This document shows positions 1-64,000 of a stretch of DNA of 64,000 bases, one piece after another. The stretch comes from an uncultured Candidatus Micrarchaeota archaeon. GTDB taxonomy: Archaea; Micrarchaeota; Micrarchaeia; Micrarchaeales; Micrarchaeaceae. The notes below the pieces were generated by a model. That model had not been told where the DNA came from. It was given only the letters and a program-made list of their open reading frames with translations, and did not search any database. Within the stretch, counting starts at the first letter, position 1; every line of letters begins with the position of its first letter. The stretch lies in assembly GCA_963741095.1 (NCBI GenBank), contig CAVUGN010000011.1, positions 1-64,000 of the forward strand, in the 5' to 3' direction. The translations under genes and the position numbers were made by a program.

Positions 1-2598
1 GCAGGTGACCGCGAAACCGTCCTCGCCCGTCACAATAGACGTGGGCCAGACCATACCGGTCAACGCGGTCGCGTCAGGCGGAACGGGATCGTACACCTAC
101 TCGGGATGGACCTCGACCTGCACCGGTTACTCATCGGGATCGGGCAACACGGTCTCGTTCACTCCAGTCTCATCGGGAAGCTGCGCCTTCACCTTCACCG
201 CGAACGACCTCTACACTTCGAACACAGGAACGACCGCGACAATAACGGTCAACCCGCTTCTGCAGGTGACCGCGAAACCGTCCTCGCCCGTCACAATAGA
301 CGTGGGCCAGACCATACCGGTCAACGCGGTCGCGTCAGGCGGAACGGGATCGTACACCTACTCGGGATGGACCTCGACCTGCACCGGTTACTCATCGGGA
401 TCGGGCAACACGGTCTCGTTCACTCCAGTCTCATCGGGAAGCTGCGCCTTCACCTTCACCGCGAACGACCTCTACACTTCGAACACAGGAACGACCGCGA
501 CAATAACGGTCAACCCGCTTCTGCAGGTGACCGCGAAACCGTCCTCGCCCGTCACAATAGACGTGGGCCAGACCATACCGGTCAACGCGGTCGCGTCAGG
601 CGGAACGGGATCGTACACCTACTCGGGATGGACCTCGACCTGCACCGGTTACTCATCGGGATCGGGCAACACGGTATCGTTCACTCCAGTCTCATCGGGA
701 AGCTGCGCCTTCACCTTCACCGCGAACGACCTCTACACTTCGAACACAGGAACGACCGCGACAATAACGGTCAACCCGCTTCTGCAGGTGACCGCGAAAC
801 CGTCCTCGCCCGTCACAATAGACGTGGGCCAGACCATACCGGTCAACGCGGTCGCGTCAGGCGGAACGGGATCGTACACCTACTCGGGATGGACCTCGAC
901 CTGCACCGGTTACTCATCGGGATCGGGCAACACGGTATCGTTCACTCCAGTCTCATCGGGAAGCTGCGCCTTCACCTTCACCGCGAACGACCTCTACACT
1001 TCGAACACAGGAACGACCGCGACAATAACGGTCAACCCGCTTCTGCAGGTGACCGCGAAACCGTCCTCGCCCGTCACAATAGACGTGGGCCAGACCATAC
1101 CGGTCAACGCGGTCGCGTCAGGCGGAACGGGATCGTACACCTACTCGGGATGGACCTCGACCTGCACCGGTTACTCATCGGGATCGGGCAACACGGTATC
1201 GTTCACTCCAGTCTCATCGGGAAGCTGCGCCTTCACCTTCACCGCGAACGACCTCTACACTTCGAACACAGGAACGACCGCGACAATAACGGTCAACCCG
1301 CTTCTGCAGGTGACCGCGAAACCGTCCTCGCCCGTCACAATAGACGTGGGCCAGACCATACCGGTCAACGCGGTCGCGTCAGGCGGAACGGGATCGTACA
1401 CCTACTCGGGATGGACCTCGACCTGCACCGGTTACTCATCGGGATCGGGCAACACGGTATCGTTCACTCCAGTCTCATCGGGAAGCTGCGCCTTCACCTT
1501 CACCGCGAACGACCTCTACACTTCGAACACAGGAACGACCGCGACAATAACGGTCAACCCGCTTCTGCAGGTGACCGCGAAACCGTCCTCGCCCGTCACA
1601 ATAGACGTGGGCCAGACCATACCGGTCAACGCGGTCGCGTCAGGCGGAACGGGATCGTACACCTACTCGGGATGGACCTCGACCTGCACCGGTTACTCAT
1701 CGGGATCGGGCAACACGGTATCGTTCACTCCAGTCTCATCGGGAAGCTGCGCCTTCACCTTCACCGCGAACGACCTCTACACTTCGAACACAGGAACGAC
1801 CGCGACAATAACGGTCAACCCGCTTCTGCAGGTGACCGCGAAACCGTCCTCGCCCGTCACAATAGACGTGGGCCAGACCATACCGGTCAACGCGGTCGCG
1901 TCAGGCGGAACGGGATCGTACACCTACTCGGGATGGACCTCGACCTGCACCGGTTACTCATCGGGATCGGGCAACACGGTATCGTTCACTCCAGTCTCAT
2001 CGGGAAGCTGCGCCTTCACCTTCACCGCGAACGACCTCTACACTTCGAACACAGGAACGACCGCGACAATAACGGTCAACCCGCTTCTGCAGGTGACCGC
2101 GAAACCGTCCTCGCCCGTCACAATAGACGTGGGCCAGACCATACCGGTCAACGCGGTCGCGTCAGGCGGAACGGGATCGTACACCTACTCGGGATGGACC
2201 TCGACCTGCACCGGTTACTCATCGGGATCGGGCAACACGGTCTCGTTCACTCCAGTCTCATCGGGAAGCTGCGCCTTCACCTTCACCGCGAACGACCTCT
2301 ACACTTCGAACACAGGAACGACCGCGACAATAACGGTCAACCCGCTTCTGCAGGTGACCGCGAAACCGTCCTCGCCCGTCACAATAGACGTGGGCCAGAC
2401 CATACCGGTCAACGCGGTCGCGTCAGGCGGAACGGGATCGTACACCTACTCGGGATGGACCTCGACCTGCACCGGTTACTCATCGGGATCGGGCAACACG
2501 GTCTCGTTCACTCCAGTCTCATCGGGAAGCTGCGCCTTCACCTTCACCGCGAACGACCTCTACACTTCGAACACAGGAACGACCGCGACAATAACGGT
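1..2598 (+). repeat. Intragenic tandem repeat, 261-bp unit, about 10 copies (last incomplete)
   Basis: gcaggtgaccgcgaaacc recurs at 1, 262, 523 ... 2350; units identical except one synonymous site. Confidence 0.97.
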
Positions 2599-4456
2599 TG
2601 ATCAGAAACCAACCGTCTCGACGCCAATACCTTCAAATGTCATCCTTGATGCGGGTCAATCAGTTGTTTACAACACGATACTCACGGGAACTGGTTCATC
2701 GTTCACGGTCAATCTAGTGAGGAGCGATGGCGTAACAATCAACTCTCTTACTGGCCAAAGCGTAGGAACTCTTGTATTCGCTTCCAATGCACCTTCCTCA
2801 AGCTTCTCGTGCAACGTAGTTGCAACAGACATCAGCACCGCAACGCCGTTCGTGTTCAACTCTCTCTCAAACGCGATAAGCGTCTATCAAACGCCGTACA
2901 CTACGGTTGTGATCACGCCTTCCAACGATGTGACTTATGGGACCAATACGATGGCAAATGCCCTGGTCAGCGGCGGTACAGGCGCGTTCAGCTTCCAATG
3001 GACTCTCAACGGCATCAATGCGGCGAACACAGTCGTCAGTCCAGTCGAATCATCGAACGTGTTAGGCCTCATAACAGCCGGAAACTATGTCTACAATGCA
3101 ATAGCGACGGACCAAGGCACCACTACGCCATATTACACCGCCTTGGCAAGCAACACGCTTGTGGTGCAGAAGGCCAGCCTCACTGGATCGATAACGATAG
3201 TTGGGCAGGTCATAGAAGCCACGGGAACCGAAACCATAGCCGACCAGAGCCAGTGGAGCCTGTACCTGAATGGAGTTCTCTACGACACCACCAATTCCTA
3301 CATATCGATGCCCATAGATACCCTGAGTGCGGGCACCTACACCATACTTTTCATGAATCCTGGTAACCAGAACTACACCAGCTACACTGCTTCGGCCAGC
3401 CTTACGGTGCAACCCTCCAGTCCAGGCCCAACAAGGCCAAATGGCGGAGGCGGTGGGGGTGGAGGCGGCGGGATAGAGATGCCGATAGTGCTGAACACCA
3501 AAAACAGTTATGCAATCACCAACATAGCCCTCTACAACACGTTCAACATAACCTCCTGCGGCGTGCAATTAAATTTCAGCGAGAACTATATCTCCGCCAC
3601 GAACGTGGGGCTGCTGATAAACAACGTGCAATACCTGCTGCACCCCAATAACGGTTCGGTGATGATAAACCAGACCGAGAACCCGCTCTGCTCGTTCAGG
3701 GTGCAGCTGCTCAACGTCTCGCTCCAGCCCATACTGCACACGGTGTCTGTGGGGGTGACCACCTCGCCGGTGCCGATAAACGTTACGATGCAGCAGTTCG
3801 AAGAGGGAATAACGACCTACAATTCCATACCGACCGTCATCAACCTGCTCGGGGAGCAGACAACACTGAACATAACCTCCTCGTTCACCGCAAGACAAAC
3901 ACTTTCAGTGAAGAACCTCACGCTTTCCAGGTTCCTGCCTCCGCTACCCGTGGGATACAAACGCCAGCTGATACAGAACATAACGGTGTTCTCCAACAGC
4001 ACAATGGAGAACCAGCTCCTGAACACCACGGTGAACGCGACGATAAAGTACAACTGCAGCATAGACTACTACAGAATAACGCCGTTCATCCTGACGAACA
4101 ACTCATGGGTGCGTGTCACAAGTTTCCTCGTCAAACCGAAGGAGTGTGATGTCTCGTTCACCTTCAGCGGGGATCCGATACTTGCCCTGGCGGCTTTTGT
4201 CAGTACTCCGACAAACACCACCACAACCATGACCACAACTTCAACAGTGTTCACGACAACAACGATACCCCAGCCGACGATAATCGAACGGCTGGAGCAG
4301 AACGAGCTGATGATAACGGGTGCAATACTGGCAATAATAATCCTTATCGTTGCCGTAGTGATGCACCGCATGCTGGTGCGCAACCAGTCAAAGCTCAACG
4401 AGAACAAGAAAATGAGGAAGAGTACCGGTAAATCTTCACGATCAAGGCACAAGTAA
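1..4456 (+). CDS. Large cell-surface protein (5'-truncated) with ten 87-aa Ig/PKD-like repeats, poly-Gly linker, Thr-rich stalk, C-terminal TM helix and basic tail
   Basis: Open frame from window start; Ser/Thr/Gly-rich beta-strand repeats each with 2 Cys; C-term LMITGAILAIIILIVAVVM followed by K/R-rich tail. Confidence 0.85.
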   Translation, partial: QVTAKPSSPVTIDVGQTIPVNAVASGGTGSYTYSGWTSTCTGYSSGSGNTVSFTPVSSGSCAFTFTANDLYTSNTGTTATITVNPLLQVTAKPSSPVTIDVGQTIPVNAVASGGTGSYTYSGWTSTCTGYSSGSGNTVSFTPVSSGSCAFTFTANDLYTSNTGTTATITVNPLLQVTAKPSSPVTIDVGQTIPVNAVASGGTGSYTYSGWTSTCTGYSSGSGNTVSFTPVSSGSCAFTFTANDLYTSNTGTTATITVNPLLQVTAKPSSPVTIDVGQTIPVNAVASGGTGSYTYSGWTSTCTGYSSGSGNTVSFTPVSSGSCAFTFTANDLYTSNTGTTATITVNPLLQVTAKPSSPVTIDVGQTIPVNAVASGGTGSYTYSGWTSTCTGYSSGSGNTVSFTPVSSGSCAFTFTANDLYTSNTGTTATITVNPLLQVTAKPSSPVTIDVGQTIPVNAVASGGTGSYTYSGWTSTCTGYSSGSGNTVSFTPVSSGSCAFTFTANDLYTSNTGTTATITVNPLLQVTAKPSSPVTIDVGQTIPVNAVASGGTGSYTYSGWTSTCTGYSSGSGNTVSFTPVSSGSCAFTFTANDLYTSNTGTTATITVNPLLQVTAKPSSPVTIDVGQTIPVNAVASGGTGSYTYSGWTSTCTGYSSGSGNTVSFTPVSSGSCAFTFTANDLYTSNTGTTATITVNPLLQVTAKPSSPVTIDVGQTIPVNAVASGGTGSYTYSGWTSTCTGYSSGSGNTVSFTPVSSGSCAFTFTANDLYTSNTGTTATITVNPLLQVTAKPSSPVTIDVGQTIPVNAVASGGTGSYTYSGWTSTCTGYSSGSGNTVSFTPVSSGSCAFTFTANDLYTSNTGTTATITVDQKPTVSTPIPSNVILDAGQSVVYNTILTGTGSSFTVNLVRSDGVTINSLTGQSVGTLVFASNAPSSSFSCNVVATDISTATPFVFNSLSNAISVYQTPYTTVVITPSNDVTYGTNTMANALVSGGTGAFSFQWTLNGINAANTVVSPVESSNVLGLITAGNYVYNAIATDQGTTTPYYTALASNTLVVQKASLTGSITIVGQVIEATGTETIADQSQWSLYLNGVLYDTTNSYISMPIDTLSAGTYTILFMNPGNQNYTSYTASASLTVQPSSPGPTRPNGGGGGGGGGGIEMPIVLNTKNSYAITNIALYNTFNITSCGVQLNFSENYISATNVGLLINNVQYLLHPNNGSVMINQTENPLCSFRVQLLNVSLQPILHTVSVGVTTSPVPINVTMQQFEEGITTYNSIPTVINLLGEQTTLNITSSFTARQTLSVKNLTLSRFLPPLPVGYKRQLIQNITVFSNSTMENQLLNTTVNATIKYNCSIDYYRITPFILTNNSWVRVTSFLVKPKECDVSFTFSGDPILALAAFVSTPTNTTTTMTTTSTVFTTTTIPQPTIIERLEQNELMITGAILAIIILIVAVVMHRMLVRNQSKLNENKKMRKSTGKSSRSRHK

Positions 4457-4497
4457 CAAAGAAAATAAACTGAAAAGGGAAATTCGGCACTAATCGC

Positions 4498-4824
4498 TTA
4501 CACGCTCCTGACGTTCTCTATGGTCCTGGAGAACTTCTGGACGCTCTTTACTATCTCCTTGACCTTGGGGTTTAGCCTGTAGCCCAGGCCGTAGCCCTTC
4601 TCGGTCCTTATGTGCGTCGGCTGTATGACATTCAGGTCGAGTGACAGTTCCCTGAGCGTCAGGATAAGGGTCTTCCTTGTGAACTTCTTCTCAAGTATGG
4701 AATAAAGCTCTCTCGTGGTTCTCGGGGACTTCTGCAGCAGCAGGTTCATGACTGCATAGTTGGGCCTGCTCAACGACTTCCTGAGCGCCCATATCTCGTC
4801 CTTATCCCGCTCCTTCTTTACCAT
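4498..4824 (-). CDS. Winged-helix transcriptional regulator (HxlR/ArsR-like)
   Basis: 108 aa basic protein with HTH-wing pattern, divergent from pilus operon. Confidence 0.6.
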   Translation of the reverse strand: MVKKERDKDEIWALRKSLSRPNYAVMNLLLQKSPRTTRELYSILEKKFTRKTLILTLRELSLDLNVIQPTHIRTEKGYGLGYRLNPKVKEIVKSVQKFSRTIENVRSV

Positions 4825-4964
4825 AACTTTATATTGTCAGTAAAGCTTTAAAAACGTATGCGTCAGGCAAGGTTAAGGTTTTGTCTTTCAGGGTCAAATC
4901 AATACAAAAGTATAAATACTTTTACTCAAATAAATATCAGGGTATCAAAGTAATCAGTTAATCG

Positions 4965-6488
4965 GTGGGTGAGGTGAGATTGTTGCAGACGCTCGGGCTC
5001 TCGCCCGGGCTGGAAGTTGGTGAAACCATACCGGAGGCACAAAGTGCAGGCCTGTCATTCTCCGTTACCGGCGACTACCCTGACAAGGTTCTTGCCGGTG
5101 CTGGGCAGTTTGGAATGATCGGCAAGAGGGGGCAGCAAGTGATGTACTCGATATCCGTGCTGAACCTCGGCAGCGGCGATGTCAGAACCCTGAATGCGAC
5201 AAAGTCCAAGCTGGTGGATGCGCTTATCTCGGGCGAAGAGTTTCAATACTCAGAAGAAAACTTGCGCAAGACCCAGCAGCTTGCGCTAAATCTGCTCGGC
5301 GGCACAAGCACCAGCGAGAAAAAGGAGCTTCTCGCCTATCTGCTCGCGCACGAGACCGTGGGCTACGGGCCGATAAGCATCCTGCTTGAAGACAACAAGA
5401 ACATCGAGGAAATAGTCATCAATTCGCCGACATCGAACATCTGCATCTACCATTCGATCCACGGGTTCTGCACCACGAACCTCAGGTTCAACTCCGAAAG
5501 GGATTTTCGCTACATGATAAACAAGACCATACGCGCCGCGGAACGGGAGATAAACTCAAACGCTCCGATAATCGACGCGCAGCTCAACGACGGTTCGAGG
5601 GTCCATGCGCAGCTGAGGCCATACTCGATAAACGGCGCAGCCGCATCGATCAGGCTCAACGGCAGCAAGTCCATGGACCTGAGGAGATTGATGGACCTTG
5701 GCACCGTAACCCCCGAGCTTCTAGCCTACCTCTGGCTTGCAGTGGAGACCAACCACAACCTGATCATCTCCGGAGCGCCCGCATCCGGCAAGACCTCATT
5801 TCTCCTTGCGCTCAATGCCTTCGTGCCCAAGTACCAGCGCGTCATAACCATAGAGGAGGACGTGAACGAGCTAAAATTCCATAGCAATTTCATGAATTCC
5901 GTGTCGTTGCAAGGCTCAACCGTCTTGGGCAGGGCGAGCACGCGAGATCAGGTGATAAACGCGCTGCACCTTCGCCCTGATCGGTTGATAGTCGGGGAGA
6001 TCCGAGGAAGCGAGACCAACGAAATGCTCTCCGGCTCCAATTATGGGGTGCCGTTCATGACCACGATGCACAGCAGCGGCAACGGCCAAGCCATACTGAG
6101 CAGGCTACAGGCGAAGCCGATGGGGGTAGAGCCGCAGATATTGACGATGCTCGACGTCTCGGTGTTCATGCGGCAGGAGGGGCTGATGTCGAGAAAGGTC
6201 GAGAGCGTCCTGGAGTACAGGTGGCTCAGCAGGGACGAGATAAGCGTCGATGAACTAGACTCGGGAAGCGAGATGAAGATGCTCGAGCTGGGCAAAAATG
6301 GGGCGCAGAACGAAGATGCCATCGAAGGCTCGAAGGTCGTCGGCGCGTACATGGAGACACACCTGGTCAGCCTAGCGCGCTGCAGGAAGGAGCTCAAGAA
6401 AAGGGCGGAGTACCTCAAGGCCATGCCTCCATCCAAGGACGGCGGGAGCGTTCCCGACTACATAGCAAACTACTGGGCGATCAAATGA
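4965..6488 (+). CDS. Type IV pilus/Tad secretion ATPase (TadA/VirB11/ArlI family)
   Basis: Walker A GAPASGKT, TIEED Asp box, LRPDRLIVGEIRG, TTMH His box. Confidence 0.92.
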   Translation: MGEVRLLQTLGLSPGLEVGETIPEAQSAGLSFSVTGDYPDKVLAGAGQFGMIGKRGQQVMYSISVLNLGSGDVRTLNATKSKLVDALISGEEFQYSEENLRKTQQLALNLLGGTSTSEKKELLAYLLAHETVGYGPISILLEDNKNIEEIVINSPTSNICIYHSIHGFCTTNLRFNSERDFRYMINKTIRAAEREINSNAPIIDAQLNDGSRVHAQLRPYSINGAAASIRLNGSKSMDLRRLMDLGTVTPELLAYLWLAVETNHNLIISGAPASGKTSFLLALNAFVPKYQRVITIEEDVNELKFHSNFMNSVSLQGSTVLGRASTRDQVINALHLRPDRLIVGEIRGSETNEMLSGSNYGVPFMTTMHSSGNGQAILSRLQAKPMGVEPQILTMLDVSVFMRQEGLMSRKVESVLEYRWLSRDEISVDELDSGSEMKMLELGKNGAQNEDAIEGSKVVGAYMETHLVSLARCRKELKKRAEYLKAMPPSKDGGSVPDYIANYWAIK

Positions 6489-7207
6489 GGCAACTGTCAA
6501 GGATAGCGCTGCGCAATTTTGCGATCCTTCTGGTGGCCGCAGGCATAACCTACTACGCATCCGACCTGAAGCAGGCGCTGCTCGTCGTGTCGATAGGGTC
6601 CATTTTCGCTTCGATCGTCTCCATCTCGGAGCTGCGGCTCAGGCAGAAGTTCGAGCGCGCCTCAGAGCTAAGCGACACCTTCTTCATGCTGCACCTGGTG
6701 TGCGACGGCATAAGGTACGGCGGAAAGTCGACCTACTCGAGCATGGAAAGCGCGATGCGCAGCCTCCGCTCCAGCACAGATTCGAAAGTGCAGAAGATCA
6801 TCGGAGAGATAAGGATGAGGATGACCTCGGGGCAGGACCTGGGCCAGGCTATAGCCTCGACGTGCGGCAACCGCAACGATGCCGCGTCGACTGCCCTTCG
6901 TGCGGTCGGCAAGGAATACCAAAAGAGCTACGATGCAGGATCCGCAGTGAAGAACGCATACACACGGCTGTGGAAGTCCCAGTCGCTCGGCAGGGAGAAG
7001 GCCTACGGCTCGCTGCAGAAGTACCTCACCATAAGCATGGCGCTCAGCGCGGTGCTGCCCTCGTTCGTGGTATTCGCTTTTGTCGGCTATTCGATGGTCT
7101 ACTACTCTACCCTGCTGTTTTCCTTCTTCTGCATCATGATGCTCGTGGTGCTGCCAAGCCTCTACGCGATGCTGAAGATGCACATAGCTGGTGTGTATGC
7201 GCAATGA
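6485..7207 (+). CDS. Pilus assembly platform membrane protein (TadB/T2SSF-like)
   Basis: Multiple TM segments, directly follows ATPase. Confidence 0.65.
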   Translation: MRQLSRIALRNFAILLVAAGITYYASDLKQALLVVSIGSIFASIVSISELRLRQKFERASELSDTFFMLHLVCDGIRYGGKSTYSSMESAMRSLRSSTDSKVQKIIGEIRMRMTSGQDLGQAIASTCGNRNDAASTALRAVGKEYQKSYDAGSAVKNAYTRLWKSQSLGREKAYGSLQKYLTISMALSAVLPSFVVFAFVGYSMVYYSTLLFSFFCIMMLVVLPSLYAMLKMHIAGVYAQ

Positions 7208-7967
7208 ACTATTGAGTGCCGTGTGCGTCCTGGCGGCTATCCTCAGCGCTGCAACTTCCCTCTTTGTCAACGTGTATGCCGGCATTGCGGTCGCGGCGCC
7301 CTCTTTTGTGGCATTCTACCTGCTGCGCCAGCGCATCGGCGGAGATTCCAGCCAGAACGAATCCGATTCGGCTCAGTTCATCGGCAATCTCATCGACAAC
7401 TACGGCGGGCATGCCGGCACCATCTCGCTGGTGCGCGCCTCTCTCAGCCCCGATTTCCGCTTCTATTCGGACATGAACGAGGCCCTGTCGAGATACCTGA
7501 CTCAGGGCAACGCCGAACTCTCATTCTCCAAGCTGCTGAAATCCGACTCCATCGCGCTCGCCGAGGCCACGTCCGCGATCGTCCGCAGGCTGGACGACGG
7601 CGCCGAGATGATTGGCCCGTTGAAGGAGACAAGAAGGCGCATCAACTCGGAAAGCAGGCACAGGATGAAGAACCTGGGCAGCGTGCTCAATGCCGATTCC
7701 GTGGTGAGATTGGGCTCGATGATGTTCTTCCCGGCCTTCGCGGGCATAAGCATGCGGATAGCAGTCTTCGCTGGCTCGAGCCAGGGCTTCTCCGCACTTA
7801 AGGCCGGTGCATTGTCGCTGATATTCGCCTTCTACATAATCCACACGAACGTGACTAACTTCGGCTATTCGAAATCCCCAATGAATATGGAAAAAGCGGC
7901 GGTTTCTGCGGCCCTGGGAATGATCGCCTTCCAGGCCAGCTACCTTCTTTCGACCATGATGCTTTAG
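7197..7967 (+). CDS. Second pilus platform membrane protein (TadC-like)
   Basis: TM segments at both ends, operon position. Confidence 0.62.
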   Translation: MRNELLSAVCVLAAILSAATSLFVNVYAGIAVAAPSFVAFYLLRQRIGGDSSQNESDSAQFIGNLIDNYGGHAGTISLVRASLSPDFRFYSDMNEALSRYLTQGNAELSFSKLLKSDSIALAEATSAIVRRLDDGAEMIGPLKETRRRINSESRHRMKNLGSVLNADSVVRLGSMMFFPAFAGISMRIAVFAGSSQGFSALKAGALSLIFAFYIIHTNVTNFGYSKSPMNMEKAAVSAALGMIAFQASYLLSTMML

Positions 7968-7975
7968 GTGAAACA

Positions 7976-8224
7976 ATGGAATATCTACCGTACACGAACG
8001 AGATGCGGGCCTTCATGGCCCTCGCAAGAGCAGCGAAGGCGCAGGGCTCATTGGAGTACATCATGATGCTCTCCGCTGTGAGCATAGTGATAGTGATAGC
8101 CCTGGCGATGGTGACGCAGCTGAAGGGCACCGCGGTGCATGCCTTCTCCGGCAACGGCGTCAACCAGAGCGTATCGGCGAAGCTGGGCGACGAGCTCGCG
8201 AACCTGACAAACACGATGAGATAA
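7976..8224 (+). CDS. Pilin-like protein with class III signal peptide
   Basis: KAQGSLEY followed by hydrophobic helix. Confidence 0.8.
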   Translation: MEYLPYTNEMRAFMALARAAKAQGSLEYIMMLSAVSIVIVIALAMVTQLKGTAVHAFSGNGVNQSVSAKLGDELANLTNTMR

Positions 8225-8245
8225 GCGGTTCTCGAAGGCGTTGGC

Positions 8246-8626
8246 GTGAAGGCACAACTCTCGCTGGAGTTCCTGATGTACGCGCTCGTGTCGGGCGCAT
8301 CCCTGGCCACGGCGCTGGGGATGTACGCGCGCTCCCAGAGCGCCGGCTCCGTCGGCATAGCCGGCACGTACAACGAGGAGCTCGCCGCATCGATAGACGC
8401 GAACATGGCCTACCAGACCAGCAGCTTCACCGCCTACGTGCCGAAAGGCCTGTGCAATGCGACAACGAGCGGGTACAGCCTTGTCACCGGCTTCGGCTCT
8501 TATGCCCTTGACGACCCGATGGAGATAAACGGCAATGCGCTCTGTCTCGGGCAGGGCGGCATGGCGGGGCTGAACCTGACCGAGGAATACAACGGCACCT
8601 TCCTGCTCAGCCGGTGGTCCGGATGA
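8246..8626 (+). CDS. Pilin-like protein with class III signal peptide
   Basis: MKAQLSLEF plus hydrophobic stretch. Confidence 0.8.
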   Translation: MKAQLSLEFLMYALVSGASLATALGMYARSQSAGSVGIAGTYNEELAASIDANMAYQTSSFTAYVPKGLCNATTSGYSLVTGFGSYALDDPMEINGNALCLGQGGMAGLNLTEEYNGTFLLSRWSG

Positions 8627-8832
8627 GGGCGCAGCTCATGCTCGAGATGACCTTCATGCTGCTCGTGGCGTTGTCGTTCGTACTCCTCATCGCCGTCCTG
8701 TTTGCCGGCGTCTCAGGAAGCTATGCAAAGTCCACCGATTCGATGGGCGCGTACCGCTCGCAATCGGCCAACGCGCTGGCACAGGAGACCTTACCGTACA
8801 GCGAGTTCCACATCATAACGACCAACAACTAG
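8614..8832 (+). CDS. Pilin-like protein with class III signal peptide
   Basis: RAQLMLEM plus hydrophobic stretch. Confidence 0.75.
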   Translation: MVRMRAQLMLEMTFMLLVALSFVLLIAVLFAGVSGSYAKSTDSMGAYRSQSANALAQETLPYSEFHIITTNN

Positions 8833-8839
8833 TGGTGAA

Positions 8840-9160
8840 ATGCTGATAGAATTCGACATGCTCTTCGCCGTCTTCGCGCTCATGCTGGTGCTGCCCGTCA
8901 CGGTCTTCCAGATCGTGAGCAATCAAAGCGCCTTCGTCGGCTCTTCAACGCTTTTCAGCAACAGCCTCATTTTGAATTCAGGCACCCAGAAACTGGTATC
9001 CCAATTAGGTGAGATGGTCGCTCAAACCGGGTTTGATTACGGGCTGGGCAATTCCGGCTACTCGCTGACGCCATACAACACGAAAGGAACGCAGAACAGC
9101 ACCTGCTCCAGGCTTGCCGTTGCCGGGGGCAGCGTGTACTGCCTCTCGGTGAGAAAATGA
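8840..9160 (+). CDS. Pilus-locus small membrane-anchored protein
   Basis: N-terminal hydrophobic helix; in operon. Confidence 0.55.
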   Translation: MLIEFDMLFAVFALMLVLPVTVFQIVSNQSAFVGSSTLFSNSLILNSGTQKLVSQLGEMVAQTGFDYGLGNSGYSLTPYNTKGTQNSTCSRLAVAGGSVYCLSVRK

Positions 9161-10455
9161 GATCACAGACCACACTGGAATTCCTGATACTCCTGAGCGC
9201 GGCAGCTTCCCTCAGCGTGTTCGCGATCGGCACGTACTCGAACATCGCCAACGCGCAGAAACCATTCTACAAGCTTCTTGAGCAGTCTCCCGCGGCAAAC
9301 CAGGTCTCAAACGTTCCAATCCGGCAAAACAGCACCGATGGGATATACGCCAGCATAGCCAACGTCACCTACGTGAACAGGAGCAACAGCCTCGAGGTGA
9401 TTGTGACCTCCTCCTCGATACGTGTGGCAGAAGTGCGCGTTGTTGGCAGCCCCAATGTTGCGATAGTGCCCAGCCAGTACGACAACGTGAGCATAAGCGG
9501 TCTTTCAATACTTCCCTTCTCGGTGATCCCAAAGGCTGCAGGAATCGTAGCCATAAACGCCGTCGCGGACTTTTACGGCACGAATGAAAGTGCAAGCATA
9601 AGCGCTTATGCGGAGAGCTATGCTGTGCCATCCAACACAAACGGCACATCCGAGCAGGGCCCAGAATTTGCAGCTTCTCTGGCAAGGCGCAACGAGTCAA
9701 TAATGTACCCGATAGGCGCGGGCACGGACACCTACACCGCTTCGATGTGGAGCCACTGCAGCGATCTGGACTGGGGGCACAACGAGATGCCGATGGCGGC
9801 GCAGTGCGGCGATGCCAACTGGTACTTCTGGGAGTTCGACTCCAACTGCTACTTCAACCAGGGCATCTATTACATAACCTACTGCGTGAAGCTGTATCCA
9901 ACGAACACGACCGCCAGCATCATACGGGGCACGCAGTCCTACGGCTACAATGCCTCTCTCCTGCTGTACAACGGCACCGACCGCTTTTCTGCAGATCTGA
10001 ACAACCTGAAGAACGCCTCGCAGCTTTACGACAGCAGCGGCATGGCCGAAGGAAATGTGATTGTCAGCGAGGTGAGCGGCGTAGGCTCTCAGCAGTACAA
10101 CGATTATGTGGTCCTCAACACCTCGGGCAACACTCGGCCGATCAACATAAGCTACTACGACAACTATCTTCAATACCTGAACGGCCTTGAGGCCTTCCTG
10201 AACTACTACGGCACCGGCGCCGATCCGGGCACAGCGACGCAGGACATAAGCTATTTGAACTCCGGCGCCTCGAATCTAATGGCCGCGCCGTCCGCGAAGG
10301 ATGCACAGTGCCGCATAATGACGGAGCACAACCAGAGCTACTACTCCTGCGATCCCGTCTCCGGACTTTACTACACCATAAATGCTAGCATATCTTCTTC
10401 AAAGAGTCTCAACCAGTCCATAGTCCTGCAAGGTTCGACGATAAACATAAGGTAG
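9157..10455 (+). CDS. Large minor pilin/adhesin with class III signal peptide
   Basis: MRSQTTLEF plus hydrophobic helix; Asn/Ser/Tyr-rich body with Cys pairs. Confidence 0.72.
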   Translation: MRSQTTLEFLILLSAAASLSVFAIGTYSNIANAQKPFYKLLEQSPAANQVSNVPIRQNSTDGIYASIANVTYVNRSNSLEVIVTSSSIRVAEVRVVGSPNVAIVPSQYDNVSISGLSILPFSVIPKAAGIVAINAVADFYGTNESASISAYAESYAVPSNTNGTSEQGPEFAASLARRNESIMYPIGAGTDTYTASMWSHCSDLDWGHNEMPMAAQCGDANWYFWEFDSNCYFNQGIYYITYCVKLYPTNTTASIIRGTQSYGYNASLLLYNGTDRFSADLNNLKNASQLYDSSGMAEGNVIVSEVSGVGSQQYNDYVVLNTSGNTRPINISYYDNYLQYLNGLEAFLNYYGTGADPGTATQDISYLNSGASNLMAAPSAKDAQCRIMTEHNQSYYSCDPVSGLYYTINASISSSKSLNQSIVLQGSTINIR

Positions 10456-10854
10456 ATGTGCATGAAAGGCCAGATTGCATTGTTCGAAGTGTTCCTCTCG
10501 TCGCTGGTGCTCTCGACGCTGGTGTCGTTGCTCGCTGGCACGCTTTACGCCTCGCCGCTGACCACCGGTGCGTACAACTTCAACTACGGCAACCTGCTCT
10601 ACGATTTCACCAACGCGTTCTACAAGAATAGCACCATATCGTCATGCTTCGCTTTCGGAAATTACACCTGCGAGTCCAACTTTATCAAATCAATGAAGTC
10701 TGTGTACGGCATGGGCTATGTCGAATTCAACGCAGGCAACTCGACCATTCAATACGGAAACAAACTCCTTTGCAGGAGATCCGTGCGCGGATGCTTCCCC
10801 GTGGAAAAAGCAGGTTCGTACTCGATAGCATGCGTGTACGCATGCGGTGCCTGA
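10456..10854 (+). CDS. Pilin-like protein with class III signal peptide
   Basis: KGQIALFE plus hydrophobic helix. Confidence 0.7.
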   Translation: MCMKGQIALFEVFLSSLVLSTLVSLLAGTLYASPLTTGAYNFNYGNLLYDFTNAFYKNSTISSCFAFGNYTCESNFIKSMKSVYGMGYVEFNAGNSTIQYGNKLLCRRSVRGCFPVEKAGSYSIACVYACGA

Positions 10855-11175
10855 ATGGGATTCTACGGCATGCTTCTGGGCCTTACTCTGCTTTTTTCAG
10901 CGTTACTTGTGGCAAACTTGTCGCAAAAAACTTCGATGACGGCTAGTTTCTCTAACGACTTCAACTCCTACTCAAACATACAAAAGATAGAGATGTTCAA
11001 AAATATCATAGAAAGCACGCAGACCCAAAGCAACAGCATGGCATACCCCGATTGGCTCAATTCGCTGTGCACCAGCGCCAACATCGACGGTGTGAACATG
11101 AATGTCTCGAACGGCACCATACTGATAAGCACAAAATCAATGCCAAAGGTCTACGCCGTGGTGCAAGTCGGTTAA
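10855..11175 (+). CDS. Pilus-locus small secreted/membrane protein
   Basis: N-terminal hydrophobic helix; last gene of operon. Confidence 0.55.
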   Translation: MGFYGMLLGLTLLFSALLVANLSQKTSMTASFSNDFNSYSNIQKIEMFKNIIESTQTQSNSMAYPDWLNSLCTSANIDGVNMNVSNGTILISTKSMPKVYAVVQVG

Positions 11176-11209
11176 GAATTAAAAGGGTTGTCCTGCATTA
11201 TATAAGCAT

Positions 11210-11282
11210 GGCCTTAGTGGTGTAACGGCTCGCACGGAAGACTGTGGATCTTCTAGCCCGGGTCCGACTCCCGGCTAAGGCC
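11210..11282 (+). tRNA. tRNA-His (GTG)
   Basis: Acceptor gccttag/ctaaggc, anticodon arm gaaga-ctGTGga-tcttc, encoded G-1. Confidence 0.9.
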
Positions 11283-11332
11283 CATTTACGCTAAGACGGG
11301 AACAGAATTGTACTAACCCATATTGCGGTAAT

Positions 11333-11938
11333 TTGATGGAATTCGAATTTGATAGTAAAAATTTAAAGTTCGATAAAGTGCTCTCTGAGTTAGATAAGCT
11401 CGTACTAGATTTTGTAAGCCTTCTGACTCTTTCCAAGATCAAGTATGTGCTAGTTAGCGGTTATGTGGCAATCCTTTTAGGCAGAACCAGAACAACTGAA
11501 GACATAGATCTTTTTATAGAAAAAGTGGATATGTGGCCTTTTACTGAGTTCTTCAATTTGCTAGAAAAACACAACTATTGGGTAATAAATTCAGATTCAT
11601 GCGAAGACGCATTCGATATGCTCAACAGCGCACTGTCTATTAGAATAGCAAAAAAGGGCGATGCAGTACCAAATTTTGAAGTTAAGTTTGCAAAAAAAGA
11701 CATAGATTTCCTATCTTTGAACAACCCGCTTAAAGTTACCTTGAATAATCACAAGCTACTGATGTCCCCCCTGGAGATACAAATACCTTTCAAAATATAC
11801 TTGGGGAGCGAAAAGGATATAGAGGATGCAACACACATATATGAACTGTTCAAAGAAAAACTTGACAAAAAACTAATGGAAAATATCGCAAATAAACTGA
11901 AAGTAAAAGAAATGATGATAGAATATGGAATGCTCTAA
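11333..11938 (+). CDS. Nucleotidyltransferase-fold protein (AbiEii/DUF6036-like)
   Basis: VSGYVAILLG..RTTEDIDLF and KDIED motifs; AT-rich, adjacent to tRNA-His. Confidence 0.6.
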   Translation: MMEFEFDSKNLKFDKVLSELDKLVLDFVSLLTLSKIKYVLVSGYVAILLGRTRTTEDIDLFIEKVDMWPFTEFFNLLEKHNYWVINSDSCEDAFDMLNSALSIRIAKKGDAVPNFEVKFAKKDIDFLSLNNPLKVTLNNHKLLMSPLEIQIPFKIYLGSEKDIEDATHIYELFKEKLDKKLMENIANKLKVKEMMIEYGML

Positions 11939-12164
11939 ACGTGATACAAAAGAAAGGCTAAATTTTGTCCGATTTTGGGCAGACTACGTTAAACACGCGC
12001 CGAACGACGTATGGTCAAAACAGCAGAATGTACTAATAAATTCTGTAATGAAATCTGCAAGCCAAGACGTTATATTGTACTTAAAAGTAAAAAAATCTGT
12101 AGCGGCTTCAATCAGAACGCTAAATCGCTTATCAAAGGCCCAGTCAAAACATATCATTCCCTAA
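11925..12164 (+). CDS. Small hypothetical protein, probable partner of upstream NTase
   Basis: Overlaps NTase stop; 79 aa. Confidence 0.45.
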   Translation: MECSKRDTKERLNFVRFWADYVKHAPNDVWSKQQNVLINSVMKSASQDVILYLKVKKSVAASIRTLNRLSKAQSKHIIP

Positions 12165-12212
12165 TCCTGCTGAAGATGAAGCATAATTATAAGTATTATT
12201 TACCCCGATTCA

Positions 12213-12899
12213 ATGAACATGGCCTTCACACTTCGGACTCAAAATGAGCGCGTGCATAATGTGCGCCTTATTGCTTCCGACTGGAGCGGTGTGATAAGCG
12301 ACGACAGGCGGCCGGTGTACGAATCGAACATGCGGTTGTTTGAAGCGCATGGGAAAACCCGCGTCCCTTTCGAAAAATGGCTGCCAGAGACGACGCTGAC
12401 GCCAATAGAATCTTTTGCAAAGCATGGAATCACTGGTGATCCGAAAACGCTCTTCGATGAGTACAGGAGCGCCTATGCGAAAGTGAAAAGCGAAGGGCTG
12501 AATCCTAAAGCGTACCCTGATTCGAAGACGGTACTGAAATTCCTATTCGACATCGGATTTCCCGTGGTCGTCATAAGCAGCCATCCGAGCGAGCATCTTA
12601 TGGACGAGGCTTTGGAGTACGGCGTAAAGGGCTACATACGGTCATTCCTGGGGAATGTTAACGACAAAACGAGCGGGCTTTTGAGGGTCTGCCTCGGAAT
12701 AGGCGAAAAACCCACCGATGCCATATATCTTGGTGATACTGTTTACGACATCCGGGCAGCAAAGAAAGCCGGAGTGCATTCTGTCGGCGTGGCTACCGGC
12801 TATCATACTAAGGAAAGGCTAGTAGATGAAAATCCAGACTTCGTAGTGGACTCATTGACAGAATTCCAGAATACGATCACCAAATTTTTGAGAAGATAG
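12213..12899 (+). CDS. HAD-family phosphatase
   Basis: DWSGV motif I; YLGDTVYDIRAAKKAG motif IV. Confidence 0.85.
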   Translation: MNMAFTLRTQNERVHNVRLIASDWSGVISDDRRPVYESNMRLFEAHGKTRVPFEKWLPETTLTPIESFAKHGITGDPKTLFDEYRSAYAKVKSEGLNPKAYPDSKTVLKFLFDIGFPVVVISSHPSEHLMDEALEYGVKGYIRSFLGNVNDKTSGLLRVCLGIGEKPTDAIYLGDTVYDIRAAKKAGVHSVGVATGYHTKERLVDENPDFVVDSLTEFQNTITKFLRR

Positions 12900-12915
12900 G
12901 CTGCTGTAAAAGATC

Positions 12916-14439
12916 TCAGAAGACGTTGAGCGCCCACCATCGCATTATCTTCTTCAATTGGATCCTCCACGCGCTTGTGTTCTTCTTTATGTCGTTTACC
13001 ATCGACTTGTAGATCACTTTCTCCTGCGCGTCGAGCTTGCCCTCCTTGACTATCTCCTGCTTCTTGCCGTCAACTATCTGCGTTTCCGTCTTGCTTATGA
13101 CGTCCTTCTTCACCATCGAGTACCATTCGTCGAGGCTGCTGCCGCCGAAGTCCTTGTCCTTCAGCGTGGCGAGCACGTCCCCCATCGTCAGCTTCCTGCC
13201 CTTCTTGGTCTCGTACTCATGAAGCAGCGGGCGCATCGCAGCTCTGTCGACCGCGCGCTCTATGTCCGCCGGCGAATAACCCGCTGTCGCCCTGGCAAGC
13301 CTGCCGTAGCCCATGTGGCCCCTCGGCTTGTTTCTGGTGTAGTACTCGAACATCGCCTTCCTGTGCTTGTATTTCGGCGGCGAAAGGTACACGCTGTCGC
13401 CGAACCTTCCCGACCTCTTGAGCGCAGGGTCTATGTCCCACGGCTGGTTCGTCGCGCCTATGACGTATATGCCCTCAGGGTTCGATTCGACGCCATTCAT
13501 CTCGACCAGGAACTGGTTGACCGCAAGCCTCATCGCCTGGCTCTCTCCGCCTTCGCCACCGCCTCCTCCGCCTCTCTTGACTCCGAGCGCATCGAGCTCG
13601 TCGAAGAATATGATGCAGGGCGTGCTCTTCCTCGCCTGCTCGAATATCGCGTGCAGGTTCTTCTCGGTGTTGCCCGTGTACATGTCTATGATCTGGTTTA
13701 TCCTTGCTATGATCACGTTTGCCTGCGCCTCTCCTGCTATCGCATTGACTATGTGGGTTTTTCCGACTCCGGGCGGGCCGTACAGCAAAAGACCGACCCC
13801 AAGCTTCTTGCCGTACTTCTTGAAGAGCGCAGGCTCCTTTATCGCAAGTATTATGTTGTCCTGAAGGAACTTCTTCGTCTTGTCAAGCCCTATCACCGAA
13901 TCGAACTTGACCTTGGACTTGTAGAACGATAATTTCTTTATCTGGCCCTCCTCTATCTTCTCCTCGCCAGCCTCCTTCATGCTCGTTTCCTCCTTGACGC
14001 CCATCGCCTCGGCGTGTATGAGCGAGTCTATGCGCTCCAGTCTGTTTTTCGCCTCGACGTAGTCCGGCTTGTTCGACAAGGATTTCTCATACCAGCGCTT
14101 CGCCTCGACGTAGTCCTTCGCGCCTTCGGCCATGTCCCCTATGAGCAGCGGCGCGTCCGCGCTGGCCGGCTGCAGCTTCAGGACCACCTCAAGGTCGTCC
14201 CTCGCCGCGGAGAAGTTGTTCATGACCCTTTCGGTCAGGGCCCTGTTGAAATAAGCGTCAGCGTAATTCTTGTCTATCCCTATGGCTGTGGTGTACTCCT
14301 TCACGGCATCCGCGAACTTGCTCTCCTCGAAGAATGAGTTGCCCGCTTTCCAGTGCTCCTTCGCCTCGGGATTGACCACCCAGCCTACGCTGGACTTGCC
14401 CGGCTCCTGGGTCTCCTTCGGTTCCGCCGCGTCCGCCAT
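12916..14439 (-). CDS. TPR-domain AAA+ ATPase (Cdc48/Vps4-like AAA module)
   Basis: N-terminal TPRs; GPPGVGKT, IIFFDELD, ATNQPWDIDPALKRSGRF. Confidence 0.88.
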   Translation of the reverse strand: MADAAEPKETQEPGKSSVGWVVNPEAKEHWKAGNSFFEESKFADAVKEYTTAIGIDKNYADAYFNRALTERVMNNFSAARDDLEVVLKLQPASADAPLLIGDMAEGAKDYVEAKRWYEKSLSNKPDYVEAKNRLERIDSLIHAEAMGVKEETSMKEAGEEKIEEGQIKKLSFYKSKVKFDSVIGLDKTKKFLQDNIILAIKEPALFKKYGKKLGVGLLLYGPPGVGKTHIVNAIAGEAQANVIIARINQIIDMYTGNTEKNLHAIFEQARKSTPCIIFFDELDALGVKRGGGGGGEGGESQAMRLAVNQFLVEMNGVESNPEGIYVIGATNQPWDIDPALKRSGRFGDSVYLSPPKYKHRKAMFEYYTRNKPRGHMGYGRLARATAGYSPADIERAVDRAAMRPLLHEYETKKGRKLTMGDVLATLKDKDFGGSSLDEWYSMVKKDVISKTETQIVDGKKQEIVKEGKLDAQEKVIYKSMVNDIKKNTSAWRIQLKKIMRWWALNVF

Positions 14440-14442
14440 AAG

Positions 14443-14925
14443 TCAGTCGACCTTTATAATAGTCTGACCGTTGTCTAATTTATACCTTTCTTGGACGCCC
14501 ATCTTCTCCATCCTGTCGAGAAGGGCGTTGAGCTGTTTGTCCACCTGGACTATGCCCTTGTCCTCCCTTCTCGTGTTAACAAATTCCAGTTTCTTGAAAT
14601 GCGACGCAAGCGTTCTCACGATCCCGTTCATCTCCATGAGCTTGCCGGATTTGACCTTGTACCTGCCGTTTATCTGCCTTATCACCAGTTCGCTGTCCGA
14701 GTACAGCCTTATGTCCGTCTCCTTCGGATCCTTCAGGCTGTCCCTACACCATTCCAGCGCCAATATCACCGCCCTGTACTCTGCGTAGTTGTTAGTCTCG
14801 ACCCCGTTGTAGGAGAAATGCTTTGAAACGACCTTGCCGTCCCTGTGGGCCATGTACCCAGAAGCGCTTGGCCCCGGATTGCCTCTCGCAGCCCCGTCGG
14901 TGTATAATGTAATCATGCCTTGCAA
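14443..14925 (-). CDS. rnhA: Ribonuclease HI
   Basis: YTDGAARGNPG, TNNYAEY, YSDSELV. Confidence 0.9.
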   Translation of the reverse strand: MQGMITLYTDGAARGNPGPSASGYMAHRDGKVVSKHFSYNGVETNNYAEYRAVILALEWCRDSLKDPKETDIRLYSDSELVIRQINGRYKVKSGKLMEMNGIVRTLASHFKKLEFVNTRREDKGIVQVDKQLNALLDRMEKMGVQERYKLDNGQTIIKVD

Positions 14926-14994
14926 GTTCGCACCCAGAACATAATTACCTGCAGATATTTATAATTGACCTGAGATTTCGATAGCAGTGGGCCG

Positions 14995-15603
14995 ATGCAC
15001 ATATACGGCGTGGATGACGGCACGGAGCTGGTGAAGGCAGCAAGGGGCAGCATCGAGCTCTACCTCACCACAAGGAACTTCGAGAACAGCGTGGTGACCA
15101 AGAGCACCTCGAAGTTCGTGGAGAAGTACGGGATATTCGTCACTCTGGAGAATTACCAGACCGGAGAGCTGCGCGGCTGCATAGGCTTTCCAAGAGGAGG
15201 ATCGCCTATAAGCGAGAGCGTGGTCGAGGCATCGATCGCCGCAGCCTTCGAGGATCCAAGGTTCGTGCCCGTGTCAAAGGCGGAGCTGGACGATATCCTG
15301 ATCAGCGTCAGCATACTCTCAGAGCCGGTTCCGATAAAGGGCGGAGCCGCGGAGCGAAAGAAGAGCATAAAGATCGGCCGAGACGGGCTGATTGTTGAGT
15401 ACGGCCATTATAGCGGCCTTTTGCTGCCGATAGTCGCGGTGGAGCAGAAATGGGACGAGGAGCAGTTCCTGAACGAGGTGTGCGTAAAAGGAGGGATTCC
15501 CGCCAACTACTGGCTGCAACCCAACGTAAACCTCTACAAGTTCGAGACCCAGGTCTTCAAGGAGGAGACCCCCGGGGGCAGGATAGTCGAGCTGCAGTAT
15601 TGA
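14995..15603 (+). CDS. AMMECR1-family protein
   Basis: LRGCIG, AAFEDPRF, GLLLP motifs. Confidence 0.9.
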   Translation: MHIYGVDDGTELVKAARGSIELYLTTRNFENSVVTKSTSKFVEKYGIFVTLENYQTGELRGCIGFPRGGSPISESVVEASIAAAFEDPRFVPVSKAELDDILISVSILSEPVPIKGGAAERKKSIKIGRDGLIVEYGHYSGLLLPIVAVEQKWDEEQFLNEVCVKGGIPANYWLQPNVNLYKFETQVFKEETPGGRIVELQY

Positions 15604-15721
15604 TGGCAAAATCCGTTCGCGCCGCTCATCCGCAACATCGATGAAACAGAATGGATTTTAAAGTATCGTACGCTTAAATTTAATCGGCAAGACGCAGTCA
15701 TGCCCACTAGGGAAAGATATC

Positions 15722-16540
15722 ATGGAAGAATACAGGGATCTAGACATCCTTTCAAAAAAAATAATCATAGCCGATCTCGACGGCACCCTAGCCGAGAGCA
15801 AGAGCGACATGGACAAAGAGATGTCGGACATCATCGTGAAGCTCCTGAAATACAAGGCGTTCGCGGTGATAAGCGGCGGTGCGTACTCTCAATTCCAGAT
15901 ACAGTTCGTCAAAAACCTATCATGCCCCGAGGACCTGATATCGCGGCTGTACCTTTTTCCGACCTGCGCCACCACGTTCTACATGCACAAGAATGGAACG
16001 TGGAAACAGATCTACTCGGAAGACCTGTCGAGCGATGAGAAAAGCAGGATATTCAACGCTTTCGATGTCGCGCTCAAGAAGACTGGCTTCAAGAGGCCGG
16101 AAACGCTGCACGGGGATCTCATAGAAGACCGAGGCACGCAGATCACCTTCTCCGCGTTCGGGCAAAAAGCGCCCCTCACGCTGAAAAAGGCCTGGGATCC
16201 AGACACCAAGAAGAGGAACGCGATAGTCAATTGCATGAAAGAGCTGATACCAGATCTGGAGATCAGGATAGGCGGCTCGACATCGATAGACGTTACAAAG
16301 AGAGGAATAGACAAGGCGTACGGAATAAAGAAGATAAGCGAACACCTGGACTACAAGATAAGCGAGATGCTGTTCGTGGGCGACGCGCTGTTCAAGGGCG
16401 GCAACGACTATCCGGTAAAAGAGGCCGGCGTCGACTGCGTGAGCGTGAACGGGCCTTCCGAGGCCAAGCGCCTATTCACGGAAATAATAAGGATAAGCGA
16501 AGTCGGCGGAAGGAGCCACGCAAGATCGCTGCTCGAATAG
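15722..16540 (+). CDS. HAD-IIB hydrolase, phosphomannomutase-like
   Basis: DLDGTL, GGSTSIDV, FVGDALFKGGNDY. Confidence 0.8.
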   Translation: MEEYRDLDILSKKIIIADLDGTLAESKSDMDKEMSDIIVKLLKYKAFAVISGGAYSQFQIQFVKNLSCPEDLISRLYLFPTCATTFYMHKNGTWKQIYSEDLSSDEKSRIFNAFDVALKKTGFKRPETLHGDLIEDRGTQITFSAFGQKAPLTLKKAWDPDTKKRNAIVNCMKELIPDLEIRIGGSTSIDVTKRGIDKAYGIKKISEHLDYKISEMLFVGDALFKGGNDYPVKEAGVDCVSVNGPSEAKRLFTEIIRISEVGGRSHARSLLE

Positions 16541-16576
16541 GATAGTGATAAAAAGGTTCAAATTCATGATTTAGTG

Positions 16577-16651
16577 GGGCTCGTAGCTTAGCCTGGTTGG
16601 AGCGCTCGACTGATAATCGGGAGGTCCGGAGTTCAAATCTCCGCGAGCCCA
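16577..16651 (+). tRNA. tRNA-Ile (GAT)
   Basis: Acceptor gggctcg/cgagccc; anticodon loop ctGATaa; T-loop ttcaaat. Confidence 0.93.
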
Positions 16652-16673
16652 TCATAATAAACGGTAATCCGGC

Positions 16674-17165
16674 ATGACGAAAAAACTCAGGATCGGGTGG
16701 TTCTCCTTCACCTGCTGCGAAGACAGCACGATGATATGGATAGAGCTGATGAACGAAAACTTCTTCAAGTGGAAGGAGCTCCTTGACATACGCTACGCAA
16801 GAGCGCTGAAAAGGAACAACAAGATAAAGGACCTTGACGTCGCCTTCGTGGAGGGGGCCATAACAACCGAAAAGGACGCCAGGAGGCTGTTGATGATAAG
16901 AAAGAACTCAAAGAAGCTGGTCGCGATAGGCTCCTGCGCGGTCAATGGCATGCCCGCTGCGCAGAGGAACCTTTTCGATGCCGAACTGAGGAAGGAGATA
17001 GAATTCCTGATAGAAAGGTTCAAGCAGACTGACAAGGTAAGGGCGGTCAAGGACGTGGTAACCATAGACGACGCGGTCCAAGGGTGCCCGATGGCGGAAG
17101 AGGCATTCCTGAGCGTGCTTGACAAGTACCTGAGGGAATTTGGTGTTATAAATGCACAGGGATGA
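16674..17165 (+). CDS. [NiFe]-hydrogenase small subunit (short form)
   Basis: FTCCEDS, VEGAI, AIGSCA..G, GCP. Confidence 0.85.
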   Translation: MTKKLRIGWFSFTCCEDSTMIWIELMNENFFKWKELLDIRYARALKRNNKIKDLDVAFVEGAITTEKDARRLLMIRKNSKKLVAIGSCAVNGMPAAQRNLFDAELRKEIEFLIERFKQTDKVRAVKDVVTIDDAVQGCPMAEEAFLSVLDKYLREFGVINAQG

Positions 17166-18429
17166 AGAGATACGCCTTGACAATCTGAGCAAGATAGAGG
17201 GACACGGCAGTCTCGACATAAAGATAGAGAACGACAAGGTAAAGTACGCAAGGCTTGAGATAACGGAAAGCAAGCGCTTCTACACCGAGGCGATACGCGG
17301 CAAGCCCGCGCTCTCGCTTCCGCTCATGACCTCAAGGATATGCGGGACCTGCAGCATAGCGCACCTCACGTGCTGCTCCGAGGCTGTTGAGGATGCGATC
17401 GGCTACACCCCATCGGACCAAACCCTGCTGTTGAGGAAGCTGTCGATGTACGGCATGATGATACGCGACCATTCCCTGCATCTGTTCCTGTTCTGCCTGC
17501 CCGACCTTTTCAACAAGGATTCCGTGCTGGATTTCGACGAGTCGCAGAACGAGCTAATCCGAAGGGCGTTCGCGATCAAGAGCGCCGGAAACAACATGTC
17601 CAAGGCCATCGCGGGGCGCGCAGTCCATGCAACCTATGCTGAAGTTGGAAGGTTCTCGCACATACCCGCCAAAGAGGACGTCAAGAAAGTCGTGGACGAA
17701 CTAAAATCGGTAAGGGGGTACGCGCTTGATTTCATAGGCCTCTTCTACAATTCCACATTCAAGATCGAGCGCGACACCAACTTCGCCGCGCTGGCAACCG
17801 AAGACTACTCATTCATTGGCGGAGACGTGATTGACGGGAGCGGATACCACATAACCGAAAAACGGTATCGCGACTACCTGGAGAATATCGTCATACCCTA
17901 CTCGGAGGCGATGGGCTACGACTTCGAGGGCAAGGAGTTCCTGACCGGGGCGCTTGCAAGGATGAACATAAACAGGGCGAACCTGCACGCAGACACGAAG
18001 ACAGATGTTTCAAAGTTCCTGAACGTTTTCCCGTCGAAGAACGTGTACCACAACAACCTGGCGCAGGCGATAGAGATAGTGCACTGCATAGACCATTCAA
18101 TAGAACTTCTAGAATCGAGCGAGTTCAAGGAGGAGCAGAACGCGACCCCTGTTGTAAAGGCAGGAGAGGGCATCGGCCTGATCGAGGCCCCAAGAGGCCT
18201 TTTGTACTACATGCTCTCGATAGACGGCGCGGGCAAGGTGAAGTACGGCAACATAATAGTCCCGACGCAGCAGAACCAGATAGGCATGGAGAAGAGCATC
18301 ATACAGATGGTGCAGGAGAACATGGACAAGGACAGAAAGCAAATCGAGTACGAGATAGAGAAGCTGATAAGGGCCTACGACCCCTGCATGAGCTGCGCGA
18401 GCCACTTCCTCAAGATAAACTGGAAATGA
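17152..18429 (+). CDS. [NiFe]-hydrogenase large subunit, group 3-like
   Basis: IEGHG, RICGTC (L1), EAPRG, DPCMSCASH (L2) plus short cleavable tail. Confidence 0.93.
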   Translation: MHRDEEIRLDNLSKIEGHGSLDIKIENDKVKYARLEITESKRFYTEAIRGKPALSLPLMTSRICGTCSIAHLTCCSEAVEDAIGYTPSDQTLLLRKLSMYGMMIRDHSLHLFLFCLPDLFNKDSVLDFDESQNELIRRAFAIKSAGNNMSKAIAGRAVHATYAEVGRFSHIPAKEDVKKVVDELKSVRGYALDFIGLFYNSTFKIERDTNFAALATEDYSFIGGDVIDGSGYHITEKRYRDYLENIVIPYSEAMGYDFEGKEFLTGALARMNINRANLHADTKTDVSKFLNVFPSKNVYHNNLAQAIEIVHCIDHSIELLESSEFKEEQNATPVVKAGEGIGLIEAPRGLLYYMLSIDGAGKVKYGNIIVPTQQNQIGMEKSIIQMVQENMDKDRKQIEYEIEKLIRAYDPCMSCASHFLKINWK

Positions 18430-18654
18430 TTAGAACTTATCCCCTTTGGAGTCAAAGGTGTAAACGCTATCCAGAAATACAGAATCTCTAATGAAGCTTA
18501 TTGGTCGAAGCCCAGCTGCGTCACCACGCCGAGCCCTCTTCCCAACCTATACAATCCTCTCATATCCTCTCGAGCCAGCCATGCTAGAATGGCGAGATGA
18601 GCCAGTGTCGGAACATTTTAATAAACTGCTTGAGATACACAAGGGGCTGGTGGG

Positions 18655-19881
18655 ATGAAGAATGTCGGTAAAATAGTGGTCGGCATATTCGTATTGGCTG
18701 TTCTGGCTGCGATTGGGTTTTTGTACCTGCACACCGGTTCATCAAGTGCAAATACCATCAACTACCAACCGATATTCCTTACGGATCCACCCTCGGTCCC
18801 TGCAGAAACTAGCGCGCTCATAATAAATTATTCCTTGTTAGAAGTGAATATCAACGGGTCGGCTGGTTCAGGATTGGTTATGGCGCCCAACGGAAGCGGT
18901 TCCATCAACCTGCTTGCGGCAACAAACTCCAGCCAACTTATGGGGGTAGCAGTCGTGCCTGCGGCAATGAAAAATGCAACAATAAATGAGGTGCGCTTTA
19001 GTATTTTCTCGGCTTCAATAACCATCAATGGAACCACAACTAACGTGATCGTGCCTAATCGCGATTTCACGGTGTACATAGTCGGCCGGAACAAGCTTAA
19101 TTCGACCACTGGCGTGATCATTGACTTCTCACCAACGATTATCACCATATACGGCAACTCTTCGACCGAATTCGCGCTTGTCCCTTCAGCAAGGGGCATT
19201 GTGGTGGCAAATGCCACATTGCACGCGCATGTGAACTCACGGATCGGAGAGAAAGTCGATCTAGACAATCTGGAAAGGGCAAGGATCGATAGCATTCGTC
19301 CTAATATAACCATAACGTCGGCATCGCTATCAACGCTTGGAAATTCTACTAGCCTTAGCATTACGGTGAAGGACAACTCCAACCAGAGCGTCATGTTGCA
19401 TAACCTGATTGTGTTTGGCAATGAGAGCGTGCATACAATACCTTTCAATGAATTCAATTCAATCGTAAGGGGGCGATTCGGCTTGGGCATAGGCGGCTCA
19501 GAAGTTTTTGGAATGGGTGGCATCGGAACCTGGCAAAATGAGTCTACCAACACGACCCCGCATAACAATTTCGAAGTTCAAGGCGCACTCAGCGTTGGCA
19601 TCGTTTCGCAGTCATTGAAAGTGCTGAACTTCCTTATCGCGGACAACGGAACCTTGGTCCTGCCGCGCACTAGAATAGGGGTGGACAACATCCTCCAGCA
19701 AAACAACGGACTCGGCGGATACAATCTAAACTCCGGCTCCAGCACGACCTTCACCTTCAACGGTCCGATATCCTATGGCTTCGGGCACGTTACCATCGAA
19801 TCGGTGGCTGGTGACACTTATCGACTAGTTGTCTCAGGCGAGGAAGGAGCACGCGCGACCGCAAACCTGATTGCGACTTGA
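18655..19881 (+). CDS. Membrane-anchored extracellular protein (DUF4382-like)
   Basis: N-terminal TM then LTDPP motif; many N-x-S/T sequons. Confidence 0.55.
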   Translation: MKNVGKIVVGIFVLAVLAAIGFLYLHTGSSSANTINYQPIFLTDPPSVPAETSALIINYSLLEVNINGSAGSGLVMAPNGSGSINLLAATNSSQLMGVAVVPAAMKNATINEVRFSIFSASITINGTTTNVIVPNRDFTVYIVGRNKLNSTTGVIIDFSPTIITIYGNSSTEFALVPSARGIVVANATLHAHVNSRIGEKVDLDNLERARIDSIRPNITITSASLSTLGNSTSLSITVKDNSNQSVMLHNLIVFGNESVHTIPFNEFNSIVRGRFGLGIGGSEVFGMGGIGTWQNESTNTTPHNNFEVQGALSVGIVSQSLKVLNFLIADNGTLVLPRTRIGVDNILQQNNGLGGYNLNSGSSTTFTFNGPISYGFGHVTIESVAGDTYRLVVSGEEGARATANLIAT

Positions 19882-19921
19882 TTCCACCCAAACTGCTTGA
19901 CCTGTCAAATCCCTAATCAAA

Positions 19922-21376
19922 CTAATTGCAAGTGTAGTTTTTAGGGAACGCTATATAGAAGTTCGTAAAGTTTACCGTCCTTGTCACATTATTGAAGTTT
20001 ATTGGGGAATTGTTTGAGCCCATGTCCGTAAAGAATACGATCGGGTAATGCTCTATGCTTGAATTGTAATAGTAAGGCGAATGGGCCTTTATGCCAGCAT
20101 AAATCAGATACACCCAATCATTCGATACGACATCACAACCGCCAAGCCCTTGCGAGGCAAGACTGTTGGCCACCGTTTTATAGATGGGATTTGTGGAGCC
20201 GTAAGCCCCAAAACCATGGTCTGTGTACAGAGAATTATATGCATAAACCAGCATGCCAACCGTGATAAGAAACAACAAGACTGCAAGATATGCGTGTAAG
20301 TCTTTACCGAAGGGCAATCCCACCTTAATGTCCGATAGATCGGTGATGGCTATAATCAGAGCCAAAGCAATTCCCAAGTATACCAGATAAGCCTCTCTAG
20401 GCAAATCGTTGATGGAACCGGAAACTGCAGTCAAAAGCCAGCCAAACGAACCGACAAGAAGCGAAGCAAAGACAACCTTATACCTATAATTAATCTTTAT
20501 CCTGTTTGTTATACCATCCTTCTTTTTATTGTACAGATGCCTGGCTAACAGAGCAATCATAAAAATCAGAAAAGCCGGCAGTAGATAGGGCAAAACCAAT
20601 TTCAACGACTCTACGATTATGGAAATAGAGAAAAGCCCCTGGGCGTCTCCAGAGAACGAGTTTATGGATGTCAAATAGCTCCATACGGGATTGTGAAAGG
20701 TTATGGTGTTGAAAATCAACCATGGCAGTGTGATCATCATGAACGCGACAAACGCCTTTTTCCTTACCTTATCGGGCATCACCAGGAGCAACAACAGAAA
20801 TATCAGCGAATCGTATTTCGCCAAGCCCGCGATTGCCAAGAAAATTCCTGACTCCCATCTTTTTTTGAATACAAGTCCTATAAAGACGAGTAGAAAACTC
20901 ATGGATACAATTTCTGCACCGTTCAACATCAAGAAGAAGAATATCACACACGGCGTAAAGAATAACAAAGTAATCAAAAGTGGATCAGTCTTGGTACTTT
21001 TCGACAGATAAAGAAGGGACGCTAAAAGCAGAAGAAGCGCAAACGTTAGATAAAGGGGTACGCCGATGCCAGTGCCCAATGCCATAAACGGTAGCATCAG
21101 AACGCCTATCAAAGGGGGCCTAAGAGTTTCGAAATAAAATGAATTTTCATAGCTTATGGCATTACCAAGGTTCCCATTAAAAAACGCAGAATAAAATTTT
21201 GCGGTAAGCAAGGATTTAGCGTAGAGCACCTCCGCAACAAAATCCCACCGTATCCCGCCAATTCTGTATGCGGCAAGAACAATTGTCAAAGCGAACGCAA
21301 ATATCACAAAGATTAGCACTATAGATAAAACAGAGATTACCTGTTTTTTGCGATTTGACACGATACCCTCCCTCAA
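19922..21376 (-). CDS. Polytopic membrane glycosyltransferase (GT-C fold-like)
   Basis: About 12 TM segments; ETLRPPL and GLAKY loops. Confidence 0.55.
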   Translation of the reverse strand: MREGIVSNRKKQVISVLSIVLIFVIFAFALTIVLAAYRIGGIRWDFVAEVLYAKSLLTAKFYSAFFNGNLGNAISYENSFYFETLRPPLIGVLMLPFMALGTGIGVPLYLTFALLLLLASLLYLSKSTKTDPLLITLLFFTPCVIFFFLMLNGAEIVSMSFLLVFIGLVFKKRWESGIFLAIAGLAKYDSLIFLLLLLVMPDKVRKKAFVAFMMITLPWLIFNTITFHNPVWSYLTSINSFSGDAQGLFSISIIVESLKLVLPYLLPAFLIFMIALLARHLYNKKKDGITNRIKINYRYKVVFASLLVGSFGWLLTAVSGSINDLPREAYLVYLGIALALIIAITDLSDIKVGLPFGKDLHAYLAVLLFLITVGMLVYAYNSLYTDHGFGAYGSTNPIYKTVANSLASQGLGGCDVVSNDWVYLIYAGIKAHSPYYYNSSIEHYPIVFFTDMGSNNSPINFNNVTRTVNFTNFYIAFPKNYTCN

Positions 21377-21795
21377 GACAAATTGGCGGAGATAGCCTCC
21401 TTGAGCTGCTTCAGGGCCTCCCTCTCACCCATCCTCATTGGCACCCCGAATATCATTACGCTGTCAAGCAATTTCAGCTTCTTGAGGAGCTTGAGGCTGT
21501 AACCCAAATCGAAATCGTGCATCGTGTAGACCTTCTGGGTCTTTATCGCATCTATCTCCTTTATCAAGACGACCTTGTCAATGCCCTCAACGCTGTCTAT
21601 TATCACGAGATCCCTGCCCTCCTTCTCGAGGTTCTCGTTCGGATCGAACTCCTTGAACTCGATGTCCTTGAATTCTTGCCTCAGCCTTCCAATCAATTTC
21701 AGAGGCAGACTGTCCTTTTCGACCATCGGGTTCCCGAAAACTAGCACCTTGCGGTTTTTCAGTTCACCACTCTTGTCCTTGCTGATTTTGGGCAA
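21373..21795 (-). CDS. Hydrogenase maturation protease-like protein
   Basis: VFGN..D, IIDSV, TMHD motifs; near hydrogenase. Confidence 0.7.
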   Translation of the reverse strand: MPKISKDKSGELKNRKVLVFGNPMVEKDSLPLKLIGRLRQEFKDIEFKEFDPNENLEKEGRDLVIIDSVEGIDKVVLIKEIDAIKTQKVYTMHDFDLGYSLKLLKKLKLLDSVMIFGVPMRMGEREALKQLKEAISANLS

Positions 21796-22331
21796 TCCCC
21801 TTTGGCAGCCAGATCGGCTGCCCTTATCTCATTCATTCTGTTGGCGATAGAGTCCGATATCCGCTCAACTGCAAATCCGGAATGGACCGCGACATTGTCG
21901 CCTTCCTTCAAGCCCCTGGCGAAGTCGGTTCTGCATCTTTTTACACCGATTGGCGTACTGACCAACGCGGAATTGGCTTTAATTTCGACAACCTTGCCCG
22001 CATAAGTCTTGCATTCGACAGGGTCGAAATCCTTCCTGATCTTGAACTGCTCATCGACCGCCTTGTTGTGCTCCATCAGGAAATACTGCCTTATCACATC
22101 CGCGTCTATCGTTTTCTTGCCCGATTTCATCGCTATGATCGTGCACATCGCAATTCCGACCTTGAATATGTTCTCCGCGCCCTCTTCAGGAAGCCTATCC
22201 TCGGACACGAGCTTCATGAGGCTGTCGATGCGTTCCTGTGTAGTAATCCTATTGTTGATGAGATCGTTCGAGCAGGGCAGCGCGTACTTCAGGAACAGCA
22301 ACCGGCTATCCTCATCTATCTGCATCCGCAC
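21759..22331 (-). CDS. Hydrogenase-associated protein with C-terminal HypC-like OB domain
   Basis: C-terminal LKEGDNVAVHSGFAVE. Confidence 0.6.
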   Translation of the reverse strand: MRMQIDEDSRLLFLKYALPCSNDLINNRITTQERIDSLMKLVSEDRLPEEGAENIFKVGIAMCTIIAMKSGKKTIDADVIRQYFLMEHNKAVDEQFKIRKDFDPVECKTYAGKVVEIKANSALVSTPIGVKRCRTDFARGLKEGDNVAVHSGFAVERISDSIANRMNEIRAADLAAKGDCPKSARTRVVN

Positions 22332-22519
22332 CCTCCCATCATCTCTTCAGCTTCGTCCTTATCCATCTTCTCTATCGCAATACCTGCTGAAAAGAGCACG
22401 TAATCTCCTTTCTCGACCTTGACGAGCTTTGCGTCGAGCGTCTTCTTTTCCCCGTTGTATTCGATGGTTATGCTGCCCTTGCCAACGCTTGTCACCCTAC
22501 CAACGGTTGCTTGGCACAT
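22316..22519 (-). CDS. hypC: Hydrogenase maturation chaperone HypC
   Basis: MCQATVG N-terminus; GDYVLFSAGIAI. Confidence 0.8.
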   Translation of the reverse strand: MCQATVGRVTSVGKGSITIEYNGEKKTLDAKLVKVEKGDYVLFSAGIAIEKMDKDEAEEMMGGCGCR

Positions 22520-22529
22520 TTTGGCACCA

Positions 22530-23378
22530 TCAATTAGCAGACCTGACCCTGCTTTGTGAGAGCTCGGTTACAACAACTCCGGGTATAATCCTATTCAAGG
22601 CGTTGAGGTCCGCGAAGCCTTTCGACACTATCACGCTGCACTTGAGTTCGTCCACCGCTATTTTTATGTCCTTTTTGACCTCATTTATGTTTTTGTAATA
22701 CTGTATGATGTACGTGTTCTTCAGATCTAGATTGTATTTTTTTGCCAGCGCGTTGTAATCGCTTACGGTCTCGTTGGTCACGAAGACAAAGTGCTTCTCG
22801 TCGTGCTCTGCGTGGGCCGGTTTGGCCTCCTTCTCCTCCCCATCGTCTTTCAACGCCACAACTGGCTTTACGGATATCCTTCTATCCTTCAGTCTTTCCC
22901 CGAATTCCGGATCCTCCTTTTTTAGAATTTCAATGATATCCTCTATCATCTTGACCTGCGCCCTGGGGTTTTCGACCTCTTCCAGCTCCTTCCTGTCCTT
23001 CGCTTTCCTAGCTATCCCTATGAGCTTCAGGAAGCCTTCGCCATAAGCCTTCAAAAGCCTCGCATCGCCATGCTCGTCATGAAACATCGAGAAAAGTATG
23101 TTCATCCCTCCGCACTTCTTGCCGTGACCAAGGGACACTACCAATTCGATGTTAGGATTCTCTACAAGCATCTGCTTCAGACCGCCTTCAAACCGCTCGA
23201 CGTCCCCGCCGGCGTTGCCGATCACCATAACTTCGCCGCTGTCATATTTTTCGAGCAATTTCTTCATGTCCTTATTCTGCCACATCTCTTCGTTCAGCCT
23301 CCGGTCCATGCACCTTATAACCACTACTTTTATCTTTGATGATGACCTCTCTTCCATTGCCATTAAATCACCAGACAA
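22530..23378 (-). CDS. Beta-carbonic-anhydrase-like protein (divergent)
   Basis: CMDRR, GNAGG and H-x3-CGG zinc-ligand-like motifs. Confidence 0.45.
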   Translation of the reverse strand: MSGDLMAMEERSSSKIKVVVIRCMDRRLNEEMWQNKDMKKLLEKYDSGEVMVIGNAGGDVERFEGGLKQMLVENPNIELVVSLGHGKKCGGMNILFSMFHDEHGDARLLKAYGEGFLKLIGIARKAKDRKELEEVENPRAQVKMIEDIIEILKKEDPEFGERLKDRRISVKPVVALKDDGEEKEAKPAHAEHDEKHFVFVTNETVSDYNALAKKYNLDLKNTYIIQYYKNINEVKKDIKIAVDELKCSVIVSKGFADLNALNRIIPGVVVTELSQSRVRSAN

Positions 23379-23476
23379 CTATTGGGAATTTAATTATTTA
23401 TGCGTTGCCATCGTGCAATCATGTCAAAAAAGCGCCGAATAACAAAGAACCTCCAAAATGAGCGGGTATTTAAGCA

Positions 23477-23713
23477 GTGGCGGAACATTATTATAAAAAG
23501 GTGGAAAACATGGAGAATTGGAGAAAAAACATCCTGGCACATCATTTGGATACGGCGCTCATACTGCTTGAGTTAGTTCTGAGCGTGATATTCATTTCAC
23601 TGGGATACGCCATAGGAAACATGTACTTCAGGGGAGTTGGGGTTGGATTGATAATCGCTTGGGTGACGAGCGCAATAGCCTACCTATACAAAAAGAAAAT
23701 GATAAAATCATGA
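23477..23713 (+). CDS. Small two-TM membrane protein
   Basis: Two hydrophobic helices. Confidence 0.55.
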   Translation: MAEHYYKKVENMENWRKNILAHHLDTALILLELVLSVIFISLGYAIGNMYFRGVGVGLIIAWVTSAIAYLYKKKMIKS

Positions 23714-23798
23714 GCAACGAGGCGCGTATGGCATCGCATTTCCGTCTAAAGGCAGGAATTTCTCTGACATCGACACGGCGAACATCTGGCCAAGGCGC

Positions 23799-24422
23799 TT
23801 ACTGAAGATGGGCGTAATCGTTGAAGGTGACCAGCTTTATGAAGCCGGTCTCATCCATCATCAATTCGGTGATTCCGGTGTTCATAGTCCTGAAAAACCT
23901 TGTGGTTTTGCGAAGCTCGCCAATAGTAACCTCCTCTCCAAATAGGCATACCCCCAACAGCACGCCGATGAACGCGCCGTGCGTTACGACCAACATCGAT
24001 TCTTCCTTTCTTGATCTCATGTAAGTCAAAAACTTCTTCGCCCTTCCCATCACCTCAGATACGTTTTCCGCATCGGAATAGTGCCACTCGGTGTTATTGG
24101 CGTTCTTGTAAATAGTGTCCCACATCTCTGATCTTTTTTTACTGCTCAATTTTATTCCAAACGTTTTCGAAGGCAATCTCCATTCCCCGATCAACTCCTT
24201 GTAGACAATCCGTTTCCCGATGACCCTGTTCATTATCCTGGCGGTCTGCATGGCGCGTTTGTACCTGCTGCAAAACACCACATCGATATCCATTCCTTCG
24301 AATCTTTTGGCTATGGTCTCGGCCTGTTTAATGCCATTGTCTGAGAGCTCTACTTCCTTGCCGCCATTGGCATTTATGACATTTGCTTTGCTCTCCGCAT
24401 GCCTTACAAGGAAAATTCTCAT
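23799..24422 (-). CDS. Histidine phosphatase (phosphoglycerate mutase family)
   Basis: LVRHAES, VVTHG, FNDYAHL. Confidence 0.88.
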   Translation of the reverse strand: MRIFLVRHAESKANVINANGGKEVELSDNGIKQAETIAKRFEGMDIDVVFCSRYKRAMQTARIMNRVIGKRIVYKELIGEWRLPSKTFGIKLSSKKRSEMWDTIYKNANNTEWHYSDAENVSEVMGRAKKFLTYMRSRKEESMLVVTHGAFIGVLLGVCLFGEEVTIGELRKTTRFFRTMNTGITELMMDETGFIKLVTFNDYAHLQ

Positions 24423-25375
24423 GGGGTAACACCCATTTTGACGTATTCGGAGAAGTCATGCGCATCGTAGCCTTTTTTGCAGAGGTTCTGGACGAACCTT
24501 TCGCAGTTGCTGCCGTACGCAAACACCCTCTTCGCCTTTGCCGCCTCTATGTAATCGACGCTCTGTGAGAAGTCCGCATGGTCGCTTAGCCCGAACTGCG
24601 CGTCGGTCCTGAACCTGAACACGTTCGCAAAGCCGGTCGCGACCGCCGTGAACACGGTCTTGTTGTGCGCCACGGACAGCTCGTGCGCCAGGACATCTAC
24701 GTCCCGCCGCTCCGTTATGCCCACGAAATCCCCGTTCATCATCTCCTTGAAATCGCCATCCGCTCCGAAAGCCGGCGCATAGTCGAGCTCGACCCCGTTC
24801 TTCTGGTAGACTCCATTCACCCCGTGTATCTTCCTGCTCACAAGCGGCTTGATACCCGCATCGTTCAAGAGCGCGATCAGCTCCTGCGACTTCCCCATAG
24901 CGTAGGCACTGAACAGCACAATACCGTGCTTCAACTTTTCTCCGGTCCAATCCTGCATCTGTGCTCCAACCTCATACTTGTCCTGGAACACCACGCCCGG
25001 ATCCGGATAAACCGAGGTCATTATCACGCAGTCGGCTTCGACGACCTCTATGGGCTTCGTCGTCTTGGACTTCTGCATCTGGAAATCTCCCGTGTAGACC
25101 ACCCTCTCGTTCGTATCGGCAAGGTCCATGCACAGCTGCTTGGCGCCCAGCATGTGGCCCGATTCCAACAATCTCATGTCCGTGTTCTCCGTCACGCTTC
25201 CTATGTCCAGGTTGTAAACCTGCTTCATCAGCTGTACGGTCTGGTCGCTGGCGAGCACGTGCTTCGAAGATTTTGCGGCGGAGGTGTGGTCGCTGTGCGC
25301 GTGCGATATAAAGTCAATGTCCGATCCGCGCTCGCGCTTGTCAAGCGATACTTTGAGGCCGTTAACTGAGAGCAT
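24419..25375 (-). CDS. Metallo-beta-lactamase/beta-CASP-type nuclease
   Basis: SHAHSDH, GHMLG, YTGDF, LSDHADF. Confidence 0.82.
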   Translation of the reverse strand: MLSVNGLKVSLDKRERGSDIDFISHAHSDHTSAAKSSKHVLASDQTVQLMKQVYNLDIGSVTENTDMRLLESGHMLGAKQLCMDLADTNERVVYTGDFQMQKSKTTKPIEVVEADCVIMTSVYPDPGVVFQDKYEVGAQMQDWTGEKLKHGIVLFSAYAMGKSQELIALLNDAGIKPLVSRKIHGVNGVYQKNGVELDYAPAFGADGDFKEMMNGDFVGITERRDVDVLAHELSVAHNKTVFTAVATGFANVFRFRTDAQFGLSDHADFSQSVDYIEAAKAKRVFAYGSNCERFVQNLCKKGYDAHDFSEYVKMGVTP

Positions 25376-25424
25376 CGGGTCGCCGGCAGATATCCTCTGG
25401 CAAAATATTAATTACTTGCCCAAG

Positions 25425-26495
25425 TCAGAAGATAGTTCTCTGTCCCTTCCGCAGCTCCAGGGCGTAGACCCTCACTCCGACCTTCCTGACGGGTTTCTCC
25501 TTTACCAGCGTTTTCAGCAGCTCCTGCGATATGCCGTAGGCCAAGTCGAACGAATCGGAATAGTTGCTCAGGCTCTTGTTCTTTATCCGCTCGGTCAGGT
25601 CCGCATACCTCACCTTTACCGAGACGCCCTTGAACCACATCTGCTGCTTTTTCACCTCCTCTACCGTCTCTTTTGTCAATTTTTCCAGGGCTTCCGTTAT
25701 CCGGCCGATCTCGTTCGTGTAGCGGTCTAGGGTTATCTCCCTGCCTATGGACAGAACGTCGTACCTGTCCTCTATCCTGCTCTCATCGATGCCGTTCGCC
25801 AGCAGGAAGAGCTCCTTCCCGAAGGATCCGAATGCGTCTATGAGCACGTTCGGGTCGACTTTCGACAACTCGCCTATCGTTCTTATCTTCATGCTCTCGA
25901 GCTTCTCGGCGGTCTTCCTGCCGACCCCCAGCAGCGCGCCAACCTTCCTGTCCTTCAGGAAATCCTTCAGGTCCTCTTTCTTCAGCACGCCTATGCCGTT
26001 CGGCTTCGCGGTGTCGCAGACCATCTTCGCGTAGACCTTGCCGATGCTTATGCCCAAGGTGCAGGGCAGGCCCAGGCTGCTGTTGATCTTCTCCTTCACG
26101 GCCCTGGCCAGCTCCTCCGCCTTCTCGTAGTCGATCTCCCCGATGTCGAGCGCGGCCTCGTCTATGCTTATCACCTCCGTCCTGAAGCCGTAGTCCTTAA
26201 GCGTTTTCATAACCTTCTCCGAGATCTCCATGTAGTAACGATCGTCCGATTCGAGATACACGAGGTTCGGCACCAGCTTCCTCGCCTGCGAGTAGGGCAG
26301 CGCGCTGTGGATCCCGAGCTTCCTGGTTTCGTAGTTGCAGGTCTCTACGACGCCGCGGTCCTTGCTCTTCACGGGAGCGCTGCCGACCACGAAGGGCTTG
26401 CCCTTCAATTCGGGGTGCCTCAGCTCCTCGCAGGCTGCGAAGAAGTAGTCCATGTCTATGAAAAGAACCAGCGGCAAAGCATCACCCAGAGCCAT
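25425..26495 (-). CDS. dinB: Y-family DNA polymerase IV (Dpo4/DinB)
   Basis: FIDMDYFFA, TCNYETR, ISIDEA motifs; start placed at MALGDA. Confidence 0.93.
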   Translation of the reverse strand: MALGDALPLVLFIDMDYFFAACEELRHPELKGKPFVVGSAPVKSKDRGVVETCNYETRKLGIHSALPYSQARKLVPNLVYLESDDRYYMEISEKVMKTLKDYGFRTEVISIDEAALDIGEIDYEKAEELARAVKEKINSSLGLPCTLGISIGKVYAKMVCDTAKPNGIGVLKKEDLKDFLKDRKVGALLGVGRKTAEKLESMKIRTIGELSKVDPNVLIDAFGSFGKELFLLANGIDESRIEDRYDVLSIGREITLDRYTNEIGRITEALEKLTKETVEEVKKQQMWFKGVSVKVRYADLTERIKNKSLSNYSDSFDLAYGISQELLKTLVKEKPVRKVGVRVYALELRKGQRTIF

Positions 26496-26559
26496 AGTCC
26501 ATCGTCTTACGCGGACAAAAACTATAAATATCATATAAAACAGAAGGGAAAGCGGTAAC

Positions 26560-27174
26560 ATGAGTGTAACCAAGCAAAACCATCAAGGCGACTTCACCGC
26601 CCTGACGCGCGCTTGCGATAATTTCAACAAACAGGTGGAATTCTCTCTCCGCGAGCTGGCGAGCTCAATAACCCGGCTGGTCAAAACCACCCGCGAGGAT
26701 CAAAATTCATCAAAAATAATAGAAAAGCAGGCGCGCCAGCTCACCGCAAGGGCCTGCGAAGACGTCAAAAGGATTCGAGACATAATAACCGAAGAGATGA
26801 TCGCGCTCCACCCATTCAATGCGTGCTCGACACCCGAGTCAAGGGTCCTGCTTTTGATAAAAGAGAAAGGGTTTTCGCCGCCAAACGGGGTTGCGAATCT
26901 GGACAAACCAGAGCAAAACCTGTTTCTCGAAGAGGCGAGGGTGATGATCGAAAGCGACAAGCTGTCGACCCTCATGAACGCAGGCAAGTTAAACTTCGAG
27001 GAGGTATTCAACACATTCAACAGGTTTAATCTGGTGTACAAATACTTCAGCGGAGCGAACTATCCCGGAGCATGGATCATAGAACTGACCCCATTAGGCA
27101 GGAAGCTGACCGAGGCAATCCAGAAGCAAAGAAGCGGACCCGCCGGGCCGACCAACATAATCCCGAGGAATTAG
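26560..27174 (+). CDS. Hypothetical protein (possible C-terminal winged helix)
   Basis: 204-aa ORF; C-terminal ELTPLG. Confidence 0.5.
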   Translation: MSVTKQNHQGDFTALTRACDNFNKQVEFSLRELASSITRLVKTTREDQNSSKIIEKQARQLTARACEDVKRIRDIITEEMIALHPFNACSTPESRVLLLIKEKGFSPPNGVANLDKPEQNLFLEEARVMIESDKLSTLMNAGKLNFEEVFNTFNRFNLVYKYFSGANYPGAWIIELTPLGRKLTEAIQKQRSGPAGPTNIIPRN

Positions 27175-27302
27175 CGGCCTGATTTTAATCCCCGATTGCC
27201 GCCTAATTCAGCAAGGAATAAAAGCCTGCGCACTTAACCTGTATTGGATAATTACGCCAGCAAGCCACGGGGCTTATCGAGGTTTTCCAAACGGGTGTCT
27301 GA

Positions 27303-28277
27303 TTGGCTGACAACATCATCGAGGTCAAGGGCCTTAGGAAGGTCTACAAGCAGAGCGTGGTTGCCGTAGCAGACGTATCCTTCGAAGTGCGGCAGAACGA
27401 AATCTTCGGGCTTCTCGGCCCCAACGGCGCCGGAAAGTCCACGGTCATGAAAATTCTTACAACGCTCATAGGCTCGACAAAGGGCGATGTCTCGATAAAC
27501 GGGCTGAGTAGGACCGCGCAGGACGGAAAGATACGGGGAATAATAGGGTACGTGCCCCAGGACATCTCCGCGGACAGCACGCTCACCGGGTACGAGAACG
27601 TGCTTCTATCGGCAAAGCTGCATTACCTGAGGGGGGAGGCGGTCGGCAAGCAGATAAACGAGGTGCTCAAGGAACTGGGGCTGTTCGACGCGAAGGACAG
27701 GCTCACGAACACCTACTCCGGGGGCATGATACGCAAATTGGAGATGGCACAGGCGATGGTCCACACCCCGAGCATAATGTTCCTCGACGAGCCGTCGGTC
27801 GGCCTTGACCCCTACGCCCGGAAGGCCATATGGGACTACATCAAGAAATGGAAGAAGTCGCTGAACATCACCATAGTGCTCTCCACACACTACATGGAAG
27901 AGGCGGACGCCCTGTGCGACCGCATCGCGATAATGAGCAAGGGAAAGATAATGGCGCTGGGCACGCCGGAAGAGCTCAAGAGGTCCGTTGGAAAGTCGAT
28001 GGTCATCCTTGAAGTGGGCGGCAACAAGAAGGTCAGGATCCCCGGCGCGAAGTTCATTGGCAACCGCATATCCATACCTTCCGATGAGCCGGACGAGGAC
28101 CTGCCCAGATACATAAACATGCTTTACAAGAAAGGCGTCATCGTGAAATCTGCAATGGTGAAGAGCCCCACCCTTGACGACGTCTTCATCAAGTACACGG
28201 GCAAGAGCATGCAGGAGAAGGGCGGCGAATGGGGCGCTACAACCAAAGCGAGAAGGGTGGCAAGGCGAGTGGGATGA
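27303..28277 (+). CDS. ABC-2 (DrrA-like) transporter ATP-binding protein
   Basis: GPNGAGKS, YSGGM, FLDEP, THYMEEA. Confidence 0.93.
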   Translation: MADNIIEVKGLRKVYKQSVVAVADVSFEVRQNEIFGLLGPNGAGKSTVMKILTTLIGSTKGDVSINGLSRTAQDGKIRGIIGYVPQDISADSTLTGYENVLLSAKLHYLRGEAVGKQINEVLKELGLFDAKDRLTNTYSGGMIRKLEMAQAMVHTPSIMFLDEPSVGLDPYARKAIWDYIKKWKKSLNITIVLSTHYMEEADALCDRIAIMSKGKIMALGTPEELKRSVGKSMVILEVGGNKKVRIPGAKFIGNRISIPSDEPDEDLPRYINMLYKKGVIVKSAMVKSPTLDDVFIKYTGKSMQEKGGEWGATTKARRVARRVG

Positions 28278-29044
28278 AACCGTACGAGAGCCTGTACAAA
28301 CTGTCGGCGATCATAGAGATAGAGGTAAGGAAGCTGAGTCACGACAAGACCGAGGTGCTCACAAGGACGGTCCAGCCCATCCTCTGGCTCCTGATATTCG
28401 GCGAGGTGTTCAGCGTGAACAAGCTGATACCGACCGGGCCATACAACTACCTGCAGTTCGTGGCTCCAGGAATACTGGGGCAGTCCGTGCTCTTCACATC
28501 CATATTCTTCGGCATAACCATGGTGTGGGACCGCGAATCAGGGACCCTGTCCAAGATACTCGTTTCGCCGGTATCGCGCGTCTCCATCATGCTCGGGAAG
28601 GCGCTCTCATCAGGGGTGCGTGCCATAATGCAGGCCGTGCTCCTTCTGGTGGTGTGCCTGCTGCTCGGGATAACCTTCTACCCGCACCTGCTGTATACGC
28701 TTGCGATCTTCCCTGTGCTAGTGCTTATGGCTGCGCTGTTCTCCAGCATCTCGATGGTGATAGCCAGCCAGTTCAAGACAAGGGAGCGGGTCATGGGGTT
28801 GGGCCAGCTGATAACGATGCCTCTATTCTTCACCAGCGACGCGCTGTACCCGATAAGCATAATGCCCAAGTGGCTTCAGGTCATATCCTACTTCAATCCA
28901 TTGACCTACGGAGTGAACTTGCTGAGGGCCCTCCTGCTCACCGGCAACCTGGCCGGCGCATGGCTGGACATCGGCGTCCTGCTGGCCTACCTGGCCGTGT
29001 TCACGCTGATAGGCGCGAAGCTGCTGAACAAGATAATGGAATGA
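28274..29044 (+). CDS. ABC-2 transporter permease
   Basis: 6 TM; DRESG, NPLTY. Confidence 0.9.
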   Translation: MKPYESLYKLSAIIEIEVRKLSHDKTEVLTRTVQPILWLLIFGEVFSVNKLIPTGPYNYLQFVAPGILGQSVLFTSIFFGITMVWDRESGTLSKILVSPVSRVSIMLGKALSSGVRAIMQAVLLLVVCLLLGITFYPHLLYTLAIFPVLVLMAALFSSISMVIASQFKTRERVMGLGQLITMPLFFTSDALYPISIMPKWLQVISYFNPLTYGVNLLRALLLTGNLAGAWLDIGVLLAYLAVFTLIGAKLLNKIME

Positions 29045-29881
29045 TTGATCCGCATGCGCGCCCCCAAATTCGCAGGCAGTTTCTACCCTTCGAGCAAGGA
29101 ACAGCTCTCGAAGCTGGTCAACGAGTATGTCAATTCTGCGGAAGTGAACTCCAAAACCGTAAACGAGGCGCTTTCCTACGTTGCCCCCCATGCTGGCTAC
29201 ATCTATTCTGGCAGCACGGCCGGATACACCTACAAAGCCCTGTCGCTGAACAAGCGCCTCAAGGATATGGACACGATAGTGGTGATCGGCCCAAACCACA
29301 CGGGCATGGGCCAGGCGATATCGGTATCGCTCGAAGACTGGAAGACCCCTCTGGGCGTCTCGGAGAACGACAAGGAGCTGTCAAAGGCGATATGTGGCTT
29401 CTCCGATTACGTGAGCATGGACGAGGACGCGCACTCAGAGGAGCATTCAATCGAGGTCCAGCTCCCCTTCCTCCAGACCGTGGCGCCCGGAAAGAGGCTG
29501 TGCATGATATGCATGGGCGACCAGAGCCTCGAATCCGCCAAGATGCTGTCAAGCGCGATATTCAAAGCAGCAGAGCAGTTGAAAAGGAACATAGCGATAG
29601 TGGCAAGCTCCGACTTCGACCACTACGAGCAGAGCGACGTCGCGCGCGAGAAGGATGTGCAGCTGCACGACGCGATGAAGGGCCTCGACAGCGACAAGTT
29701 CAACAGCCTGTTGCACTCGCTTGACGATTCCGCCTGCGGGCACGGCCCGATAACCGTAGCGATGATGTTCGCAAAGGAAAAGGGCGCAAGCAAGGGGACG
29801 ATACTGAAGTACATCAATTCGGGAGACAAGACAGGGGATTATTCCAGCGTTGTCGCCTACACGTCCGCGATCTTCGCCTGA
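29045..29881 (+). CDS. MEMO1/AmmeMemo family protein
   Basis: AGSFYP, PHAGYIYSG, EHSIEVQLPF, SSDFDHY. Confidence 0.92.
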   Translation: MIRMRAPKFAGSFYPSSKEQLSKLVNEYVNSAEVNSKTVNEALSYVAPHAGYIYSGSTAGYTYKALSLNKRLKDMDTIVVIGPNHTGMGQAISVSLEDWKTPLGVSENDKELSKAICGFSDYVSMDEDAHSEEHSIEVQLPFLQTVAPGKRLCMICMGDQSLESAKMLSSAIFKAAEQLKRNIAIVASSDFDHYEQSDVAREKDVQLHDAMKGLDSDKFNSLLHSLDDSACGHGPITVAMMFAKEKGASKGTILKYINSGDKTGDYSSVVAYTSAIFA

Positions 29882-31102
29882 TTAGAGGATTGTGCCTATG
29901 CCCGCGAACTTATTGTTGTTGTAGAGAATGAACCTGCCGAGCTCATGGGTCTTGTCGTAGCTCTCGAACGATACCTTCCTGTCAAGTTCGACTTCCGCTT
30001 CCATCGCGTCGAGCATCTTGACCCTGTTGTCGCTCTTCCTCTCGCCGGTGGTGGTGTCGATGCTCTCCAGCACCTTGAGGGATTTGCAGCCTATGTCTAT
30101 GTCGTTGAATTTTATCCTCAGGTTCTCCCTTCCTGGGTGCGTTACAAATATCAGCGCCTTGATCTTATTGCCGACCTTCGGTGCGCTCTCCTTGCCTGCT
30201 AAGACGGAACCCCTTATCTCCGACTTGATCGGATCTCCCAGCTCAAAAGCCACGCTCGTTCCGGTCTTCGCGATCTTCACGCTCTTTCCTTTCGTGACTA
30301 TCCTCTTTATCTTGCTCTCAAAGCCCGAAGGATAGACGCGCACCGCGTCCCCCACTTTCATTACCCCGCTGACTATCTTCCCCGCCACTACCTTGTTCTC
30401 GCCGTCAAGGAATCCCTGCAGCACGACCCGAAGATCCTTGCCTGCCTTGGTGTCTCCCAATTTTGCGTTTATGTAAAGCAGGTCTATCAGCGGCTTGCCG
30501 CTGTACCACTTCATCTTGTCGCTCTTCGTTATCAGATTGTCCTTCATGTAAGCAGAGATCGGGACGAAGTATATCTTGTCCTTGGAGAAGCCTATTTTCT
30601 GTATGAATTTTGCAAGCGTTCCTTCAATCTCTTCAAACTTCTTCTGGTCGTAGTTGACCAGGTCCATCTTGTTCACGGCAACGACCAGTCTGTGTATGCC
30701 CAGCATGCGTGCCACGAAGAGGTGTCTCTTCGTCTGCTCCCTTATGCCTTCATCGGCCTTGGCAGATACGATCAGCACTGCGATGTCCGCCTGCGAGGCT
30801 CCGCTGATCATGTTCTTTATCAGCTCCTCGTGGCCCGGCACGTCGATGAACTCGAAGGCGAGCTCATTGTACGGAATCTTTTCCGTTCGCGTGGTGTCTA
30901 TTGTCAGTCCTCCCTCACGTTCCTCGTGGAAGCTGTCAAGAATGTAGCCTGGCTCGAACCTTGTCCCTATCTGCGCGCTCGTCCGCTCCGCTTCCTGCAA
31001 CTTCGCGGGATTGATGCGGTTCGTGAGTATAAGCATGTTGCCTATCAGCGTCGACTTGCCGTGGTCCTTGTGTCCTAGCAGCGTGATTCTTTTTACCAGC
31101 AT
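29882..31102 (-). CDS. cysN: Sulfate adenylyltransferase GTPase subunit
   Basis: GHKDHGKSTL, DVPGH, NKMD; adjacent to cysD. Confidence 0.82.
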   Translation of the reverse strand: MLVKRITLLGHKDHGKSTLIGNMLILTNRINPAKLQEAERTSAQIGTRFEPGYILDSFHEEREGGLTIDTTRTEKIPYNELAFEFIDVPGHEELIKNMISGASQADIAVLIVSAKADEGIREQTKRHLFVARMLGIHRLVVAVNKMDLVNYDQKKFEEIEGTLAKFIQKIGFSKDKIYFVPISAYMKDNLITKSDKMKWYSGKPLIDLLYINAKLGDTKAGKDLRVVLQGFLDGENKVVAGKIVSGVMKVGDAVRVYPSGFESKIKRIVTKGKSVKIAKTGTSVAFELGDPIKSEIRGSVLAGKESAPKVGNKIKALIFVTHPGRENLRIKFNDIDIGCKSLKVLESIDTTTGERKSDNRVKMLDAMEAEVELDRKVSFESYDKTHELGRFILYNNNKFAGIGTIL

Positions 31103-31106
31103 GATA

Positions 31107-31895
31107 TCACATGTATCCGAGAGCCCTCAATTTTTGCATCACGTACTCTTTTTCCTTGTCCTGCGACCTTCCCGATCTCTCGTCAGTCTCGGTGCCTTCG
31201 AGCTCCTTTATTATTTCGTCTATGTTCTTCGCCTCGGACTTGAGCGGCACGGTGCAGTGCGTGCATCCCAGGCTCCTGTACCTGTAGCCGTTCCTTGAGA
31301 AGTACAACGGCACCACCGGGACCTTCTCCTTCTTGACGTAGCTCCAAACATCAACTTCGTTCCAGTCCAGCATCGGGTGCACTCTTATGTGACCCTTTGT
31401 GTCCATCTTTGATGAATAGTCGTCCCAAAGCTCGGCAGGCTGGTTCTTGTAGTTCCACCTGAAGTTCTCGTTCCTGGGGCTGAAGTATCTCTCCTTCGCC
31501 CTTATCCAGTGCTCGTCCCGCCTTATGCCCATCATAAGCGCGTCGAAGCCGTACTCTTTCATGACCTCCTTAAGTGCGACTGTCTTTGGCTCTCCGCAGC
31601 AGGCCAATCCCCAATCTGCGGGGGTTATCTTCGTCTTCCCGACAATGAGGTCCAGGCCCCAGTCATCGGTGAGCTTCTTCCTGAATGCATAAGTTTCCGG
31701 GAAGTCGAGACCGTTGTCGATGTGTATCACCGGGAACGGTACCTTGCCAAGGAAGGCCTTCCTCGCTACCGCAAGCATGGCTGTGGAATCCTTGCCCATG
31801 CTCCACAGCGCGGCGATGTTCTTGAACTTCAGCTTCGCCTCGCGTATTATGAATATGCTCTTCTCCTCGAGTTTTCCGACGTCTTGTATTATCAT
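31107..31895 (-). CDS. cysD: Sulfate adenylyltransferase subunit 2
   Basis: WSMGKDS, RAKERYFS, YRSLGC, ERSGR. Confidence 0.9.
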   Translation of the reverse strand: MIIQDVGKLEEKSIFIIREAKLKFKNIAALWSMGKDSTAMLAVARKAFLGKVPFPVIHIDNGLDFPETYAFRKKLTDDWGLDLIVGKTKITPADWGLACCGEPKTVALKEVMKEYGFDALMMGIRRDEHWIRAKERYFSPRNENFRWNYKNQPAELWDDYSSKMDTKGHIRVHPMLDWNEVDVWSYVKKEKVPVVPLYFSRNGYRYRSLGCTHCTVPLKSEAKNIDEIIKELEGTETDERSGRSQDKEKEYVMQKLRALGYM

Positions 31896-31896
31896 A

Positions 31897-32199
31897 TCAA
31901 TCCACCTTGTTCGCGTTCAGGAGGCCCATCAGGTATATCATCGCGCCCTCTATGCTGTTCTTGGATGACTTCTTGTAGACCGGCACCTTCGTGACCACCT
32001 TGTACTTCCCGTCGTACAGCACCGCGTACGACTCCTTGAGGTCCTTCAGCCTCTTGATCTTGTCGTTCACGTAGAATGTCTTATAGTACCTTATCTTGCT
32101 CTCCTTCAGCGCCTTGGAAAAGGCCACCCAATTCTTCTCGCTGGGGTCCTTCCAGAGCTGTGAAACAGTGGCATCAAAGCCGTTTTTGCTAGTCGTCAT
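31897..32199 (-). CDS. Hypothetical protein
   Basis: 100-aa ORF with RBS, directly upstream of cysD. Confidence 0.55.
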   Translation of the reverse strand: MTTSKNGFDATVSQLWKDPSEKNWVAFSKALKESKIRYYKTFYVNDKIKRLKDLKESYAVLYDGKYKVVTKVPVYKKSSKNSIEGAMIYLMGLLNANKVD

Positions 32200-32293
32200 A
32201 ATATCACGTCAGGCTCTATTAATGTAGTAACATTATAATACATTAAAGATATAAAAAGCTTTTGGTAAGCCTTTTCGACGTGTTTCTGCAGGA

Positions 32294-33265
32294 TCAGGCC
32301 TTCTTCTTGATGAGTGCGAAGCCCGCCAGCATCGCCTCCAGCTGTATGCGCTCGTTCGCACCTTCTACTATCCTGAAATTGTATTCTCCCATGTCCTTTA
32401 TCGCGCTGAGCTTCGTCTCGTTGTCAACGTCCATGTTCTGTACCTCCCTGTAGCACTGAGTCAGTATGTCCTCTGCGCTCATTCCATGCTTGAACATAAG
32501 GTTGTCCAGCTCGGTCCTCGCGCTCAGGAAGTCGCCGGTGAGCGATGACCTGAGCATAGCCATGACCTCCTTCGGCCTTGCCCTTGCTGCGACGTCGTAT
32601 ATGCTAGCTTCGGTGATCTTCTTGTTCTGCATCGCCGCGCTCTGCAGCACGTTCGTCACCTTCCTCAGGTCGCCGTCTCCCACATAAACGAGCGCGCTTA
32701 TCACCTTCTCATCAAGCTCAAGGTTCTCGCCTTTTGCTATCCTGGTTATGTACTTCTCCATATCCTCCTCGCTCAGGGGCCTGAACCTGAAGACGACGCA
32801 CCTGCTCTGTATCGGCTCTATGATCTTGCTGGCGTAGTTCGCGCTGAGTATGAACCTTGTTTCCGATGCGAACATCTCCATGGTTCTCCTGAGCGCATGC
32901 TGCGCGTCGGCGGTCAGCGCGTCAGCCTCATCAAGGAATATTATTTTTATCGGCACCTTTGCAACCGATATGGTTTTTGCGAACTCCTTCACGGCCCCTC
33001 TTATCACGTCTATTCCGCGCTCGTCGCTTGCGTTCAGCTCCTTCATCGCGCTGCCCAGGTTGTCCCCATAGAGGTCCCTTGCCATGGCAACTGCGCATGT
33101 GGTTTTTCCTATGCCTGCCGGTCCCGCGAATATCATGCTTGGGAAGTTGCCCCTCTCGACAAACGATCTGAGGCGATCGACGATCAGCTTCTGGCCTATG
33201 ACCTCAGAAAGCCCTCTGGGTCTGTATTTTTCGGTCCAGGGGAGATCCAAAAGCATTAGCATCAC
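32294..33265 (-). CDS. rfcS: Replication factor C small subunit
   Basis: PWTEKYRP, GPAGIGKT, ELNASDERG, LDEAD, QSRC. Confidence 0.95.
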   Translation of the reverse strand: MMLMLLDLPWTEKYRPRGLSEVIGQKLIVDRLRSFVERGNFPSMIFAGPAGIGKTTCAVAMARDLYGDNLGSAMKELNASDERGIDVIRGAVKEFAKTISVAKVPIKIIFLDEADALTADAQHALRRTMEMFASETRFILSANYASKIIEPIQSRCVVFRFRPLSEEDMEKYITRIAKGENLELDEKVISALVYVGDGDLRKVTNVLQSAAMQNKKITEASIYDVAARARPKEVMAMLRSSLTGDFLSARTELDNLMFKHGMSAEDILTQCYREVQNMDVDNETKLSAIKDMGEYNFRIVEGANERIQLEAMLAGFALIKKKA

Positions 33266-33340
33266 TATCTGTATTACTACTTTGGTGGAAGGTATTTATT
33301 AGCTTTTCCGTGAATACTAATCCTGTAACGTCTTCTCAAG

Positions 33341-33416
33341 GGGGAGCTACGCTAACCTGGCAGACCATCAGCCTTGGGCGCTGACAATCGGAGTTCAAAT
33401 CTCCGGCTCCCCACCA
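33341..33416 (+). tRNA. tRNA-Pro (TGG), integration target of the island
   Basis: Acceptor ggggagc/gctcccc plus ACCA; anticodon arm tcagc-ctTGGgc-gctga; T-loop ttcaaat. Confidence 0.92.
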
Positions 33417-33475
33417 GGAAAATTATCGACGACAAAATTCGCCTTTTCGACGTATGTTGGAGATGTGGACTGTAT
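33403..33475 (+). repeat. attL-like site (tRNA 3' end plus right arm)
   Basis: ccggctccccaccaggaaaattatcgacgacaaaattcgccttttcgacg; no left arm. Confidence 0.85.
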
Positions 33476-33535
33476 TCAACAAAACTACATGTAAATCTGG
33501 TATAGTTCCAGGTATAGTCTTGAGTATAGCTTATA

Positions 33536-33796
33536 TTATTTCCTATACTCATAATGGCTCACGGCCTTGCCGTACCTGCTACTTATGTTCTTTGAGATGT
33601 AATCAGCGACATCTAACGGCTCCTTGCCGTCCGTGAACCTGGCCTTGACCACGAATCCGCAGTCGCCTTCGGTCAGTAGGACCTCCTTGACGGACTCGAA
33701 CATCATCAGCTTCTCTGCGATCCCGCCGGCGTCTGCGTTCTCTTTTGGCCTTACGAAATAGAGCCCGTACATCGCGCCTATTCTCTTTTTACCCAT
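33536..33796 (-). CDS. Stand-alone Lrp/AsnC ligand-binding (RAM)-like domain, module 1
   Basis: VKEVLLTEGDCGFVVKA resembles RAM motif; identical protein at 38745. Confidence 0.6.
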   Translation of the reverse strand: MGKKRIGAMYGLYFVRPKENADAGGIAEKLMMFESVKEVLLTEGDCGFVVKARFTDGKEPLDVADYISKNISSRYGKAVSHYEYRK

Positions 33797-33811
33797 GTCA
33801 ATCCACCATAA

Positions 33812-33952
33812 TCATAATCGGTCTATATCAAGCAACTTGACGAACACGCTGTGGCATCTGTCGCATTCCTCGATCACGAACCTGCCGTTCACCACCCGCT
33901 TGCACACCAGCCTTCCTGTTCTGCACCTGCTGCATGCAACGCCGCCGTTCAT
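33812..33952 (-). CDS. 46-aa zinc-ribbon protein (not in ORF track), module 1
   Basis: MNGGVACSRC...EECDRCH; overlaps upstream stop (ATGA); conserved at 39021. Confidence 0.75.
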   Translation of the reverse strand: MNGGVACSRCRTGRLVCKRVVNGRFVIEECDRCHSVFVKLLDIDRL

Positions 33953-34218
33953 CCCTCGATCACCTTACCGTATTCACCGTCCAGTCCTTTCGATATGTAC
34001 GCGGCAGCGTCCTTGGGTTCAGCACCGACGAAAAACTTCACCTTCGCCAGGAACACGCCCTTGTTTTCCATCAAGTTGACTGCCTTCACGCGCTTTAGGG
34101 CAAGGAGCCTTTCCGCAAGACGTTCGCTGACACCGCTCTTCGAATTCCCGAAGTAGAGACGGTGCCAAACCGCATGGCTCGCGCTAACCCTTGTTATTTT
34201 TCCACCCGTATTACACAC
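33949..34218 (-). CDS. Small RAM-like protein, module 1
   Basis: LAERLL..VKAVNLMENKG; conserved copy at 39161. Confidence 0.6.
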   Translation of the reverse strand: MCNTGGKITRVSASHAVWHRLYFGNSKSGVSERLAERLLALKRVKAVNLMENKGVFLAKVKFFVGAEPKDAAAYISKGLDGEYGKVIEG

Positions 34219-34264
34219 CCACTTATTTGCTTACTTTTACATCATCCTGACAAACATGAAAATA

Positions 34265-34465
34265 TCATCTGGACGCTAAAACAGCCCGCGCGGATCCGGA
34301 TCCGTCAAGCAGCATAACCGACCTTCCGGTCCTTTCCAGCTCGCACGCGTTAATGTGCCAAAGATATGCGACTGGATTCTCATGCTCCATACCGCACATC
34401 CAGCACTGGTATGCATTATCGTGCCCTCCCAAAAAGATATCTTTTATTCTTGTTCCCATGCCCAT
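34265..34465 (-). CDS. C2HC zinc-finger small protein, module 1
   Basis: CWMC-x12-H-x3-C; four copies in island. Confidence 0.75.
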   Translation of the reverse strand: MGMGTRIKDIFLGGHDNAYQCWMCGMEHENPVAYLWHINACELERTGRSVMLLDGSGSARAVLASR

Positions 34466-34477
34466 TCTACCACCCCA

Positions 34478-34579
34478 TCAATCATGAGGGTAGGGGGTTG
34501 CACCGCGGAAGCATGGTGATAATGTGGAGGACGAGCTTGCGCTGATCCGTAGAAAATTCTTACTTCCACCCCTGTACAA
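34478..34579 (-). CDS. 33-aa leader ORF MYRGGSKNFLRISASSSSTLSPCFRGATPYPHD (TTG start), module 1
   Basis: First ORF after TATA-like site, GGGTG RBS; homologs have ATG at the same position. Confidence 0.5.
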   Translation of the reverse strand: MYRGGSKNFLRISASSSSTLSPCFRGATPYPHD

Positions 34580-34770
34580 CCTACACACCCATATGATATT
34601 ATGAACTTTGTTGTATATATAAGCAGCCTCGGTTTTTAAGCTGAAGAAACTATAAAAATTGCTATTTTTGTTTAATATTTTTCCAGTTATTCAAATATCA
34701 TATACTGTATAATTAGGAATATAGAGGAGATTAGTAAAGTATAAATATCTGGCTCTATACAATATTATAT

Positions 34771-36192
34771 ATGAAAGAGATACCTTTTGAGGCAAACAAG
34801 GAGCTCGAGCGCCTCAAGAAAGAGTACAAAGCGTACCTTTACGTCAGGATCATAGACGGAAAGTTCTATGTCTACAAAGGGAGCTCAATTTGGGATAAAG
34901 AAACTAAGAAGGTGAGGGGGCTTACCGAGTATCTAGGACGGATAGATGAAAACGGGAAGTTCATAAAGAAGATTTCTAACAAAAAAAAGATCCCGATACA
35001 GACGCTCGTTCAAGGAACTGCTCCGCAAGCCATCCAAACGCTGGTCGACCAGTCTGAGATAAAATTATTGAGAATCCTGAGCATGAATGCAAAGGCAGAT
35101 TTGTCTTTTCTCGGAAAGAAGTTTCTAGGGATCAACTCTTCCGCAACATTCTACAAAGTAAGGCAGCTGAAGGAGAGATATGGCATAAAGGGTATTGCTG
35201 AAATAGATGTTACGAAGCTTGGCTACACTGACTATATAGCTTTTGTGAAATTCGAGGGCGACAAGCCAAGCGCGGATAACATAAGGAAGGCCACTTTGGA
35301 CGAAAGCCAGGTGCAACTAGTGCTTGCTACCAACGGCGAATATGACTTAATAATATACTTCTTAGCCAAGGATAATTTCGATGCATCGGAATTCATATTC
35401 AATTTGAGGTACAAGGAGCATCTGAAGACATGTATATCACAATGGTATTTCTCTCCCATTGACATATGTTATAACTTTATTCCATTAAGAGACCAGTTTT
35501 TCGAGCTGATGAAAGAAAAAGTATGGGTAAAGAGCAGGGAAAGTCAACGCAGATTGGAGGGGCAGCTCACCATCAAGGAGTACAATATACTAAGGGAATT
35601 GAACAGAAATGGTGTCGCAAAGTTCTCAGAAATGGACAAGAAACACGGGCTGGGCGGGGAAGAAACCGCATACATCTACGAAAAGCTTATTGAGAGAGGT
35701 ATACTCAAGAGGATGACAGTAAGTCTTCAGAAAATACCTTTGCAATATAACGCAGTAATCATAATGGGTGTGGTTGACAACAATGGCTTCAGGCGGACTA
35801 GAGACAGGCTGCTGATGGATGTAATAGAGGAGAACGGTACGCCTATCAACAAGTATTCTGTAATGGGAAACATAGGAAACCCTGATGGCGTCATGTTTAT
35901 AATGCCGATAACTCCGAACAACAGGCTCGATGTATTCGAAAGTGAGTTCAAGGAGAGGATAAAAGGTGTGGCACTTAGAACTCTCATAGTCACTGACGTG
36001 CTCGTTGGTTCATTATGTTACAGGAAGTTTGACAACGCAAAGTCTAGGCAATACCGGGCACTGCGGATGGAGGGCAATACAGAGCTATCATTAGCCGATG
36101 TAGACTACGATGAAACAGTTAGAAGGAAGCAAGTTATCAAGAAAGGTGAGGATACAATAGAAGAACTACTCGCCAATAATGAAAATATATAA
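34771..36192 (+). CDS. Tandem Lrp/AsnC-type regulator with N-terminal beta-sheet domain, module 1
   Basis: GKFYVYK..WDK..YLGRI N-domain; two wHTH+RAM units. Confidence 0.8.
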   Translation: MKEIPFEANKELERLKKEYKAYLYVRIIDGKFYVYKGSSIWDKETKKVRGLTEYLGRIDENGKFIKKISNKKKIPIQTLVQGTAPQAIQTLVDQSEIKLLRILSMNAKADLSFLGKKFLGINSSATFYKVRQLKERYGIKGIAEIDVTKLGYTDYIAFVKFEGDKPSADNIRKATLDESQVQLVLATNGEYDLIIYFLAKDNFDASEFIFNLRYKEHLKTCISQWYFSPIDICYNFIPLRDQFFELMKEKVWVKSRESQRRLEGQLTIKEYNILRELNRNGVAKFSEMDKKHGLGGEETAYIYEKLIERGILKRMTVSLQKIPLQYNAVIIMGVVDNNGFRRTRDRLLMDVIEENGTPINKYSVMGNIGNPDGVMFIMPITPNNRLDVFESEFKERIKGVALRTLIVTDVLVGSLCYRKFDNAKSRQYRALRMEGNTELSLADVDYDETVRRKQVIKKGEDTIEELLANNENI

Positions 36193-36248
36193 TGCAGGAA
36201 TAGAATGCAATAACTACTGATGTATCTTACAGAAATTAGCTAATTAAA

Positions 36249-36269
36249 CTACCCTCCTGGTCCTTCCAT
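36249..36269 (-). CDS. Micropeptide MEGPGG
   Basis: TATTTAAG TATA, GGTGA RBS, ATG, stop TAG; one per module. Confidence 0.72.
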   Translation of the reverse strand: MEGPGG

Positions 36270-36318
36270 ATCTTCACCTGTCCAAACATCTCTGAAAAGG
36301 CTTAAATAGCTTGTGTCC
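36270..36318 (-). promoter_or_regulatory. Conserved micropeptide promoter and RBS
   Basis: ACACAAGCTATTTAAGCCTTTTCAGAGATGTTTGGACAGGTGA; also near 41522, 43663, 46675, 52308, 58129. Confidence 0.75.
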
Positions 36319-36444
36319 GTTTGAAATGGGCCAGCGCGAATGCTCGTATAAACAACATCGAACCACGTCGGGCGATGTTGTATAATTGTCTTCATCACGG
36401 TGCATAGATAAGTATTTATACTTATTCTACATAATATACTTAAT

Positions 36445-36675
36445 GTGATGAAGATGACAAACATGACACTGGCCCTGCCGGAAGCGCTCACTGAGATAAT
36501 GAAACGGCACAAGGACATAAAATGGAGCGAGGTGGCCCGCGAGGCCATCTGGGACAAGGCGAGGAAGCTGGAGCTCATGGACAAGATCCTCTCCAAGAGC
36601 GAATTGACCGAAAAGGACGCGTTGGCGATAGGCGCGAAGATAAACGAAGCCGTAGCTAAGAGGCATGGGTTATAA
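36445..36675 (+). CDS. RHH-like antitoxin (VapB-type)
   Basis: MTLALPE..IKWSEVAREAI; upstream of PIN toxin. Confidence 0.75.
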   Translation: MMKMTNMTLALPEALTEIMKRHKDIKWSEVAREAIWDKARKLELMDKILSKSELTEKDALAIGAKINEAVAKRHGL

Positions 36676-37084
36676 CGTGATCCTGGTCGTGGACGCCAAT
36701 GTGGTGATTGCCGCATTGGTAAAGAATGGCAAAGTGCGTGAGATCCTGCTTAGCGACAAGTTCAAGTTCGTCGCACCTGATTTCGTGAAAGAGGAGACTC
36801 TGAAATACCTCGATCTAATAAAACAAAAGTCGGGACTTGCGAAAGACGACCTGGACCTGCTCATAACCCTACTGTTCCAAGAGATAGAAACCATACCCAG
36901 AAGCGAGTATCAATCGCAACTTCCCAAAGCCGAAAGGATGATAAAAAATGATGTAAAGGATGCACCATACGTTGCATGCTACCTGGCGCTGAAATGCGAC
37001 GGGATCTGGACGAACGACTCGGACTATGATGGAAAACCAGAACTGAAAGTGTTCAAAACAGAATACCTTCTGAAATTATTGTAA
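36665..37084 (+). CDS. PIN-domain toxin (VapC-type)
   Basis: VVDANVVIAAL, KDAPYVA, IWTND. Confidence 0.85.
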   Translation: MGYNVILVVDANVVIAALVKNGKVREILLSDKFKFVAPDFVKEETLKYLDLIKQKSGLAKDDLDLLITLLFQEIETIPRSEYQSQLPKAERMIKNDVKDAPYVACYLALKCDGIWTNDSDYDGKPELKVFKTEYLLKLL

Positions 37085-37104
37085 TCCACAACCTTTAGAC
37101 TTGG

Positions 37105-37179
37105 GCATCGTCGAACCATGTTGAACCACGTCGAACGACGTCGTTTCCCAATTGCACTTTTACGACGAAGAACCGGCTC
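37105..37179 (+). repeat. Left att arm with truncated core (ccggctc)
   Basis: catcgtcgaacca...cgtttcccaattgcacttttacgacgaagaaccggctc. Confidence 0.8.
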
Positions 37180-37190
37180 GCGTCGTGCTA

Positions 37191-37511
37191 CTAGATCTCC
37201 AAACCCTCTTTGAGAGCGGCACTGACCAAAGTGATACCTTTTGCCTCCCTCTCGAACTCATTTTTGGTGTAGCTTAAGAAATCCACGGGATAGTCTATCC
37301 CCTGCGATACGTGCCATTCCAAAAGGAGCTTGCTGATCAGCTTCTTTACGGGTTTCCTGATCACAACCAGAAGGTCCACATCGCTGTCCTTCTTTGCCTC
37401 GCCTCTTGCCGAAGAACCGAAGAGTATGATCCGCTCTATTCCGTACGGCTTGGCGACGCTCTCCTTGAAGCCTTTTATCGTTTTTATCAATTGAGGATTG
37501 ACCTTACCCAT
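37191..37511 (-). CDS. Minimal nucleotidyltransferase (MNT)
   Basis: LFGSSARG..DSDVDLLV. Confidence 0.88.
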   Translation of the reverse strand: MGKVNPQLIKTIKGFKESVAKPYGIERIILFGSSARGEAKKDSDVDLLVVIRKPVKKLISKLLLEWHVSQGIDYPVDFLSYTKNEFEREAKGITLVSAALKEGLEI

Positions 37512-37846
37512 TCCAAAACACCTTCACACTTTTCAATCACGTCCTTTGCTTCATCTTCCGAAACGGACCTTGTTACTGGATAGCGCGTATCCACGTAATA
37601 CTCGGTAAGATCGGCACAATAATTAACTATCTCTGCAGTTGCCTTAATGCTTTGGGCGAGCTTCACGAGGTCATGCGTCCTGTCAAATCGGCTCAACTTC
37701 TCTATCTGTGCAGCTTTCAACGCCTTCTCCGCTACCTGCTGGGCATAAAAGGATGCGTCCTTGAGCCTCTCGCTTTCATAGAGAAGCTTTGCAGTCACGA
37801 GATTGTCCTCGGCTTCTTTTATCCACACTCGTGCATCATCTTTCAT
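37487..37846 (-). CDS. HEPN-domain protein
   Basis: QQVAEKALKA, THDL, TRYP; paired with MNT. Confidence 0.85.
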   Translation of the reverse strand: MKDDARVWIKEAEDNLVTAKLLYESERLKDASFYAQQVAEKALKAAQIEKLSRFDRTHDLVKLAQSIKATAEIVNYCADLTEYYVDTRYPVTRSVSEDEAKDVIEKCEGVLEWVRSILN

Positions 37847-37977
37847 GTCCTCATAAGAATTTGCCTTAAAAACCTTAATAATGTTTGCAGTTGGGCCACA
37901 TTCATCCAAAATATTTGAATATGTGTTTTTTTTAAGTGAGTCTTATTCCTTCGTAATGACTCCTAACTCGAAACACA

Positions 37978-38021
37978 AACATCGTCGAACCACTTCGAAC
38001 ACCGTCGTTTCCCAATTGCAC
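37978..38021 (+). repeat. Partial left att arm
   Basis: aacatcgtcgaaccacttcgaacaccgtcgtttcccaattgcac. Confidence 0.75.
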
Positions 38022-38071
38022 CGCCAAAGTACCACACCATAAGAAATATAAAGCAGAAATGCACAATATTA

Positions 38072-38320
38072 GTGATAAAGATGGAAATGGAAGTGTACGG
38101 ATTCAAAGCCAAGATAACCAAGGAAGGTAAGTATCTCATAGGCGAGATACCGGAGCTGCATGTAGCTGATCAGGCCAAGACCCTGAAGGAACTCGAGAGC
38201 GAACTCAAGGATGCGGTAAGCCTAGTTGTAAATCTTATCCTGGACAATCCAAAAGATGCAGCCAAGAACTTCGGTAACGGTGTCATAAGAAAGCTGAGCG
38301 TTCAGGTAATCCGCGCATAG
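38072..38320 (+). CDS. HicB-like antitoxin
   Basis: KEGKYLIGEIPEL..QAKTLKE pattern. Confidence 0.75.
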   Translation: MIKMEMEVYGFKAKITKEGKYLIGEIPELHVADQAKTLKELESELKDAVSLVVNLILDNPKDAAKNFGNGVIRKLSVQVIRA

Positions 38321-38328
38321 GTGTATCC

Positions 38329-38550
38329 ATGTCGCGGTTACGCCCGCTGAAAAGTCCTCTCCTCATAAAGGTGCTGCAGAAATACTACGGCTACAACGCA
38401 CGCTCTGGAAGCGGCAGGCATATAGTTTTGCAGGACTCGGATGGTCATACGACTGTGATCCAGCTTAACATGGAACTCGGCAAAGGCATCCTGAAGAAGA
38501 TACTAAATCAAACTGATTTGAAGTGGAAAGAAATAGAGAAGTACCTCTAA
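38329..38550 (+). CDS. HicA-like toxin
   Basis: GSGRHIVL..TTVI..LGKGILKKIL. Confidence 0.78.
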   Translation: MSRLRPLKSPLLIKVLQKYYGYNARSGSGRHIVLQDSDGHTTVIQLNMELGKGILKKILNQTDLKWKEIEKYL

Positions 38551-38553
38551 ATG

Positions 38554-38684
38554 ACATCGTCGAACCACGTCGACCAACGATGTTTCTCAATCACACTTTT
38601 ACGTCGAAGGACCGGCTCCCCACCAGGAAAATTATCGACGACAAAATTCGTCTTTTCGATGGATGTTGGAGATGTGGACTGTAT
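38554..38684 (+). repeat. attP-like junction (left arm, core 38612-38622, right arm)
   Basis: cacttttacgtcgaaggaCCGGCTCCCCAccaggaaaattatcgacgacaaaa. Confidence 0.85.
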
Positions 38685-38744
38685 TCAACAAAACTACATG
38701 TAAATCTGGTATAGTTCCAGGTATAGTCTTGAGTATAGCCTATA

Positions 38745-39005
38745 TTATTTCCTATACTCATAATGGCTCACGGCCTTGCCGTACCTGCTACTTATGTTCT
38801 TTGAGATGTAATCAGCGACATCTAACGGCTCCTTGCCGTCCGTGAACCTGGCCTTGACCACGAATCCGCAGTCGCCTTCGGTCAGTAGGACCTCCTTGAC
38901 GGACTCGAACATCATCAGCTTCTCTGCGATCCCGCCGGCGTCTGCGTTCTCTTTTGGCCTTACGAAATAGAGCCCGTACATCGCGCCTATTCTCTTTTTA
39001 CCCAT
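38745..39005 (-). CDS. Stand-alone RAM-like domain, module 2
   Basis: Identical to 33536-33796 protein. Confidence 0.6.
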   Translation of the reverse strand: MGKKRIGAMYGLYFVRPKENADAGGIAEKLMMFESVKEVLLTEGDCGFVVKARFTDGKEPLDVADYISKNISSRYGKAVSHYEYRK

Positions 39006-39020
39006 GTCAATCCACCATAA

Positions 39021-39164
39021 TCATAATCGGTCTATATCAAGCAACTTGACGAACACGCTGTGGCATCTGTCACACTCCTCGATCACGAACCTGCCGTTCA
39101 CCACACGCTTGCATACCAGCCTTCCTGTTCTGCACCTACTGCATGCAACTCCCTCGCTGTTCAT
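39021..39164 (-). CDS. 47-aa zinc-ribbon protein, module 2
   Basis: MNSEGVACSRC...CDRC; frame-preserving 3-nt indel versus copy 1. Confidence 0.75.
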   Translation of the reverse strand: MNSEGVACSRCRTGRLVCKRVVNGRFVIEECDRCHSVFVKLLDIDRL

Positions 39165-39430
39165 CCCTCGATCACCGTTCCGTAGTCGCCGTCCAGTCCT
39201 TTCGATATGTACGCGGTAGCGTCCTTGGGTTCAGCACCGACGAAAAACTTCACCTTCGCCAGGAACACGCCCTTGTTTTCCATCAGGTTGACTGCCTTCA
39301 CGCGCTTCAGTGCAAGCAGCCTGTCTGCAAGGCGCTCGCTGACACGGCTCTTTGGATTCCCGAAGTAGAACCGGTGCCAAACAGCATGGCTCGCGCTGAC
39401 ACTTGTTACTTTTCCACCCGTATTACACAC
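39161..39430 (-). CDS. Small RAM-like protein, module 2
   Basis: Paralog of 33949-34218. Confidence 0.6.
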   Translation of the reverse strand: MCNTGGKVTSVSASHAVWHRFYFGNPKSRVSERLADRLLALKRVKAVNLMENKGVFLAKVKFFVGAEPKDATAYISKGLDGDYGTVIEG

Positions 39431-39476
39431 CCACTTCTCTTGCTTTCTTTACCTCATTCTGACAAACATGAAGACA

Positions 39477-39674
39477 TCATCTGGATGCGGAAACAGCCCG
39501 CATTCCTAACTCGCCAAGCAGCATCACCGGCCTGCCGGTCCTTTCCAACTCGCAGGCGTTTATGTGCCACAGATATGCAACTGGATTCTCATGCTCCATT
39601 CCGCACATCCAGCACTGGTACATATTATCGTGCCCTCCAAAGAAGATATCCTTTATCCTTGTTCCCATGCCCAT
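39477..39674 (-). CDS. C2HC zinc-finger small protein, module 2
   Basis: CWMC..H...C. Confidence 0.75.
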   Translation of the reverse strand: MGMGTRIKDIFFGGHDNMYQCWMCGMEHENPVAYLWHINACELERTGRPVMLLGELGMRAVSASR

Positions 39675-39686
39675 TCTACCATCCTA

Positions 39687-39788
39687 TCAATCATAAGGGT
39701 AGGGGGTTGCACCGCGGAAGCATGGTGATAATGTGGAGGACGAGCTTGCGCTAATCCATAGAAAATTCTTACTTCCACCCCTGTACAA
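39687..39788 (-). CDS. 33-aa leader ORF, module 2
   Basis: MYRGGSKNFLWISASSSSTLSPCFRGATPYPYD. Confidence 0.5.
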   Translation of the reverse strand: MYRGGSKNFLWISASSSSTLSPCFRGATPYPYD

Positions 39789-39971
39789 CCTACACACCCG
39801 TATAGTATCGCGTCATATCCGGTATTTATTAGATACAGAAGACAGGGCGGTAGTATTGATAAAGCGAAAACATTAAAACATATAAATTTATCATTAAGCG
39901 CTCAATCTTCAATTGTTATACATTAAGGATTTAACAAAAGGAATAAATATCCTCTTATTTGATATAACTAC

Positions 39972-41468
39972 ATGCAAGACGTTCCACCACAGATATCTGC
40001 TGCTTTCGAGAAAGTGAAGAAGACGTACCCGTTCTATGTCTCGCTGAAGAGGATATACGGAAAATATTACGTATACAAAGTGAAGGTCGTCTGGGACCGA
40101 CTAACCAAAAAGACAAAAACAAATTCTGAGTACTTGGGCCGGATAACCAGCGATGGGAAATATAAAAAGAAGAGCATCACACCGAATGATTACCTGAGAA
40201 AGGCCGAGGCACTCATCGCTTCCAAAGGTGGGAAGATAACGTGGGACGGAATTGAGAAAGTCCGGGGTGCAAACGAGCAGATTAAAGAGGAACAGATCGA
40301 GGAAACTGTTGCCGACGAATTGGAAACGAAGATACTGACTATATTGAGTATGAACGGCCGCGCGTCGATACCTTTCATAAGCAAGATGGTTGGTCTTAGC
40401 AATGCTACAACAGATTATCACGTAAAGAAGATCGAAGAGAAATACGGCATCAGATATTTTCCAGAGATAGACGTAGACAAATTAGGTTATGCCAGCTTTA
40501 TGATATCCATAAAATTTGAAGATGAGGTTCCGAGTGCAGAAGAGATTAAAAGAGAGCTTAGCAAATTTCCTGGAGTACAACTTGCAATGGTAACTCATGG
40601 TAGATATGACCTAATAATTCATTTTGTAACCGGGACCGAATATATGCCAAATAGTTATGGATGGGCATCTCAGAATGAAATATATGACCTCCAAAATAAT
40701 GCTTTTAGAGCAAACAAGGCAAAATGGTACGTGTCAACGTTTTACAGAACATATGGATGCGTACCGTTGAGAAACGAATTTTTTGATATGATGAAGAAAA
40801 TAGTGTGGGAAAAAAGCAAAGAGAGCAGGAGACCTAAGCCAAATCAACTTCTTCCTAGGGAGTATTTCGTACTAAAAGAACTAAACTTAGATGGTAGGTG
40901 CGAATTCACAGAAATAGACAATAGATGCAATTTTGATAGGGGTAGATCAGATTACACCTATAAAAGATTAGTTGAAAATAAAACAATAAAACGCATCACG
41001 TTGACAATGCAGAAACCTCCGGTAAAGTATGTGGCAATAATCTATATGGATTTTATAAAAAGAGATGAGTTTTCAAAGAGCAGAGTGAATCTTTTATTAG
41101 ACATAATAGAGCGGCGAACACAAATAAACAAATACGCACTTGTTGGCGATGCGAGCATTCCATATGGTGGATTCTTCATACTGCCGATAACTCAAGATGG
41201 GCTACTAGAAAAAGTCACCGAGCAATTAAAGAGCATAAGCGGCACAAACGTATACGCTCTTGTTGCAAGCGAGATAGTCTTAGGTAGCCTTTGTTATAGA
41301 TTATTTGATAACGCATACTCAAGCCAGCAACGCATGTTGGCTGATGAGTACAAGAAGCATCCAGTTGAAAAAGCGAATTATTTGGGCGTAGCAAAAACCA
41401 AAAAGAGTAGTATAAAATTAGATATAAGGGGATTGCCTACTGACAAATCAACAGATGACGTTACATAA
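39972..41468 (+). CDS. Tandem Lrp-type regulator, module 2
   Basis: Same architecture; ILTILSMNGRASI HTH; VPLRNEFF linker. Confidence 0.8.
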   Translation: MQDVPPQISAAFEKVKKTYPFYVSLKRIYGKYYVYKVKVVWDRLTKKTKTNSEYLGRITSDGKYKKKSITPNDYLRKAEALIASKGGKITWDGIEKVRGANEQIKEEQIEETVADELETKILTILSMNGRASIPFISKMVGLSNATTDYHVKKIEEKYGIRYFPEIDVDKLGYASFMISIKFEDEVPSAEEIKRELSKFPGVQLAMVTHGRYDLIIHFVTGTEYMPNSYGWASQNEIYDLQNNAFRANKAKWYVSTFYRTYGCVPLRNEFFDMMKKIVWEKSKESRRPKPNQLLPREYFVLKELNLDGRCEFTEIDNRCNFDRGRSDYTYKRLVENKTIKRITLTMQKPPVKYVAIIYMDFIKRDEFSKSRVNLLLDIIERRTQINKYALVGDASIPYGGFFILPITQDGLLEKVTEQLKSISGTNVYALVASEIVLGSLCYRLFDNAYSSQQRMLADEYKKHPVEKANYLGVAKTKKSSIKLDIRGLPTDKSTDDVT

Positions 41469-41488
41469 GCAGAATGCACTTTAGCTTT

Positions 41489-41521
41489 TTATCCGTTACC
41501 TCCTGTTCCTCCTCCTTCCAT
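41489..41521 (-). CDS. Micropeptide MEGGGTGGNG
   Basis: Conserved TATA/RBS; stop TAA. Confidence 0.72.
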   Translation of the reverse strand: MEGGGTGGNG

Positions 41522-41723
41522 ATTTTCACCTGTCCAAATATCTCTGAAAAGGCTTAAATAGCTTGTGTCCGTTTGAAATGGGCCAGCGCGAATGCTCGTA
41601 TAAACAACATCGAACCACGTCGGGCGATGTTGTATAATTGTCTTCATCACGGTGCATAGATAAGTATTTATACTTATTCTACATAATATACTTAATGTGA
41701 TGAAGATGACAAACATGAAGACA

Positions 41724-41921
41724 TCATCTGGATGCGGAAACAGCCCGCATTCCTAACTCGCCAAGCAGCATCACCGGCCTGCCGGTCCTTTCCAACTCGC
41801 AGGCGTTTATGTGCCACAGATATGCAACTGGATTCTCATGCTCCATTCCGCACATCCAGCACCGGTACGCATCGCCGCGCTCTCCCAAGAAAATATCTCT
41901 TATCCTTGTCCCTATGCCCAT
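41724..41921 (-). CDS. C2HC zinc-finger small protein, module 3
   Basis: CWMC..H...C. Confidence 0.75.
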   Translation of the reverse strand: MGIGTRIRDIFLGERGDAYRCWMCGMEHENPVAYLWHINACELERTGRPVMLLGELGMRAVSASR

Positions 41922-41937
41922 TCTACCACTCTATCAA

Positions 41938-42033
41938 TCATGAGGGTAGAGGATTGTACTGTGGAAGTGTGGTGAGACTCTGGACAGAGCCTGCGCTGAA
42001 TCTAGAAAAATGCTTACTTCCACCCACATACAT
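41938..42033 (-). CDS. 31-aa leader ORF variant, module 3 (C-terminal half frameshifted relative to other copies)
   Basis: ATG after GGGTGGG; MYVGGSKHFSRFSAGSVQSLTTLPQYNPLPS. Confidence 0.4.
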   Translation of the reverse strand: MYVGGSKHFSRFSAGSVQSLTTLPQYNPLPS

Positions 42034-42242
42034 ATCCTTCCCACCCATGGTAGATGCTATGAAGAAGCTTTTATAAATAGGCTCTCAGAATTTTTAATTA
42101 TATATATCAATACAGGTATGAAATTCCAATAAATCTCATACTATTTAACCATATTAACCATATATAATAGATGGCAGATTAGTATAATGGTTAAATAGAT
42201 AAATTAGAAAGTTATATATATTACCCATTATAAGGCATATGT

Positions 42243-43622
42243 ATGGCAAAACTTCCTGAAAAGGTAGCAGAGACGCTAAATGCACTCAGAAAGGGGAGTA
42301 AGCATTCTTTAAGTGTCAAAATAATCCATGGCGGTTATTACTTGTACGAAGAGGCCACAAAATGGAACAAGCAATTAAAGAAGCAGGATTTCTACTCCGT
42401 ATATCTGGGTAAGATAGATGATGCAGGAATCTTAACACCGCCCCATCACAAGAAAGAGGTTACAAAAACAGAAACCCTTGAAGCGTATATCGCCAAACGG
42501 CAACATGATGAGGCGACAGGGAAAAATCTGCGCTTAAGCAGGATACAGGATTCGATAATCAAGATACTGAGTACTGATGCAAGGATTCCTGTGGAAGAGA
42601 TAAGCACAATGATTGGGATCCCATATTCCACTGTTGCCTATCAGATAAAAAAACTTGAGAAGGATCTTGACATAAAGTATACTCTAGACACTTATGCCGC
42701 TTACAATTTCGGATTTTATAGGTTCATAGTAACAGTAAAATTCAGGGATAAAAAACCAACAACAGAAGAGATAAAGAAAAGTTTGGGCGATGACCCTCAT
42801 ATACAGTTAGTAATGCTTGGCAGGGGCGAATTTGACATTTTCATGTATCTTCTTTTTGATAATACTGTTAATGTAGAGGGTTGGATCTTTGACCTGAGGA
42901 AAAAGGAGGGTCTATCCAAGTACACGGCAGACTGGAATGTATCCTATCTTTTGATAGGCCATGGTATAATACCCCTACGGGATAAGTTTTTTGAGTTGTT
43001 TGAAGATAGGATATGGCACAGGACAAAAGAGATGCCGAGGAAAGGCGCAGACCAGATATACTACCGAGAGTATGCAGTGCTTAAGGAGTTGACCAAGGAT
43101 GGTCTGAAAAGATTCAAGGAAATAGACAAGGATTACAAGCTCAATTCTGGGAGTGCGCAATACACTTACCATGAACTGGTGGCCAAAGGCGCCATTCGCA
43201 GGGTAACCATATCCATGCAGAAAGCTCCGATAAAATACAATGTGATAATACAGATGAAACAAGTGAACATGAAAAGATATATGAAAAGCAGAGAGAAGTA
43301 TTTCTCATACCTTCTAGAAGACCGTGGGGTTCCAACCAACAAAATATCCCTGCTTGGAGATATTGGAACGCCATACGGACAGGTAATTATAATGCCGGTA
43401 TACGAAGACGGAGACCTTGATAGGATAGACGAGGACCTAAAGTCCATAGTCAAGGGAGTGGAGCTAAAGATTACCGTGGTTACCAATATTTTAATAGGAT
43501 CCATATGCTACAACAAGATAGAAGAAAAGAGTACATTTATGTACAACAAACTAACCAGCAAGCAAACCAACCAGATACAGAATAAGAGTCCATACGAAGA
43601 AGACGATGACAGCTCGTACTAA
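42243..43622 (+). CDS. Tandem Lrp-type regulator, module 3
   Basis: IIKILSTDARIPV HTH; IPLRDKFF linker. Confidence 0.8.
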   Translation: MAKLPEKVAETLNALRKGSKHSLSVKIIHGGYYLYEEATKWNKQLKKQDFYSVYLGKIDDAGILTPPHHKKEVTKTETLEAYIAKRQHDEATGKNLRLSRIQDSIIKILSTDARIPVEEISTMIGIPYSTVAYQIKKLEKDLDIKYTLDTYAAYNFGFYRFIVTVKFRDKKPTTEEIKKSLGDDPHIQLVMLGRGEFDIFMYLLFDNTVNVEGWIFDLRKKEGLSKYTADWNVSYLLIGHGIIPLRDKFFELFEDRIWHRTKEMPRKGADQIYYREYAVLKELTKDGLKRFKEIDKDYKLNSGSAQYTYHELVAKGAIRRVTISMQKAPIKYNVIIQMKQVNMKRYMKSREKYFSYLLEDRGVPTNKISLLGDIGTPYGQVIIMPVYEDGDLDRIDEDLKSIVKGVELKITVVTNILIGSICYNKIEEKSTFMYNKLTSKQTNQIQNKSPYEEDDDSSY

Positions 43623-43638
43623 GAATGTATTATACGCT

Positions 43639-43662
43639 TTATGCTCCTCCTCCATCTCCCAT
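43639..43662 (-). CDS. Micropeptide MGDGGGA
   Basis: Conserved TATA/RBS; stop TAA. Confidence 0.7.
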   Translation of the reverse strand: MGDGGGA

Positions 43663-44363
43663 AGTTTCACCTGTCCAAACATCTCTGAAAAGGCTTAAAT
43701 AGCTTGTGTATCTGCAGAGAGGGCATTTCCGGATGTCGCATGAAAGCACTAAATATCTGGACAGGCGCAATAAATACGGGCCGGATGGGCGGAACTGTTA
43801 TCTATCTGCAAGTTCCACCCCCCATCCGACTTTGCGGTTTTTGGCGAGGCGGATGCGGGCGAGCGCGCCATGCCGAGGCGCTGAGCGCCGAGAACGGCGC
43901 CGAGCGTAACAGTGCGGGGTTGCTGCGGTTAAGCTTGAGTTACCTTTGTCCAGCTAAGGCAACGCTTAGCTGCTCAAGCTCATGATGCTGCTCAAGCTGG
44001 TGGTGTTGCTAATGCTGGTTATGCTGCTGTTGGTGTTGTTGCCGCTGTTGCTGCTGTTGCCGTTGCAGGTGTTTGTGCCGGATGCTGCCTGGCTTGCACT
44101 CGCCATCACGTTCGCTCCGCACTCGCTCGCGTGGGCTCGCGGGCAGCAGGCTCTCCGCTCGCTTCGCTCGCTCCGAGCCTGGGGCTTGCCAGGCATATAC
44201 ACAATCAAAGATATGGAAAGCAGGCCGTAAACCGCTGACCTTGGGATGCTTTAGGTATAGCACCCTGCCGACTAGGGCAATCCTGGCTATACTCAACAAG
44301 ACTATACATCGGTCAGATATAGTTTTGGGTATAGTTCCATGGCAGTACGCACTCCCTTACTAT

Positions 44364-44654
44364 TCATCCTTCAACCATCGATACGAAGGCCCTGCCGATG
44401 CCTCGCGGTGCCCGGTCCTTTGCGTCCTTCAGCTCGCTCCTGTCCCTGTAGAACCTGACCTCTGCCACGCAGTCGCCGTTGCTGTCGTAGAGAGGGATGC
44501 GCTGCCTGCGCCATATGTCCATCAGCCTCTCCGCGAGGTCGCCTTTCCCGCCCTTCAGCTGCAGGAATACGGTCCTGCACAACCCTTTCTTGCCTTTTCC
44601 GCTCGCTTGCGCTAACCTATTCGTTGTCAATTTTCCACCCTTTTTTGCACCCAC
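44364..44654 (-). CDS. Small conserved protein (distant RAM-like), module 4
   Basis: DLAERL..GDCVAEVRF; copies at 50090 and 55740. Confidence 0.6.
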   Translation of the reverse strand: MGAKKGGKLTTNRLAQASGKGKKGLCRTVFLQLKGGKGDLAERLMDIWRRQRIPLYDSNGDCVAEVRFYRDRSELKDAKDRAPRGIGRAFVSMVEG

Positions 44655-44668
44655 TTAACGTGACTTGA

Positions 44669-44857
44669 TTAACTCCTTGAATTCGCATCTATCATGACGC
44701 GCATGCTCCCGGCTGACAGTTCCATCATATCGGATATATAGCTGCCGACCTCGCTCTCCCTGCAGTACGCCTTGCCTTCCACGCTGTCCGTGTGCACCTG
44801 CACGAGAACGCTCCTGTCGTTTCCCAAGATATGCTTTATACTTGCACTCACGCCCAT
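44669..44857 (-). CDS. 62-aa conserved small protein, module 4
   Basis: Paralog at 56049-56225. Confidence 0.65.
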   Translation of the reverse strand: MGVSASIKHILGNDRSVLVQVHTDSVEGKAYCRESEVGSYISDMMELSAGSMRVMIDANSRS

Positions 44858-44866
44858 TCTACAACC

Positions 44867-44971
44867 TTATTGATCGTTAGGGCAGACGATTGTACTGCGG
44901 AAGCATGGTGTGATTATGGAGGGAGAGCCTGCGCTGACCCATAGAAAATCGTTACTTCCACCCCTGTACAT
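44867..44971 (-). CDS. 34-aa leader ORF, module 4
   Basis: ATG after GGGTGG; MYRGGSNDFLWVSAGSPSIITPCFRSTIVCPNDQ. Confidence 0.5.
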   Translation of the reverse strand: MYRGGSNDFLWVSAGSPSIITPCFRSTIVCPNDQ

Positions 44972-45154
44972 CCTTTCCACCCGCATAGTATTATGAATCG
45001 AGTTGTATATATATTTATACTGATATTTATTGTAGATGAGCAGATGATACTACGAATATGGCATTAATAATTTATCAATTAGTATGCTTCGACCAGTGGT
45101 ATCGAGCTAGGTAGGATAATAAGATATTAATATTTATCTATTATAATTATAAAT

Positions 45155-46567
45155 ATGCAAAGGATGCCTGACAGAGTAAGCGAGACATACGAAAGGCTAA
45201 AGAAAGAGATGGCATTTCCCGTGCGGCTACAGGTGAGCGGAGGGCGCTATTACATTTACAAGCAACTGACTGTATGGGACAAGGAAACGAAGAAAGGCAA
45301 ATCTGTAGCCAAGTACCTGGGCAAGATACTTGATGACGGCACTTTCGTGAGGAAGGCGAATCGCAATGCGGCCAAGGATCTTGATGTGGCCAAAGCGGTG
45401 ATAATCTCGTGCGGCGGTACGGTAAAGCTGCCAGAAAAAATCAAAGTGGGAGCAAAGCCGCCCATCATGGAAGAGGTGGATAGGAAAATTCTGATGAATC
45501 TTAGCATGAACTGTAGGATGCCGTTATCTGTAATTGCGAAAAGAGCAGGCATATCGACTACTTCTGCTGTCTATAAGAAAAGGAATCTAGAGAAAAAGTG
45601 CGGTATACGGTATCTTACGTCAATAACTGTGCGCTGGCTTGGATTTTCATATTACGTCGCATTCGTGAAATTCGAGAACGAAAAACCGAACGCGAAAGAG
45701 TTGAAAGAAACGATTGAAAGAGAACAAAGGATCCAGTTAGCATTGATTACCACGGGTAAATACGACTTGATGCTCTACATGGTTGCAGAAGACGACGACA
45801 AGCTGAATGAAGTTGTCACTACGTTGCATGGCAGCGAGACGTTGAAAAAGTATACGAGTAGTTGGATGGTAACAACATATGTAGACAAATACGGCTACGT
45901 GCCATTGAGAGATGAATTTTTCGAACTGCTCAAGAGCAGAGTATGGCAAAGGACAAAAGAAACGCCTCGACCTTCGCGCGGCCAGCTCCTGAAGAGCGAA
46001 TACGCAGTATTAAGGGAGCTGAACAGCAGCGGGGAAGCAAGCTTCTCGAAAATAGATAAAAAATACGATCTAAACAAAGGCAATGCGAGGTATACATACG
46101 AAAAGCTAAAGGAAAGGAGAAAGTACACGTATGAGGAGATTGCTGACAAGAAAGTTCTTTTGAGGAATACACTTACTATGGACAATCTAGCAGTCAGATA
46201 CAACACTATACTCATAATGGAGATACTCAACAGCAAGGAATTCCTTGAGCGAAGGGAGGGTCTATTCAGGTATATAACTGAGGATACGGGTGGTATAGCT
46301 AACAGATTTTCCGCAATAGGTGATATAGTCACACCATATGGTATGATGTTTATTACGCCAATTTTCAAAGAGAATGAATTGGAAGATATAATTGAGGGGT
46401 TGAACGACAGGGTAAAAGGGGTTAAGTTGGACACGCTTTTGGTTACGGGAGTATTAGTGGGTAGCCTCTTCTACAGAAGATTTGACAATGCGCATGCCCA
46501 ACAGTACGCACAATTGATAAGTGAATACAAAATCAGGCCACAAGAAGAATTGATGGAATATGAGTAA
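45155..46567 (+). CDS. Tandem Lrp-type regulator, module 4
   Basis: DRKILMNLSMNCRMPL HTH; GKYDL RAM. Confidence 0.8.
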   Translation: MQRMPDRVSETYERLKKEMAFPVRLQVSGGRYYIYKQLTVWDKETKKGKSVAKYLGKILDDGTFVRKANRNAAKDLDVAKAVIISCGGTVKLPEKIKVGAKPPIMEEVDRKILMNLSMNCRMPLSVIAKRAGISTTSAVYKKRNLEKKCGIRYLTSITVRWLGFSYYVAFVKFENEKPNAKELKETIEREQRIQLALITTGKYDLMLYMVAEDDDKLNEVVTTLHGSETLKKYTSSWMVTTYVDKYGYVPLRDEFFELLKSRVWQRTKETPRPSRGQLLKSEYAVLRELNSSGEASFSKIDKKYDLNKGNARYTYEKLKERRKYTYEEIADKKVLLRNTLTMDNLAVRYNTILIMEILNSKEFLERREGLFRYITEDTGGIANRFSAIGDIVTPYGMMFITPIFKENELEDIIEGLNDRVKGVKLDTLLVTGVLVGSLFYRRFDNAHAQQYAQLISEYKIRPQEELMEYE

Positions 46568-46644
46568 TCTGTGCGCTTACTTCGTTATGAAGGTCAAAAT
46601 AAGCTAGATAAATCAGTTATTTTACAGCAAGCAACAGCTAAAAT

Positions 46645-46674
46645 TCAGCCTCCTCCCGGTCCTCCACCATCCAT
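46645..46674 (-). CDS. Micropeptide MDGGGPGGG
   Basis: Conserved TATA/RBS; stop TGA. Confidence 0.72.
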   Translation of the reverse strand: MDGGGPGGG

Positions 46675-46785
46675 GATCTCACTGTCAAAACATCTCTGAA
46701 AAAGCTTAAATAGCTTGTGTTTCAGTCGGCAACGGGGAAGCGCCGATAACGATGCATGGTTAACATCAGTCAGTAATGTATATCA

Positions 46786-46912
46786 AACAACATCGAACCA
46801 CGACGACAAACATCGTTTCTCAATTGCACTTTTACGTCGAAGAACCGGCTCCCCACCAAAAATTTATCGACGACAAAATTCGCCTTTTCGACGGATGTTT
46901 GAGATGTGAACT
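46786..46912 (+). repeat. attP-like junction (core 46845-46855)
   Basis: cacttttacgtcgaagaaCCGGCTCCCCAccaaaaatttatcgacgacaaaattcgccttttcgacg. Confidence 0.85.
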
Positions 46913-47002
46913 ATACTCAAAAACTATACCCCGGCCAGATACACTCTCAGATATAATATTAGGTATAGCACTGTGGTGTTCAGACATGACGTTGAGCCTT
47001 AC

Positions 47003-48946
47003 TCACTTAATGGTTTTTTTTAAGTTCTCGATGTACACGGGTTCGATTGGATCTGCCGGTTCAAATCCGAATATTTTGGAGTAGAAGTAAAGTTCCGTGT
47101 CTATGGAGCGTTTTATGCTTTCGGCCTTCCTGAAACTATGCCCCTCCTCATTAAATAGCAAATAAGCCGTACTCAGGCCCTTGTCACGGACTGCCTTGAA
47201 CATCTTCTCGGTCCTGCCTGGTGGGACTACCTTGTCTTCAGTGCCCTGAAAGAATATCACCGGGCATGATAACTTATCCACGGAATTTATGGGGGACCTC
47301 TCTGCGTAGACATCGCGCATTTGCGGATATGGCCCAACAAGTCTTTCCAAATAACCGATTTCAAACTTATTCTTGTCATCGTTTTCAAGTGCTTCGAGAT
47401 CGCTCATGCCGTAATAGCTTGCCCCCGCCTTGAAAAAGTTTCCGAAGGTAAGTGCACAGAGTGCGGTGTAGCCCCCCGCGCAGTTTCCACGGATGATAGC
47501 GCATTTTTCGTTTATCCTACCCTTTTCAGCAAGGTACTTGGCTCCGTTTATGCAATCCTCCATATCAACTATGCCCCACATCCCCTTTATCCTCTCGCGG
47601 TATGCTCGTCCATATCCCGTGCTTCCTCCGTAGTTCACATCAAGCACCGCGAACCCCCTACTTGTCCAGTATTGCGTCTCAAATGACAGGACTGGTTTTG
47701 ATATGCCTGTAGGACCAGCATGACTGAATACGATGAGTGGCGGTGACTCACCTACGGGAGAGACGTAATCCGCATTATGCTGTGGATAGAAGAATGCATG
47801 CGCCGTCGCCTTGCCAGAAGGGAACTCTATCGCCTCCGGAATTGAGATATATCTTGGGTCAATACGAGCTTTTGCCGAACGACGCAGGACATTGAACTTC
47901 CCACTATCCAGATTCAGGCTCACGATTGAAGCTGGCTCTGTTGGGGATGCACCGAGGAATGCCACCATATCTGATGTGACACGCACATCGTTCATCGCAG
48001 TGTATGGTAGTTCCACGTTCTTAATCTTCTTACTCTCGGTGTCAAGTACCGCAAGGTGTGAGTACCCTCCTTTGTTGTAAACACAAACCACTTCCTTTGC
48101 GGATCTGAATCCGTACATCGACATATTGAGTTCGCGCTGCTGCTCCCCGAACTCTGCCTCCATCTTGCATAACTGCTCCGTCTTACCGTCGCGCAAACGG
48201 TACAGGTTCCACCATCCGGTTCTGTCGGATACAAAATAAAGGCTGCCGTCTGGAGACCATTTTGGCTGGAAGATTGACTCGGTTGCAGAGCCAGCAACGC
48301 ATTTTGCATCGTTGATTGACCCGTCATTGCCCAGTGCTCCAACCCAGAGCTCGGACCCGTCCCAAGGCATATTCGGATTGTTCCACGCAATCCACGCAAT
48401 ATGTGAGCAGTCTTTGTCAAGGCATGGAGACGAATAGAAATCGTTTCCAGACGCCAAGATCTTTTCGCTACCCATGTCGCCTGCGTCGAGACCCACTAGC
48501 GAATTGACTATGTTCTTTTCCTCAGTATGGTCCTCCCTGACGCAGATTACCCTGTTGTGTTTCTTGTCAAGCACATAATCCGCATATCTCATCCTTGATT
48601 CTAACGTCATAGGTTTGGGTGGAGAATCACCACGAAGGAGATAGACACGCTGGTCTTTGAAATTAGAGAAACATATCATGTCATCAGACGCCAGATAACT
48701 GCCCCCTCCGTGTTCATGCACTTTGGAACGAACATTGAATTCCCTCCCAATACAATCAATTAGCGTTCCATCATCAGTTCTTTTCACGATTACACTTCTA
48801 CCTTCTTCCACAGGCCGCCCCTCATTCCAGTAGATATCCCCATTGTTTATAGTTATCTCGGAAAGGCGTATTGCTGCCGATGCGATGACGGCGGAAGTTA
48901 TCGGCGACTTCCACGAACCGAAAGGCGCTGTTTTGGTGCTGGACAT
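47003..48946 (-). CDS. S9 (prolyl oligopeptidase/acylaminoacyl peptidase) family protein with Cys at the nucleophile position
   Basis: APFGSWKSPI, VNYGGSTGYG, RGNCAGG, D (GTEDKVV), H (EGHSF). Confidence 0.88.
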   Translation of the reverse strand: MSSTKTAPFGSWKSPITSAVIASAAIRLSEITINNGDIYWNEGRPVEEGRSVIVKRTDDGTLIDCIGREFNVRSKVHEHGGGSYLASDDMICFSNFKDQRVYLLRGDSPPKPMTLESRMRYADYVLDKKHNRVICVREDHTEEKNIVNSLVGLDAGDMGSEKILASGNDFYSSPCLDKDCSHIAWIAWNNPNMPWDGSELWVGALGNDGSINDAKCVAGSATESIFQPKWSPDGSLYFVSDRTGWWNLYRLRDGKTEQLCKMEAEFGEQQRELNMSMYGFRSAKEVVCVYNKGGYSHLAVLDTESKKIKNVELPYTAMNDVRVTSDMVAFLGASPTEPASIVSLNLDSGKFNVLRRSAKARIDPRYISIPEAIEFPSGKATAHAFFYPQHNADYVSPVGESPPLIVFSHAGPTGISKPVLSFETQYWTSRGFAVLDVNYGGSTGYGRAYRERIKGMWGIVDMEDCINGAKYLAEKGRINEKCAIIRGNCAGGYTALCALTFGNFFKAGASYYGMSDLEALENDDKNKFEIGYLERLVGPYPQMRDVYAERSPINSVDKLSCPVIFFQGTEDKVVPPGRTEKMFKAVRDKGLSTAYLLFNEEGHSFRKAESIKRSIDTELYFYSKIFGFEPADPIEPVYIENLKKTIK

Positions 48947-48958
48947 AATTGATCATCT

Positions 48959-50068
48959 CTAAATATGTGACGGCTGAATTCCCGGATATATTGAAAGTGG
49001 ATTGCTCACGAATTCCATCCTCGCAAAGCGTTCAAGTATCTCTTTTATCGAAAGATATATCTCATTGTGGGTCTTCCCCCTCAGATCCCACCTGTAAGCA
49101 GTATTGTTGCAATCGTCTATATGCAGAACCATGTTTGAAGAAACCAGCGGGTTGAACATCCCCTTTTCGCACATCTTTCCGAAAATAGGGCATTCGCTAA
49201 TGCAGTACTTTGGGTTGAAGAATGCTCCTCTAGAAGAGTTCAATAGCATGACCTTTACGCCACCCACATTCAGCGTGAGCTGGACAGACCCGAATCCCTC
49301 TTCGTTGGATACATCAACCTTTTCAATTTCGTAATCGTGCCTTATCATATTGAGAACTTCTTCGGAATTTATATAATTCCCTCTCCAGTATTCGATAGGC
49401 GAGAGACTCGAATATTTGCCAATACCTCCGTGTGCCCCGTTTGTGGCTATGTACTCATCCTGTATAAAGAGGTTGAACAGTTTCAACGAGAAACCAGACT
49501 TGGCCGCAAACTCGATCATACTGTTTACCTCGCCCATGGTCTGTTTTATTAGTACCATATTTATCCTAGTCTTTATGTCGCGTTCCGAGAGTTCCGATAG
49601 TAGCCTGCGGGTTTTGTCGTTAAGCACCTTGCAAATCCCCTCTTTTGGCTGGTTTGATGTAGAATCCAAGGAAAATTGTACGGATATCCGGTCCTTATGC
49701 CTCTCCAAAACATCCATATGTCGCTCGAGATTCTTTCCGTTAGTTATGACTACAAAATTAATTTCCGGATGAAGGTCCAATATCTTTTCAACCTCATTGA
49801 AAAGCCACTCTACGAGAGTCGGTTCGCCCCCACTGATCTTGAATTTGTCGAAGCCCAGATCGTAGGCCGCTGTAACAGTGGAGAAGAACTCTTCACCCGA
49901 CATATTCGCCCCGATGCTCTTGTTCTGCCCAAAGGGGTAGCAATAGCCGCACTTGTTATTGCATTCCTTTATTACTGCAATGGAGAAATATAACCCTCCC
50001 GCGATTTTTCTTAATTCGTTGTTCTGCACTCTCGTGGCAGATTCCGCTTTCGATGCTTGTTTCTCCAT
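48959..50068 (-). CDS. Radical SAM enzyme (MoaA-like core, Cys-rich C-terminus)
   Basis: CNNKCGYC, SGGEP, ITNG; C-terminal C-x3-C-x6-C..C. Confidence 0.85.
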   Translation of the reverse strand: MEKQASKAESATRVQNNELRKIAGGLYFSIAVIKECNNKCGYCYPFGQNKSIGANMSGEEFFSTVTAAYDLGFDKFKISGGEPTLVEWLFNEVEKILDLHPEINFVVITNGKNLERHMDVLERHKDRISVQFSLDSTSNQPKEGICKVLNDKTRRLLSELSERDIKTRINMVLIKQTMGEVNSMIEFAAKSGFSLKLFNLFIQDEYIATNGAHGGIGKYSSLSPIEYWRGNYINSEEVLNMIRHDYEIEKVDVSNEEGFGSVQLTLNVGGVKVMLLNSSRGAFFNPKYCISECPIFGKMCEKGMFNPLVSSNMVLHIDDCNNTAYRWDLRGKTHNEIYLSIKEILERFARMEFVSNPLSIYPGIQPSHI

Positions 50069-50089
50069 CTTTTCGCCCATCAGATAAGC

Positions 50090-50368
50090 TCAACTTTCGC
50101 CCATCGATACGAATGCCCTGCCAATGCCCCGCGATGCCTGCTCTTTTATGTCCTTCAACTTATTTCTATCCCTGTAGAATCTGACCTCAGCCACGCAGTC
50201 GCCATTGCTGTCGTAAAGAGGGATGTGCTGCCTGCGCCATATGTCAATCAACCTCTCCGCAAGGTCGCCATTTCCGCCTTTTAATTGCAGGAACACGGTC
50301 CTGCACAATCCTTTTCTGCCGCTTCCGCCGGATCGCGCCAGCTTGTTAGTTGCCAATTTTCCACCCAT
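50090..50368 (-). CDS. Small conserved protein (distant RAM-like), module 5
   Basis: Paralog of 44364. Confidence 0.6.
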   Translation of the reverse strand: MGGKLATNKLARSGGSGRKGLCRTVFLQLKGGNGDLAERLIDIWRRQHIPLYDSNGDCVAEVRFYRDRNKLKDIKEQASRGIGRAFVSMGES

Positions 50369-50424
50369 TTGTTTACACCCACTTTTCCTGCTTTCTTTAC
50401 CTCATTCTGTCAAACATGAAGATA

Positions 50425-50622
50425 TCATTTGGGTGCGGAAACAGCCCGCATCCCTAAATCGTCAAGCAGCATAACTGGTCTGCCGGTCCTTTCCAATTCA
50501 CATGCGTTTATGTGCCACAGATACGCGACTGGATTCTCATGTTCCATGCCGCACATCCAGCACTGGTACACATCGCCGCTCCCTCCAAAGAAAATATCCC
50601 TTATCCTTGTTCCCATTCCCAT
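50425..50622 (-). CDS. C2HC zinc-finger small protein, module 5
   Basis: CWMC..H...C. Confidence 0.75.
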   Translation of the reverse strand: MGMGTRIRDIFFGGSGDVYQCWMCGMEHENPVAYLWHINACELERTGRPVMLLDDLGMRAVSAPK

Positions 50623-50633
50623 TCTACCACTTA

Positions 50634-50735
50634 TCAATCATAAGGGTAGGGGGTTGCACCGCGGAAGCATGGTGATAATGTGGAGGACGAGCTTGCGCTG
50701 ATCCGTAGAAAATTCTTACTTCCACCCCTGTACAA
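50634..50735 (-). CDS. 33-aa leader ORF, module 5
   Basis: Nearly identical to module 1 copy. Confidence 0.5.
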   Translation of the reverse strand: MYRGGSKNFLRISASSSSTLSPCFRGATPYPYD

Positions 50736-50918
50736 CCTACACACCCATATGATATTATGAAGTCCAAAGTATATATAAGTAAACGAGCTCCTGCATTACA
50801 CGATACTGCACTTCATAGAATTCTACACCGATTTACTCGCATTTATCAATCAATATAACCCTTTATATTAACCTTATAATAGTAAAGCTTAAATATCATA
50901 TAACCTTATAATATCATT

Positions 50919-52244
50919 ATGGATATGCCTGAAGCGGTGCGAAAGACTTTTGCAAGGCTAAAATTAGAGTATCCTTTTTACATTCTGCTTTCGATAATAA
51001 ACAACAGGTTTTATGTTTATCATTCATCTTCTATTTGGGACAAAGAAAAAAGAAAAGTGCGCAGTAACAAAGAATACCTAGGCCGCATAACCGAAGATGG
51101 TAAGTTCATAAAAAAGAGCGTTAAGGAAGGCATTGCACCGCAGATTAATACCCTAACCTCCATAAACAGCCTAGACAAGGTCGACGAAAAAATACTGACG
51201 CACCTAAGCATGAATTGCAGACTGCCGATATCAACGATAGCAGAACGGGTGGGATTAAGCGTACAGGCTACGGAGCGCAGAAAAGAGAATTTAGAGCGGA
51301 GATACGGAATTAGATACTTCACAAGCATAAACTACTTCAAGCTCGGTTACTCCACATACCTCGCATTTGTCTCTTTTAAGGACAAAAAGCCGGACATGGC
51401 TGTGCTGAAATCAGTATTAGAGAAATCACCACGAATACAGTTGGCCATGGCGGCGCAGGGTGCATACGACCTAGTTCTCTACATCCTGGCCGAGAATAGT
51501 GCAATTCTAAACGAAGTCATATTCGATATTCGGAAAGATGAACGAATTGGAGATTACGAATCTATCTGGAATGTTGTAGTATTCGATCAAGCATATGGGT
51601 GCGTGCCACTGCGAGACCTGTTCTTCGACCTTCTCGAGAAGAAGGTGTGGCATAGAACCAAAACAATACCTAAGCCGGCAAGCGATAGCCTGACATATAG
51701 AGAGTATGTACTACTTAGAGAATTGAATTCCGAAGGCAACAAGCCTTTTGCTGAGATAGAAAAGATGCATGACATGGGTCACGGCGCTGCAAAGTACACG
51801 TTTGACAAGATCAAGGCTAAGGAATTAATATGGAGGCCAACAATGACAATGGGCAATTATGGCGTAAAATACAATGCAATGATCTTCATCAGCATACTAA
51901 ACAAGGCTGCATTTATCCGTGACCGGGAAAAGTTTCTTCGTTATATAATCAAGGACTACGATGCACCGTCGAACAGGTTCTCTCTCGAAGGCGATACTCT
52001 ATCCCCAGATGGAGAAGTATTCCTAATGCCTGTTCTGCGGGACGGAGAACTGGAAATGGAATCTGGATGGCTAAGCGAACAGATAAACGGAATCAAACTA
52101 GAATCGCTGATCATCACAAAAATACTTCTAGGTGAGCTGTGTTATAGAAAATTAGATAACGCACATGCCCAGCAAACAAACATACTCGTAAGTGAATATA
52201 AAATGGAACCCCCTAAGGAAACCATAGATTATATCCTAGAATAG
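50919..52244 (+). CDS. Tandem Lrp-type regulator, module 5
   Basis: LDKVDEKILTHLSMNCRLPISTIAERVGLS classic Lrp HTH. Confidence 0.82.
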   Translation: MDMPEAVRKTFARLKLEYPFYILLSIINNRFYVYHSSSIWDKEKRKVRSNKEYLGRITEDGKFIKKSVKEGIAPQINTLTSINSLDKVDEKILTHLSMNCRLPISTIAERVGLSVQATERRKENLERRYGIRYFTSINYFKLGYSTYLAFVSFKDKKPDMAVLKSVLEKSPRIQLAMAAQGAYDLVLYILAENSAILNEVIFDIRKDERIGDYESIWNVVVFDQAYGCVPLRDLFFDLLEKKVWHRTKTIPKPASDSLTYREYVLLRELNSEGNKPFAEIEKMHDMGHGAAKYTFDKIKAKELIWRPTMTMGNYGVKYNAMIFISILNKAAFIRDREKFLRYIIKDYDAPSNRFSLEGDTLSPDGEVFLMPVLRDGELEMESGWLSEQINGIKLESLIITKILLGELCYRKLDNAHAQQTNILVSEYKMEPPKETIDYILE

Positions 52245-52265
52245 ACTCAAGAATATAAAAACTGC

Positions 52266-52307
52266 TTAACCTCCGCCCCCTCCGCCTCCGCTTCCTCCTC
52301 CGTCCAT
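52266..52307 (-). CDS. Micropeptide MDGGGSGGGGGGG
   Basis: Conserved TATA/RBS; all four Gly codons used; stop TAA. Confidence 0.72.
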   Translation of the reverse strand: MDGGGSGGGGGGG

Positions 52308-52386
52308 AATATCACTGTTTAAACATCTCTAGAAAAGCTTAAATGGATTGTGTCTGTTTGAACTTGGCTAGCGCACATGTTTGTGC

Positions 52387-52515
52387 AAACATCGTCGAAC
52401 CACGTCGACCAACGTTGTTTCTCAATCACACTTTTACGATGATTGACCGGCTCCCCAGAGAAAAATTTATCGACGACAAAATCCGCCTTTTCGACGAATG
52501 TTTGAGATTTGAACT
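52387..52515 (+). repeat. attP-like junction (core 52447-52457)
   Basis: aacatcgtcgaaccacgtcgacc...CCGGCTCCCCAgagaaaaatttatcgacgacaaaa. Confidence 0.85.
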
Positions 52516-52559
52516 CAGAGTAGTAATCCTACACATCTTTGGGCGTGAACCCAAGGCAA

Positions 52560-53435
52560 TTACTTGTTTGTATTTACGAATTCCCAAAAGCTTCCTCCAT
52601 TTGCCGATGTGTACCTTTTCATTGCCGGCAGCAGCATTTCTGCGTAGCTCTTCAGGTACGGCCTTGCTGCAACCATCCTTTCGCATGTTCTATCTACAGA
52701 TATGGGTTCGCTCAATCCTAACTGTCCGGTCAATATACCCTCTGGGGCAAGATAGCTTACCAGGGCTTCTTCATACAGGTTGTGATCATGAGTGCCGATC
52801 AGCCCGGACTTGCGGGGCAGAAGTAAGTGCAGGAGCTCATGCAGCGCAACGCACAGCAACTCCCTGCCCAGCCTCTCTGGATCTTTATGCGCAACATGGG
52901 ACAGATAGCATCCAATCACTGCCGGATCTGCATTCAAGGCATGCCCTCCAACCACCATATCGTTATCAAAGCCTTTTTTCTCCGCCAATATCAGCGTGAT
53001 CTGTTCTGGCAGTTTCGCCTCCAACATCCTGCTAAAATTATCGCGGATTTCACTTTCTTTCGAGTGGAAAATATCTGATGCAATCTTGCCTATCCCAGCC
53101 AAGACGCCACTGCTTTCTGCAGTGTCATTGCAGTATACGTTCGGCTGCAGCTTTGGCATGTCAATAGCATCTAACAGTATCCGAGTTGTCTTGTCAATAG
53201 ACGGAAACCTTTTGAATGCTACCTGTTCATTTTTGCTATTGTATAACAGATTTGCAGCTTCTATTACATTCCGATAAGCATCGTAGAAGTCCAGGATTGA
53301 TGAATAGCCCTTTACCACAGTCTGCAGATTGCCAGGAGTGAAGAATATGTCATATACTCCAAGTATCTTTTGAGCATTGGAGTTTGTGGTGATCGTTAAT
53401 TTCACATATTCACCTTTGCTGCGCGACATTGACAC
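52560..53435 (-). CDS. HExxH-motif protein (zincin-like peptidase or RiPP tailoring enzyme)
   Basis: ALHELLH...EEALV; last gene of radical SAM operon. Confidence 0.55.
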   Translation of the reverse strand: MSMSRSKGEYVKLTITTNSNAQKILGVYDIFFTPGNLQTVVKGYSSILDFYDAYRNVIEAANLLYNSKNEQVAFKRFPSIDKTTRILLDAIDMPKLQPNVYCNDTAESSGVLAGIGKIASDIFHSKESEIRDNFSRMLEAKLPEQITLILAEKKGFDNDMVVGGHALNADPAVIGCYLSHVAHKDPERLGRELLCVALHELLHLLLPRKSGLIGTHDHNLYEEALVSYLAPEGILTGQLGLSEPISVDRTCERMVAARPYLKSYAEMLLPAMKRYTSANGGSFWEFVNTNK

Positions 53436-54358
53436 TGTTCTACTTCAATATCAAGTGACTTGAATCTTTCTATTGACCTTTTCCAAATAGTACTCCATGG
53501 CTCATTGTAGGCATTTCCTAAAACTACTTCCCTTAAATTAAGACACGGAGTGACATCTCCATTGACAAGCACGCCTGCTTGGATAACTCCGGCTGTGCAG
53601 GTCTTGAAATGGTATGAGTCAAGCAATGTCTCTTCCACTCTATCCGTGCATCTCTCTATCACTTCTACCACTTTAACGTTTTCTCTATCTAGTTGAGATC
53701 TCATATCCTCAACTCTGAGCATCAGATCATACATTTCATGCCTATCAACCACCAAGTCTTGGTATTTGTTGGGATCCACTGCAGGTTGCAGAGGCTCCAA
53801 GTTCAGCAGCTTCATCTGACTATATTTCTTCATCAAGACCTCCGTACTATTGAGCACATCATCCTGGTTTGCCTTAGTTATGACTATCCCGACTGTAAAG
53901 GGTATTTCATTTCTCTCAAGTATGTCAAGACCATCCAGAGTCTCAGCAGTCTTTCCTCGCGTCCTATCGTTTATTTCCGATCTTACACTATCTAAAGAGA
54001 CTTGGATTGCGGCATCATTTCCTACGGCATTCTTTAATCTCATTAACTCTTCTTTTGTAAGCCTATTTATCAGCGTGCCATTGGTACTCACTTCCACTAC
54101 AGTCTTGAACGTGTTCTTTGCGAGTTCAAACACATCAACTATATCTCTTCTACTAAAGGGTTCTCCACCGATCAACAGTATCTCGAAGGGATTTGCCTCT
54201 TCCTTTGTTTTCTCAAAGAGATTTTTGAGTCTTTCGAGGGGTGGAGTGATATGAGTGAATGGCTGAGCATAACAGTAGGTGCAATTAAGATTGCACCCAC
54301 TTACCACTTCAAACTCCACCCTGAAAGGCAAACTTGGCAATATCTTCTGAGCCATCAT
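53402..54358 (-). CDS. Radical SAM/SPASM(twitch) peptide-maturase-like enzyme
   Basis: CNLNCTYC, GGEP, CTAG..GDVTPC..LGN. Confidence 0.85.
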   Translation of the reverse strand: MMAQKILPSLPFRVEFEVVSGCNLNCTYCYAQPFTHITPPLERLKNLFEKTKEEANPFEILLIGGEPFSRRDIVDVFELAKNTFKTVVEVSTNGTLINRLTKEELMRLKNAVGNDAAIQVSLDSVRSEINDRTRGKTAETLDGLDILERNEIPFTVGIVITKANQDDVLNSTEVLMKKYSQMKLLNLEPLQPAVDPNKYQDLVVDRHEMYDLMLRVEDMRSQLDRENVKVVEVIERCTDRVEETLLDSYHFKTCTAGVIQAGVLVNGDVTPCLNLREVVLGNAYNEPWSTIWKRSIERFKSLDIEVEQCQCRAAKVNM

Positions 54359-55314
54359 GCACTCGCCTTGCTTCTGCATTGCATTCCCTTTGGAAGAGTT
54401 TCGTATCTTTCAAGAGATCTTACCCATATATCATGCCACGACTCCTTAAACACGTTTCCGATGTTTGCGTCTCTCATCAGTGCGCATGGGGATACATTTC
54501 CATTTGGGAACACTGTTGCTCTGAACACTCCAGCCAAACACGTATCCATTTTGTATGTGTCGAGTACAGCAGGATCATTGCAGGCGCACTTGTCACCAGT
54601 TCCTGTGATTCGAACTGAACTACCCATGCGTGCTGCAGTACCGCGAACTTGTACAATCAGAGCTGCCATCTCTTTTGCTCCGATGTCCAAGCTCTCATGA
54701 TATCTCTCTTTATTTGAGAGGTTTGGCATCATTCGGTTCAAGTTAATCCCATGCAGGTGCTTGAACTCTGACATGAAGGCGACTTCGGTATCCATTATAT
54801 CGTTGATATTCTCCTTGCTTACTACCGTTCCGATTGAGAATGGAATTTGATGGTCATCCATCTTTTGCATCCCTCTGAAAACGGTGTCAGTCTTTCCTCT
54901 CAGCATATTGTTCAAAGAAGGCTTTGCGCTGTCTGCAGATATTTGGATAAAGGCATCATCTCCTGCTATTTTCTTTAGTCGTGCAAAGTCAGCTTCAGTC
55001 ATTATGTCGAAGGCCGTTCCATTTGTGACTACTCCTACTCTCCTCCCAAAAAGGTTCCTCGACTCTTCAATCACGTCTAGTACGTCTTTGCGTGTGAATG
55101 GCTCGCCTCCGCAAAGGATTACCTCGAAGGGGTCTACTTCTTGCTTCGTCTTCTGAAGCATATATATCACGTCAACCAGAGGAGGCTCGTAATGTGAAAG
55201 GGGCTGGGCATAGCAATTTGGACATGCTAGATTGCACATTCCAGTCACCTCAATCTCTACTCTGAATGGAACTTGTGGCAGAATCATGTTTTTATTCTCC
55301 ATATCAAACCCCAT
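54355..55314 (-). CDS. Radical SAM/SPASM(twitch) enzyme, paralog of the next gene
   Basis: CNLACPNC, GGEP, CLAG..GNVSPC..IGN. Confidence 0.85.
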   Translation of the reverse strand: MGFDMENKNMILPQVPFRVEIEVTGMCNLACPNCYAQPLSHYEPPLVDVIYMLQKTKQEVDPFEVILCGGEPFTRKDVLDVIEESRNLFGRRVGVVTNGTAFDIMTEADFARLKKIAGDDAFIQISADSAKPSLNNMLRGKTDTVFRGMQKMDDHQIPFSIGTVVSKENINDIMDTEVAFMSEFKHLHGINLNRMMPNLSNKERYHESLDIGAKEMAALIVQVRGTAARMGSSVRITGTGDKCACNDPAVLDTYKMDTCLAGVFRATVFPNGNVSPCALMRDANIGNVFKESWHDIWVRSLERYETLPKGMQCRSKASA

Positions 55315-55325
55315 TTGGGTGGCAG

Positions 55326-55718
55326 TTAGACTGCCACCGTTTCCAGAAGATTCGGGTATTCTGCCCTAACATCTTCTACGTTCCTATCCAGTATGCTTTT
55401 CAGCAGACCGATAGTCTTTGCTGGAGCTGTGAAGATAGTGCTATCTTTCAGATTCATGATGAATCCGAAGAGTCCATCTTCTCTTACCTTGATACACTCA
55501 GACACCTTCATATCTGTTCCCCTTAGGAGTCCGGGTGTCAAAGGATTTATGCTGGAATTCATCCAATTGGAATGGCTCATCCAATTGCCATGACCATAGC
55601 CTCCAGCGTATGGCTTTTCTGCCCATTCTTGCTTTGCTCCAACTCTTGAGTACAGCTGTATGCCATACTCATTCTGCACTCTCGTGGCAGACTCCGCTTT
55701 TGATGCTTGTTTATCCAT
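55326..55718 (-). CDS. Putative RiPP precursor fused to a PqqD/RRE-like domain
   Basis: Repeated HGNWMS/HSNWMN core, then a 61-aa beta-beta-beta-alpha-like domain; heads rSAM operon. Confidence 0.5.
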   Translation of the reverse strand: MDKQASKAESATRVQNEYGIQLYSRVGAKQEWAEKPYAGGYGHGNWMSHSNWMNSSINPLTPGLLRGTDMKVSECIKVREDGLFGFIMNLKDSTIFTAPAKTIGLLKSILDRNVEDVRAEYPNLLETVAV

Positions 55719-55739
55719 CTTTTCACCCAATAGATAAGC

Positions 55740-56006
55740 TCAACTCTCGACCATCGATACGAATGCCCTGCTGATGCCGCGCGACGCGCGGTCCTTCTCG
55801 TTCTTCAGTTCGCTGTCGTCCCTGTAGAACCTGACCTCTGCCACGCAGTCGCCGTTGCTGTCGTAGAGAGGGATGCGCTGCCTGCGCCATATGTCCATCA
55901 GCCTCTCCGCGAGGTCGCCTTTCCCGCCCTTCAGCTGCAGGAATACGGTCCTGCACAACCCTTTCTTGCCTTTTCCGCTCGCTTGCGCTAGCTTGTTAGT
56001 TGTCAA
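55740..56006 (-). CDS. Small conserved protein (distant RAM-like), module 6
   Basis: Paralog of 44364. Confidence 0.6.
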   Translation of the reverse strand: MTTNKLAQASGKGKKGLCRTVFLQLKGGKGDLAERLMDIWRRQRIPLYDSNGDCVAEVRFYRDDSELKNEKDRASRGISRAFVSMVES

Positions 56007-56048
56007 TTTCCCACCCAGTTTACTTTACACCCGCTTAACGTAATCTGA

Positions 56049-56225
56049 TTAACTCCTTGGATTCGCGTCTATCATGACGCTCATGCTCCCGGCTGACAGC
56101 TCCATCATATCGGATATGTAACCACCCACTTCGCTCTCCTTGCAATACGCCTTACCCTCCACACTGTTTGTGTGTACCCTCACGAGAACGTTCTTATCTA
56201 GCAATTTTCCTATTATGTTGTTCAT
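56049..56225 (-). CDS. Conserved small protein, module 6
   Basis: Paralog of 44669; ATG after GGTGAG. Confidence 0.65.
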   Translation of the reverse strand: MNNIIGKLLDKNVLVRVHTNSVEGKAYCKESEVGGYISDMMELSAGSMSVMIDANPRS

Positions 56226-56238
56226 CTCACCACACCAA

Positions 56239-56370
56239 TCATAAATATAATGGTGGGAGATTAGAGAGAAAGGCAGATATCGGACGTGGTAGAACTGAGG
56301 CCCGTTTGGGAAGAATTGTTGAAACAACGTGCATGCAAGAAGCCTGCACCCTCGTATTCAGAACCGACAC
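56239..56370 (-). CDS. 43-aa non-homologous leader ORF, module 6
   Basis: GTG after GGGTGA at the same position as the other leader ORFs. Confidence 0.35.
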   Translation of the reverse strand: MSVLNTRVQASCMHVVSTILPKRASVLPRPISAFLSNLPPLYL

Positions 56371-56570
56371 TGTTATCACCCACCAAGTCAATAATATGAA
56401 TTTTGGACTATATATAGATGGCTTAGGGAGAAAGACATTCGCCATGCTCAAAGCGTTAATTAATACACCAATTTTTCGGTATAAGTTGCCAAAGTTAGTG
56501 TTACTGATAGGTATTCTTAACCATGCTACTAAGCGAAATCCTTAAATAGTATATATGTTGCAATTTACTT

Positions 56571-58025
56571 ATGCCTGATGTGCCGGCCAGCGTTGCGAGG
56601 GCGTACGAGAGCATAAAGGGAGAGTATCCGTACTTCGTAAGCCTGAAGAAGATCCACGGCAAATACTTTTATTTGTACAAGCAGAGCGTGCGGTGGGACA
56701 AGGAAGAGAAAAAACGGAAGACAGTTTCGAAGTACTTGGGCAAGATAACTCCTGATGGGCGTTTCATAAAGAAGATGCCTGGTCTGAGCAAGGATCTCGG
56801 TAGGGCAATGGCGGTAATAGAGTCTTATGGCGGCACCGTGGTCCTTCCCGAGAAAAGGGAAAGCGAACTGCAGGCTACGGCTTTAGAACAAGGCATCAGC
56901 GAAATCGACGACAGGTTGCTGACGGTACTTAGCATGAACGCAAGAGCAGACCTGTCGTACTTCGGGAAACAGATGGGCCTGACTGCATCGGCTACCTATT
57001 CAAGAGTAAGGCACCTCGAGCAGAAGTACGGGATAGGGTACGTCCCCGAGATAGACATCAGGAAGCTTGGCTACCTTACTTACATGATATTCGTGAAGTT
57101 CGCGGAACAGCCGCCCAGCGCAGACTTGACGAAAGAAGCACTGAAAAAAGAACCTATAATTCAGCTTGCCCTCCTGACACAAGGCAGGTATGACATAGTT
57201 ATGTATGCCACGGTCGAGAATAGCGACGAGGCAAGGACACAGATCTACGAGCTACAGGCGCGGGTGTTCCCGACTTATGAAGCGGAGTGGCATGTGGTGC
57301 CCTTCTACCCCACCTACGGCTTCGTGCCCCTGAGGCAGGAATTCTTCGACCTGCTCGCGCAATCGGTATGGAAAAGGACGAAAGAGCAGCCGAGAAAGCG
57401 CAAGGGCCAGCTGACTCAGAAAGAGTACATTGTGCTCAGGGAGCTTAACGCCGATGGCGCAGCGAAGTTCTCCGAGATAGACAGAAAGCATGGGTTCGTC
57501 GGGGAGGGCGCGGCTTATACGTACCGCAAACTTATCGATACGGGGTTACTGAAAAGGGTAACCATGACGATGCGGAGATTGCCCATGCAATACACGGCGA
57601 TGTTACTTGCAGATATAACAAACAGGGCAAAGTACGCCACGAGCAGGGAGAAGCTGCTGAAGGGGATAATCGAGAAAACTGCCACGCCAACCGATAGGTA
57701 CGCCCTTGTCGGGGACAGGTGGACGCCTTTCGGCGTAGTATTTGTGGTGCCGATATTCGGGGAAGTAGACCTAGAGAAAGCTGAGGGAGTAATAAAGAGC
57801 AGAATAGACGGCATCCAATTGGACAGGCTGATCGTGCTGGGCACATCAATAGGTTCAATGTGCTTTAGACGATTCGATAACAATTATTCCAACCAGCACA
57901 GGCTTCTGGTCGAGGAGTATAAGATGAAGGACTCGCTGAGAATGGATTACACGCTGACTGGAAAGGGGGGCATGTCTAGGATTTTAGGCGAAAACGAAGA
58001 TAATCTTGCAGAAGAAGATAGCTAA
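56571..58025 (+). CDS. Tandem Lrp-type regulator, module 6
   Basis: IDDRLLTVLSMNARADL HTH; GRYDI RAM. Confidence 0.8.
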   Translation: MPDVPASVARAYESIKGEYPYFVSLKKIHGKYFYLYKQSVRWDKEEKKRKTVSKYLGKITPDGRFIKKMPGLSKDLGRAMAVIESYGGTVVLPEKRESELQATALEQGISEIDDRLLTVLSMNARADLSYFGKQMGLTASATYSRVRHLEQKYGIGYVPEIDIRKLGYLTYMIFVKFAEQPPSADLTKEALKKEPIIQLALLTQGRYDIVMYATVENSDEARTQIYELQARVFPTYEAEWHVVPFYPTYGFVPLRQEFFDLLAQSVWKRTKEQPRKRKGQLTQKEYIVLRELNADGAAKFSEIDRKHGFVGEGAAYTYRKLIDTGLLKRVTMTMRRLPMQYTAMLLADITNRAKYATSREKLLKGIIEKTATPTDRYALVGDRWTPFGVVFVVPIFGEVDLEKAEGVIKSRIDGIQLDRLIVLGTSIGSMCFRRFDNNYSNQHRLLVEEYKMKDSLRMDYTLTGKGGMSRILGENEDNLAEEDS

Positions 58026-58104
58026 ACACCATGAAAAATACTGTGCAGAACATATATGATTACTACCATGAATGCGCTTTTCAGTCGCCATTAATCATAA
58101 CGCT

Positions 58105-58128
58105 CTAACCGCTAGCTCCGCCATCCAT
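58105..58128 (-). CDS. Micropeptide MDGGASG
   Basis: Conserved TATA/RBS; stop TAG. Confidence 0.72.
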   Translation of the reverse strand: MDGGASG

Positions 58129-58254
58129 AATCTCACTGTCCAAACCTCTCTGAAAAGGCTTAAATAGCTTGTGTTCTGATTGATGGCAGGCGAGCGCTCC
58201 ATGCCTAGGCGCGGAGCGCCTAGAACAGTGCATGGCCAACATCAATCAGTAATG

Positions 58255-58322
58255 CATGTTGAACAGCGTCGAATCAACATCGTTTCCCAATCACACTTTT
58301 ACGACGAAGAACCGGCTCCCCA
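58255..58322 (+). repeat. attR-like site (left arm plus core 58312-58322, no right arm)
   Basis: cgtttcccaatcacacttttacgacgaagaaCCGGCTCCCCA then unrelated sequence. Confidence 0.85.
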
Positions 58323-58509
58323 CTTGCATTTGTCGTCGGCATACTTGGGATTCGAACACAGTGTTTTTGAATGAAATCTCTCCGAATCCAATTTAGTGAG
58401 GCTGCCGCAAATGTAGGCAGAATAACCTGCCCAAAAGCCTTATATAACTATTAATGCGCAATATCCACAAGGTGAAAAGGATGAAGGCTCAAATGGTGCG
58501 TACCTGCCA

Positions 58510-58827
58510 ATGGACAGGCACGGGTCGCTGCGCATCTCGCGCAATGCTATAACCAGCCTGAGGCATGTCCTTTCGAAAGCAGTAACTAAGAACCAGCTTC
58601 TGATCCTTCTAACAATTGACGGTACCGAGCAGAGCCTCACCACTTTCCTAAGTAGGCTATCAACAACGAGCGGAGTTCCGCTGTCTACCTTGAAACTCAG
58701 CGTGCGGGTGCTGAGGGAATCAGGCTTGGTGATGCTGCACCATTCTGGGGCCTGTAGTTACAACCATATTGAATTGTCAGAGGCTGGCCGGTTGGTCCTG
58801 GACGTAATTGTCTGTGATGATTATTGA
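58510..58827 (+). CDS. Winged-helix DNA-binding protein
   Basis: GVPLSTLKLSVRVLRESGLV..LSEAG. Confidence 0.6.
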   Translation: MDRHGSLRISRNAITSLRHVLSKAVTKNQLLILLTIDGTEQSLTTFLSRLSTTSGVPLSTLKLSVRVLRESGLVMLHHSGACSYNHIELSEAGRLVLDVIVCDDY

Positions 58828-59588
58828 TTGGTGATGCAATGGAAACAAAAAACAACAAAGAAGCGGGCATGTGCCACTTCCAGGTCGCTGCGAGCAGCCT
58901 CTCTGAAGATGCAATAAGGAGATTGGCAGAAACTGCAAGAAGTGGGTTTGGTAGCGCAATAACCTACGAGGATGCGAAGAACCATCTGCTTACTGGAGGG
59001 ATATTGCATGTATTCGGGGGTTCTGACAGTGAAAATCTTGTCGGTTTTGCATCCTATAACCTTTACCACATCAAAGGTAACTCGATGGTTGACATCTCAG
59101 ATATCCGTGATTGCTCAGTAGCCAAAGGAAAAAAGATCCTCTATGTCAATGGCATGGTAGTAAAAGAAGCGTACCAGGGCCATGGATTGCTATCCGCATC
59201 ACTCAAATCGGTCATCAACGATACGCGGCCAACTCATCTAATCCTGCGCACGCAGAATCCGGTGTCATACCATATACTAAGCAAGCTGGGCACTACCTAT
59301 CCTTCGTTCGAGGCTCCCGTTGAGGAGGCGGTGGAGATGGCTGCGATGCTGGCATCAAAACTAAAGATGACTAGATACGCATCGCACGAATTCGTGGAGC
59401 GCGGCACGTACGGAACGTCCCTTTACGGCAAACCCCCCGAATCAAAAGACAAATACGCGAACAGGCTTTTCACCGAGAAGCTAAACATCGACATTCGGCG
59501 GTGGCGATTCTGTTATTGTTGTGACGGAACTCGGACGCAGGCAAGCGTCGCTGGCGTTCGGAGAACCAGAAGCAGCTCGGCTGCTTAG
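58824..59588 (+). CDS. GNAT-fold acyltransferase-like protein
   Basis: VVKEAYQGHGL acetyl-CoA motif; RTQNP. Confidence 0.6.
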   Translation: MIGDAMETKNNKEAGMCHFQVAASSLSEDAIRRLAETARSGFGSAITYEDAKNHLLTGGILHVFGGSDSENLVGFASYNLYHIKGNSMVDISDIRDCSVAKGKKILYVNGMVVKEAYQGHGLLSASLKSVINDTRPTHLILRTQNPVSYHILSKLGTTYPSFEAPVEEAVEMAAMLASKLKMTRYASHEFVERGTYGTSLYGKPPESKDKYANRLFTEKLNIDIRRWRFCYCCDGTRTQASVAGVRRTRSSSAA

Positions 59589-59610
59589 ACTGGAATAAGA
59601 ATACGCAAAG

Positions 59611-60384
59611 GTGATGCATGTGAAAGTAAAAGTTATTGGAAGCGGAAAAACTACTCTCGGAATAGTGGGATGCGTGCACGGCGACGAACTTATAGGAAAG
59701 AAGATGATAGACCGTCTCATAAAGGTCAAACCTCCAGAGAACTTGAGACTCAAGCTGGTAGTGGCCAACGAAGCCGCAATGAAGAAAAATTTCAGGTTCG
59801 TCGAATCGGATCTGAACCGGAGTTTCAAAGGCGACCAACATGGCACAATGGAAGAGAGACTTGCCTACAAAATAAACCAGGAACTTTCGGACTGCGACTA
59901 CGTAATAGACTTGCATTCAACCCATGCAGAAATGGAATCCATTGTGATAACGACTACGGGTACATTCAGTCGACCTGGCGTGAAACGCCTCATAAACTGC
60001 GTGCCGATCAGAAAGATCGTCATCATGAACAAGGCTATAGGTGGTGGCAGATCGCTGATAGATGCGGTGCGGGCGGGAGTGTCGATAGAGCTCAACAAGG
60101 ACGTATCGTTCGCAAAGGTGTTTGACCTAATCAGCGAGTCGATAAAAAATCTCTCATCAGATAAGGCTTCAAAAGTGCGAAGAGAAACATTCAAGGCTGT
60201 AAGATTTGTCGATGGGCCGGCAGAACCTGCGAGGCTGCGCAACTTTGTTTTGGTAAACAAGGACGAGCCGTTCATGATGCGGTACAGTAAACCAGTGCTT
60301 GCAAGATACGACTTCTACCCTATTTTCGTAGGGGAGATTGGGTACAAAGACAAAGTCTGCATTGCCACAAAGAAGGTTGGTTGA
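59611..60384 (+). CDS. Succinylglutamate desuccinylase/aspartoacylase (M14-like) family
   Basis: HGDE, DLNRSF, IDLHS. Confidence 0.82.
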   Translation: MMHVKVKVIGSGKTTLGIVGCVHGDELIGKKMIDRLIKVKPPENLRLKLVVANEAAMKKNFRFVESDLNRSFKGDQHGTMEERLAYKINQELSDCDYVIDLHSTHAEMESIVITTTGTFSRPGVKRLINCVPIRKIVIMNKAIGGGRSLIDAVRAGVSIELNKDVSFAKVFDLISESIKNLSSDKASKVRRETFKAVRFVDGPAEPARLRNFVLVNKDEPFMMRYSKPVLARYDFYPIFVGEIGYKDKVCIATKKVG

Positions 60385-60541
60385 CGGCGCCGTACAGCGG
60401 AGCGGCGCAGGGATTGTCTTACAAATGCACCCTAACTCCGGATAATTGGTGCATAAATACCACCAAACATCATCGTTCCTCAATCACACTTACTTATCGA
60501 GGCGGTATGGGTATAAAAATCTCCTCTACCCTAACTAATCT

Positions 60542-61099
60542 GTGAAGATTATAGTTGCGCTTACTGGCGCTTCGGGGATTGCCTATGGGCTCAGACTAGC
60601 AGAAGCTCTGAAAACAGAGAAACTCAGCATAATCGTCAGCGAGAATGCCAAAAAAGTCATGGGATACGAAATCGGGGATGCTGGGAAAACCTTGAAGGAA
60701 TTGGAGAAATACGGCAATCTCTACAACGAGAACGAGATAGACGCCCCGCCCGCTTCCGGTTCATCCTCGTTCGATGCTATGGTGGTATGCCCGTGCTCGA
60801 TGAAAACGCTCTCCGCGATCGCGAATGGCTACTCATACAACCTGATAACGCGCAGTGCGGACGTCATGCTAAAGGAGAGAAGGAAGCTCGTGCTCGTTCC
60901 CAGGGAAACACCCGTCAGCGCGATACATCTCGAGAACATGCTCAAGCTCTCGAGGCTGGGCGTCATCATGCTGCCGGCCTCTCCCGGCCTTTACAACAAG
61001 CCAAAGAGCATTGACGATATCGTTAATTTCATCGTTGGCAAGATTCTCGATTCGTTGCGGGTCGAAAACAGCCTCTACAAGAGGTGGGATGCGAAATGA
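60542..61099 (+). CDS. ubiX: Flavin prenyltransferase
   Basis: ALTGASG, ASGS, PCSMKTL, VPRETP. Confidence 0.93.
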   Translation: MKIIVALTGASGIAYGLRLAEALKTEKLSIIVSENAKKVMGYEIGDAGKTLKELEKYGNLYNENEIDAPPASGSSSFDAMVVCPCSMKTLSAIANGYSYNLITRSADVMLKERRKLVLVPRETPVSAIHLENMLKLSRLGVIMLPASPGLYNKPKSIDDIVNFIVGKILDSLRVENSLYKRWDAK

Positions 61100-61147
61100 G
61101 TCCTGATACTGGAATTGTGCCAACAAAGCCAATCCAGAGGTGTTTCC

Positions 61148-62452
61148 ATGAACCTTAGAAACTTTATAGAAAAATTGGATGCAGAGAACAAGCTGGTGAG
61201 GATAAAGAAGGAAGTATCCACGGATTTCGAGATTGCCAACCTGCTCGCTGCACTTGACGGAAGGGTGGTGCTTTTCGAGAAGGTGAAGGGCTCCGAATTT
61301 CCCGTCATCGGAAATCTGGTCTCTTCGAGGGATCTGGTCGCTTCCGCCCTTGGAATGCAGAAGGAGCAGCTGCTGGAAAAAATGGCATACGCGATAAACA
61401 ATAGGAAAGAACCTGAAGTGATAAGCAGCGGTCCTTGCCAAGAGGTCGTGGAAGAGCCCGACTTGAACAAATTACCCATTCTAAGGTACATGCCGAAGGA
61501 CGGCGGCAAGTACATTGCCTCTGCGGTCTGCATGATAAAGGATCCAGAAACCGGAAGAAGGAACTCCTGCTTCCACAGGCTAATGATGCTTGACAAGAAC
61601 CACTTTGCCGCAAGGATAGTCGAGAACCGCGGAACAGATACCGCCTTGAAGAAGGCAGGAGAACTAGACGTCGCGATATGCATAGGCAACTCGGTTCCTG
61701 TCCTGCTGGCTGGGGCGACCTCTTTGCCGATCGGCGTGGACGAGCTCGGGATGGCAAACGCGATGGACGAGACAAAGCTTGTCAAATGCAAAAGCATCGA
61801 CATGGAGGTACCTGTAGACACGGAGTTCGTGCTCGAAGGAAGGATAACAAAAATGACCGCTAAAGAAGGTCCGTTCCTCGACCTGACGGAGACGTACGAC
61901 AAGGTCAGGGAGCAGCCCGTGATAGAAGTCAAGAAAATCACCCGCAGGAAGGACGCGATATTCCACGCTCTGCTTCCGGGCATGGGCGAGCACAAGATAC
62001 TGATGGGGATGCCAAGGGAGCCTACAATCTTCAATGAAGTCAACAAGGTCTGCAGCTGCAAGAACGTGCTTGTGACCCCTGGCGGTGCATCATGGCTCCA
62101 TGCAGTTGTGCAAATAACAAAGAGTAATGACGACGACGGCAGGAAGGCCCTCGAGGCCGCATTCAAGGGCCACAGCTCCATGAAACATTGCGTGGTGGTC
62201 GATGACGACATAAACATCTACGATCCGAACGAGGTCGAATGGGCAATCGCCACGAGATTCCAGGCCGACAAGAACCTTGTCGTGACCCCGAACCAGCCGG
62301 GCTCGTCGCTCGATCCCTCGGGAGACCTGACGGAAGGCAAGAAGGCGGTTACATGCAAGGCTGGCTTCGATGCGACGATTCCGCGCGAAAAGAAGGACAA
62401 GAGCTTCAAGAAAGAGCGATACGGATCAGTGGACCCAAAAAGCTATTTGTGA
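61148..62452 (+). CDS. UbiD-family decarboxylase, probably anhydromevalonate phosphate decarboxylase
   Basis: DGGKYI, EGPF, VDDDI, WAIATR; clustered with ubiX and AcnX. Confidence 0.85.
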   Translation: MNLRNFIEKLDAENKLVRIKKEVSTDFEIANLLAALDGRVVLFEKVKGSEFPVIGNLVSSRDLVASALGMQKEQLLEKMAYAINNRKEPEVISSGPCQEVVEEPDLNKLPILRYMPKDGGKYIASAVCMIKDPETGRRNSCFHRLMMLDKNHFAARIVENRGTDTALKKAGELDVAICIGNSVPVLLAGATSLPIGVDELGMANAMDETKLVKCKSIDMEVPVDTEFVLEGRITKMTAKEGPFLDLTETYDKVREQPVIEVKKITRRKDAIFHALLPGMGEHKILMGMPREPTIFNEVNKVCSCKNVLVTPGGASWLHAVVQITKSNDDDGRKALEAAFKGHSSMKHCVVVDDDINIYDPNEVEWAIATRFQADKNLVVTPNQPGSSLDPSGDLTEGKKAVTCKAGFDATIPREKKDKSFKKERYGSVDPKSYL

Positions 62453-62456
62453 TAAT

Positions 62457-63653
62457 GTGTTTCTTACAAAAGAGGAGGAACTGATGCTTTCGGGCGAGCG
62501 GGGCGAAGGAGTGCAGAAAGCAATGGAGATAGTCGTCGCCCTGGGCAAAATCTACGGTGCAGAGAAACTGGTCGAAGTCAAAAGTGTGCAAGTCTCGGGT
62601 GTCAGCTACAAGAACCTTGGCGATGCTGGCATAGAATTCCTCGAAGAGTGGGCGGACAAGGGCGGCAGGGTCACGGTGAACACGACGCTGAATCCCGCCG
62701 GAATGGACCTGGAGAACTGGAAGAAGCTGGGCTTCAAGGAAGAGTTCGCAAAGAAGCAGTTGAAGGTAATCGACGCTTTCAAGAAGATGGGGATCTCGCC
62801 TGTGTGCACGTGCACCCCCTACCTGATCGGCAACGTGCCGAAGTTCGGCGAGCACATAGCGTGGGGCGAGTCTTCAGCTGTCGCGTTCGCAAATTCCGTA
62901 CTGGGCGCAAGGACGAACAGGGAAGGCGGTCCCTCCGCGCTTGCAGCCGCGATTTCGGGAAAGACCGCATGCTACGGATTCCATTTGGACGATGAACGCA
63001 AGGCGGACTTTGCTTTCGATGTGGGCTGCAAAGTCGACGGCTTCTCGGATTTCGGCGCGCTCGGGAACATCATCGGGAAGATCGTGAAGAACAAGGTCCC
63101 TTATGTGACTGGGATTGCCGGATCCAGCCAGGACGATCTGAAGGTTTTCGGAGCCTCGATGGCCGCCAGCGGTGCGGTCGCATTGTTCCACATCAACGGA
63201 GTCACGCCCGAAGCCAGGGCGAAGAACATGCTCAACGATTCTGCAGAGAAGATAAGCATCGAGAGCCTTGAAGAAGGTTATTCCTCACTGAACTCCAAAG
63301 GTAACGAGATAGACTTCGTCAGCATAGGCTGCCCCCATGCGTCAGTAGAAGAATTGAACAAGATAGCGGGGCTTGTAAGGGGCAAAAAGATCAAGGCGGA
63401 GCTGTGGATAACCACTTCGAAGTATGTTAGCGAGCGAGCGAAGGATGCCGTGAAGACCATAGAGCAGAGCGGCGGGAAGGTCCTGAACGACACCTGCCTG
63501 GTCGTGGCTCCGGTCGAGGATTTCGGCTTCAAGAACCTTGCAACGAATTCGGGCAAGGCTGCTTTCTATGCGCCGACGCACTCCAAGCTTAACGTGAGAT
63601 TCGGGACAATGGAACAGTGCATAGACGCCGCGATAAAGGGGAGATGGGAATGA
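62457..63653 (+). CDS. Aconitase X large subunit (phosphomevalonate dehydratase-like)
   Basis: SGVSYKNLG, CTCTPY, ESSA, GARTNREGG, GCPH, TNSGK. Confidence 0.88.
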   Translation: MFLTKEEELMLSGERGEGVQKAMEIVVALGKIYGAEKLVEVKSVQVSGVSYKNLGDAGIEFLEEWADKGGRVTVNTTLNPAGMDLENWKKLGFKEEFAKKQLKVIDAFKKMGISPVCTCTPYLIGNVPKFGEHIAWGESSAVAFANSVLGARTNREGGPSALAAAISGKTACYGFHLDDERKADFAFDVGCKVDGFSDFGALGNIIGKIVKNKVPYVTGIAGSSQDDLKVFGASMAASGAVALFHINGVTPEARAKNMLNDSAEKISIESLEEGYSSLNSKGNEIDFVSIGCPHASVEELNKIAGLVRGKKIKAELWITTSKYVSERAKDAVKTIEQSGGKVLNDTCLVVAPVEDFGFKNLATNSGKAAFYAPTHSKLNVRFGTMEQCIDAAIKGRWE

Positions 63654-64000
63654 TATTGAAAGGGAGGGTCATAAAGTACGGCAAAGTCGGGGGCGAGGCA
63701 ATGGTCTCGGACAAGCCGATAGGATTCCTCGGCGGAGTCGACCCCGACACCGGCATGTTCATCGAGAAAGGGCACCCTCTTGAGGGGAAGAACATCAAGG
63801 GCAAGATACTGGTGTTCCCCACCGGCAAGGGTTCCACCGTGGGCTCCTATGTCCTGTACAGGATGAAGAAGAATGGAGTGGCGCCGCTGGCCATAATAAA
63901 CGAGGAATGCGAGACCATAGTCGCAGTCGGCGCGATAATATCAGATATCCCCTGCGTTGACCGGATCGACATTAAACAGATCAAGAACGGAAGCAGGATC
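63650..64000 (+). CDS. Aconitase X small subunit (DUF126), runs off window end
   Basis: MILKGR..FLGGVDPDTG..HPLEG..GKGSTVGS. Confidence 0.88.
   Translation, partial: MILKGRVIKYGKVGGEAMVSDKPIGFLGGVDPDTGMFIEKGHPLEGKNIKGKILVFPTGKGSTVGSYVLYRMKKNGVAPLAIINEECETIVAVGAIISDIPCVDRIDIKQIKNGSRI

Follow-up and report, generated by a model that had tools for sequence, protein, structure and literature searches.

The window considered here, a stretch of 64,000 nucleotides, comes from a Micrarchaeota (DPANN) genome (G000), a MAG of 1.08 Mb in 11 contigs that is 94% complete and represents a tiny symbiotic archaeon. Downstream of a replication factor C small subunit gene (Pfam scan), it carries a tRNA-Pro(UGG) gene followed by four units that are delimited by repeats of the tRNA 3′ end (Table 1). 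The repeated core, CCGGCTCCCCA, occurs exactly five times in the window, always on the forward strand (shuffle mean 0.03; 0/100 shuffles reach five), and nowhere else in the genome, with core-to-core spacings of 5209, 8233, 5602, and 5865 bp. When the five flanks were aligned, a left arm was found before copies 2 to 5 and was absent before copy 1, while a right arm was found after copies 1 to 4 and was absent after copy 5. The count of the core copies, the distribution of the arms, and the attL-attP-attP-attP-attR geometry given in a preliminary description of this DNA were all reproduced. The arms bear repeated hexamers, are 83–88% identical between units over repeats of only ~130 bp (self-BLAST), and are confined to this array within G000. 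The DNA next to them is unrelated from unit to unit, and the starts of units 1 and 2 share 93% identity over 1.2 kb (self-BLAST). Two further junctions inside unit 1, one ending in half a core and one lacking the core, had escaped the preliminary description and represent decay where the site was not kept. Predicted single-strand folding of four junctions was no better than that of shuffles (z −0.7 to +0.6). The composition of the array is foreign, its GC content of 0.41–0.50 being lower than that of most of the remaining window (0.53–0.60; contigs 0.49–0.53).

Table 1. Features of the tRNA-Pro(UGG) locus, in window coordinates.
Feature	Position	Strand	Basis or remark
tRNA-Pro(UGG), integration target	33341..33416	+	ARAGORN; Rfam RF00005, 42.8 bits
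Core copy 1 (attL), last 11 nt of tRNA-Pro(UGG)	33403-33413	+	
Right arm of unit 1	33414..33487	+	Boxes TCGACGAC ... TTTTCGACG ... GAGATGTGGAC
Unit 1, conserved small genes: two 86-89-aa proteins, weak RAM-domain likeness	33536-33796, 33949-34218	-	ORF clustering; NCBIfam only weak LrpA 80-123 match, E 0.006
Unit 1, conserved 66-aa Cys/His protein	34265-34465	-	ORF clustering
Lrp-like p1, 473 aa: predicted N-terminal beta domain and two wHTH+RAM repeats	34771..36192	+	
Mini-ORF of p1, MEGPGG-stop	36249..36269	-	Convergent on p1; TTTAAG box and GGTGA upstream
Unit 1, cargo: 76-aa ORF without family match, and PIN-domain protein (36665-37084)	36445..37084	+	Pfam PIN_2, E 5e-26
Unit 1, decayed junction: left arm and half core CCGGCTC, then unrelated sequence	37117..37186	+	Self-BLAST
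Unit 1, sub-cassette: nucleotidyltransferase (37191-37511) and HEPN (37487-37909) pair	37191..37909	-	Pfam
Unit 1, distal left-arm remnant without core	37976..38021	+	Self-BLAST
Unit 1, sub-cassette: 82-aa ORF without match, and HicA-like toxin (38329-38550)	38072..38550	+	Pfam HicA_toxin, E 4e-7
Junction 2: left arm, core, right arm	38553-38611, 38612-38622, 38623-38696	+	
Lrp-like p2, 498 aa	39972..41468	+	
Mini-ORF of p2, MEGGGTGGNG-stop	41489-41521	-	
Lrp-like p3, 459 aa	42243..43622	+	
Mini-ORF of p3, MGDGGGA-stop	43639-43662	-	
Lrp-like p4, 470 aa	45155..46567	+	
Mini-ORF of p4, MDGGGPGGG-stop	46645-46674	-	
Junction 3: left arm, core, right arm	46786-46844, 46845-46855, 46856-46926	+	
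Unit 3, cargo: S9 prolyl-oligopeptidase-family protein (47003-48946), radical SAM protein (48959-50080)	47003..50080	-	Pfam; NCBIfam matches all below family cut-offs
Lrp-like p5, 441 aa	50919..52244	+	
Mini-ORF of p5, MDGGGSGGGGGGG-stop	52266-52307	-	
Junction 4: left arm, core, right arm	52388-52446, 52447-52457, 52458-52515	+	
Unit 4, cargo: 291-aa protein without family match	52560-53435	-	Pfam, NCBIfam
Unit 4, cargo: two radical SAM/SPASM proteins	53402-54379, 54355-55314	-	Pfam, NCBIfam
Lrp-like p6, 484 aa	56571..58025	+	Paralogue modelled
Mini-ORF of p6, MDGGASG-stop	58105-58128	-	
attR: left arm and core copy 5	58255-58311, 58312-58322	+	

The cargo differs from unit to unit. Most units hold several genes, which lie on both strands and have their own promoter-like boxes; no conjugation module was found anywhere. 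Each unit of the array contains at least one gene for a tandem-Lrp protein of ~470 aa, always paired with a convergent Gly-rich mini-ORF, and unit 2 contains three such modules. This conserved module, whose product is predicted to bind DNA, had been missed in the preliminary description. It is widespread in the order, the ~470-aa protein being present in 37/41 related genomes (a set that includes G000) at up to 12 copies per 1-Mb genome, with 12 paralogues in G000. Pfam matches to HTH_AsnC-type or HTH_24 families were obtained for five of the six array paralogues and to AsnC_trans_reg, just under the cut-off, for one; a profile of the protein matched PH1519 in the PDB (E 2e-16), and its N-terminal beta domain of ~70 aa belongs to no Pfam family. 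The p6 model (pLDDT 84.7) consists of this beta domain and a tandem Lrp/AsnC arrangement of two wHTH+RAM repeats; its fold matches comprised only Lrp regulators and NirDL, the best whole-chain match being NirDL 4ch7. The ~470-aa protein is predicted to have the defining Lrp/AsnC layout, in which an N-terminal wHTH precedes a RAM (ligand-binding) domain; any role in transcriptional regulation is putative. It shares the two wHTH+RAM repeats with Lrp/AsnC (feast/famine) regulators and fused NirDL/AhbAB, but differs from both in its extra N-terminal domain, its copy number, and its mini-ORF partner.

The absence of a recognisable recombinase from the array, as noted earlier, held in ORF scans and six-frame family searches. 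The larger array ORFs gave no recombinase in Pfam, NCBIfam, or PHROGs scans, and a six-frame search of the whole genome with PF00589, PF00239, PF07282, PF01797, PF01867, PF00665, and PF01609 gave no match in the array and, for PF00589, none anywhere on the contig that bears it. Rep and capsid families were likewise absent from the array in Pfam and PHROGs ORF scans. The ORFs across junctions 2–4 show no likeness to the resident integrase and no Pfam family, a database search with a 44-aa junction ORF returned no match, and no integrase fragment was found at either end of the units. A phage satellite of the PICI type was also considered and rejected, with 0 PHROGs families among nine array proteins scanned and no integrase, replication, helper-interference, or packaging Pfam families; the term ‘satellite’ used in the preliminary description is unsupported, there being no evidence of virus dependence.

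The only PF00589 match in G000 is an SSV-type tyrosine integrase on a different contig (C9:84468-85445). SSV-type (‘suicidal’) archaeal integrases are described for SSV1, pTN3, and pT26-2 (PMC8371274; PMC7253208), and the consulted part of the former review contains no mention of DPANN. The layout of that family, an integrase gene that contains attP and is split to the ends of the element, is present on C9, where the ORF reads through tRNA-Arg(tct), the start codon is found at the opposite end of the 4.2-kb element, before a 36-nt tRNA copy, and the gene is split by its own integration. It is absent from the array, where the identity segment is 11–14 nt as opposed to 36 nt. In relatives, a co-oriented tRNA immediately precedes 19 of the 20 loci of this integrase family, and in 7 of these 19 CGACGACAA (≤1 mismatch) lies 10–13 nt past the tRNA end, which corresponds in position and sequence to the first right-arm box of the array, TCGACGACAAA, ~12 nt past the tRNA end. 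The exact 9-mer of this box occurs 31 times in G000, seven of them 10–25 nt past a tRNA end or core copy. The common first box at the same offset links the array to the SSV-type family. The array right arm probably originated as the 5′ end of an SSV-type integrase gene and would now persist as a DNA binding site, the basis for this being a short motif (IIDDK versus FYDDK/FDDK) and its position. As to the recombinase that the preliminary description proposed to look for elsewhere in the genome or in viruses, SSV-type integrases are a candidate helper family, but the resident integrase targets other tRNAs, and no cognate enzyme specific for tRNA-Pro(UGG) was detected in G000 or in the related genomes G150 and G069, the latter having no PF00589 match at all at 88% completeness. 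Searches with the attachment-site patterns gave no match in JGI metagenome contigs and chance matches only in IMG/VR.

The same attachment system occurs at tRNA-Pro(UGG) in G150 and G069, in both cases without an integrase at the locus. G150 has one integrase-less unit of 4.9 kb between tRNA-Pro and a junction of left arm, core, and flank; its left arm is 90% identical to that of the array over 39 nt, and the flank after its attR resembles that after the array (CTTGCATTTGTCGTCGG...). In G069, which belongs to another family, tRNA-Pro and a right arm are followed 1.85 kb further on by a second core and right arm, giving at least two junctions; the only genes in this unit encode a HAD hydrolase and an aldolase-like protein. 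Within the 1.79 Mb searched, no genomes other than G000, G069, and G150 matched the right-arm pattern, and none of 12 other tRNA-Pro loci of relatives (8 of them with at least 11 kb downstream) has a repeated tRNA-Pro 3′ end. Site occupancy varies between relatives, as the comparison proposed in the preliminary description had anticipated: at least four units in G000, one in G150, at least one plus a second junction in G069, and none at the 12 other loci.

Together, these features are best explained, with a probability of about 0.55, by non-autonomous integrative elements that accreted as an array at tRNA-Pro(UGG), resemble CIMEs, and are served in trans by an SSV-type integrase; the identity of this enzyme, its action in trans, and the present-day mobility of the units are inferred. 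Each element would once have been a circle with a composite site of left arm, core, and right arm, which recombined with the tRNA 3′ end by a crossover within CCGGCTCCCCA; later arrivals would have inserted at one of the regenerated cores, yielding the order tRNA/R ... L/core/R ... L/core/flank. The enzyme would most likely be an SSV-type tyrosine integrase whose own gene spans its attachment site, provided by an episomal or integrated relative. Since the elements carry no insertion enzyme of their own, they probably depend on one from elsewhere.

CIMEs and site-specific accretion are described for ICESt1/ICESt3-related islands of Streptococcus (PMC5704250). According to the account given there, CIMEs have lost the integration genes, have kept attL and attR, and are arranged in tandem at a target-gene 3′ end. 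The array units keep attL and attR, in which the target end is directly repeated and bordered by element-specific arms; together with the lack of an integrase, this state defines a CIME. CIMEs rely on the integrase that a related element provides (PMC5704250), whereas such dependence is putative here, as is mobilisation itself, and the array differs further in its archaeal DPANN host, the lack of a conjugation module, a presumed helper with the attachment site inside its own gene, and its at least four members plus sub-cassettes. Tycheposons of Prochlorococcus, as presented in bioRxiv 10.1101/2020.12.28.424599, are also cargo elements at tRNA genes with partial-tRNA flanks, in which each new integration displaces earlier elements into an island that also holds degenerate remnants and additional partial tRNAs; they encode a site-specific integrase and in many cases replication genes, neither of which is found in the array units. 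Integrons, which have been reported in Archaea (bioRxiv 10.1101/2022.02.06.479319), share with the array the alignment of cassettes at one insertion point with a recombination site after each, and some cassettes in G000 are single operons (the 0.6–0.8 kb sub-cassettes of unit 1; single-gene units at tRNA-Ser). The earlier label ‘integron-like’ fits in this loose sense, but the cassettes line up at a tRNA 3′ end that has no adjacent IntI-type integrase, the junctions do not fold above shuffles, and most units hold several genes on both strands.

A less probable explanation, though the strongest of the alternatives, is that once-autonomous SSV-type elements were trapped by their split integrase genes, which were then deleted, leaving immobile chromosomal DNA. 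SSV-type integrases are described as disrupted by integration and unable to excise without an intact copy (PMC8371274, PMC7253208); the resident tRNA-Arg element is in exactly such a split state, unit 1 contains decayed junctions, and no circular junction, deletion joint, or empty tRNA-Pro site was seen in per-run contigs at depth 2–9. However, none of the four units has lost either arm, and both arms persist across three genomes from two families next to unrelated DNA, whereas unconstrained remains would be expected to deteriorate as the junction at 37976 has done. A right arm truncated in the same way, without an integrase body, recurs in every unit, in G069, and in G150, which argues that the integrase-less form itself spread.

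It is improbable that the ~470-aa protein, by itself or together with the small conserved proteins, guides or catalyses insertion without a classical recombinase. Its presence in every G000 unit, ending 200–290 bp before the core in units 2–4, and in the G150 unit is consistent with such a role, as are the hexamer repeats of the arms, which would suit a multimeric DNA-binding protein, and an N-terminal domain outside Pfam; furthermore, 18/41 related genomes (again counting G000) have no PF00589 match, whereas 37 of them carry the Lrp-like protein. However, the p6 model contains no nuclease, recombinase, or transposase fold, and 6 of the 12 G000 paralogues belong to no att-bounded unit. The attachment site is also found without an Lrp-like gene, in the G069 unit and in the small sub-cassettes of unit 1, and in G150 the gene faces the opposite way with respect to the site.

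An origin without any site-specific step, in which paralogous Lrp modules multiplied by segmental duplication and homologous recombination and carried the short tRNA-like repeats with them, is already disfavoured and very improbable. The modules that flank the Lrp-like genes share 75–98% DNA identity with one another in the array and with loci on contigs C5 and C10, and three lie in unit 2, but the Lrp-like genes themselves are just 31–42% identical in protein and the cargo differs between units. The repeat also begins exactly at the tRNA 3′ end, its arms occur nowhere else in the genome, and in G069 and G150 the cargo enclosed by the same site is unrelated.

Collapse or chimeric joining of repeats during assembly, raised in the preliminary description, is scarcely credible even for a MAG of 11 contigs with short, low-depth run contigs, because per-run contigs span junction 3 (46659-46971; contig X3 record 19) and junction 4 (52346-52786; contig X1 record 5) without a single difference, the repeats are short and diverged, the unit contents are distinct, and the same architecture is found in two independent genomes. 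The runs may include the source sample of the genome. In three of the four runs, contigs connect a full core and a unit-1-type right arm to a left arm resembling that at 37117, a junction absent from the assembly that counts in favour of the accretion array; these variants, 11–17 letters off the reference, may represent another strain rather than a circle. Elsewhere in the genome, a 145-bp right-arm plus left-arm derivative of the C9 integrase element lies at tRNA-Lys.

The tRNA-end 11-mer CCGGCTCCCCA occurs five times on the plus strand at the positions given in the preliminary description and is absent from the rest of the host genome, while shuffled sequence yielded a mean of 0.03 copies and none of 100 shuffles reached five. 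The first copy is the 3' end of tRNA-Pro(tgg), and alignment of 150 nt on each side of every copy bore out the proposed layout, with a left arm before copies 2-5, a right arm after copies 1-4, and units of 5209, 8233, 5602 and 5865 bp. Self-BLAST of the 33-59 kb interval gave 83-88% identity among the junction regions and 93% identity between units 1 and 2 across their initial 1.2 kb. Self-BLAST and a second alignment also revealed two features missed earlier, a decayed junction and a distal left-arm remnant, both inside unit 1, which is thus itself composite. Unit 1 starts with a 3.8-kb element whose last gene, for a PIN-domain protein, comes after a small ORF; behind this element lie two small sub-cassettes that are toxin-antitoxin-like, one with a nucleotidyltransferase/HEPN pair and one with an 82-aa ORF and HicA. 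An archaeal replication factor C (RFC) small subunit is encoded directly upstream of tRNA-Pro, and the DNA to the right of the array (58323-60400) had no match among 40 relatives, nor did its proteins in 12 tRNA-Pro loci of relatives. The 64-kb window opens a 99.5-kb contig, one of 11 in a genome of 1,078,454 bp (scored 94% complete); the GC content is 0.41-0.50 in the array vs 0.53-0.60 across most other DNA of the window, in which low-GC stretches after tRNA-His and tRNA-Ile carry ordinary genes, for example those for a HAD hydrolase and NiFe hydrogenase subunits.

Every unit combines a conserved module with variable cargo. The module has one or two minus-strand genes per unit for 86-96-aa proteins (7 members), in many cases joined by one for a 66-aa Cys/His protein (4 members). 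A gene for a ~470-aa Lrp-like protein (6 members, p1-p6, three of them in unit 2) is oriented divergently, and a tiny ORF converges on its 3' end. The cargo consists of toxin-antitoxin-like pairs in unit 1, an S9 peptidase and a radical SAM protein in unit 3, and two radical SAM/SPASM proteins with an uncharacterised 291-aa protein in unit 4. The absence of a recognisable recombinase or transposase, already remarked on from the sequence, was upheld for the array proteins scanned against Pfam, NCBIfam and PHROGs, which were also without match to replication or virion families. Six-frame searches, which are independent of ORF calling, gave 0 array matches to Phage_integrase, Resolvase, TnpB, Y1 transposase, Cas1, rve and DDE_Tnp_1.

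Coordinates of the tRNA-Pro array, its Lrp-like loci and related structures (window positions unless a contig or locus is named; G000, host genome; L, loci taken from relatives)
Feature	Location	Strand	Remarks
Array	33403-58322		tRNA-Pro
tRNA-Pro(tgg)	33341-33416	+	holds core copy 1
Core copies 1-5 (starts)	33403, 38612, 46845, 52447, 58312	+	
Decayed junction	37117-37186		left arm, then CCGGCTC only
Distal left-arm remnant	37976-38021		
Array mini-ORFs	36249-36269, 41489-41521, 43639-43662, 46645-46674, 52266-52307, 58105-58128	-	
Further mini-ORFs	G000 C1, C5, C10; L004, L012, L014, L023, L024, L025, L039; G150:C1 ~65.6 kb		
Conserved flanks of Lrp-like genes, window	34198-34623, 39410-39803, 41707-42048, 44826-45013, 50357-50779		
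Conserved flanks, elsewhere in G000	C5:52201-52619, 58043-58704; C10:14744-15414		
SSV-type element	G000:C9:84426-88735		tRNA-Arg(tct); 4.2 kb; split integrase
145-bp derivative	G000:C1:106538-106757		tRNA-Lys(ttt); right and left arms of the C9 element only
Second tRNA-anchored array	G000:C2:21281-23400		tRNA-Ser(tga); outside the window
Two tRNA-Pro(tgg) genes, G006	L039 (G006:C8:38000-57999), 12496-12570 and 14826-14898		2.3 kb apart
GGGGTTATATA ... TTTTGCACCCC element	L052-L056 (five relatives); tRNA-Pro flanks L040, L042, L046, L047; G000:C2 after tRNA-Ser at 43839		

The attachment system extends to other genomes. When junction 3 was compared by BLAST with 248 genomes of the order, seven others gave partial matches. 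In G150, a relative of another genus assembled as one contig, a variant of the right arm comes after tRNA-Pro(tgg), and 4.9 kb downstream stand a left arm 90% identical to that of the array, a core (CCGGCCCCCCA) that matches G150's own tRNA, and a flank like that after copy 5. An Lrp-like gene, inverted and 51.5% identical to p2, lies in the unit so enclosed, together with a Gly-rich mini-ORF of 17 aa, the gene for one small conserved protein, a HicAB-like pair and a Nudix-like gene. This unit has no integrase, and the two integrases of G150 lie far off at tRNA-Arg(gcg) and tRNA-Glu(ctc). In G069, which belongs to another family and has 0 matches to the tyrosine recombinase family PF00589 (Phage_integrase) in its genome, the right arm at tRNA-Pro(tgg) is 82% identical to that of the array, and a second core and right arm follow 1.85 kb on, with a recognisably related left arm ahead; the unit contains just a HAD hydrolase and an aldolase-like gene. 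The attachment site therefore occurs with unrelated cargo and without the Lrp-like module, which argues against a need for the module in cis. The remaining five BLAST matches were set aside as a different conserved element that has a CGACGACA hairpin and lies downstream of other tRNA genes. The idea that occupancy would differ among relatives held true: units stand at tRNA-Pro in G150 and G069 and in none of 12 further loci, where RFC-tRNA synteny is intact and no repeated 3' end was found, so that the site is variably occupied. In another relative, G006, two tRNA-Pro(tgg) genes are 96% identical over 55 nt and differ at their acceptor/T-arm ends; an Lrp-like gene lies 2 kb past the second, a variant, full-length copy with no arm repeats. 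A weak integrase fragment near an Lrp-like gene in relative G004 was discarded, no att repeat being found there. Searches with a right-arm pattern and a core-plus-box pattern gave 0 matches in JGI metagenome contigs and 0 in IMG/VR; a looser pattern returned 22 IMG/VR stretches, all judged to be chance matches (20 at GC 0.60-0.72, none with arms).

The sole PF00589 match in the host genome lies on another contig, C9, beside tRNA-Arg(tct). Followed upstream, its integrase frame stays open across the tRNA gene and meets no start codon; 4.2 kb downstream the 3' part of the tRNA recurs as a 36-nt copy, with an ATG just ahead of it at which the same frame would open in a circular form. This element has the SSV-type layout, in which, according to a review of archaeal integration, the attachment site lies inside the integrase gene and the gene is split upon insertion (PMC8371274). 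Its cargo, read by eye from translations, is a reverse-transcriptase-like ORF and a HicAB-like pair. The link to the array is the right arm, which opens with TCGACGACAAA ~12 nt past the tRNA end. Of 31 exact copies of the 9-mer CGACGACAA in the host genome, 7 stand 10-25 nt past the end of a tRNA or past a copy of the core (tRNA-Lys, tRNA-Ser(tga), tRNA-Arg(tct) and junctions 1-4), and tRNA-Arg(cct) has a one-mismatch 9-mer with the rest of the right-arm architecture. A co-oriented tRNA lies just upstream in 19 of 20 relatives' loci of this integrase family; seven of these 19 carry the 9-mer (at most one mismatch) 10-13 nt past the tRNA end, and several more have two-mismatch variants by eye. 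In the relatives' elements the motif falls within the 5' coding region of the integrase (…FDDKAGF…). The matching frame in the array (…IIDDKIRLFD…) closes within ~30 codons, is shifted in junction 3 and stops even sooner in the G069 right arm; later right-arm boxes (TGTCG…, GAGATNTRNAC) are conserved at the DNA level despite this frame loss. A short motif and its position thus suggest that the right arm descends from the 5' end of an SSV-type integrase gene and is now kept as a putative binding site. A split integrase within the array itself was rejected, since the junction ORFs (38523-38714, 46776-47084 and 52343-52999) have neither a Pfam family nor likeness to the C9 integrase; the reading frame is not preserved from junction to junction, and a search for longer proteins containing the 44-aa junction ORF returned nothing. 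Across the lineage, 18 of 41 genomes, the host genome being counted in the total, lacked a Phage_integrase match at E<=0.001, among them a single-contig genome 96% complete, and a XerA-type chromosome resolvase may therefore be absent from much of it.

The closest known concept is that of cis-mobilizable elements (CIMEs), described in PMC5704250 as having lost their integration genes, kept attL and attR, and become stacked by accretion. We favour, at a probability of about 0.55, a CIME-like accretion array on which an SSV-type integrase acts in trans. Tycheposons share the tRNA target and the stacking but encode integrases (bioRxiv 10.1101/2020.12.28.424599). Tandem integration in archaea is already known, and the part of the archaeal review consulted holds neither integrase-less arrays nor DPANN cases (PMC8371274); no description of integrase-less tRNA-anchored arrays of this kind was found in the literature searched. 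The proposed likeness to integrons is loose at best, as the array departs from them in every defining feature tested; predicted attC-like folding of the junctions was no better than that of shuffles. A fossil array of trapped elements is a possible though less likely explanation, against which both arms are conserved across units and genomes.

A role for the Lrp-like protein in a new recombination system is improbable: its paralogues exist outside att-bounded units, such units exist without it, and its predicted fold speaks against it. The 470-aa profile matches Lrp/AsnC regulators of solved structure (PH1519, E 2e-16), and an AlphaFold model built on a 21-sequence alignment (mean pLDDT 84.7) places a helix and four strands in residues 1-67, followed by a disordered linker and two wHTH+RAM repeats. 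Foldseek returned a fused NirDL protein and single Lrp regulators, with no nuclease or recombinase fold among its matches; profile and predicted fold thus point to Lrp/AsnC, and a hidden recombinase was rejected. For the N-terminal domain, Pfam gave no family even with E as high as 10, and its nearest Atlas clusters are unnamed ~72-aa proteins (best 0.93; named families at 0.79 or below). Self-BLAST found no other att structures near the six paralogues that lie outside the array. Most genomes of the order (G026-G040 and others) also encode ~340-390-aa proteins matching only the tandem-Lrp part (profile positions ~100-440), which may be chromosomal ancestors of the element-borne form.

Duplication without site-specific recombination is a very improbable origin for the units. 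An assembly artefact is less credible still, junctions 3 and 4 being bridged exactly by read-derived contigs. Four runs of one study contain array sequence (31-58% of sampled words), and in their contigs, at depth 2-9 and for the covered parts of the array, no circle or deletion joint was found. A single apparent joint from 43673 to 58125 proved to be cross-mapping of a paralogous locus on contig C5, and loose contig ends at 41718 reflected a 98%-identical stretch of unit 1. Three runs contain a junction missing from the assembly, with a left arm like that at 37117, a full core and a unit-1-type right arm, showing that the decayed junction was formerly complete or is still complete elsewhere. 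Such a variant would be expected from an array in another strain as well as from a circle of the 3.8-kb sub-element; its 11-17 differences favour another strain.

The six array paralogues share just 31-42% protein identity, whereas the DNA on either side of Lrp-like genes is 75-98% identical between copies, a pattern of one hypervariable gene framed by conserved flanks. A mini-ORF with at least 40% Gly lies beside 11 of the 12 Lrp-like paralogues of the host genome, the twelfth having MSEGGWS on reading by eye. These ORFs span 5-17 codons (e.g. MEGGGTGGNG*), vary in peptide sequence from copy to copy, and are preceded by a TTTAAR box ~30 nt upstream and GGTGA/GTGA before the ATG; the pairing with an Lrp-like gene is also seen in relatives, and at locus L025 of one of them six such ORFs follow one another, each behind a GGTGA-type (GTGR) box. 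A genome-wide search of the host with the pattern promoter box, GTGA, ATG and Gly-rich ORF gave 13 matches, all within 450 bp of an Lrp-like 3' end and on the opposite strand. Our guess is that protein and mini-ORF form a copy-specific regulator-ligand pair. Most genomes of the order have this candidate regulatory module, which is well defined and open to testing.

The genomes of DPANN archaea are very small, and to our knowledge little is known of how these organisms gain genes. Here, foreign DNA stacked at a single tRNA gene amounts to ~25 kb, or 2.3% of the 1.08-Mb genome; it holds defence-type cargo and peptide-modifying enzymes and no insertion enzyme of its own. Should SSV-type integrases act on the units in trans, archaea would have a strategy like that of CIMEs, by which elements could persist and spread despite self-inactivating 'suicidal' integrases; the conserved arms are concrete substrates for a recombination assay. 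A broader proposal, which we consider doubtful as a whole, is that Micrarchaeota possess a tRNA-anchored gene-capture system whose larger elements are under the control of a receptor-peptide pair of their own. Arbitrary DNA of 0.5-8 kb (toxin-antitoxin pairs, radical-SAM/peptidase clusters, metabolic genes) would be stacked at tRNA 3' ends through a short, bipartite left arm-core-right arm site by an enzyme encoded outside the cassettes, and a tandem-Lrp protein with a new N-terminal domain would be paired with a directly translated, copy-specific Gly-rich peptide of 6-17 residues. By analogy with phage peptide signalling, such a pair could determine whether elements are maintained or mobilised, or whether those residing together are immune to one another.

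Two further tRNA-linked structures were observed. In the second array of the host genome, the tRNA-Ser(tga) 3' end CCAACCCTGGCGA has three further copies within 2.1 kb downstream, with a conserved left arm at two of the copies and no integrase; its single-gene units encode, on reading of translations by eye, a 179-aa P-loop kinase-like protein, a 128-aa protein and a methyltransferase-like gene product. A conserved element, GGGGTTATATA ... TTTTGCACCCC, lies downstream of various tRNA genes in the order and is followed in five genomes by an 8-9-bp hairpin (CCGACGACA ... TGTCGTCGG); it may be the promoter of the next gene or the end of another element.

Follow-up and report, generated by a model that had tools for sequence, protein, structure and literature searches.

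An earlier note on this stretch of archaeal DNA described a large regulator gene and a tiny peptide ORF, both strongly diverged, between near-identical flanks, and proposed that operator, receptor and ligand are swapped together as one exchangeable block. Is the repeated unit such a cassette, and what might so small an ORF do beside a regulator?

The island and its modules

The window, i.e. the whole stretch that was analysed (64,000 nt from an uncultured Candidatus Micrarchaeota archaeon), contains six modules, all of them within an island of about 25 kb at an intact tRNA-Pro gene (Table 1). Between the two outer copies of the tRNA-Pro 3'-end repeat, further copies begin at 38612 and 46845 and a more degenerate one at ~52447 was read by eye; the 14-nt core was matched 4 times, where 0.39 matches would be expected. 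Similar arm sequences accompany the repeats at 38612, 46845, ~52447 and 58312, and the longer boundary repeats are restricted to this island in the genome. With its tRNA-end repeats, a GC content below that of the core genome and its toxin-antitoxin cargo, the island resembles archaeal tandem arrays of integrated elements at tRNA genes, but differs from them in being without an integrase: a Pfam scan of the 73 ORFs at 33084-63650 gave no Phage_integrase match, and the sole match to PF00589 (tyrosine recombinase) in the genome is on another contig, C9.

Table 1 Features of the island and its six modules, in coordinates of the window
Feature	Position	Strand	Basis or remark
tRNA-Pro (UGG)	33341..33416	+	ARAGORN; Rfam tRNA 42.8 bits; repeat search
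First direct-repeat copy, last 14 nt of tRNA-Pro	33403-33416	+	marks island
Module 1 left flank, common to module 2	33403..34594		93.4% vs 38612-39803; includes tRNA-end repeat
Small ORF, 86 aa, module 1 left flank	33536-33796	-	ORF
Small ORF, 46 aa, zinc-ribbon-like, module 1 left flank	33812-33952	-	ORF
Small ORF, 89 aa, module 1 left flank	33949-34218	-	ORF
Small ORF, 66 aa, Cys/His motif, module 1 left flank	34265-34465	-	ORF
5' leader of module 1 divergent operon, ~130 nt	34466-34594		part of left flank
Module 1 variable intergenic region	34595..34770		alignment of 12 intergenic regions
Module 1 regulator, 473 aa	34771..36192	+	Pfam, PDB profile, AF2 model, Foldseek
Module 1 tiny ORF MEGPGG	36249..36269	-	convergent with regulator; 56 nt separate stop codons
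Module 1 right flank, common to module 2 (41509-41718)	36257..36466		98-100% identity
Module 2 left flank: tRNA-end repeat copy, same four small ORFs, leader	38612..39803		self-blastn, identity scan
Module 2 regulator, 498 aa	39972..41468	+	Pfam
Module 2 tiny ORF MEGGGTGGNG	41489..41521	-	ORF
Module 3 regulator, 459 aa	42243..43622	+	Pfam
Module 3 tiny ORF MGDGGGA	43639..43662	-	ORF
Module 4 regulator, 470 aa	45155..46567	+	Pfam
Module 4 tiny ORF MDGGGPGGG	46645..46674	-	ORF
Module 5 divergent operon: 70-aa ORF, 92-aa ORF, radical SAM enzyme, S9 prolyl-oligopeptidase-family protein	47003-50637	-
Module 5 regulator, 441 aa	50919..52244	+	Pfam
Module 5 tiny ORF MDGGGSGGGGGGG	52266..52307	-	ORF
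Module 6 divergent operon: small ORFs, two radical SAM/SPASM enzymes, 291-aa ORF	52560-56327	-
Module 6 regulator, 484 aa	56571..58025	+	Pfam
Module 6 tiny ORF MDGGASG	58105..58128	-	ORF
Last, degenerate tRNA-Pro 3'-end repeat	58312..58325	+	distal end of ~25-kb island

Each module consists of a regulator, ~170 bp of module-specific promoter/operator DNA, a divergent operon and a convergent micro-ORF. The intergenic region of module 1 carries the TATA element of the divergent operon and candidate operators, and the regulator's own TATA lies ~25 nt upstream of its ATG, implying a leaderless mRNA. The divergent operons begin with a conserved leader of ~135 nt and differ in their cargo, which includes radical SAM enzymes, a peptidase and small proteins of Zn-finger-like and possibly RAM-like type, with secreted or ankyrin proteins at other loci. 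Within the right flank of module 1 lie the opening codons of the tiny ORF, a Shine-Dalgarno-like site (GGTGA), a CAGAGA box and a TATA (TTTAAG at 36306), together with a hairpin repeat and the promoter side of a 76-aa/PIN gene pair.

The variable promoter DNA of module 3 contains a 12-nt perfect inverted repeat and that of module 5 a 13-nt perfect direct repeat flanking the regulator TATA, both in AT-rich DNA, where chance repeats are common.

Breakpoints between conserved and diverged DNA

Self-blastn aligned the left flanks of modules 1 and 2 over 1196 columns at 93.4% identity (E 0.0) and the right flanks (36255-36466 vs 41507-41718) over 212 at 98.1% (E 4e-101). These values exclude chance and bear out the near-identity first described. 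The ~1.66 kb separating the two flanks is only ~50% identical and the encoded regulators share 35-36% of their residues, so that the strong divergence reported for promoter, regulator and peptide was likewise confirmed.

One check proposed beforehand was a sliding identity scan with a search for breakpoints. In 100-nt windows along modules 1 and 2, identity is 97-100% at 33403-33900, 78-96% to 34594, 14-59% from 34600 to ~36250 and 98-100% at 36261-36460; the flanks include ~500 nt at 100%. Viewed base by base, the left identity ends at ~34590-34594, which is likely to be the transcript start of the divergent operon, and the right identity starts at ~36257, within the tiny ORF. Both breakpoints are sharp. 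The right flank had been taken to begin shortly before the peptide ATG, but the ATG and the opening two to three codons belong to it as well, the break falling past codon 3, where the common MEG is followed by PGG in module 1 and by GGTGGNG in module 2.

The comparison of modules 1 and 5 gave a similar picture, as the earlier note had claimed. Self-blastn aligned 34198-34623 with 50357-50779 at 84.8% identity, within which the leaders (34466-34600 vs 50623-50756) are 96-97.0% identical, while the regulators of the same pair are only 36% identical. Here the identity extends to ~34605, farther than in modules 1 and 2. Divergence is thus far from uniform across the modules, and the diverged block extends over exactly three things: the divergent promoter/operator DNA, the gene for the regulator and that part of the tiny ORF which varies.

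The genome (1.08 Mb, 94.4% complete) encodes 12 deep paralogues of the regulator, six in the window and six on three other contigs. Among these 12 copies the leaders and the peptide promoters are each up to 96% identical, whereas the regulators are 29-46% identical (30-41% among the six window copies). The 12 intergenic regions are 53-70% identical, which is the baseline for AT-rich DNA. The pattern of flank likeness is incongruent with the regulator tree, the leaders of modules 1 and 5 being one example. Since the paralogues are scattered among orthologues from other genera they must be old, so that flank stretches still at 100% identity have to be of recent date. A diverged block between flanks of up to 100% identity therefore indicates that paralogous modules have been re-assorted by homologous recombination or gene conversion, with the conserved leader and the conserved peptide promoter as the sites of exchange.

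The earlier interpretation is supported in part. The block does hold operator, receptor and peptide, which supports it as a swappable unit. However, the breakpoints differ from one module pair to another, and shuffling among modules also extends to the first two genes of the divergent operon. For both reasons the pattern appears to be one of general mosaic recombination among paralogues of one genome rather than of allelic pherotypes at one locus. The comparison with agr (Staphylococcus) and comQXP (Bacillus) holds for the mosaic, since those systems also place a diverged block with signal and receptor specificity between conserved flanks. Their alternative blocks, however, are found in different strains at one and the same locus and include a histidine kinase receptor and a peptide-modifying enzyme, whereas here they are paralogues in one genome. 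The Pfam scan of the 73 ORFs (33084-63650) found no kinase, AgrB-like, ComQ-like or prenyltransferase family. In the one orthologous pair compared, from two species of the genus, divergence is gradual and a swap was not seen; the tiny-ORF region is the fastest-changing part of that pair, at 65-67% identity.

Regulators and convergent micro-ORFs

The predicted regulators are of the Lrp/AsnC (FFRP) type, having both the wHTH and the RAM domain. They are proteins of 441-498 aa in which an N-terminal domain precedes two fused Lrp/AsnC (wHTH + RAM) units; in module 1 the order is an N-terminal alpha+beta domain (residues 1-66), a disordered linker and then wHTH+RAM twice. Pfam matched HTH_AsnC (PF13404) in five of the six window regulators (E 6e-11 to 5.5e-5), only those of modules 3 and 5 reaching the cut-off, and the RAM domain (PF01037) in that of module 4 at E 8.6e-5, under Pfam's cut-off. 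A profile of the 12 paralogues matched FL11/PH1519 in the PDB at E 7.9e-16 over residues 105-224, spanning HTH plus RAM, and LrpA at E 6.6e-13. The AF2 model of the module 1 regulator (pLDDT 82.3) has two wHTH+RAM units, with RAM at 153-235 and 326-413, and single Lrp/AsnC structures fit one unit with a target TM of 0.6-0.75 and an rmsd of ~3.5 Å (Foldseek). TPR families are absent from the Pfam matches of the six regulators, and the model comprises Lrp/AsnC units and the small N-terminal domain. For this domain of ~66 residues no clear fold match was found, the best (VIA) having Z 5.2.

For the whole regulator, the best structural match was the fused double-Lrp protein NirDL (4ch7, E 4.5e-12, target TM 0.63; also 4czc), at an rmsd of 10-12 Å and 12-13% identity, i.e. 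at the level of architecture only. The proteins described here share this fused double architecture with the NirDL/AhbA-AhbB siroheme decarboxylase, but form 12 divergent paralogues, each at a divergent promoter, and no tetrapyrrole genes were found among the 73 neighbouring ORFs by Pfam scan. From Pyrococcus FL11/PH1519 and LrpA, with which they share the wHTH plus RAM unit, they differ in the fusion of two units, the extra N-terminal domain and the micro-ORF partner. Members of the Lrp/AsnC family bind specific DNA sequences under the influence of a small effector and are known to sense free amino acids; their ligand site is the RAM-RAM interface, and NirDL shows that a pseudo-dimer can hold a large ligand between RAM domains.

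A convergent micro-ORF of 5-13 codons is present at all 12 family loci of the genome (6-13 codons from ATG to stop in the window), each behind a TATA/CAGAGA/GGTGA promoter that hardly varies. Of the 21 genomic copies of the box TTTAAR-N4-8-YHGAGA, 17 are no more than 600 nt from a family gene. In other genomes, from two families of the order, pairing was scored as an ORF of 3-16 codons with TATA, SD and ATG on the convergent strand within ~200 nt of the regulator, and was found at 33 of 49 loci; the same-strand control scored 4 of 49, and 50 shuffles averaged 6.1 and never exceeded 12. A relative at 26% identity in a Candidatus Micrarchaeota MAG has the same regulator/micro-ORF arrangement. 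Glycine makes up 29% of residues in the ATG frame (91/311), but 4% and 7% when the two remaining frames are translated. Taken together these observations support the tiny ORF as a real, conserved partner of the regulator family.

Peptide likeness is slightly higher for closer regulators (0.43 vs 0.29, reached in 19 of 2000 permutations), although the test includes no more than 9 close pairs, and related loci are not independent of one another. For the most similar orthologues, 75% of regulator residues are identical but only 17% of peptide positions match. The peptides are of low complexity and change fast, which could reflect weak constraint rather than specificity.

What the micro-peptides may do

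The best explanation of the whole, in which we have evenly balanced confidence, is that this small archaeal genome has twelve paralogous switch modules, six of them in the window, and that the micro-peptide is an intracellular effector. The regulator would be read from its leaderless promoter, with the ~170 bp of operator DNA common to regulator and divergent operon, and the micro-ORF, from a promoter nearly alike in all modules, would encode a Gly/Ser/Asp/Asn/Pro-rich peptide. This peptide would be translated and serve, within the cell, as an effector private to its own regulator, with the RAM-RAM interface as the likeliest site; such private pairing would prevent cross-talk among twelve similar switches that share a cytoplasm, and the regulator and peptide genes, being transcribed towards each other, may also interfere with one another. 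The orthogonal control suggested for co-resident elements would be only partial: the promoter/operator DNA is module-specific, but the tiny-ORF promoter with its CAGAGA box is common to all modules, and with this shared cis element the inputs are not private and control is not fully orthogonal.

A less likely alternative is that the micro-ORF is no ligand gene but just a short leader ORF or promoter. Its convergent transcript would then act on the regulator through antisense pairing or transcriptional interference; what counts would be transcription or translation as such, and the mosaic would be no more than paralogue recombination. The stop codons of regulator and tiny ORF face each other 16-79 nt apart, and the transcript would overlap the 3' end of the regulator mRNA; moreover, the promoter and its CAGAGA box have been preserved, unlike the fast-changing peptide sequence, as the orthologous pair illustrates. 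However, the peptide composition is kept across genera (Gly, Ser, Asp, Thr, Pro and Asn, with hydrophobic and basic residues scarce), GGN triplets keep to the ATG frame, and at several loci 2-4 micro-ORFs stand in tandem, each having a separate SD and ATG, which antisense alone hardly explains.

True peptide quorum sensing, in which the peptides exit, accumulate, re-enter and activate only the matching regulator, so that co-resident elements or neighbouring cells are told apart, is unlikely. In the RRNPP pairs Rap/Phr, NprR/NprX, PlcR/PapR, PrgX/prgQ (pCF10) and AimR/AimP the regulator gene adjoins a short-peptide gene, many orthogonal pairs can occur per genome or element, the final peptide has 5-10 residues and, in pCF10, the PrgX regulator and prgQ peptide genes are transcribed convergently. 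These features would have counterparts here, the 5-13-residue products being about as short as mature RRNPP signals; each regulator has its own peptide, operator, regulator and peptide lie in one swapped block, and the modules sit in an island bounded by tRNA-end repeats. The fold, however, is Lrp/AsnC rather than TPR, and the host is archaeal. The micro-ORFs of the six window modules have no signal or pro-sequence, for which 6-13 codons leave no room, and no exporter or processing gene common to the modules was found in the neighbouring ORFs. An OppA-type binding protein (PF00496) was not found in this 94.4%-complete genome but is present in 11 of the 14 genomes used as controls. Besides, the peptides are Gly-rich and hydrophilic, and the modules are paralogues in one genome rather than strain alleles, without a swap in the orthologous pair. 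The system is outside every known peptide-signalling family.

The order of the tandem near-identical flanks is that of a metagenome-assembled contig, and modules 1 and 2, perhaps others, could be strain alleles of one locus strung together by the same flanks. The ~500 nt at 100% identity exceed short-read length, many family loci of related genomes are at contig ends, as expected for assembly-breaking repeats, and contigs from other samples have indels at the repeated boundary elements. Such an artefact is nevertheless quite improbable: the contig passes six modules with distinct junctions, for example that of modules 2 and 3 at 41718, with its own microhomology; six more paralogues are on three other contigs; and other genomes, single-contig ones included, carry several copies.

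Least probable is that the tiny ORFs are precursors of modified (microcin C-like or RiPP-like) peptides made by operon enzymes, the large protein being a pathway regulator or a NirDL/AhbAB-type enzyme, as the radical SAM/SPASM enzymes and S9 peptidase of modules 5 and 6 and the NirDL match might suggest, because such enzymes occur in two of the six window modules and at none of the remaining six loci, 6-13 residues leave no room for a leader, the NirDL match is architectural only, and twelve divergent paralogues beside divergent promoters suit regulators better.

To return to the intracellular effector, the regulator/peptide module looks like a new kind of private genetic switch. A wider claim is put forward tentatively: in DPANN of this order, ribosomal peptides of 5-16 residues may be dedicated ligands of fused double Lrp/AsnC receptors, with receptor, operator and ligand co-diversifying and re-assorting as cassettes to give a dozen insulated switches per cell. 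If so, these switches would control host-interaction and peptide-modifying operons and possibly also serve signal exchange between symbiont cells or with the host; the signalling logic would be one so far undescribed, and the micro-ORFs would be among the smallest genes known. RNA support is confined to one metatranscriptome, of which a few short contigs cover module 1 and the neighbouring toxin-antitoxin genes and none the tiny ORF.

Mosaic structure of the modules

The earlier note on this DNA had claimed that operator, receptor and ligand are swapped together, as a pherotype-like cassette, inside conserved flanks. The window holds six modules, each made up of a plus-strand regulator gene, a divergent minus-strand operon and a convergent tiny ORF (micro-ORF) on the minus strand, and this anatomy was established for all of them. 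Self-comparison of the window confirmed the near-identical flanks of modules 1 and 2, on the left 33403–34594 against 38612–39803 (93.4% over 1196 columns) and on the right 36255–36466 against 41507–41718 (98.1% over 212 columns), so that the limits first noticed were right to within a few bases. The leader shared by modules 1 and 5 up to the promoter was borne out as well (34466–34600 against 50623–50756, 97%).

A 100-nt window was then slid along a global alignment of modules 1 and 2. This showed that the divergence is zoned: the first 500 nt are 97–100% identical and the following stretch 78–96% as far as 34594, but identity is only 14–59% between 34600 and about 36250, before 98–100% is seen from 36261 onward through the rest of the shared stretch. 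Viewed base by base, the left breakpoint lies at 34590–34594 and the right one at about 36257, within the tiny ORF past codon 3; hence the two peptides both start M-E-G and then diverge. The identity between modules 1 and 5 extends about 10 nt beyond the point where that between modules 1 and 2 ends, into the divergent promoter's TATA region. Judged by its position relative to the divergent TATA and the leader, the left breakpoint of modules 1 and 2 is likely to be the start of the divergent transcript. All leftward-transcribed DNA is shared by these two modules and all DNA that might recruit the regulator is unshared. The genome was assembled from a metagenome, and the order in which identically flanked modules follow one another in tandem depends on that assembly.

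The 1.08-Mb genome encodes twelve paralogues of the regulator, six in the window and six across three other contigs (C1, C5 and C10), with pairwise identities of 29–46%. A quick maximum-likelihood search with 62 regulators gave a tree in which the twelve are scattered among orthologues from other genera, and the paralogues are therefore old. The leaders of modules 1, 2 and 5 are nonetheless about 96% alike, against just 34–36% for their regulators. The module 1 regulator has its sister on contig C1, and the leaders of these two are only 60% alike. Selection on the promoter cannot explain the left flank of modules 1 and 2, as it spans four protein genes and about 500 nt at 97–100% identity. The first operon gene is of two types, a 65–66 aa Cys/His protein (modules 1, 2, 3 and 5) and a 58–63 aa protein (modules 4 and 6, as well as loci elsewhere). 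Two types also exist for the second gene, and the combinations of first and second gene are mixed.

Old regulators set against near-identical flanks, together with the mixed gene combinations, point with little doubt to exchange of segments between paralogous modules at conserved junctions, by recombination rather than by local fast evolution. The block of operator, regulator and peptide is one recurrent unit of this exchange, and to that extent the swap claim stands; other segments are shuffled too. At one orthologous locus compared between this genome and the other species of the genus no swap was found. Divergence there is gradual, with flanks 80–92%, regulator 70–85% and tiny-ORF region 65–67% identical (MSEGGWS against MAANWGG).

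Tiny ORFs convergent to the regulators

Each window regulator is followed, 16–79 nt past its stop codon, by a minus-strand ORF of 6–13 codons (see table). Upstream of every one lies ...AAGCTATTTAAGCCTTTTCAGAGATGTTTGGACAGGTGA-N4-ATG, an element in which a TATA box, the conserved CAGAGA box and a Shine–Dalgarno-like GGTGA site can be read. At least one tiny ORF is present at all 12 loci of the genome, and at four of them there are two to four in tandem. The pattern TTTAAR-N4-8-YHGAGA occurs 21 times in the whole genome, 17 of these no more than 600 nt from a family gene, and the box is retained in other genera and in a relative of only 26% identity. As it is nearly private to the peptide promoters and kept across genera, this suggests that they are all acted on by a common factor. 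The 26%-identical homologue, from a Candidatus Micrarchaeota MAG, has the same TATA-CCAGA-GGTGA-ATG layout ahead of a 16-codon ORF.

Features of the modules and their surroundings (window positions, or residues of the module 1 regulator)
Feature	Position	Strand	Sequence or description
Module 1 tiny ORF	36249–36269	minus	MEGPGG
Module 2 tiny ORF	41489–41521	minus	MEGGGTGGNG
Module 3 tiny ORF	43639–43662	minus	MGDGGGA
Module 4 tiny ORF	46645–46674	minus	MDGGGPGGG
Module 5 tiny ORF	52266–52307	minus	MDGGGSGGGGGGG
Module 6 tiny ORF	58105–58128	minus	MDGGASG
5' leader of divergent operon	34466–34594	minus	
5' leader of divergent operon	39675–39803, 41922–42048, 44858–44982, 50623–50756		
Toxin–antitoxin-like set	within 36445–38550		76-aa ORF + PIN_2
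Toxin–antitoxin-like set	within 36445–38550		HEPN + nucleotidyltransferase pair
Toxin–antitoxin-like set	within 36445–38550		82-aa ORF + HicA-like gene
Hairpin repeat copies around toxin–antitoxin sets	37120–37179, 37976–38021, 38554–38618		
RAM-like small ORFs	33536–33796, 33949–34218	minus	predicted strand-helix pattern
Similar small ORFs	44364–44654, 50090–50368, 56049–56327	minus	divergent operons
Module 1 regulator (AlphaFold2 model)	residues 1–66		helix + four-stranded sheet
Module 1 regulator (AlphaFold2 model)	residues 69–91		disordered linker
Module 1 regulator (AlphaFold2 model)	after linker		two wHTH+RAM units in succession

The scan was extended to 51 loci with full-length homologues in related genomes, which gave 52 regulator ORFs, 49 of them with a complete 530 nt past the stop codon. 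The 200–260 nt past the stop were searched with loose motifs for a TATA-like hexamer, a Shine–Dalgarno-like tetramer and an ATG ORF of 3–16 codons. A tiny ORF was found on the convergent strand in 33 of the 49 loci, compared with 4 of 49 on the regulator strand of the same DNA and with a mean of 6.1 (maximum 12) of 49 in 50 shuffles; the background of the scan is a few false hits. After Met1, glycine makes up 29% of the residues (91 of 311) in the 41 ORFs that the scan found, against 4% and 7% in the other frames, and the GGN triplets are thus locked to the ATG frame. The most frequent residues are G, S, D, T, P, N, E and A. Proline stands at position 3–6 in several of the peptides, e.g. MEGPGG and MDGGGPGGG. 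The micro-ORFs are missed by gene callers, yet they are kept beside more than 40 regulators in two families. The tiny ORF is a conserved partner of the regulator by linkage; its translation is putative.

In the tree of 62 regulators, sister regulators of different genera tend toward related peptides: MGDGGGA and MGGTGGGA, MDGAY and MSDCY, MTGPDWTN and MTGPIIGSD, MEKGPAGGG and MKGPNGT, MEGPGG and MEGSCG. Among 47 regulators with a tiny ORF, the 9 close pairs (at least 45% identical) had a mean peptide identity of 0.43, against 0.29 for the other 1072 pairs; 19 of 2000 label permutations reached the value observed for the close pairs. The peptides of the closest regulator pair (75% identical) match at just 17% of positions. 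This shows linkage and some shared descent of peptide and regulator; a claim of co-evolution would exceed what nine close pairs of non-independent kin and low-complexity peptides can carry.

The family was found at E ≤ 1e-10 in 37 of the 41 nearest genomes, the present one included. In an even sample of the phylum (E ≤ 1e-40, with one genome flagged as unpublished, G054, in the tally) it was present in 36 of 45 genomes of the same taxonomic family and in 21 of 25 of the order's second family, and in 0 of 80 from 18 other families. Genome sizes are 0.6–1.3 Mb, and the twelve copies seen here are the highest number among the genomes searched. A profile search of 1.84 billion cluster representatives gave 320 proteins at E ≤ 1e-30, and a word-based search found 28 matches among 5.8 billion proteins, which where named are Lrp-family regulators. 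With tblastn no relative was found in phage and plasmid collections, scans for near relatives in viral and metagenome contigs found none, and the exact peptide-promoter pattern was not found in metagenome contigs. Full-text literature searches brought up no pairing of an Lrp-type regulator with a micro-ORF in archaea; PMC5498576 mentions an ordinary Lrp/AsnC gene in a copper island of 'Ca. Mancarchaeum'. In related assemblies many family genes begin no more than a few hundred bases from a contig end, which is expected if the flanks are repeated in many copies and so interrupt the assembly of short reads.

The regulator and a putative peptide switch

Lrp/AsnC proteins, the most common regulators of archaea, are generally regarded as sensors of free amino acids. 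The window regulators belong to this family: an AsnC-type HTH signature was found in five of the six large plus-strand ORFs (441–498 aa), with a second wHTH also matched, weakly, in some. A profile of the twelve paralogues matched the Pyrococcus feast/famine regulator FL11/PH1519 (E 7.9e-16, residues 105–224), LrpA and many further Lrp/AsnC structures. For the module 1 regulator, an AlphaFold2 model (pLDDT 82.3, pTM 0.73) had NirDL as its top structural match (E 4.5e-12, target TM 0.63, rmsd about 12 Å), a protein in which two Lrp/AsnC-like units are likewise fused; single Lrp/AsnC regulators came next. The N-terminal domain, modelled separately (pLDDT 84.6), had no clear structural relative; the top VIA-align Z was just 5.2, and it is accordingly left without a fold assignment. 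Small proteins of 86–96 aa in the divergent operons resemble stand-alone RAM domains in their predicted strand-helix pattern, and one of them weakly matches (E 0.037, short of the cut-off) the Pfam domain for Lrp/AsnC ligand binding. If the likeness is genuine, co-assembly with the regulators would be possible.

A TATA-like ATATTTAA lies about 25 nt ahead of each regulator start codon, from which the regulator mRNA is expected to be leaderless. Beyond it come 100–130 nt that differ in every module, and then the semi-conserved TATA of the divergent operon, TATATATACAAC...TTCATAATATC, followed by ATA-YGGGTG. The variable DNA of module 3 contains a perfect 12-nt inverted repeat, and that of module 5 a 13-nt direct repeat, also perfect, with one copy on either side of the regulator TATA; in such AT-rich DNA these are weak evidence for candidate regulator sites. 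From the divergent TATA region a leader of about 135 nt, 72–96% identical in 8 of the 12 loci, runs to the first minus-strand operon gene. RNAalifold gave a long-range helix and a hairpin over the GGGGTGG ribosome-binding site, but as covariation was seen in just 1 of 31 pairs no structure is claimed. The leader had no nhmmer match in the family loci of other genomes. Rfam found three tRNAs and nothing else in the whole window, and a permissive scan of 33300–46950 found tRNA-Pro alone.

We propose that each regulator, with its two fused Lrp/AsnC units, binds asymmetric sites particular to its module within the variable ~170 bp, from which it would control the divergent operon as well as its own promoter, the leaderless one. 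The micro-peptide would be a cytoplasmic product, expressed from a promoter that all modules share, and would bind the RAM interface of its own regulator, altering assembly or DNA affinity. Private ligands would prevent cross-talk among twelve regulators in one small cell, and the convergent layout may render expression of regulator and peptide mutually exclusive, giving a toggle. As a whole, the model of a swapped regulator/operator/peptide switch with a private intracellular peptide has, in our judgement, an even chance of being right, and direct binding of the peptide to the regulator is a tentative part of it. The main rival, that only the act of transcribing or translating the micro-ORF matters, seems unlikely.

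The likeness to pherotype cassettes of the agr or comQXP type drawn in the earlier note survives as analogy only, since defining features fail: there is no kinase or modifying enzyme among the island ORFs. The resemblance to RRNPP systems is of the same kind. The modules' regulators contain no TPR receptor, the window's tiny ORFs, at 6–13 codons, include no pro-peptide, and an OppA-type binding protein was not found in the 94%-complete genome.

If the switch model is true, a subfamily of Lrp/AsnC proteins responsive to a micro-peptide encoded by a gene of its own would embody a new receptor–ligand principle, and for archaea these modules would be the first regulatory cassette on record to work through a peptide. 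Twelve paralogous switches are a large investment for a 1.08-Mb genome of genome-reduced, host-dependent archaea. For the question of specificity the sharp mosaic amounts to a natural experiment: in modules 1 and 2 a near-identical operon is driven by different sets of regulator, operator and peptide, so swap and in vitro binding tests can be designed straight from the sequence.

The island and its cargo

The six modules lie in a stretch of about 25 kb (33403–58325) with lowered GC that starts at tRNA-Pro. The last 14 nt of the tRNA are repeated at 38612, 46845 and, degenerate, 58312 (4 matches against 0.39 expected), and a more degenerate copy of the tRNA 3' end was read by eye at about 52447. 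Each copy is flanked on both sides by similar sequence, and within the genome the boundary repeats are confined to these sites. Tandem integration of related elements into a single tRNA gene leaves such a pattern. No integrase, however, was found in the island; the genome's sole tyrosine recombinase match is on another contig, C9.

Three toxin–antitoxin-like sets sit between module 1 and the next tRNA-end repeat, set among copies of a hairpin repeat. In contigs from other metagenome samples, position 37103 is joined to 38553 (sample X1) and 37996 to 38582 (X2 and X4). The cassettes are thus variably present in nature, X1 skipping 37104–38552 and X2 and X4 skipping 37997–38581. Loose ends at 46809/46856 and 44813/50022 in X1 and X2 were considered as alternative joints and rejected, being cross-mapping of the module 6 region onto its repeats. 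Reads from X2 are deep over module 1 and few or none across much of modules 2–5, which is not taken as absence. Metatranscriptome RNA contigs (X20) cover 34255–34405, 35607–35770 and the toxin–antitoxin genes; strand, ends and level cannot be read from them.

The divergent operon of module 5 encodes, within 47003–50080, a radical SAM enzyme and an S9 prolyl-oligopeptidase-family protein, and that of module 6, within 53402–55314, two radical SAM/SPASM enzymes, both with small ORFs adjoining. By gene content these look like peptide-modification clusters controlled by the module regulators. It is speculative that the proline-bearing tiny peptides would suit the prolyl oligopeptidase of module 5.

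At two family loci outside the window, L004 (contig C5, about 93000–97900) and L005 (about 48000–52800 and 56100–58800), the divergent-operon cargo was read by eye as four or five ankyrin-repeat-like paralogues with a common N-terminus, or 616–739-aa proteins with an N-terminal hydrophobic segment. These products are candidate host-interaction cargo. At the start of the window, 1–2649 consists of ten head-to-tail 261-nt units, nine of them 100% identical, inside an open frame of at least 1484 aa that runs off the window start and ends at 4456; its product is probably a surface protein rich in repeats.

What the first reader, a model, noticed from the sequence alone, without database searches (positions are those of the whole stretch)
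34771..58128. Six paired regulator / glycine-rich micropeptide genes: candidate undescribed archaeal peptide-signalling system
Seen: each of the six ~450-500 aa Lrp-type genes is followed 16-79 nt downstream by a convergent micro-ORF that the ORF track misses. The peptides are MEGPGG (36249-36269), MEGGGTGGNG (41489-41521), MGDGGGA (43639-43662), MDGGGPGGG (46645-46674), MDGGGSGGGGGGG (52266-52307) and MDGGASG (58105-58128). All sit behind one conserved block, (CA)AGCTATTTAAGC-N~20-ACAG(G)TGA-N4-ATG, which reads as an archaeal TATA box plus RBS. Gly is encoded by all four codons, three different stop codons are used, and every peptide is Met plus an acidic residue plus a Gly-rich tail. This pattern is hard to explain without selection on the peptide. 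Established: Lrp/AsnC RAM domains bind amino-acid ligands, and bacterial RRNPP/arbitrium loci pair divergent receptors with short cognate peptides. Inference: each peptide is the specific ligand of its neighbouring regulator and controls the divergent operon or element mobility. There is no signal sequence, so action would be intracellular or by an unknown export route. Alternative: the ORFs are Gly-sensing translated leaders of an antisense RNA against the regulator.
Basis: partly seen in the sequence, partly recalled or inferred. Interest (0 to 1): 0.95.

Follow-up and report, generated by a model that had tools for sequence, protein, structure and literature searches.

The report
Tiny glycine-rich genes beside Lrp regulators
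In one order of tiny symbiotic archaea (Micrarchaeota), each copy of a large double-Lrp regulator gene is followed by one or more miniature genes of 5-13 codons, with their own promoter and ribosome-binding site, that would make glycine-rich peptides; the pairing is real and apparently undescribed, but what the peptides do is still open.

Summary
All six micro-ORFs sit at the stated coordinates. The 1.08 Mb genome has 12 paralogs of the ~450-500 aa tandem Lrp/AsnC protein, and each has 1-5 convergent micro-ORFs (about 20 in all).

Each unit has a TTTAAR-N7-CAGAGA promoter block, a GGTGA Shine-Dalgarno that matches this organism's 16S 3' end, and an ATG 35-37 nt after the TATA.

In relatives, 72 of 111 regulator 3' regions carry such a unit on the convergent strand. 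The sense strand has 7 and shuffles give about 13. Glycine makes up 32-35% of residues, against 7-8% in controls. The regulator family was found only in two families of one Micrarchaeota order.

Arrays of up to 7 ORFs, each with its own SD, argue for translation and a peptide product. Three results weaken the cognate-ligand idea:
- peptide similarity does not track regulator identity;
- peptides follow a per-genome "house style";
- GGA is strongly over-used for glycine.

Regulator plus ORF form a variable cassette between DNA-conserved flanks. No RNA data were available. My best reading is translated micro-genes that partner the RAM-domain regulator (about 0.35). The main rival is a translation-gated convergent antisense unit (about 0.3).

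The parts
34771..36192 (+). Regulator R1, 473 aa tandem Lrp/AsnC-like protein
   Evidence: ORF; weak MarR-type second HTH; 36-38% identical to paralogs
36249..36269 (-). Micro-ORF MEGPGG (stop TAG), 56 nt from the R1 stop
36270..36316 (-). Promoter/SD block ACACAAGCTATTTAAGCC-TTTTCAGAGA-...-ACAGGTGA-N4 of the R1 micro-ORF
39972..41468 (+). Regulator R2, 498 aa
   Evidence: (HTH_24, HTH_AsnC)
41489..41521 (-). Micro-ORF MEGGGTGGNG (TAA), 20 nt from the R2 stop
41522..41568 (-). Promoter/SD block of the R2 micro-ORF. It and about 130 nt further upstream are 98% identical to the R1 copy
42243..43622 (+). Regulator R3, 459 aa
43639..43662 (-). Micro-ORF MGDGGGA (TAA), 16 nt from the R3 stop
   Evidence: the ortholog locus L024 (regulator 52% identical) has MGGTGGGA
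43663..43709 (-). Promoter/SD block of the R3 micro-ORF
45155..46567 (+). Regulator R4, 470 aa
   Evidence: (HTH_AsnC E 7.7e-6; AsnC_trans_reg/RAM E 8.6e-5)
46645..46674 (-). Micro-ORF MDGGGPGGG (TGA), 77 nt from the R4 stop
46675..46720 (-). Promoter/SD block of the R4 micro-ORF
50919..52244 (+). Regulator R5, 441 aa
   Evidence: (HTH_AsnC E 6.2e-11)
52266..52307 (-). Micro-ORF MDGGGSGGGGGGG (TAA), 21 nt from the R5 stop, followed by a T5 run
52308..52353 (-). Promoter/SD block of the R5 micro-ORF (the more diverged copy: ATCCATTTAAGC)
56571..58025 (+). Regulator R6, 484 aa. AF2 model: N-terminal beta-rich domain (1-70), linker, two HTH-RAM modules (about 110-250 and 280-430)
   Evidence: pLDDT 85.1; Foldseek NirDL 4ch7 E 1.1e-10; Lrp/AsnC/FFRP structures E 8e-6 to 1e-3
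58105..58128 (-). Micro-ORF MDGGASG (TAG), 79 nt from the R6 stop
58129..58174 (-). Promoter/SD block of the R6 micro-ORF
33536..33796 (-). Divergent small gene upstream of R1: 86 aa, beta-alpha-beta-beta-alpha-beta fold, stand-alone RAM-like. An identical copy lies at 38748-39005
   Evidence: Pfam AsnC_trans_reg E 0.038, below cut-off; AF2 pLDDT 77.8; Foldseek hits FFRP-DM1 2e1a E 3.8e-3 among other ferredoxin-like folds, none at or below 1e-3; tblastn hits at 13 loci of relatives, in the loci whose orientation I read divergent-upstream of the regulator
34265..34588 (-). Divergent small genes in the conserved left flank of R1: 36 aa (34478-34588) and 66 aa with C-x2-C...H-x4-C (34265-34465). 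Related flank genes upstream of R4 lie at 44364-44986
   Evidence: flank DNA 75-93% identical between paralog loci

Best explanation
Each tandem Lrp/AsnC gene carries at its 3' end a convergent miniature transcription unit. The unit has three parts: a dedicated archaeal promoter (TTTAAR, then CAGAGA about 7 nt later); a GGTGA Shine-Dalgarno complementary to this organism's 16S 3' end; and one to five ORFs of 5-13 codons encoding glycine-rich, acidic or neutral peptides. Often a divergent stand-alone RAM-like small protein joins them. Together they form a lineage-specific module of one Micrarchaeota order, and this genome holds 12 copies.

I commit to this reading: the micro-ORFs are translated, and the very short peptides are the product. 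They act inside the cell as small effectors that feed back on the RAM-domain regulator next door, or on the set of RAM-domain paralogs, while a regulator acts on the conserved promoter block.

Shown: the units exist; they are tied to the regulator and strand; they are conserved across genera; the SD is complementary to the 16S end; multi-ORF arrays exist in which each ORF has its own SD; peptide composition is biased; regulator and ORF vary together as a cassette.

Inferred, not shown: transcription, translation, any binding, and the direction of control.
For: 1. Association. 12 of 12 paralogs in the genome have the unit. In relatives plus own, 48 of 72 and then 24 of 39 independent regulator 3' regions have a TATA+SD+ATG ORF of 3-25 codons on the convergent strand. 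The sense strand gives 4/72 and 3/39; shuffles give 9.25/72 and 4.1/39. A relaxed screen adds 7 of the 39 misses.

2. Translation signals. The 16S gene ends GATCACCT, complementary to AGGTGATC. GGTG/GTGA is enriched upstream of the first ATG of 797 long ORFs (19.2% against 5.5% in a control window). The ATG sits at a fixed 35-37 nt from the TATA. TAA is the preferred stop (12/17 and 31/43).

3. Arrays. R11 has 5 ORFs from 3 promoters, R10 has 3, R9 has 2. L037 has 7 in series, most preceded by a GGTGA/GGTGG-type SD, and one is shorter by exactly one codon. L116 and L121 have 5 each. Distal units are followed by T-runs and lie 230-320 nt from the regulator, which fits a product better than a purely local antisense effect.

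4. Composition. Gly is 35% and 32% of residues against 7-8% in controls. D, S, E, P, T and N come next. K, R and hydrophobic residues are scarce (K 1, R 0 of 134 residues in G000), although AAR/AGR codons are purine-rich like the rest.

5. Cassette. The flanks are 78-98% identical in DNA between loci whose regulators are 30-41% identical in protein. Similarity resumes inside the micro-ORF's first codons.

6. Partner domains. The regulator has two RAM modules, and a RAM-like small protein is a recurrent neighbour. It is established knowledge that RAM domains bind small ligands.

7. Lineage motifs. R3/L024 share ...GGGA. The R2 lineage shares M-x-GG-[AG]-[ST]-GG. L014/L084 (regulators 88% identical) have MDPGKSGGD/MDPGKSGD. 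MEGQNSG is identical in three species' MAGs.
Against: No expression data: no RNA run holds the region (see Tried and rejected).

Peptide similarity does not follow regulator identity overall (r 0.059; 315 of 2000 permutations). It follows the genome instead (0 of 2000). That fits gene conversion or a genome-wide partner better than one-to-one cognate pairs.

The closest ortholog pair differs at 5 of 7 residues, while the surrounding non-coding DNA is mostly conserved (well above the ORF by eye in the printed alignment; no percentage computed).

GGA is 63% and 61% of Gly codons, against 21% genome-wide and 22-29% in the regulators. This is a nucleotide- or codon-level constraint that a pure peptide model does not predict.

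The predicted TSS (TATA centre plus about 26 nt, a recalled rule) would leave only about 5-12 nt of leader, so the SD of the first ORF may sit at the very 5' end.

The frame-of-first-stop test is weak (9 of 16, binomial p 0.05).

I know of no case of a RAM domain binding a peptide (recalled, not searched).

32 of 111 regulator 3' regions showed no unit even with the relaxed screen.
Confidence: 0.35

Rival explanations
1. Cis-acting, translation-gated convergent antisense unit. The promoter drives a short RNA that runs into the 3' end of the regulator gene. Translation of the GGA/Gly-rich mini-ORF works like a leader peptide built from a rare codon. It may also stall at termination after C-terminal Gly, Pro or Asp. 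This sets how far or how long the antisense RNA exists, and so tunes the regulator. The peptide itself is a by-product.
For: The orientation is strictly convergent and the spacing tight (1-93 nt between stops; as little as 1-8 nt in L091, L035, L057, L024, L032 and L014), so the 3' ends must overlap. No consistent T-run terminator follows the ORF in R2, R3, R6 and R8 (read). GGA is over-used, 61-63% against 21% genome-wide; rare-codon runs are typical of attenuator leaders (recalled: the leu leader). Orthologs conserve the sequence poorly and there is no co-phylogeny. Many peptides end in G, P or D, residues recalled to slow peptide release. Lrp-family proteins are feast/famine regulators (established).
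Against: Arrays of 3-7 ORFs, each with its own SD, and distal promoters followed by T-runs 230-320 nt from the regulator are not needed for local antisense control. Many relatives' ORFs hold only 0-2 Gly, so Gly sensing cannot be general. The depletion of K/R despite purine-rich codons points to the peptide. The RNAs show no unusual fold (z from -0.74 to +1.52). Attenuation by leader peptides has not, to my recall, been demonstrated in archaea.
Confidence: 0.3
2. The block is a promoter or operator, or an antisense/small-RNA start, and the ORFs are not translated. The G-rich triplet pattern would be an RNA or DNA feature, for example a purine tract.
For: The GGA bias shows nucleotide-level constraint. 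The promoter block is far better conserved than the ORF. The short predicted leader may exclude the SD. There are no expression data.
Against: Every unit has ATG at a fixed distance and an SD complementary to the 16S end, and the downstream ORFs of arrays, which have no TATA, mostly carry a GGTGA-type SD too. All 15 promoter-defined ORFs stop within 13 codons. GGN is phase-locked to the ATG in all of them. One array member differs by an in-frame codon. The RNAs have no significant structure and match no Rfam family. GGAGG is not anti-SD-complementary in this organism.
Confidence: 0.15
3. The micro-ORFs encode exported or enzyme-modified signal peptides (RiPP-like or quorum-type), matured by the neighbouring radical SAM/SPASM enzymes and the S9 peptidase. 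The Lrp regulator would be their controller or sensor.
For: In the window, the R4 micro-ORF lies directly downstream, on the same strand, of an S9 peptidase (47003-48946) and a radical SAM gene (48959-50080). The R5 micro-ORF follows two rSAM/SPASM genes (53402-55314) whose best NCBIfam hits include peptide maturases, all far below cut-off. Multi-copy arrays resemble precursor arrays.
Against: Only 3 of the genome's 13 radical SAM genes, and 2 of 12 regulator loci, show this adjacency. The peptides have no leader or signal sequence and are far shorter than known RiPP precursors. The rSAM hits equally include heme (NirJ/AhbD) and MoaA families.
Confidence: 0.08
4. The repeated block marks the boundary of a recombining or mobile cassette (gene-conversion tract or att-like repeat beside tRNA-Pro), and the tiny ORFs are incidental to it.
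For: The flanks are 78-98% identical around deeply diverged regulators. The end of tRNA-Pro plus 70-300 nt is repeated at 38612, 46845 and 52447. PIN and HEPN/MNT genes lie nearby. Array copy number changes between close species.
Against: No integrase or transposase was seen among the ORFs scanned. The unit is conserved next to regulators in many genera whose flanks differ. ORF features (SD, ATG, short length, Gly) are kept where the promoter sequence has diverged.
Confidence: 0.07

Closest known systems
RRNPP and Rgg/SHP peptide-regulator pairs of Firmicutes and their phages (Rap/Phr, PlcR/PapR, AimR/AimP, Rgg/SHP; features recalled, not tested here)
   Same: A cytoplasmic transcription regulator gene has a very small peptide gene right beside it. 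In one SHP group the peptide gene is convergent (recalled). Paralogous pairs carry different peptides, and the pair varies as a unit between conserved flanks.
   Different: The receptor here is a tandem HTH-RAM (Lrp/AsnC) protein, not a TPR protein. The peptides are 5-13 aa in total, with no secretion or processing part. The organism is an archaeon. No co-phylogeny was detected.
PatS/HetR of Anabaena (recalled): a 13-17 aa peptide whose RGSGR motif binds a transcription factor
   Same: An unprocessed, Gly-containing mini-peptide without a signal sequence acts directly on a DNA-binding regulator.
   Different: patS is not a fixed neighbour of hetR, the regulator fold is unrelated, and binding here is untested.
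Leader-peptide attenuators and arrest peptides (his, leu, trp leaders, TnaC, ErmCL; recalled)
   Same: SD-led ORFs of about 6-25 codons, runs of one amino acid's codons, use of a rare codon, and poor conservation of the exact peptide.
   Different: Those lie upstream of the controlled genes on the same strand. Here the ORFs converge on the 3' end of the regulator and can form arrays with separate promoters.
Lrp/AsnC 'feast/famine' regulators with stand-alone RAM partners (FL11 with DM1 of Pyrococcus; PDB 2e1a, 2cyy, 2e1c)
   Same: The HTH_AsnC plus RAM fold, and a small RAM-like protein encoded beside the regulator.
   Different: The two HTH-RAM modules are fused in one chain behind an extra N-terminal beta-rich domain. 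There are 12 paralogs in a 1.08 Mb genome. The attached micro-ORF unit has no counterpart that I know of.
Siroheme decarboxylase NirDL/AhbAB (PDB 4ch7, 4czd)
   Same: Best structural match over both modules, because it too is a fused tandem Lrp-like fold (E 1.1e-10, TM 0.54 on the target).
   Different: 11-12% identity. The NCBIfam hits are to the regulators LysM, LrpA and Lrp, not to Ahb/Nir families. Twelve diverged paralogs are not expected for one enzyme step.
mccA of microcin C (recalled): a 7-codon gene
   Same: An SD-led, independently expressed gene of only about 7 codons with a functional peptide product.
   Different: No MccB-type adenylyltransferase was seen nearby. A C-terminal Asn is not conserved here.

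Membership tests
Lrp/AsnC (FFRP) transcription regulators | N-terminal AsnC-type winged HTH | tested here: met
   PF13404 in 5 of 6 window proteins (E 6.2e-11 to 5.5e-5; 2 of them, R3 and R5, over the 27-bit cut-off; R4 26.1 and R6 26.3 just under; R2 23.3). R1 shows only a weak MarR hit. NCBIfam LysM/LrpA/Lrp hits are far below their cut-offs.
Lrp/AsnC (FFRP) transcription regulators | C-terminal RAM (beta-alpha-beta-beta-alpha-beta) ligand-binding domain | tested here: met
   PF01037 in R4 at E 8.6e-5, below cut-off. The AF2 model shows two HTH-RAM modules, and Foldseek matches Lrp, AsnC and FFRP structures at TM 0.67-0.76 on the target.
Lrp/AsnC (FFRP) transcription regulators | Sequence-specific DNA binding and response to an amino-acid ligand | not testable with these tools
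   Needs EMSA or ITC.
RRNPP / Rgg-SHP type peptide signalling | Receptor with TPR-type peptide-binding domain | tested here: not met
   No TPR domain. The fold is tandem HTH-RAM.
RRNPP / Rgg-SHP type peptide signalling | Pro-peptide with an export signal, processed to a mature peptide and re-imported | tested here: not met
   The ORFs are 5-13 codons in this genome and mostly up to 22 in relatives, with no hydrophobic N-terminal segment.
RRNPP / Rgg-SHP type peptide signalling | Cognate-specific peptide-receptor binding | not testable with these tools
   The peptides are below the 30-residue chain length the complex predictor asks for, so no job was sent. The indirect co-phylogeny test was not significant.
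Leader-peptide attenuator | Short SD-led ORF enriched in codons of one amino acid | tested here: met
   Gly is 81 of 134 residues and GGA 63% of Gly codons. This is less marked in many relatives.
Leader-peptide attenuator | Location upstream of the regulated genes, with alternative terminator/antiterminator RNA structures | tested here: not met
   Nothing lies downstream on that strand except the antisense of the regulator. There is no significant RNA structure.
RiPP precursor with radical SAM/SPASM maturase | Consistent co-location of precursor and maturase genes | tested here: not met
   2 of 12 loci and 3 of 13 rSAM genes.
Siroheme decarboxylase (AhbA/B, NirD/L/G/H) | Sequence membership in the Ahb/Nir decarboxylase families | tested here: not met
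   There is only a fold match. NCBIfam lists regulator families only.

The most novel reading that the evidence does not exclude
Micrarchaeota run a family of intracellular, or symbiont-to-host, micro-peptide signals. Unprocessed 5-13 residue Gly-rich peptides are made from dedicated mini-genes and arrays. The RAM domains of a 12-fold expanded tandem-Lrp family sense them, and regulator plus peptide are exchanged as cassettes. This would be the first peptide-based regulatory system in archaea and a new ligand class for RAM domains.
Probability: 0.2. Interest if true: 0.92.

Novelty: new variant of a known kind. Interest (0 to 1): 0.74.

Why it matters
These would be among the shortest independently expressed genes known, and gene callers miss them. 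They are conserved across many genera of a poorly understood, host-dependent archaeal lineage, and they are tied to its largest regulator family (12 copies in about 1 Mb).

If the peptides are effectors, RAM/Lrp proteins gain a new ligand class and archaea gain a peptide-regulator system. If the units are translation-gated antisense switches, they would be a first clear candidate for leader-peptide-type sensing in archaea.

Either way they give concrete, cheap targets for work in the existing Micrarchaeota co-cultures: synthetic peptides, TSS mapping and Ribo-seq.

Tried and rejected
Expression evidence. The look-up of sequencing runs on window:36001-46000 listed 20 DNA holders and no RNA holder, which says nothing about expression. 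Read laying of four DNA runs gave fragmented, low-depth contigs. It listed no variant inside a micro-ORF among the rows shown (147 rows were not shown), and one loose end was simply the R1 paralog laid on R2's block. This was uninformative.

Structured-RNA reading. Rfam at gathering threshold found only 3 tRNAs. A permissive scan of 44000-47000 gave two chance hits at E 3. Folding of the six putative transcripts gave z from -0.74 to +1.52. Rejected.

Internal SD-like GGAGG idea. Rejected, because the 16S end reads GATCACCT with no CCTCC.

G-quadruplex idea. Several ORFs have only three GG runs (read). Not pursued.

Shared operator between the regulator promoter and the micro-ORF region. No meaningful shared 9-mers. 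The partial palindrome around the TATA (AAGCT-ATTTA-AGCTT) is perfect in only 2 copies, by eye. Not claimed.

Defence-system reading. PADLOC gave no hit for 8 proteins.

tRNA-Gly gene content. One GCC and one TCC gene among 27 tRNAs found. Uninformative.

Frame-of-first-stop test. 9 of 16, p 0.05. Weak, and confounded by ATGA.

Complex prediction was not used. The peptides are far below the 30-residue chains it asks for.

Literature. Three full-text searches and one on Micrarchaeum harzensis found nothing on such micro-ORFs. In PMC5498576 I saw two passages that mention an Lrp/AsnC regulator beside a copper ATPase. In PMC8975820 a term search found none of Lrp, AsnC, small RNA or peptide. Supplements are closed; expression or proteome tables of the co-culture papers could bear on transcription of homologous loci.

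Full report
OBSERVATION. They lie on the minus strand, 16-79 nt beyond the stop codons of six plus-strand genes of 441-498 aa. Each follows the block ACACAAGCTATTTAAGCC-TTTTCAGAGATGTTTGGACAG(G)TGA-N4-ATG. The 12-mer AGCTATTTAAGC is exact at five sites and has two mismatches at the sixth. The window has 13 matches with up to 2 mismatches, against 4.73 expected, and 0 of 100 shuffles reached 13. All four Gly codons and all three stops do occur, but unevenly (see below).

THE PROTEINS. Pfam finds an AsnC-type HTH in five of the six, a RAM domain in one, and a weak second MarR-like HTH. An AlphaFold model of R6 (25-sequence alignment, mean pLDDT 85.1) shows four parts: an N-terminal beta-rich domain (about 1-70), a disordered linker, two successive HTH-RAM modules, and a disordered tail. 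Foldseek's best match is the fused tandem-Lrp-fold enzyme NirDL (4ch7, E 1.1e-10). About 30 Lrp/AsnC/FFRP structures follow, each matching one module (TM 0.67-0.76 on the target). NCBIfam lists only regulator families (LysM, LrpA, Lrp), all below cut-off. I therefore read these as tandem Lrp/AsnC-type regulators, not siroheme decarboxylases.

Named homologs are annotated AsnC/Lrp regulators or hypothetical proteins of Candidatus Micrarchaeota/Micrarchaeales. The exhaustive search finds 258 clusters (at 50% identity) at E up to 1e-30.

GENOME-WIDE PICTURE. The window is part of a 1.08 Mb, 11-contig, about 51% GC genome that is 94% complete. tblastn finds 12 paralogs, 30-41% identical to each other. 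Every one is followed by the convergent unit. Five loci have more than one ORF. R11 has five ORFs from three promoters (MEGGGSGG, MEGGETG, MNGGDGP; MTGGDGAT; MLGGNGA). R10 has three, R9 two and R7 two or three.

The motif TTTAAR-N5-8-YNRGAGA occurs 19 times in the genome. Fifteen of these are micro-ORF units, against one hit in the reversed-sequence control. In all 15 the ATG lies 35-37 nt after TTTAA, and the ORF ends within 13 codons. Of 13,262 short ATG ORFs in the genome, 35 are at least 50% Gly. Twenty of these lie behind the regulators, including all 16 that also carry SD and TATA marks.

RELATIVES. With R6 as query, 37 of 41 genomes (own included) of the same order have a match at E up to 1e-10. 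In a sample of the phylum at E up to 1e-30, 61 of 74 and 34 of 54 genomes of two families match. None of the genomes of 28 other families does (the tally includes one genome flagged unpublished, G054).

I scanned the 400 nt beyond each regulator's stop for TATA-like 5-mer + SD-like 4-mer + ATG + 3-25 codons. A first set of 72 regions (12 own, 60 relatives) gave 48 positives on the convergent strand, 4 on the sense strand and 9.25 in shuffles. A second, independent set of 39 regions gave 24, 3 and 4.1. A relaxed screen rescues 7 of the 39 strict misses, and by eye some others were missed only because of my spacing rules. Thirty-two of 111 remain without a unit. Residues are 35% and 32% Gly, against 7-8% in the controls.

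A scan of 596 Gb of species-representative genomes for the promoter-SD-ATG pattern gave 31 hits. Eleven are in records titled Micrarchaeota or Micrarchaeia. Six of those precede 7-16 codon ORFs, five of them with a regulator match at 120 nt to 0.5 kb in the locus. The other 20 hits look like chance, and I had estimated about 16 chance hits.

ARE THEY TRANSLATED? Evidence for translation:
- The 16S gene ends GATCACCT, complementary to AGGTGATC. The ORFs are preceded by AGGTGA or AGTGAGAT 4-6 nt upstream.
- GGTG/GTGA is enriched 3.5-fold upstream of the first ATG of 797 long ORFs, so this SD type is in use in the genome.
- Downstream ORFs in arrays have no TATA but mostly keep a GGTGA-type SD at the same spacing.
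- In the 7-ORF array of L037, one copy is shorter by exactly one codon.
- GGN is in phase with the ATG in every unit.
- TAA is the preferred stop.
- K, R and hydrophobic residues are scarce, although AAR/AGR codons would fit the purine-rich sequence.

Evidence against or neutral:
- No RNA data exist.
- The TATA-to-ATG distance is only 4-6 nt longer than at the (apparently leaderless) regulator genes, so the SD of the first ORF may sit at the extreme 5' end of the RNA.
- The first-stop frame test is weak (9 of 16).

I put translation at roughly 0.75.

WHAT ARGUES ABOUT FUNCTION.
(a) Cassette structure. Between paralog loci the DNA upstream of about -140/-176 is 75-93% identical over 150-1200 nt. 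The DNA from the first codons of the micro-ORF outward is 72-98% identical. The regulators in between share only 30-41% of residues and no detectable DNA similarity beyond a 54-103 nt patch. The regulator and the ORF's coding part therefore vary together between homogenised flanks.

(b) The left flank encodes divergent small proteins. One is 86 aa with a beta-alpha-beta-beta-alpha-beta fold that resembles stand-alone RAM proteins only weakly (Pfam E 0.038; Foldseek 2e1a E 3.8e-3). It gives tblastn hits at 13 loci of relatives, lying divergent-upstream of the regulator in the loci whose orientation I read.

(c) Co-phylogeny. Over 72 regulator/peptide pairs, peptide similarity does not correlate with regulator identity (r 0.059; 315 of 2000 permutations reached it). 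Some lineages do keep a style: R3/L024 share ...GGGA, the R2 lineage shares M-x-GG-[AG]-[ST]-GG, and L014/L084 are nearly identical. The closest pair, R12/L016 (regulators 74.5% identical), has MSEGGWS versus MAANWGG, within flanks that are visibly far better conserved (alignment read by eye, no percentage computed).

(d) House style. Peptides of one genome resemble each other more than those of other genomes (0.196 against -0.065; without this genome 0.049 against -0.096; 0 of 2000 permutations each). Examples are the C-x-P or A-P endings in two genomes of one genus, and the PEK-rich forms in G198. This suggests gene conversion or a genome-wide partner.

(e) Codon bias. GGA is 63% of Gly codons here and 61% in relatives, against 21% genome-wide and 22-29% in the regulators (chi-square p 4e-19).

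(f) Arrays change fast. Two species whose regulators are 94.6% identical have one versus five ORFs.

(g) The putative RNAs are not unusually structured.

(h) Radical SAM/SPASM and S9 peptidase genes flank two window loci, but this is not general.

READING. The robust part, at about 0.85, is that a lineage-specific module exists: tandem-Lrp regulator, convergent SD-led micro-ORF unit(s), and often a divergent RAM-like small protein.

For mechanism I favour translated micro-genes whose peptides partner the RAM-domain regulators (0.35). The reasons are the arrays with individual SDs and separate promoters, the amino-acid composition, and the co-variation of the cassette. The near rival (0.3) is a translation-gated convergent antisense unit. 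The tight convergent geometry, the rare-codon bias, the C-terminal Gly/Pro/Asp and the poor ortholog conservation favour it.

COMPARISON AND NOVELTY. The layout recalls RRNPP/Rgg-SHP pairs and PatS/HetR (recalled), and leader-peptide attenuators. It fails defining features of each: no TPR receptor, no export or processing, and not upstream of a target operon. Four literature searches and two paper look-ups found no description of it, and supplements could not be read. I rate it a new variant of a known kind (a regulator with an adjacent short-ORF partner). It has a real chance, about 0.2, of being a new archaeal peptide-RAM signalling system.

Noticed in passing
window 33403-33700, 38612-38909, 46845-46926, 52447-52515: The last ~12 nt of tRNA-Pro (33341-33416) plus the next 70-300 nt recur three times downstream (98.7%, 88% and 87% identity). 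This looks att-like, or part of the repeated cassette flank. No integrase was seen among the ORFs scanned.
   Followed up: partly
window 33400-58200 and G000 C1, C5, C10 loci: Regulator loci are mosaics. The flanks are 78-98% identical in DNA around regulators that share only 30-41% of residues. This implies gene conversion or cassette exchange.
   Followed up: partly
window 47003-50080 and 52560-55730, minus strand: The region holds an S9 prolyl-oligopeptidase-family gene, one radical SAM gene, two adjacent radical SAM/SPASM genes and two unannotated ORFs (291 aa, 134 aa). It may be a peptide-modification or cofactor cluster. All NCBIfam hits are far below cut-off.
   Followed up: partly
window 36665-37909: A PIN-domain gene (36665-37084, +) and a nucleotidyltransferase/HEPN pair (37191-37511 and 37487-37909, -) are toxin-antitoxin-like genes lying between R1 and R2.
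   Followed up: no
G000 C1:98605-100598 (L115): The 16S rRNA match spans 1994 nt for a 1478-position model, which suggests insertions or an intron. The 3' end reads GATCACCT followed by TAAAA, without the usual CCTCC.
   Followed up: no
G000 C9:14043 (minus) and L129: A 74-aa protein with a twice-repeated E-[DE]-G-[YF]-L-Y-F motif sits behind the same TTTAAA...GGAGA promoter type. A homolog with the same promoter is in another Micrarchaeota MAG.
   Followed up: no
relatives' loci, e.g. G003:C3:21618-22940, G017:C12, G018:C8, G022:C3, G006:C8: Several homologous regulator genes carry one or two in-frame stop codons (TAA/TAG/TGA). These could be pseudogenes, assembly errors or something else. 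Some of them still have intact micro-ORF arrays, for example L037.
   Followed up: no
window ~43980-44060: A trinucleotide-repeat tract (TTG/TGC-type, within ORFs 43966-44230). Contigs of two metagenome runs break here with differing repeat continuations (table 7; ORFs).
   Followed up: no
window 34265-34465 (minus) and copies at 39480-39674, 41727-41921, 50428-50622: A 66-aa protein with a C-x2-C ... H-x4-C pattern (zinc-finger-like by eye) is conserved at 79-86% in four cassette flanks and present in two relatives' loci.
   Followed up: no
L120 vs L121, L116: Two species whose regulators are 94.6% identical have 1 versus 5 micro-ORFs. The first ORF, MEGQNSG, is identical in nucleotides in three species, while the sequence just outside the promoter and ORF has diverged.
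   Followed up: partly
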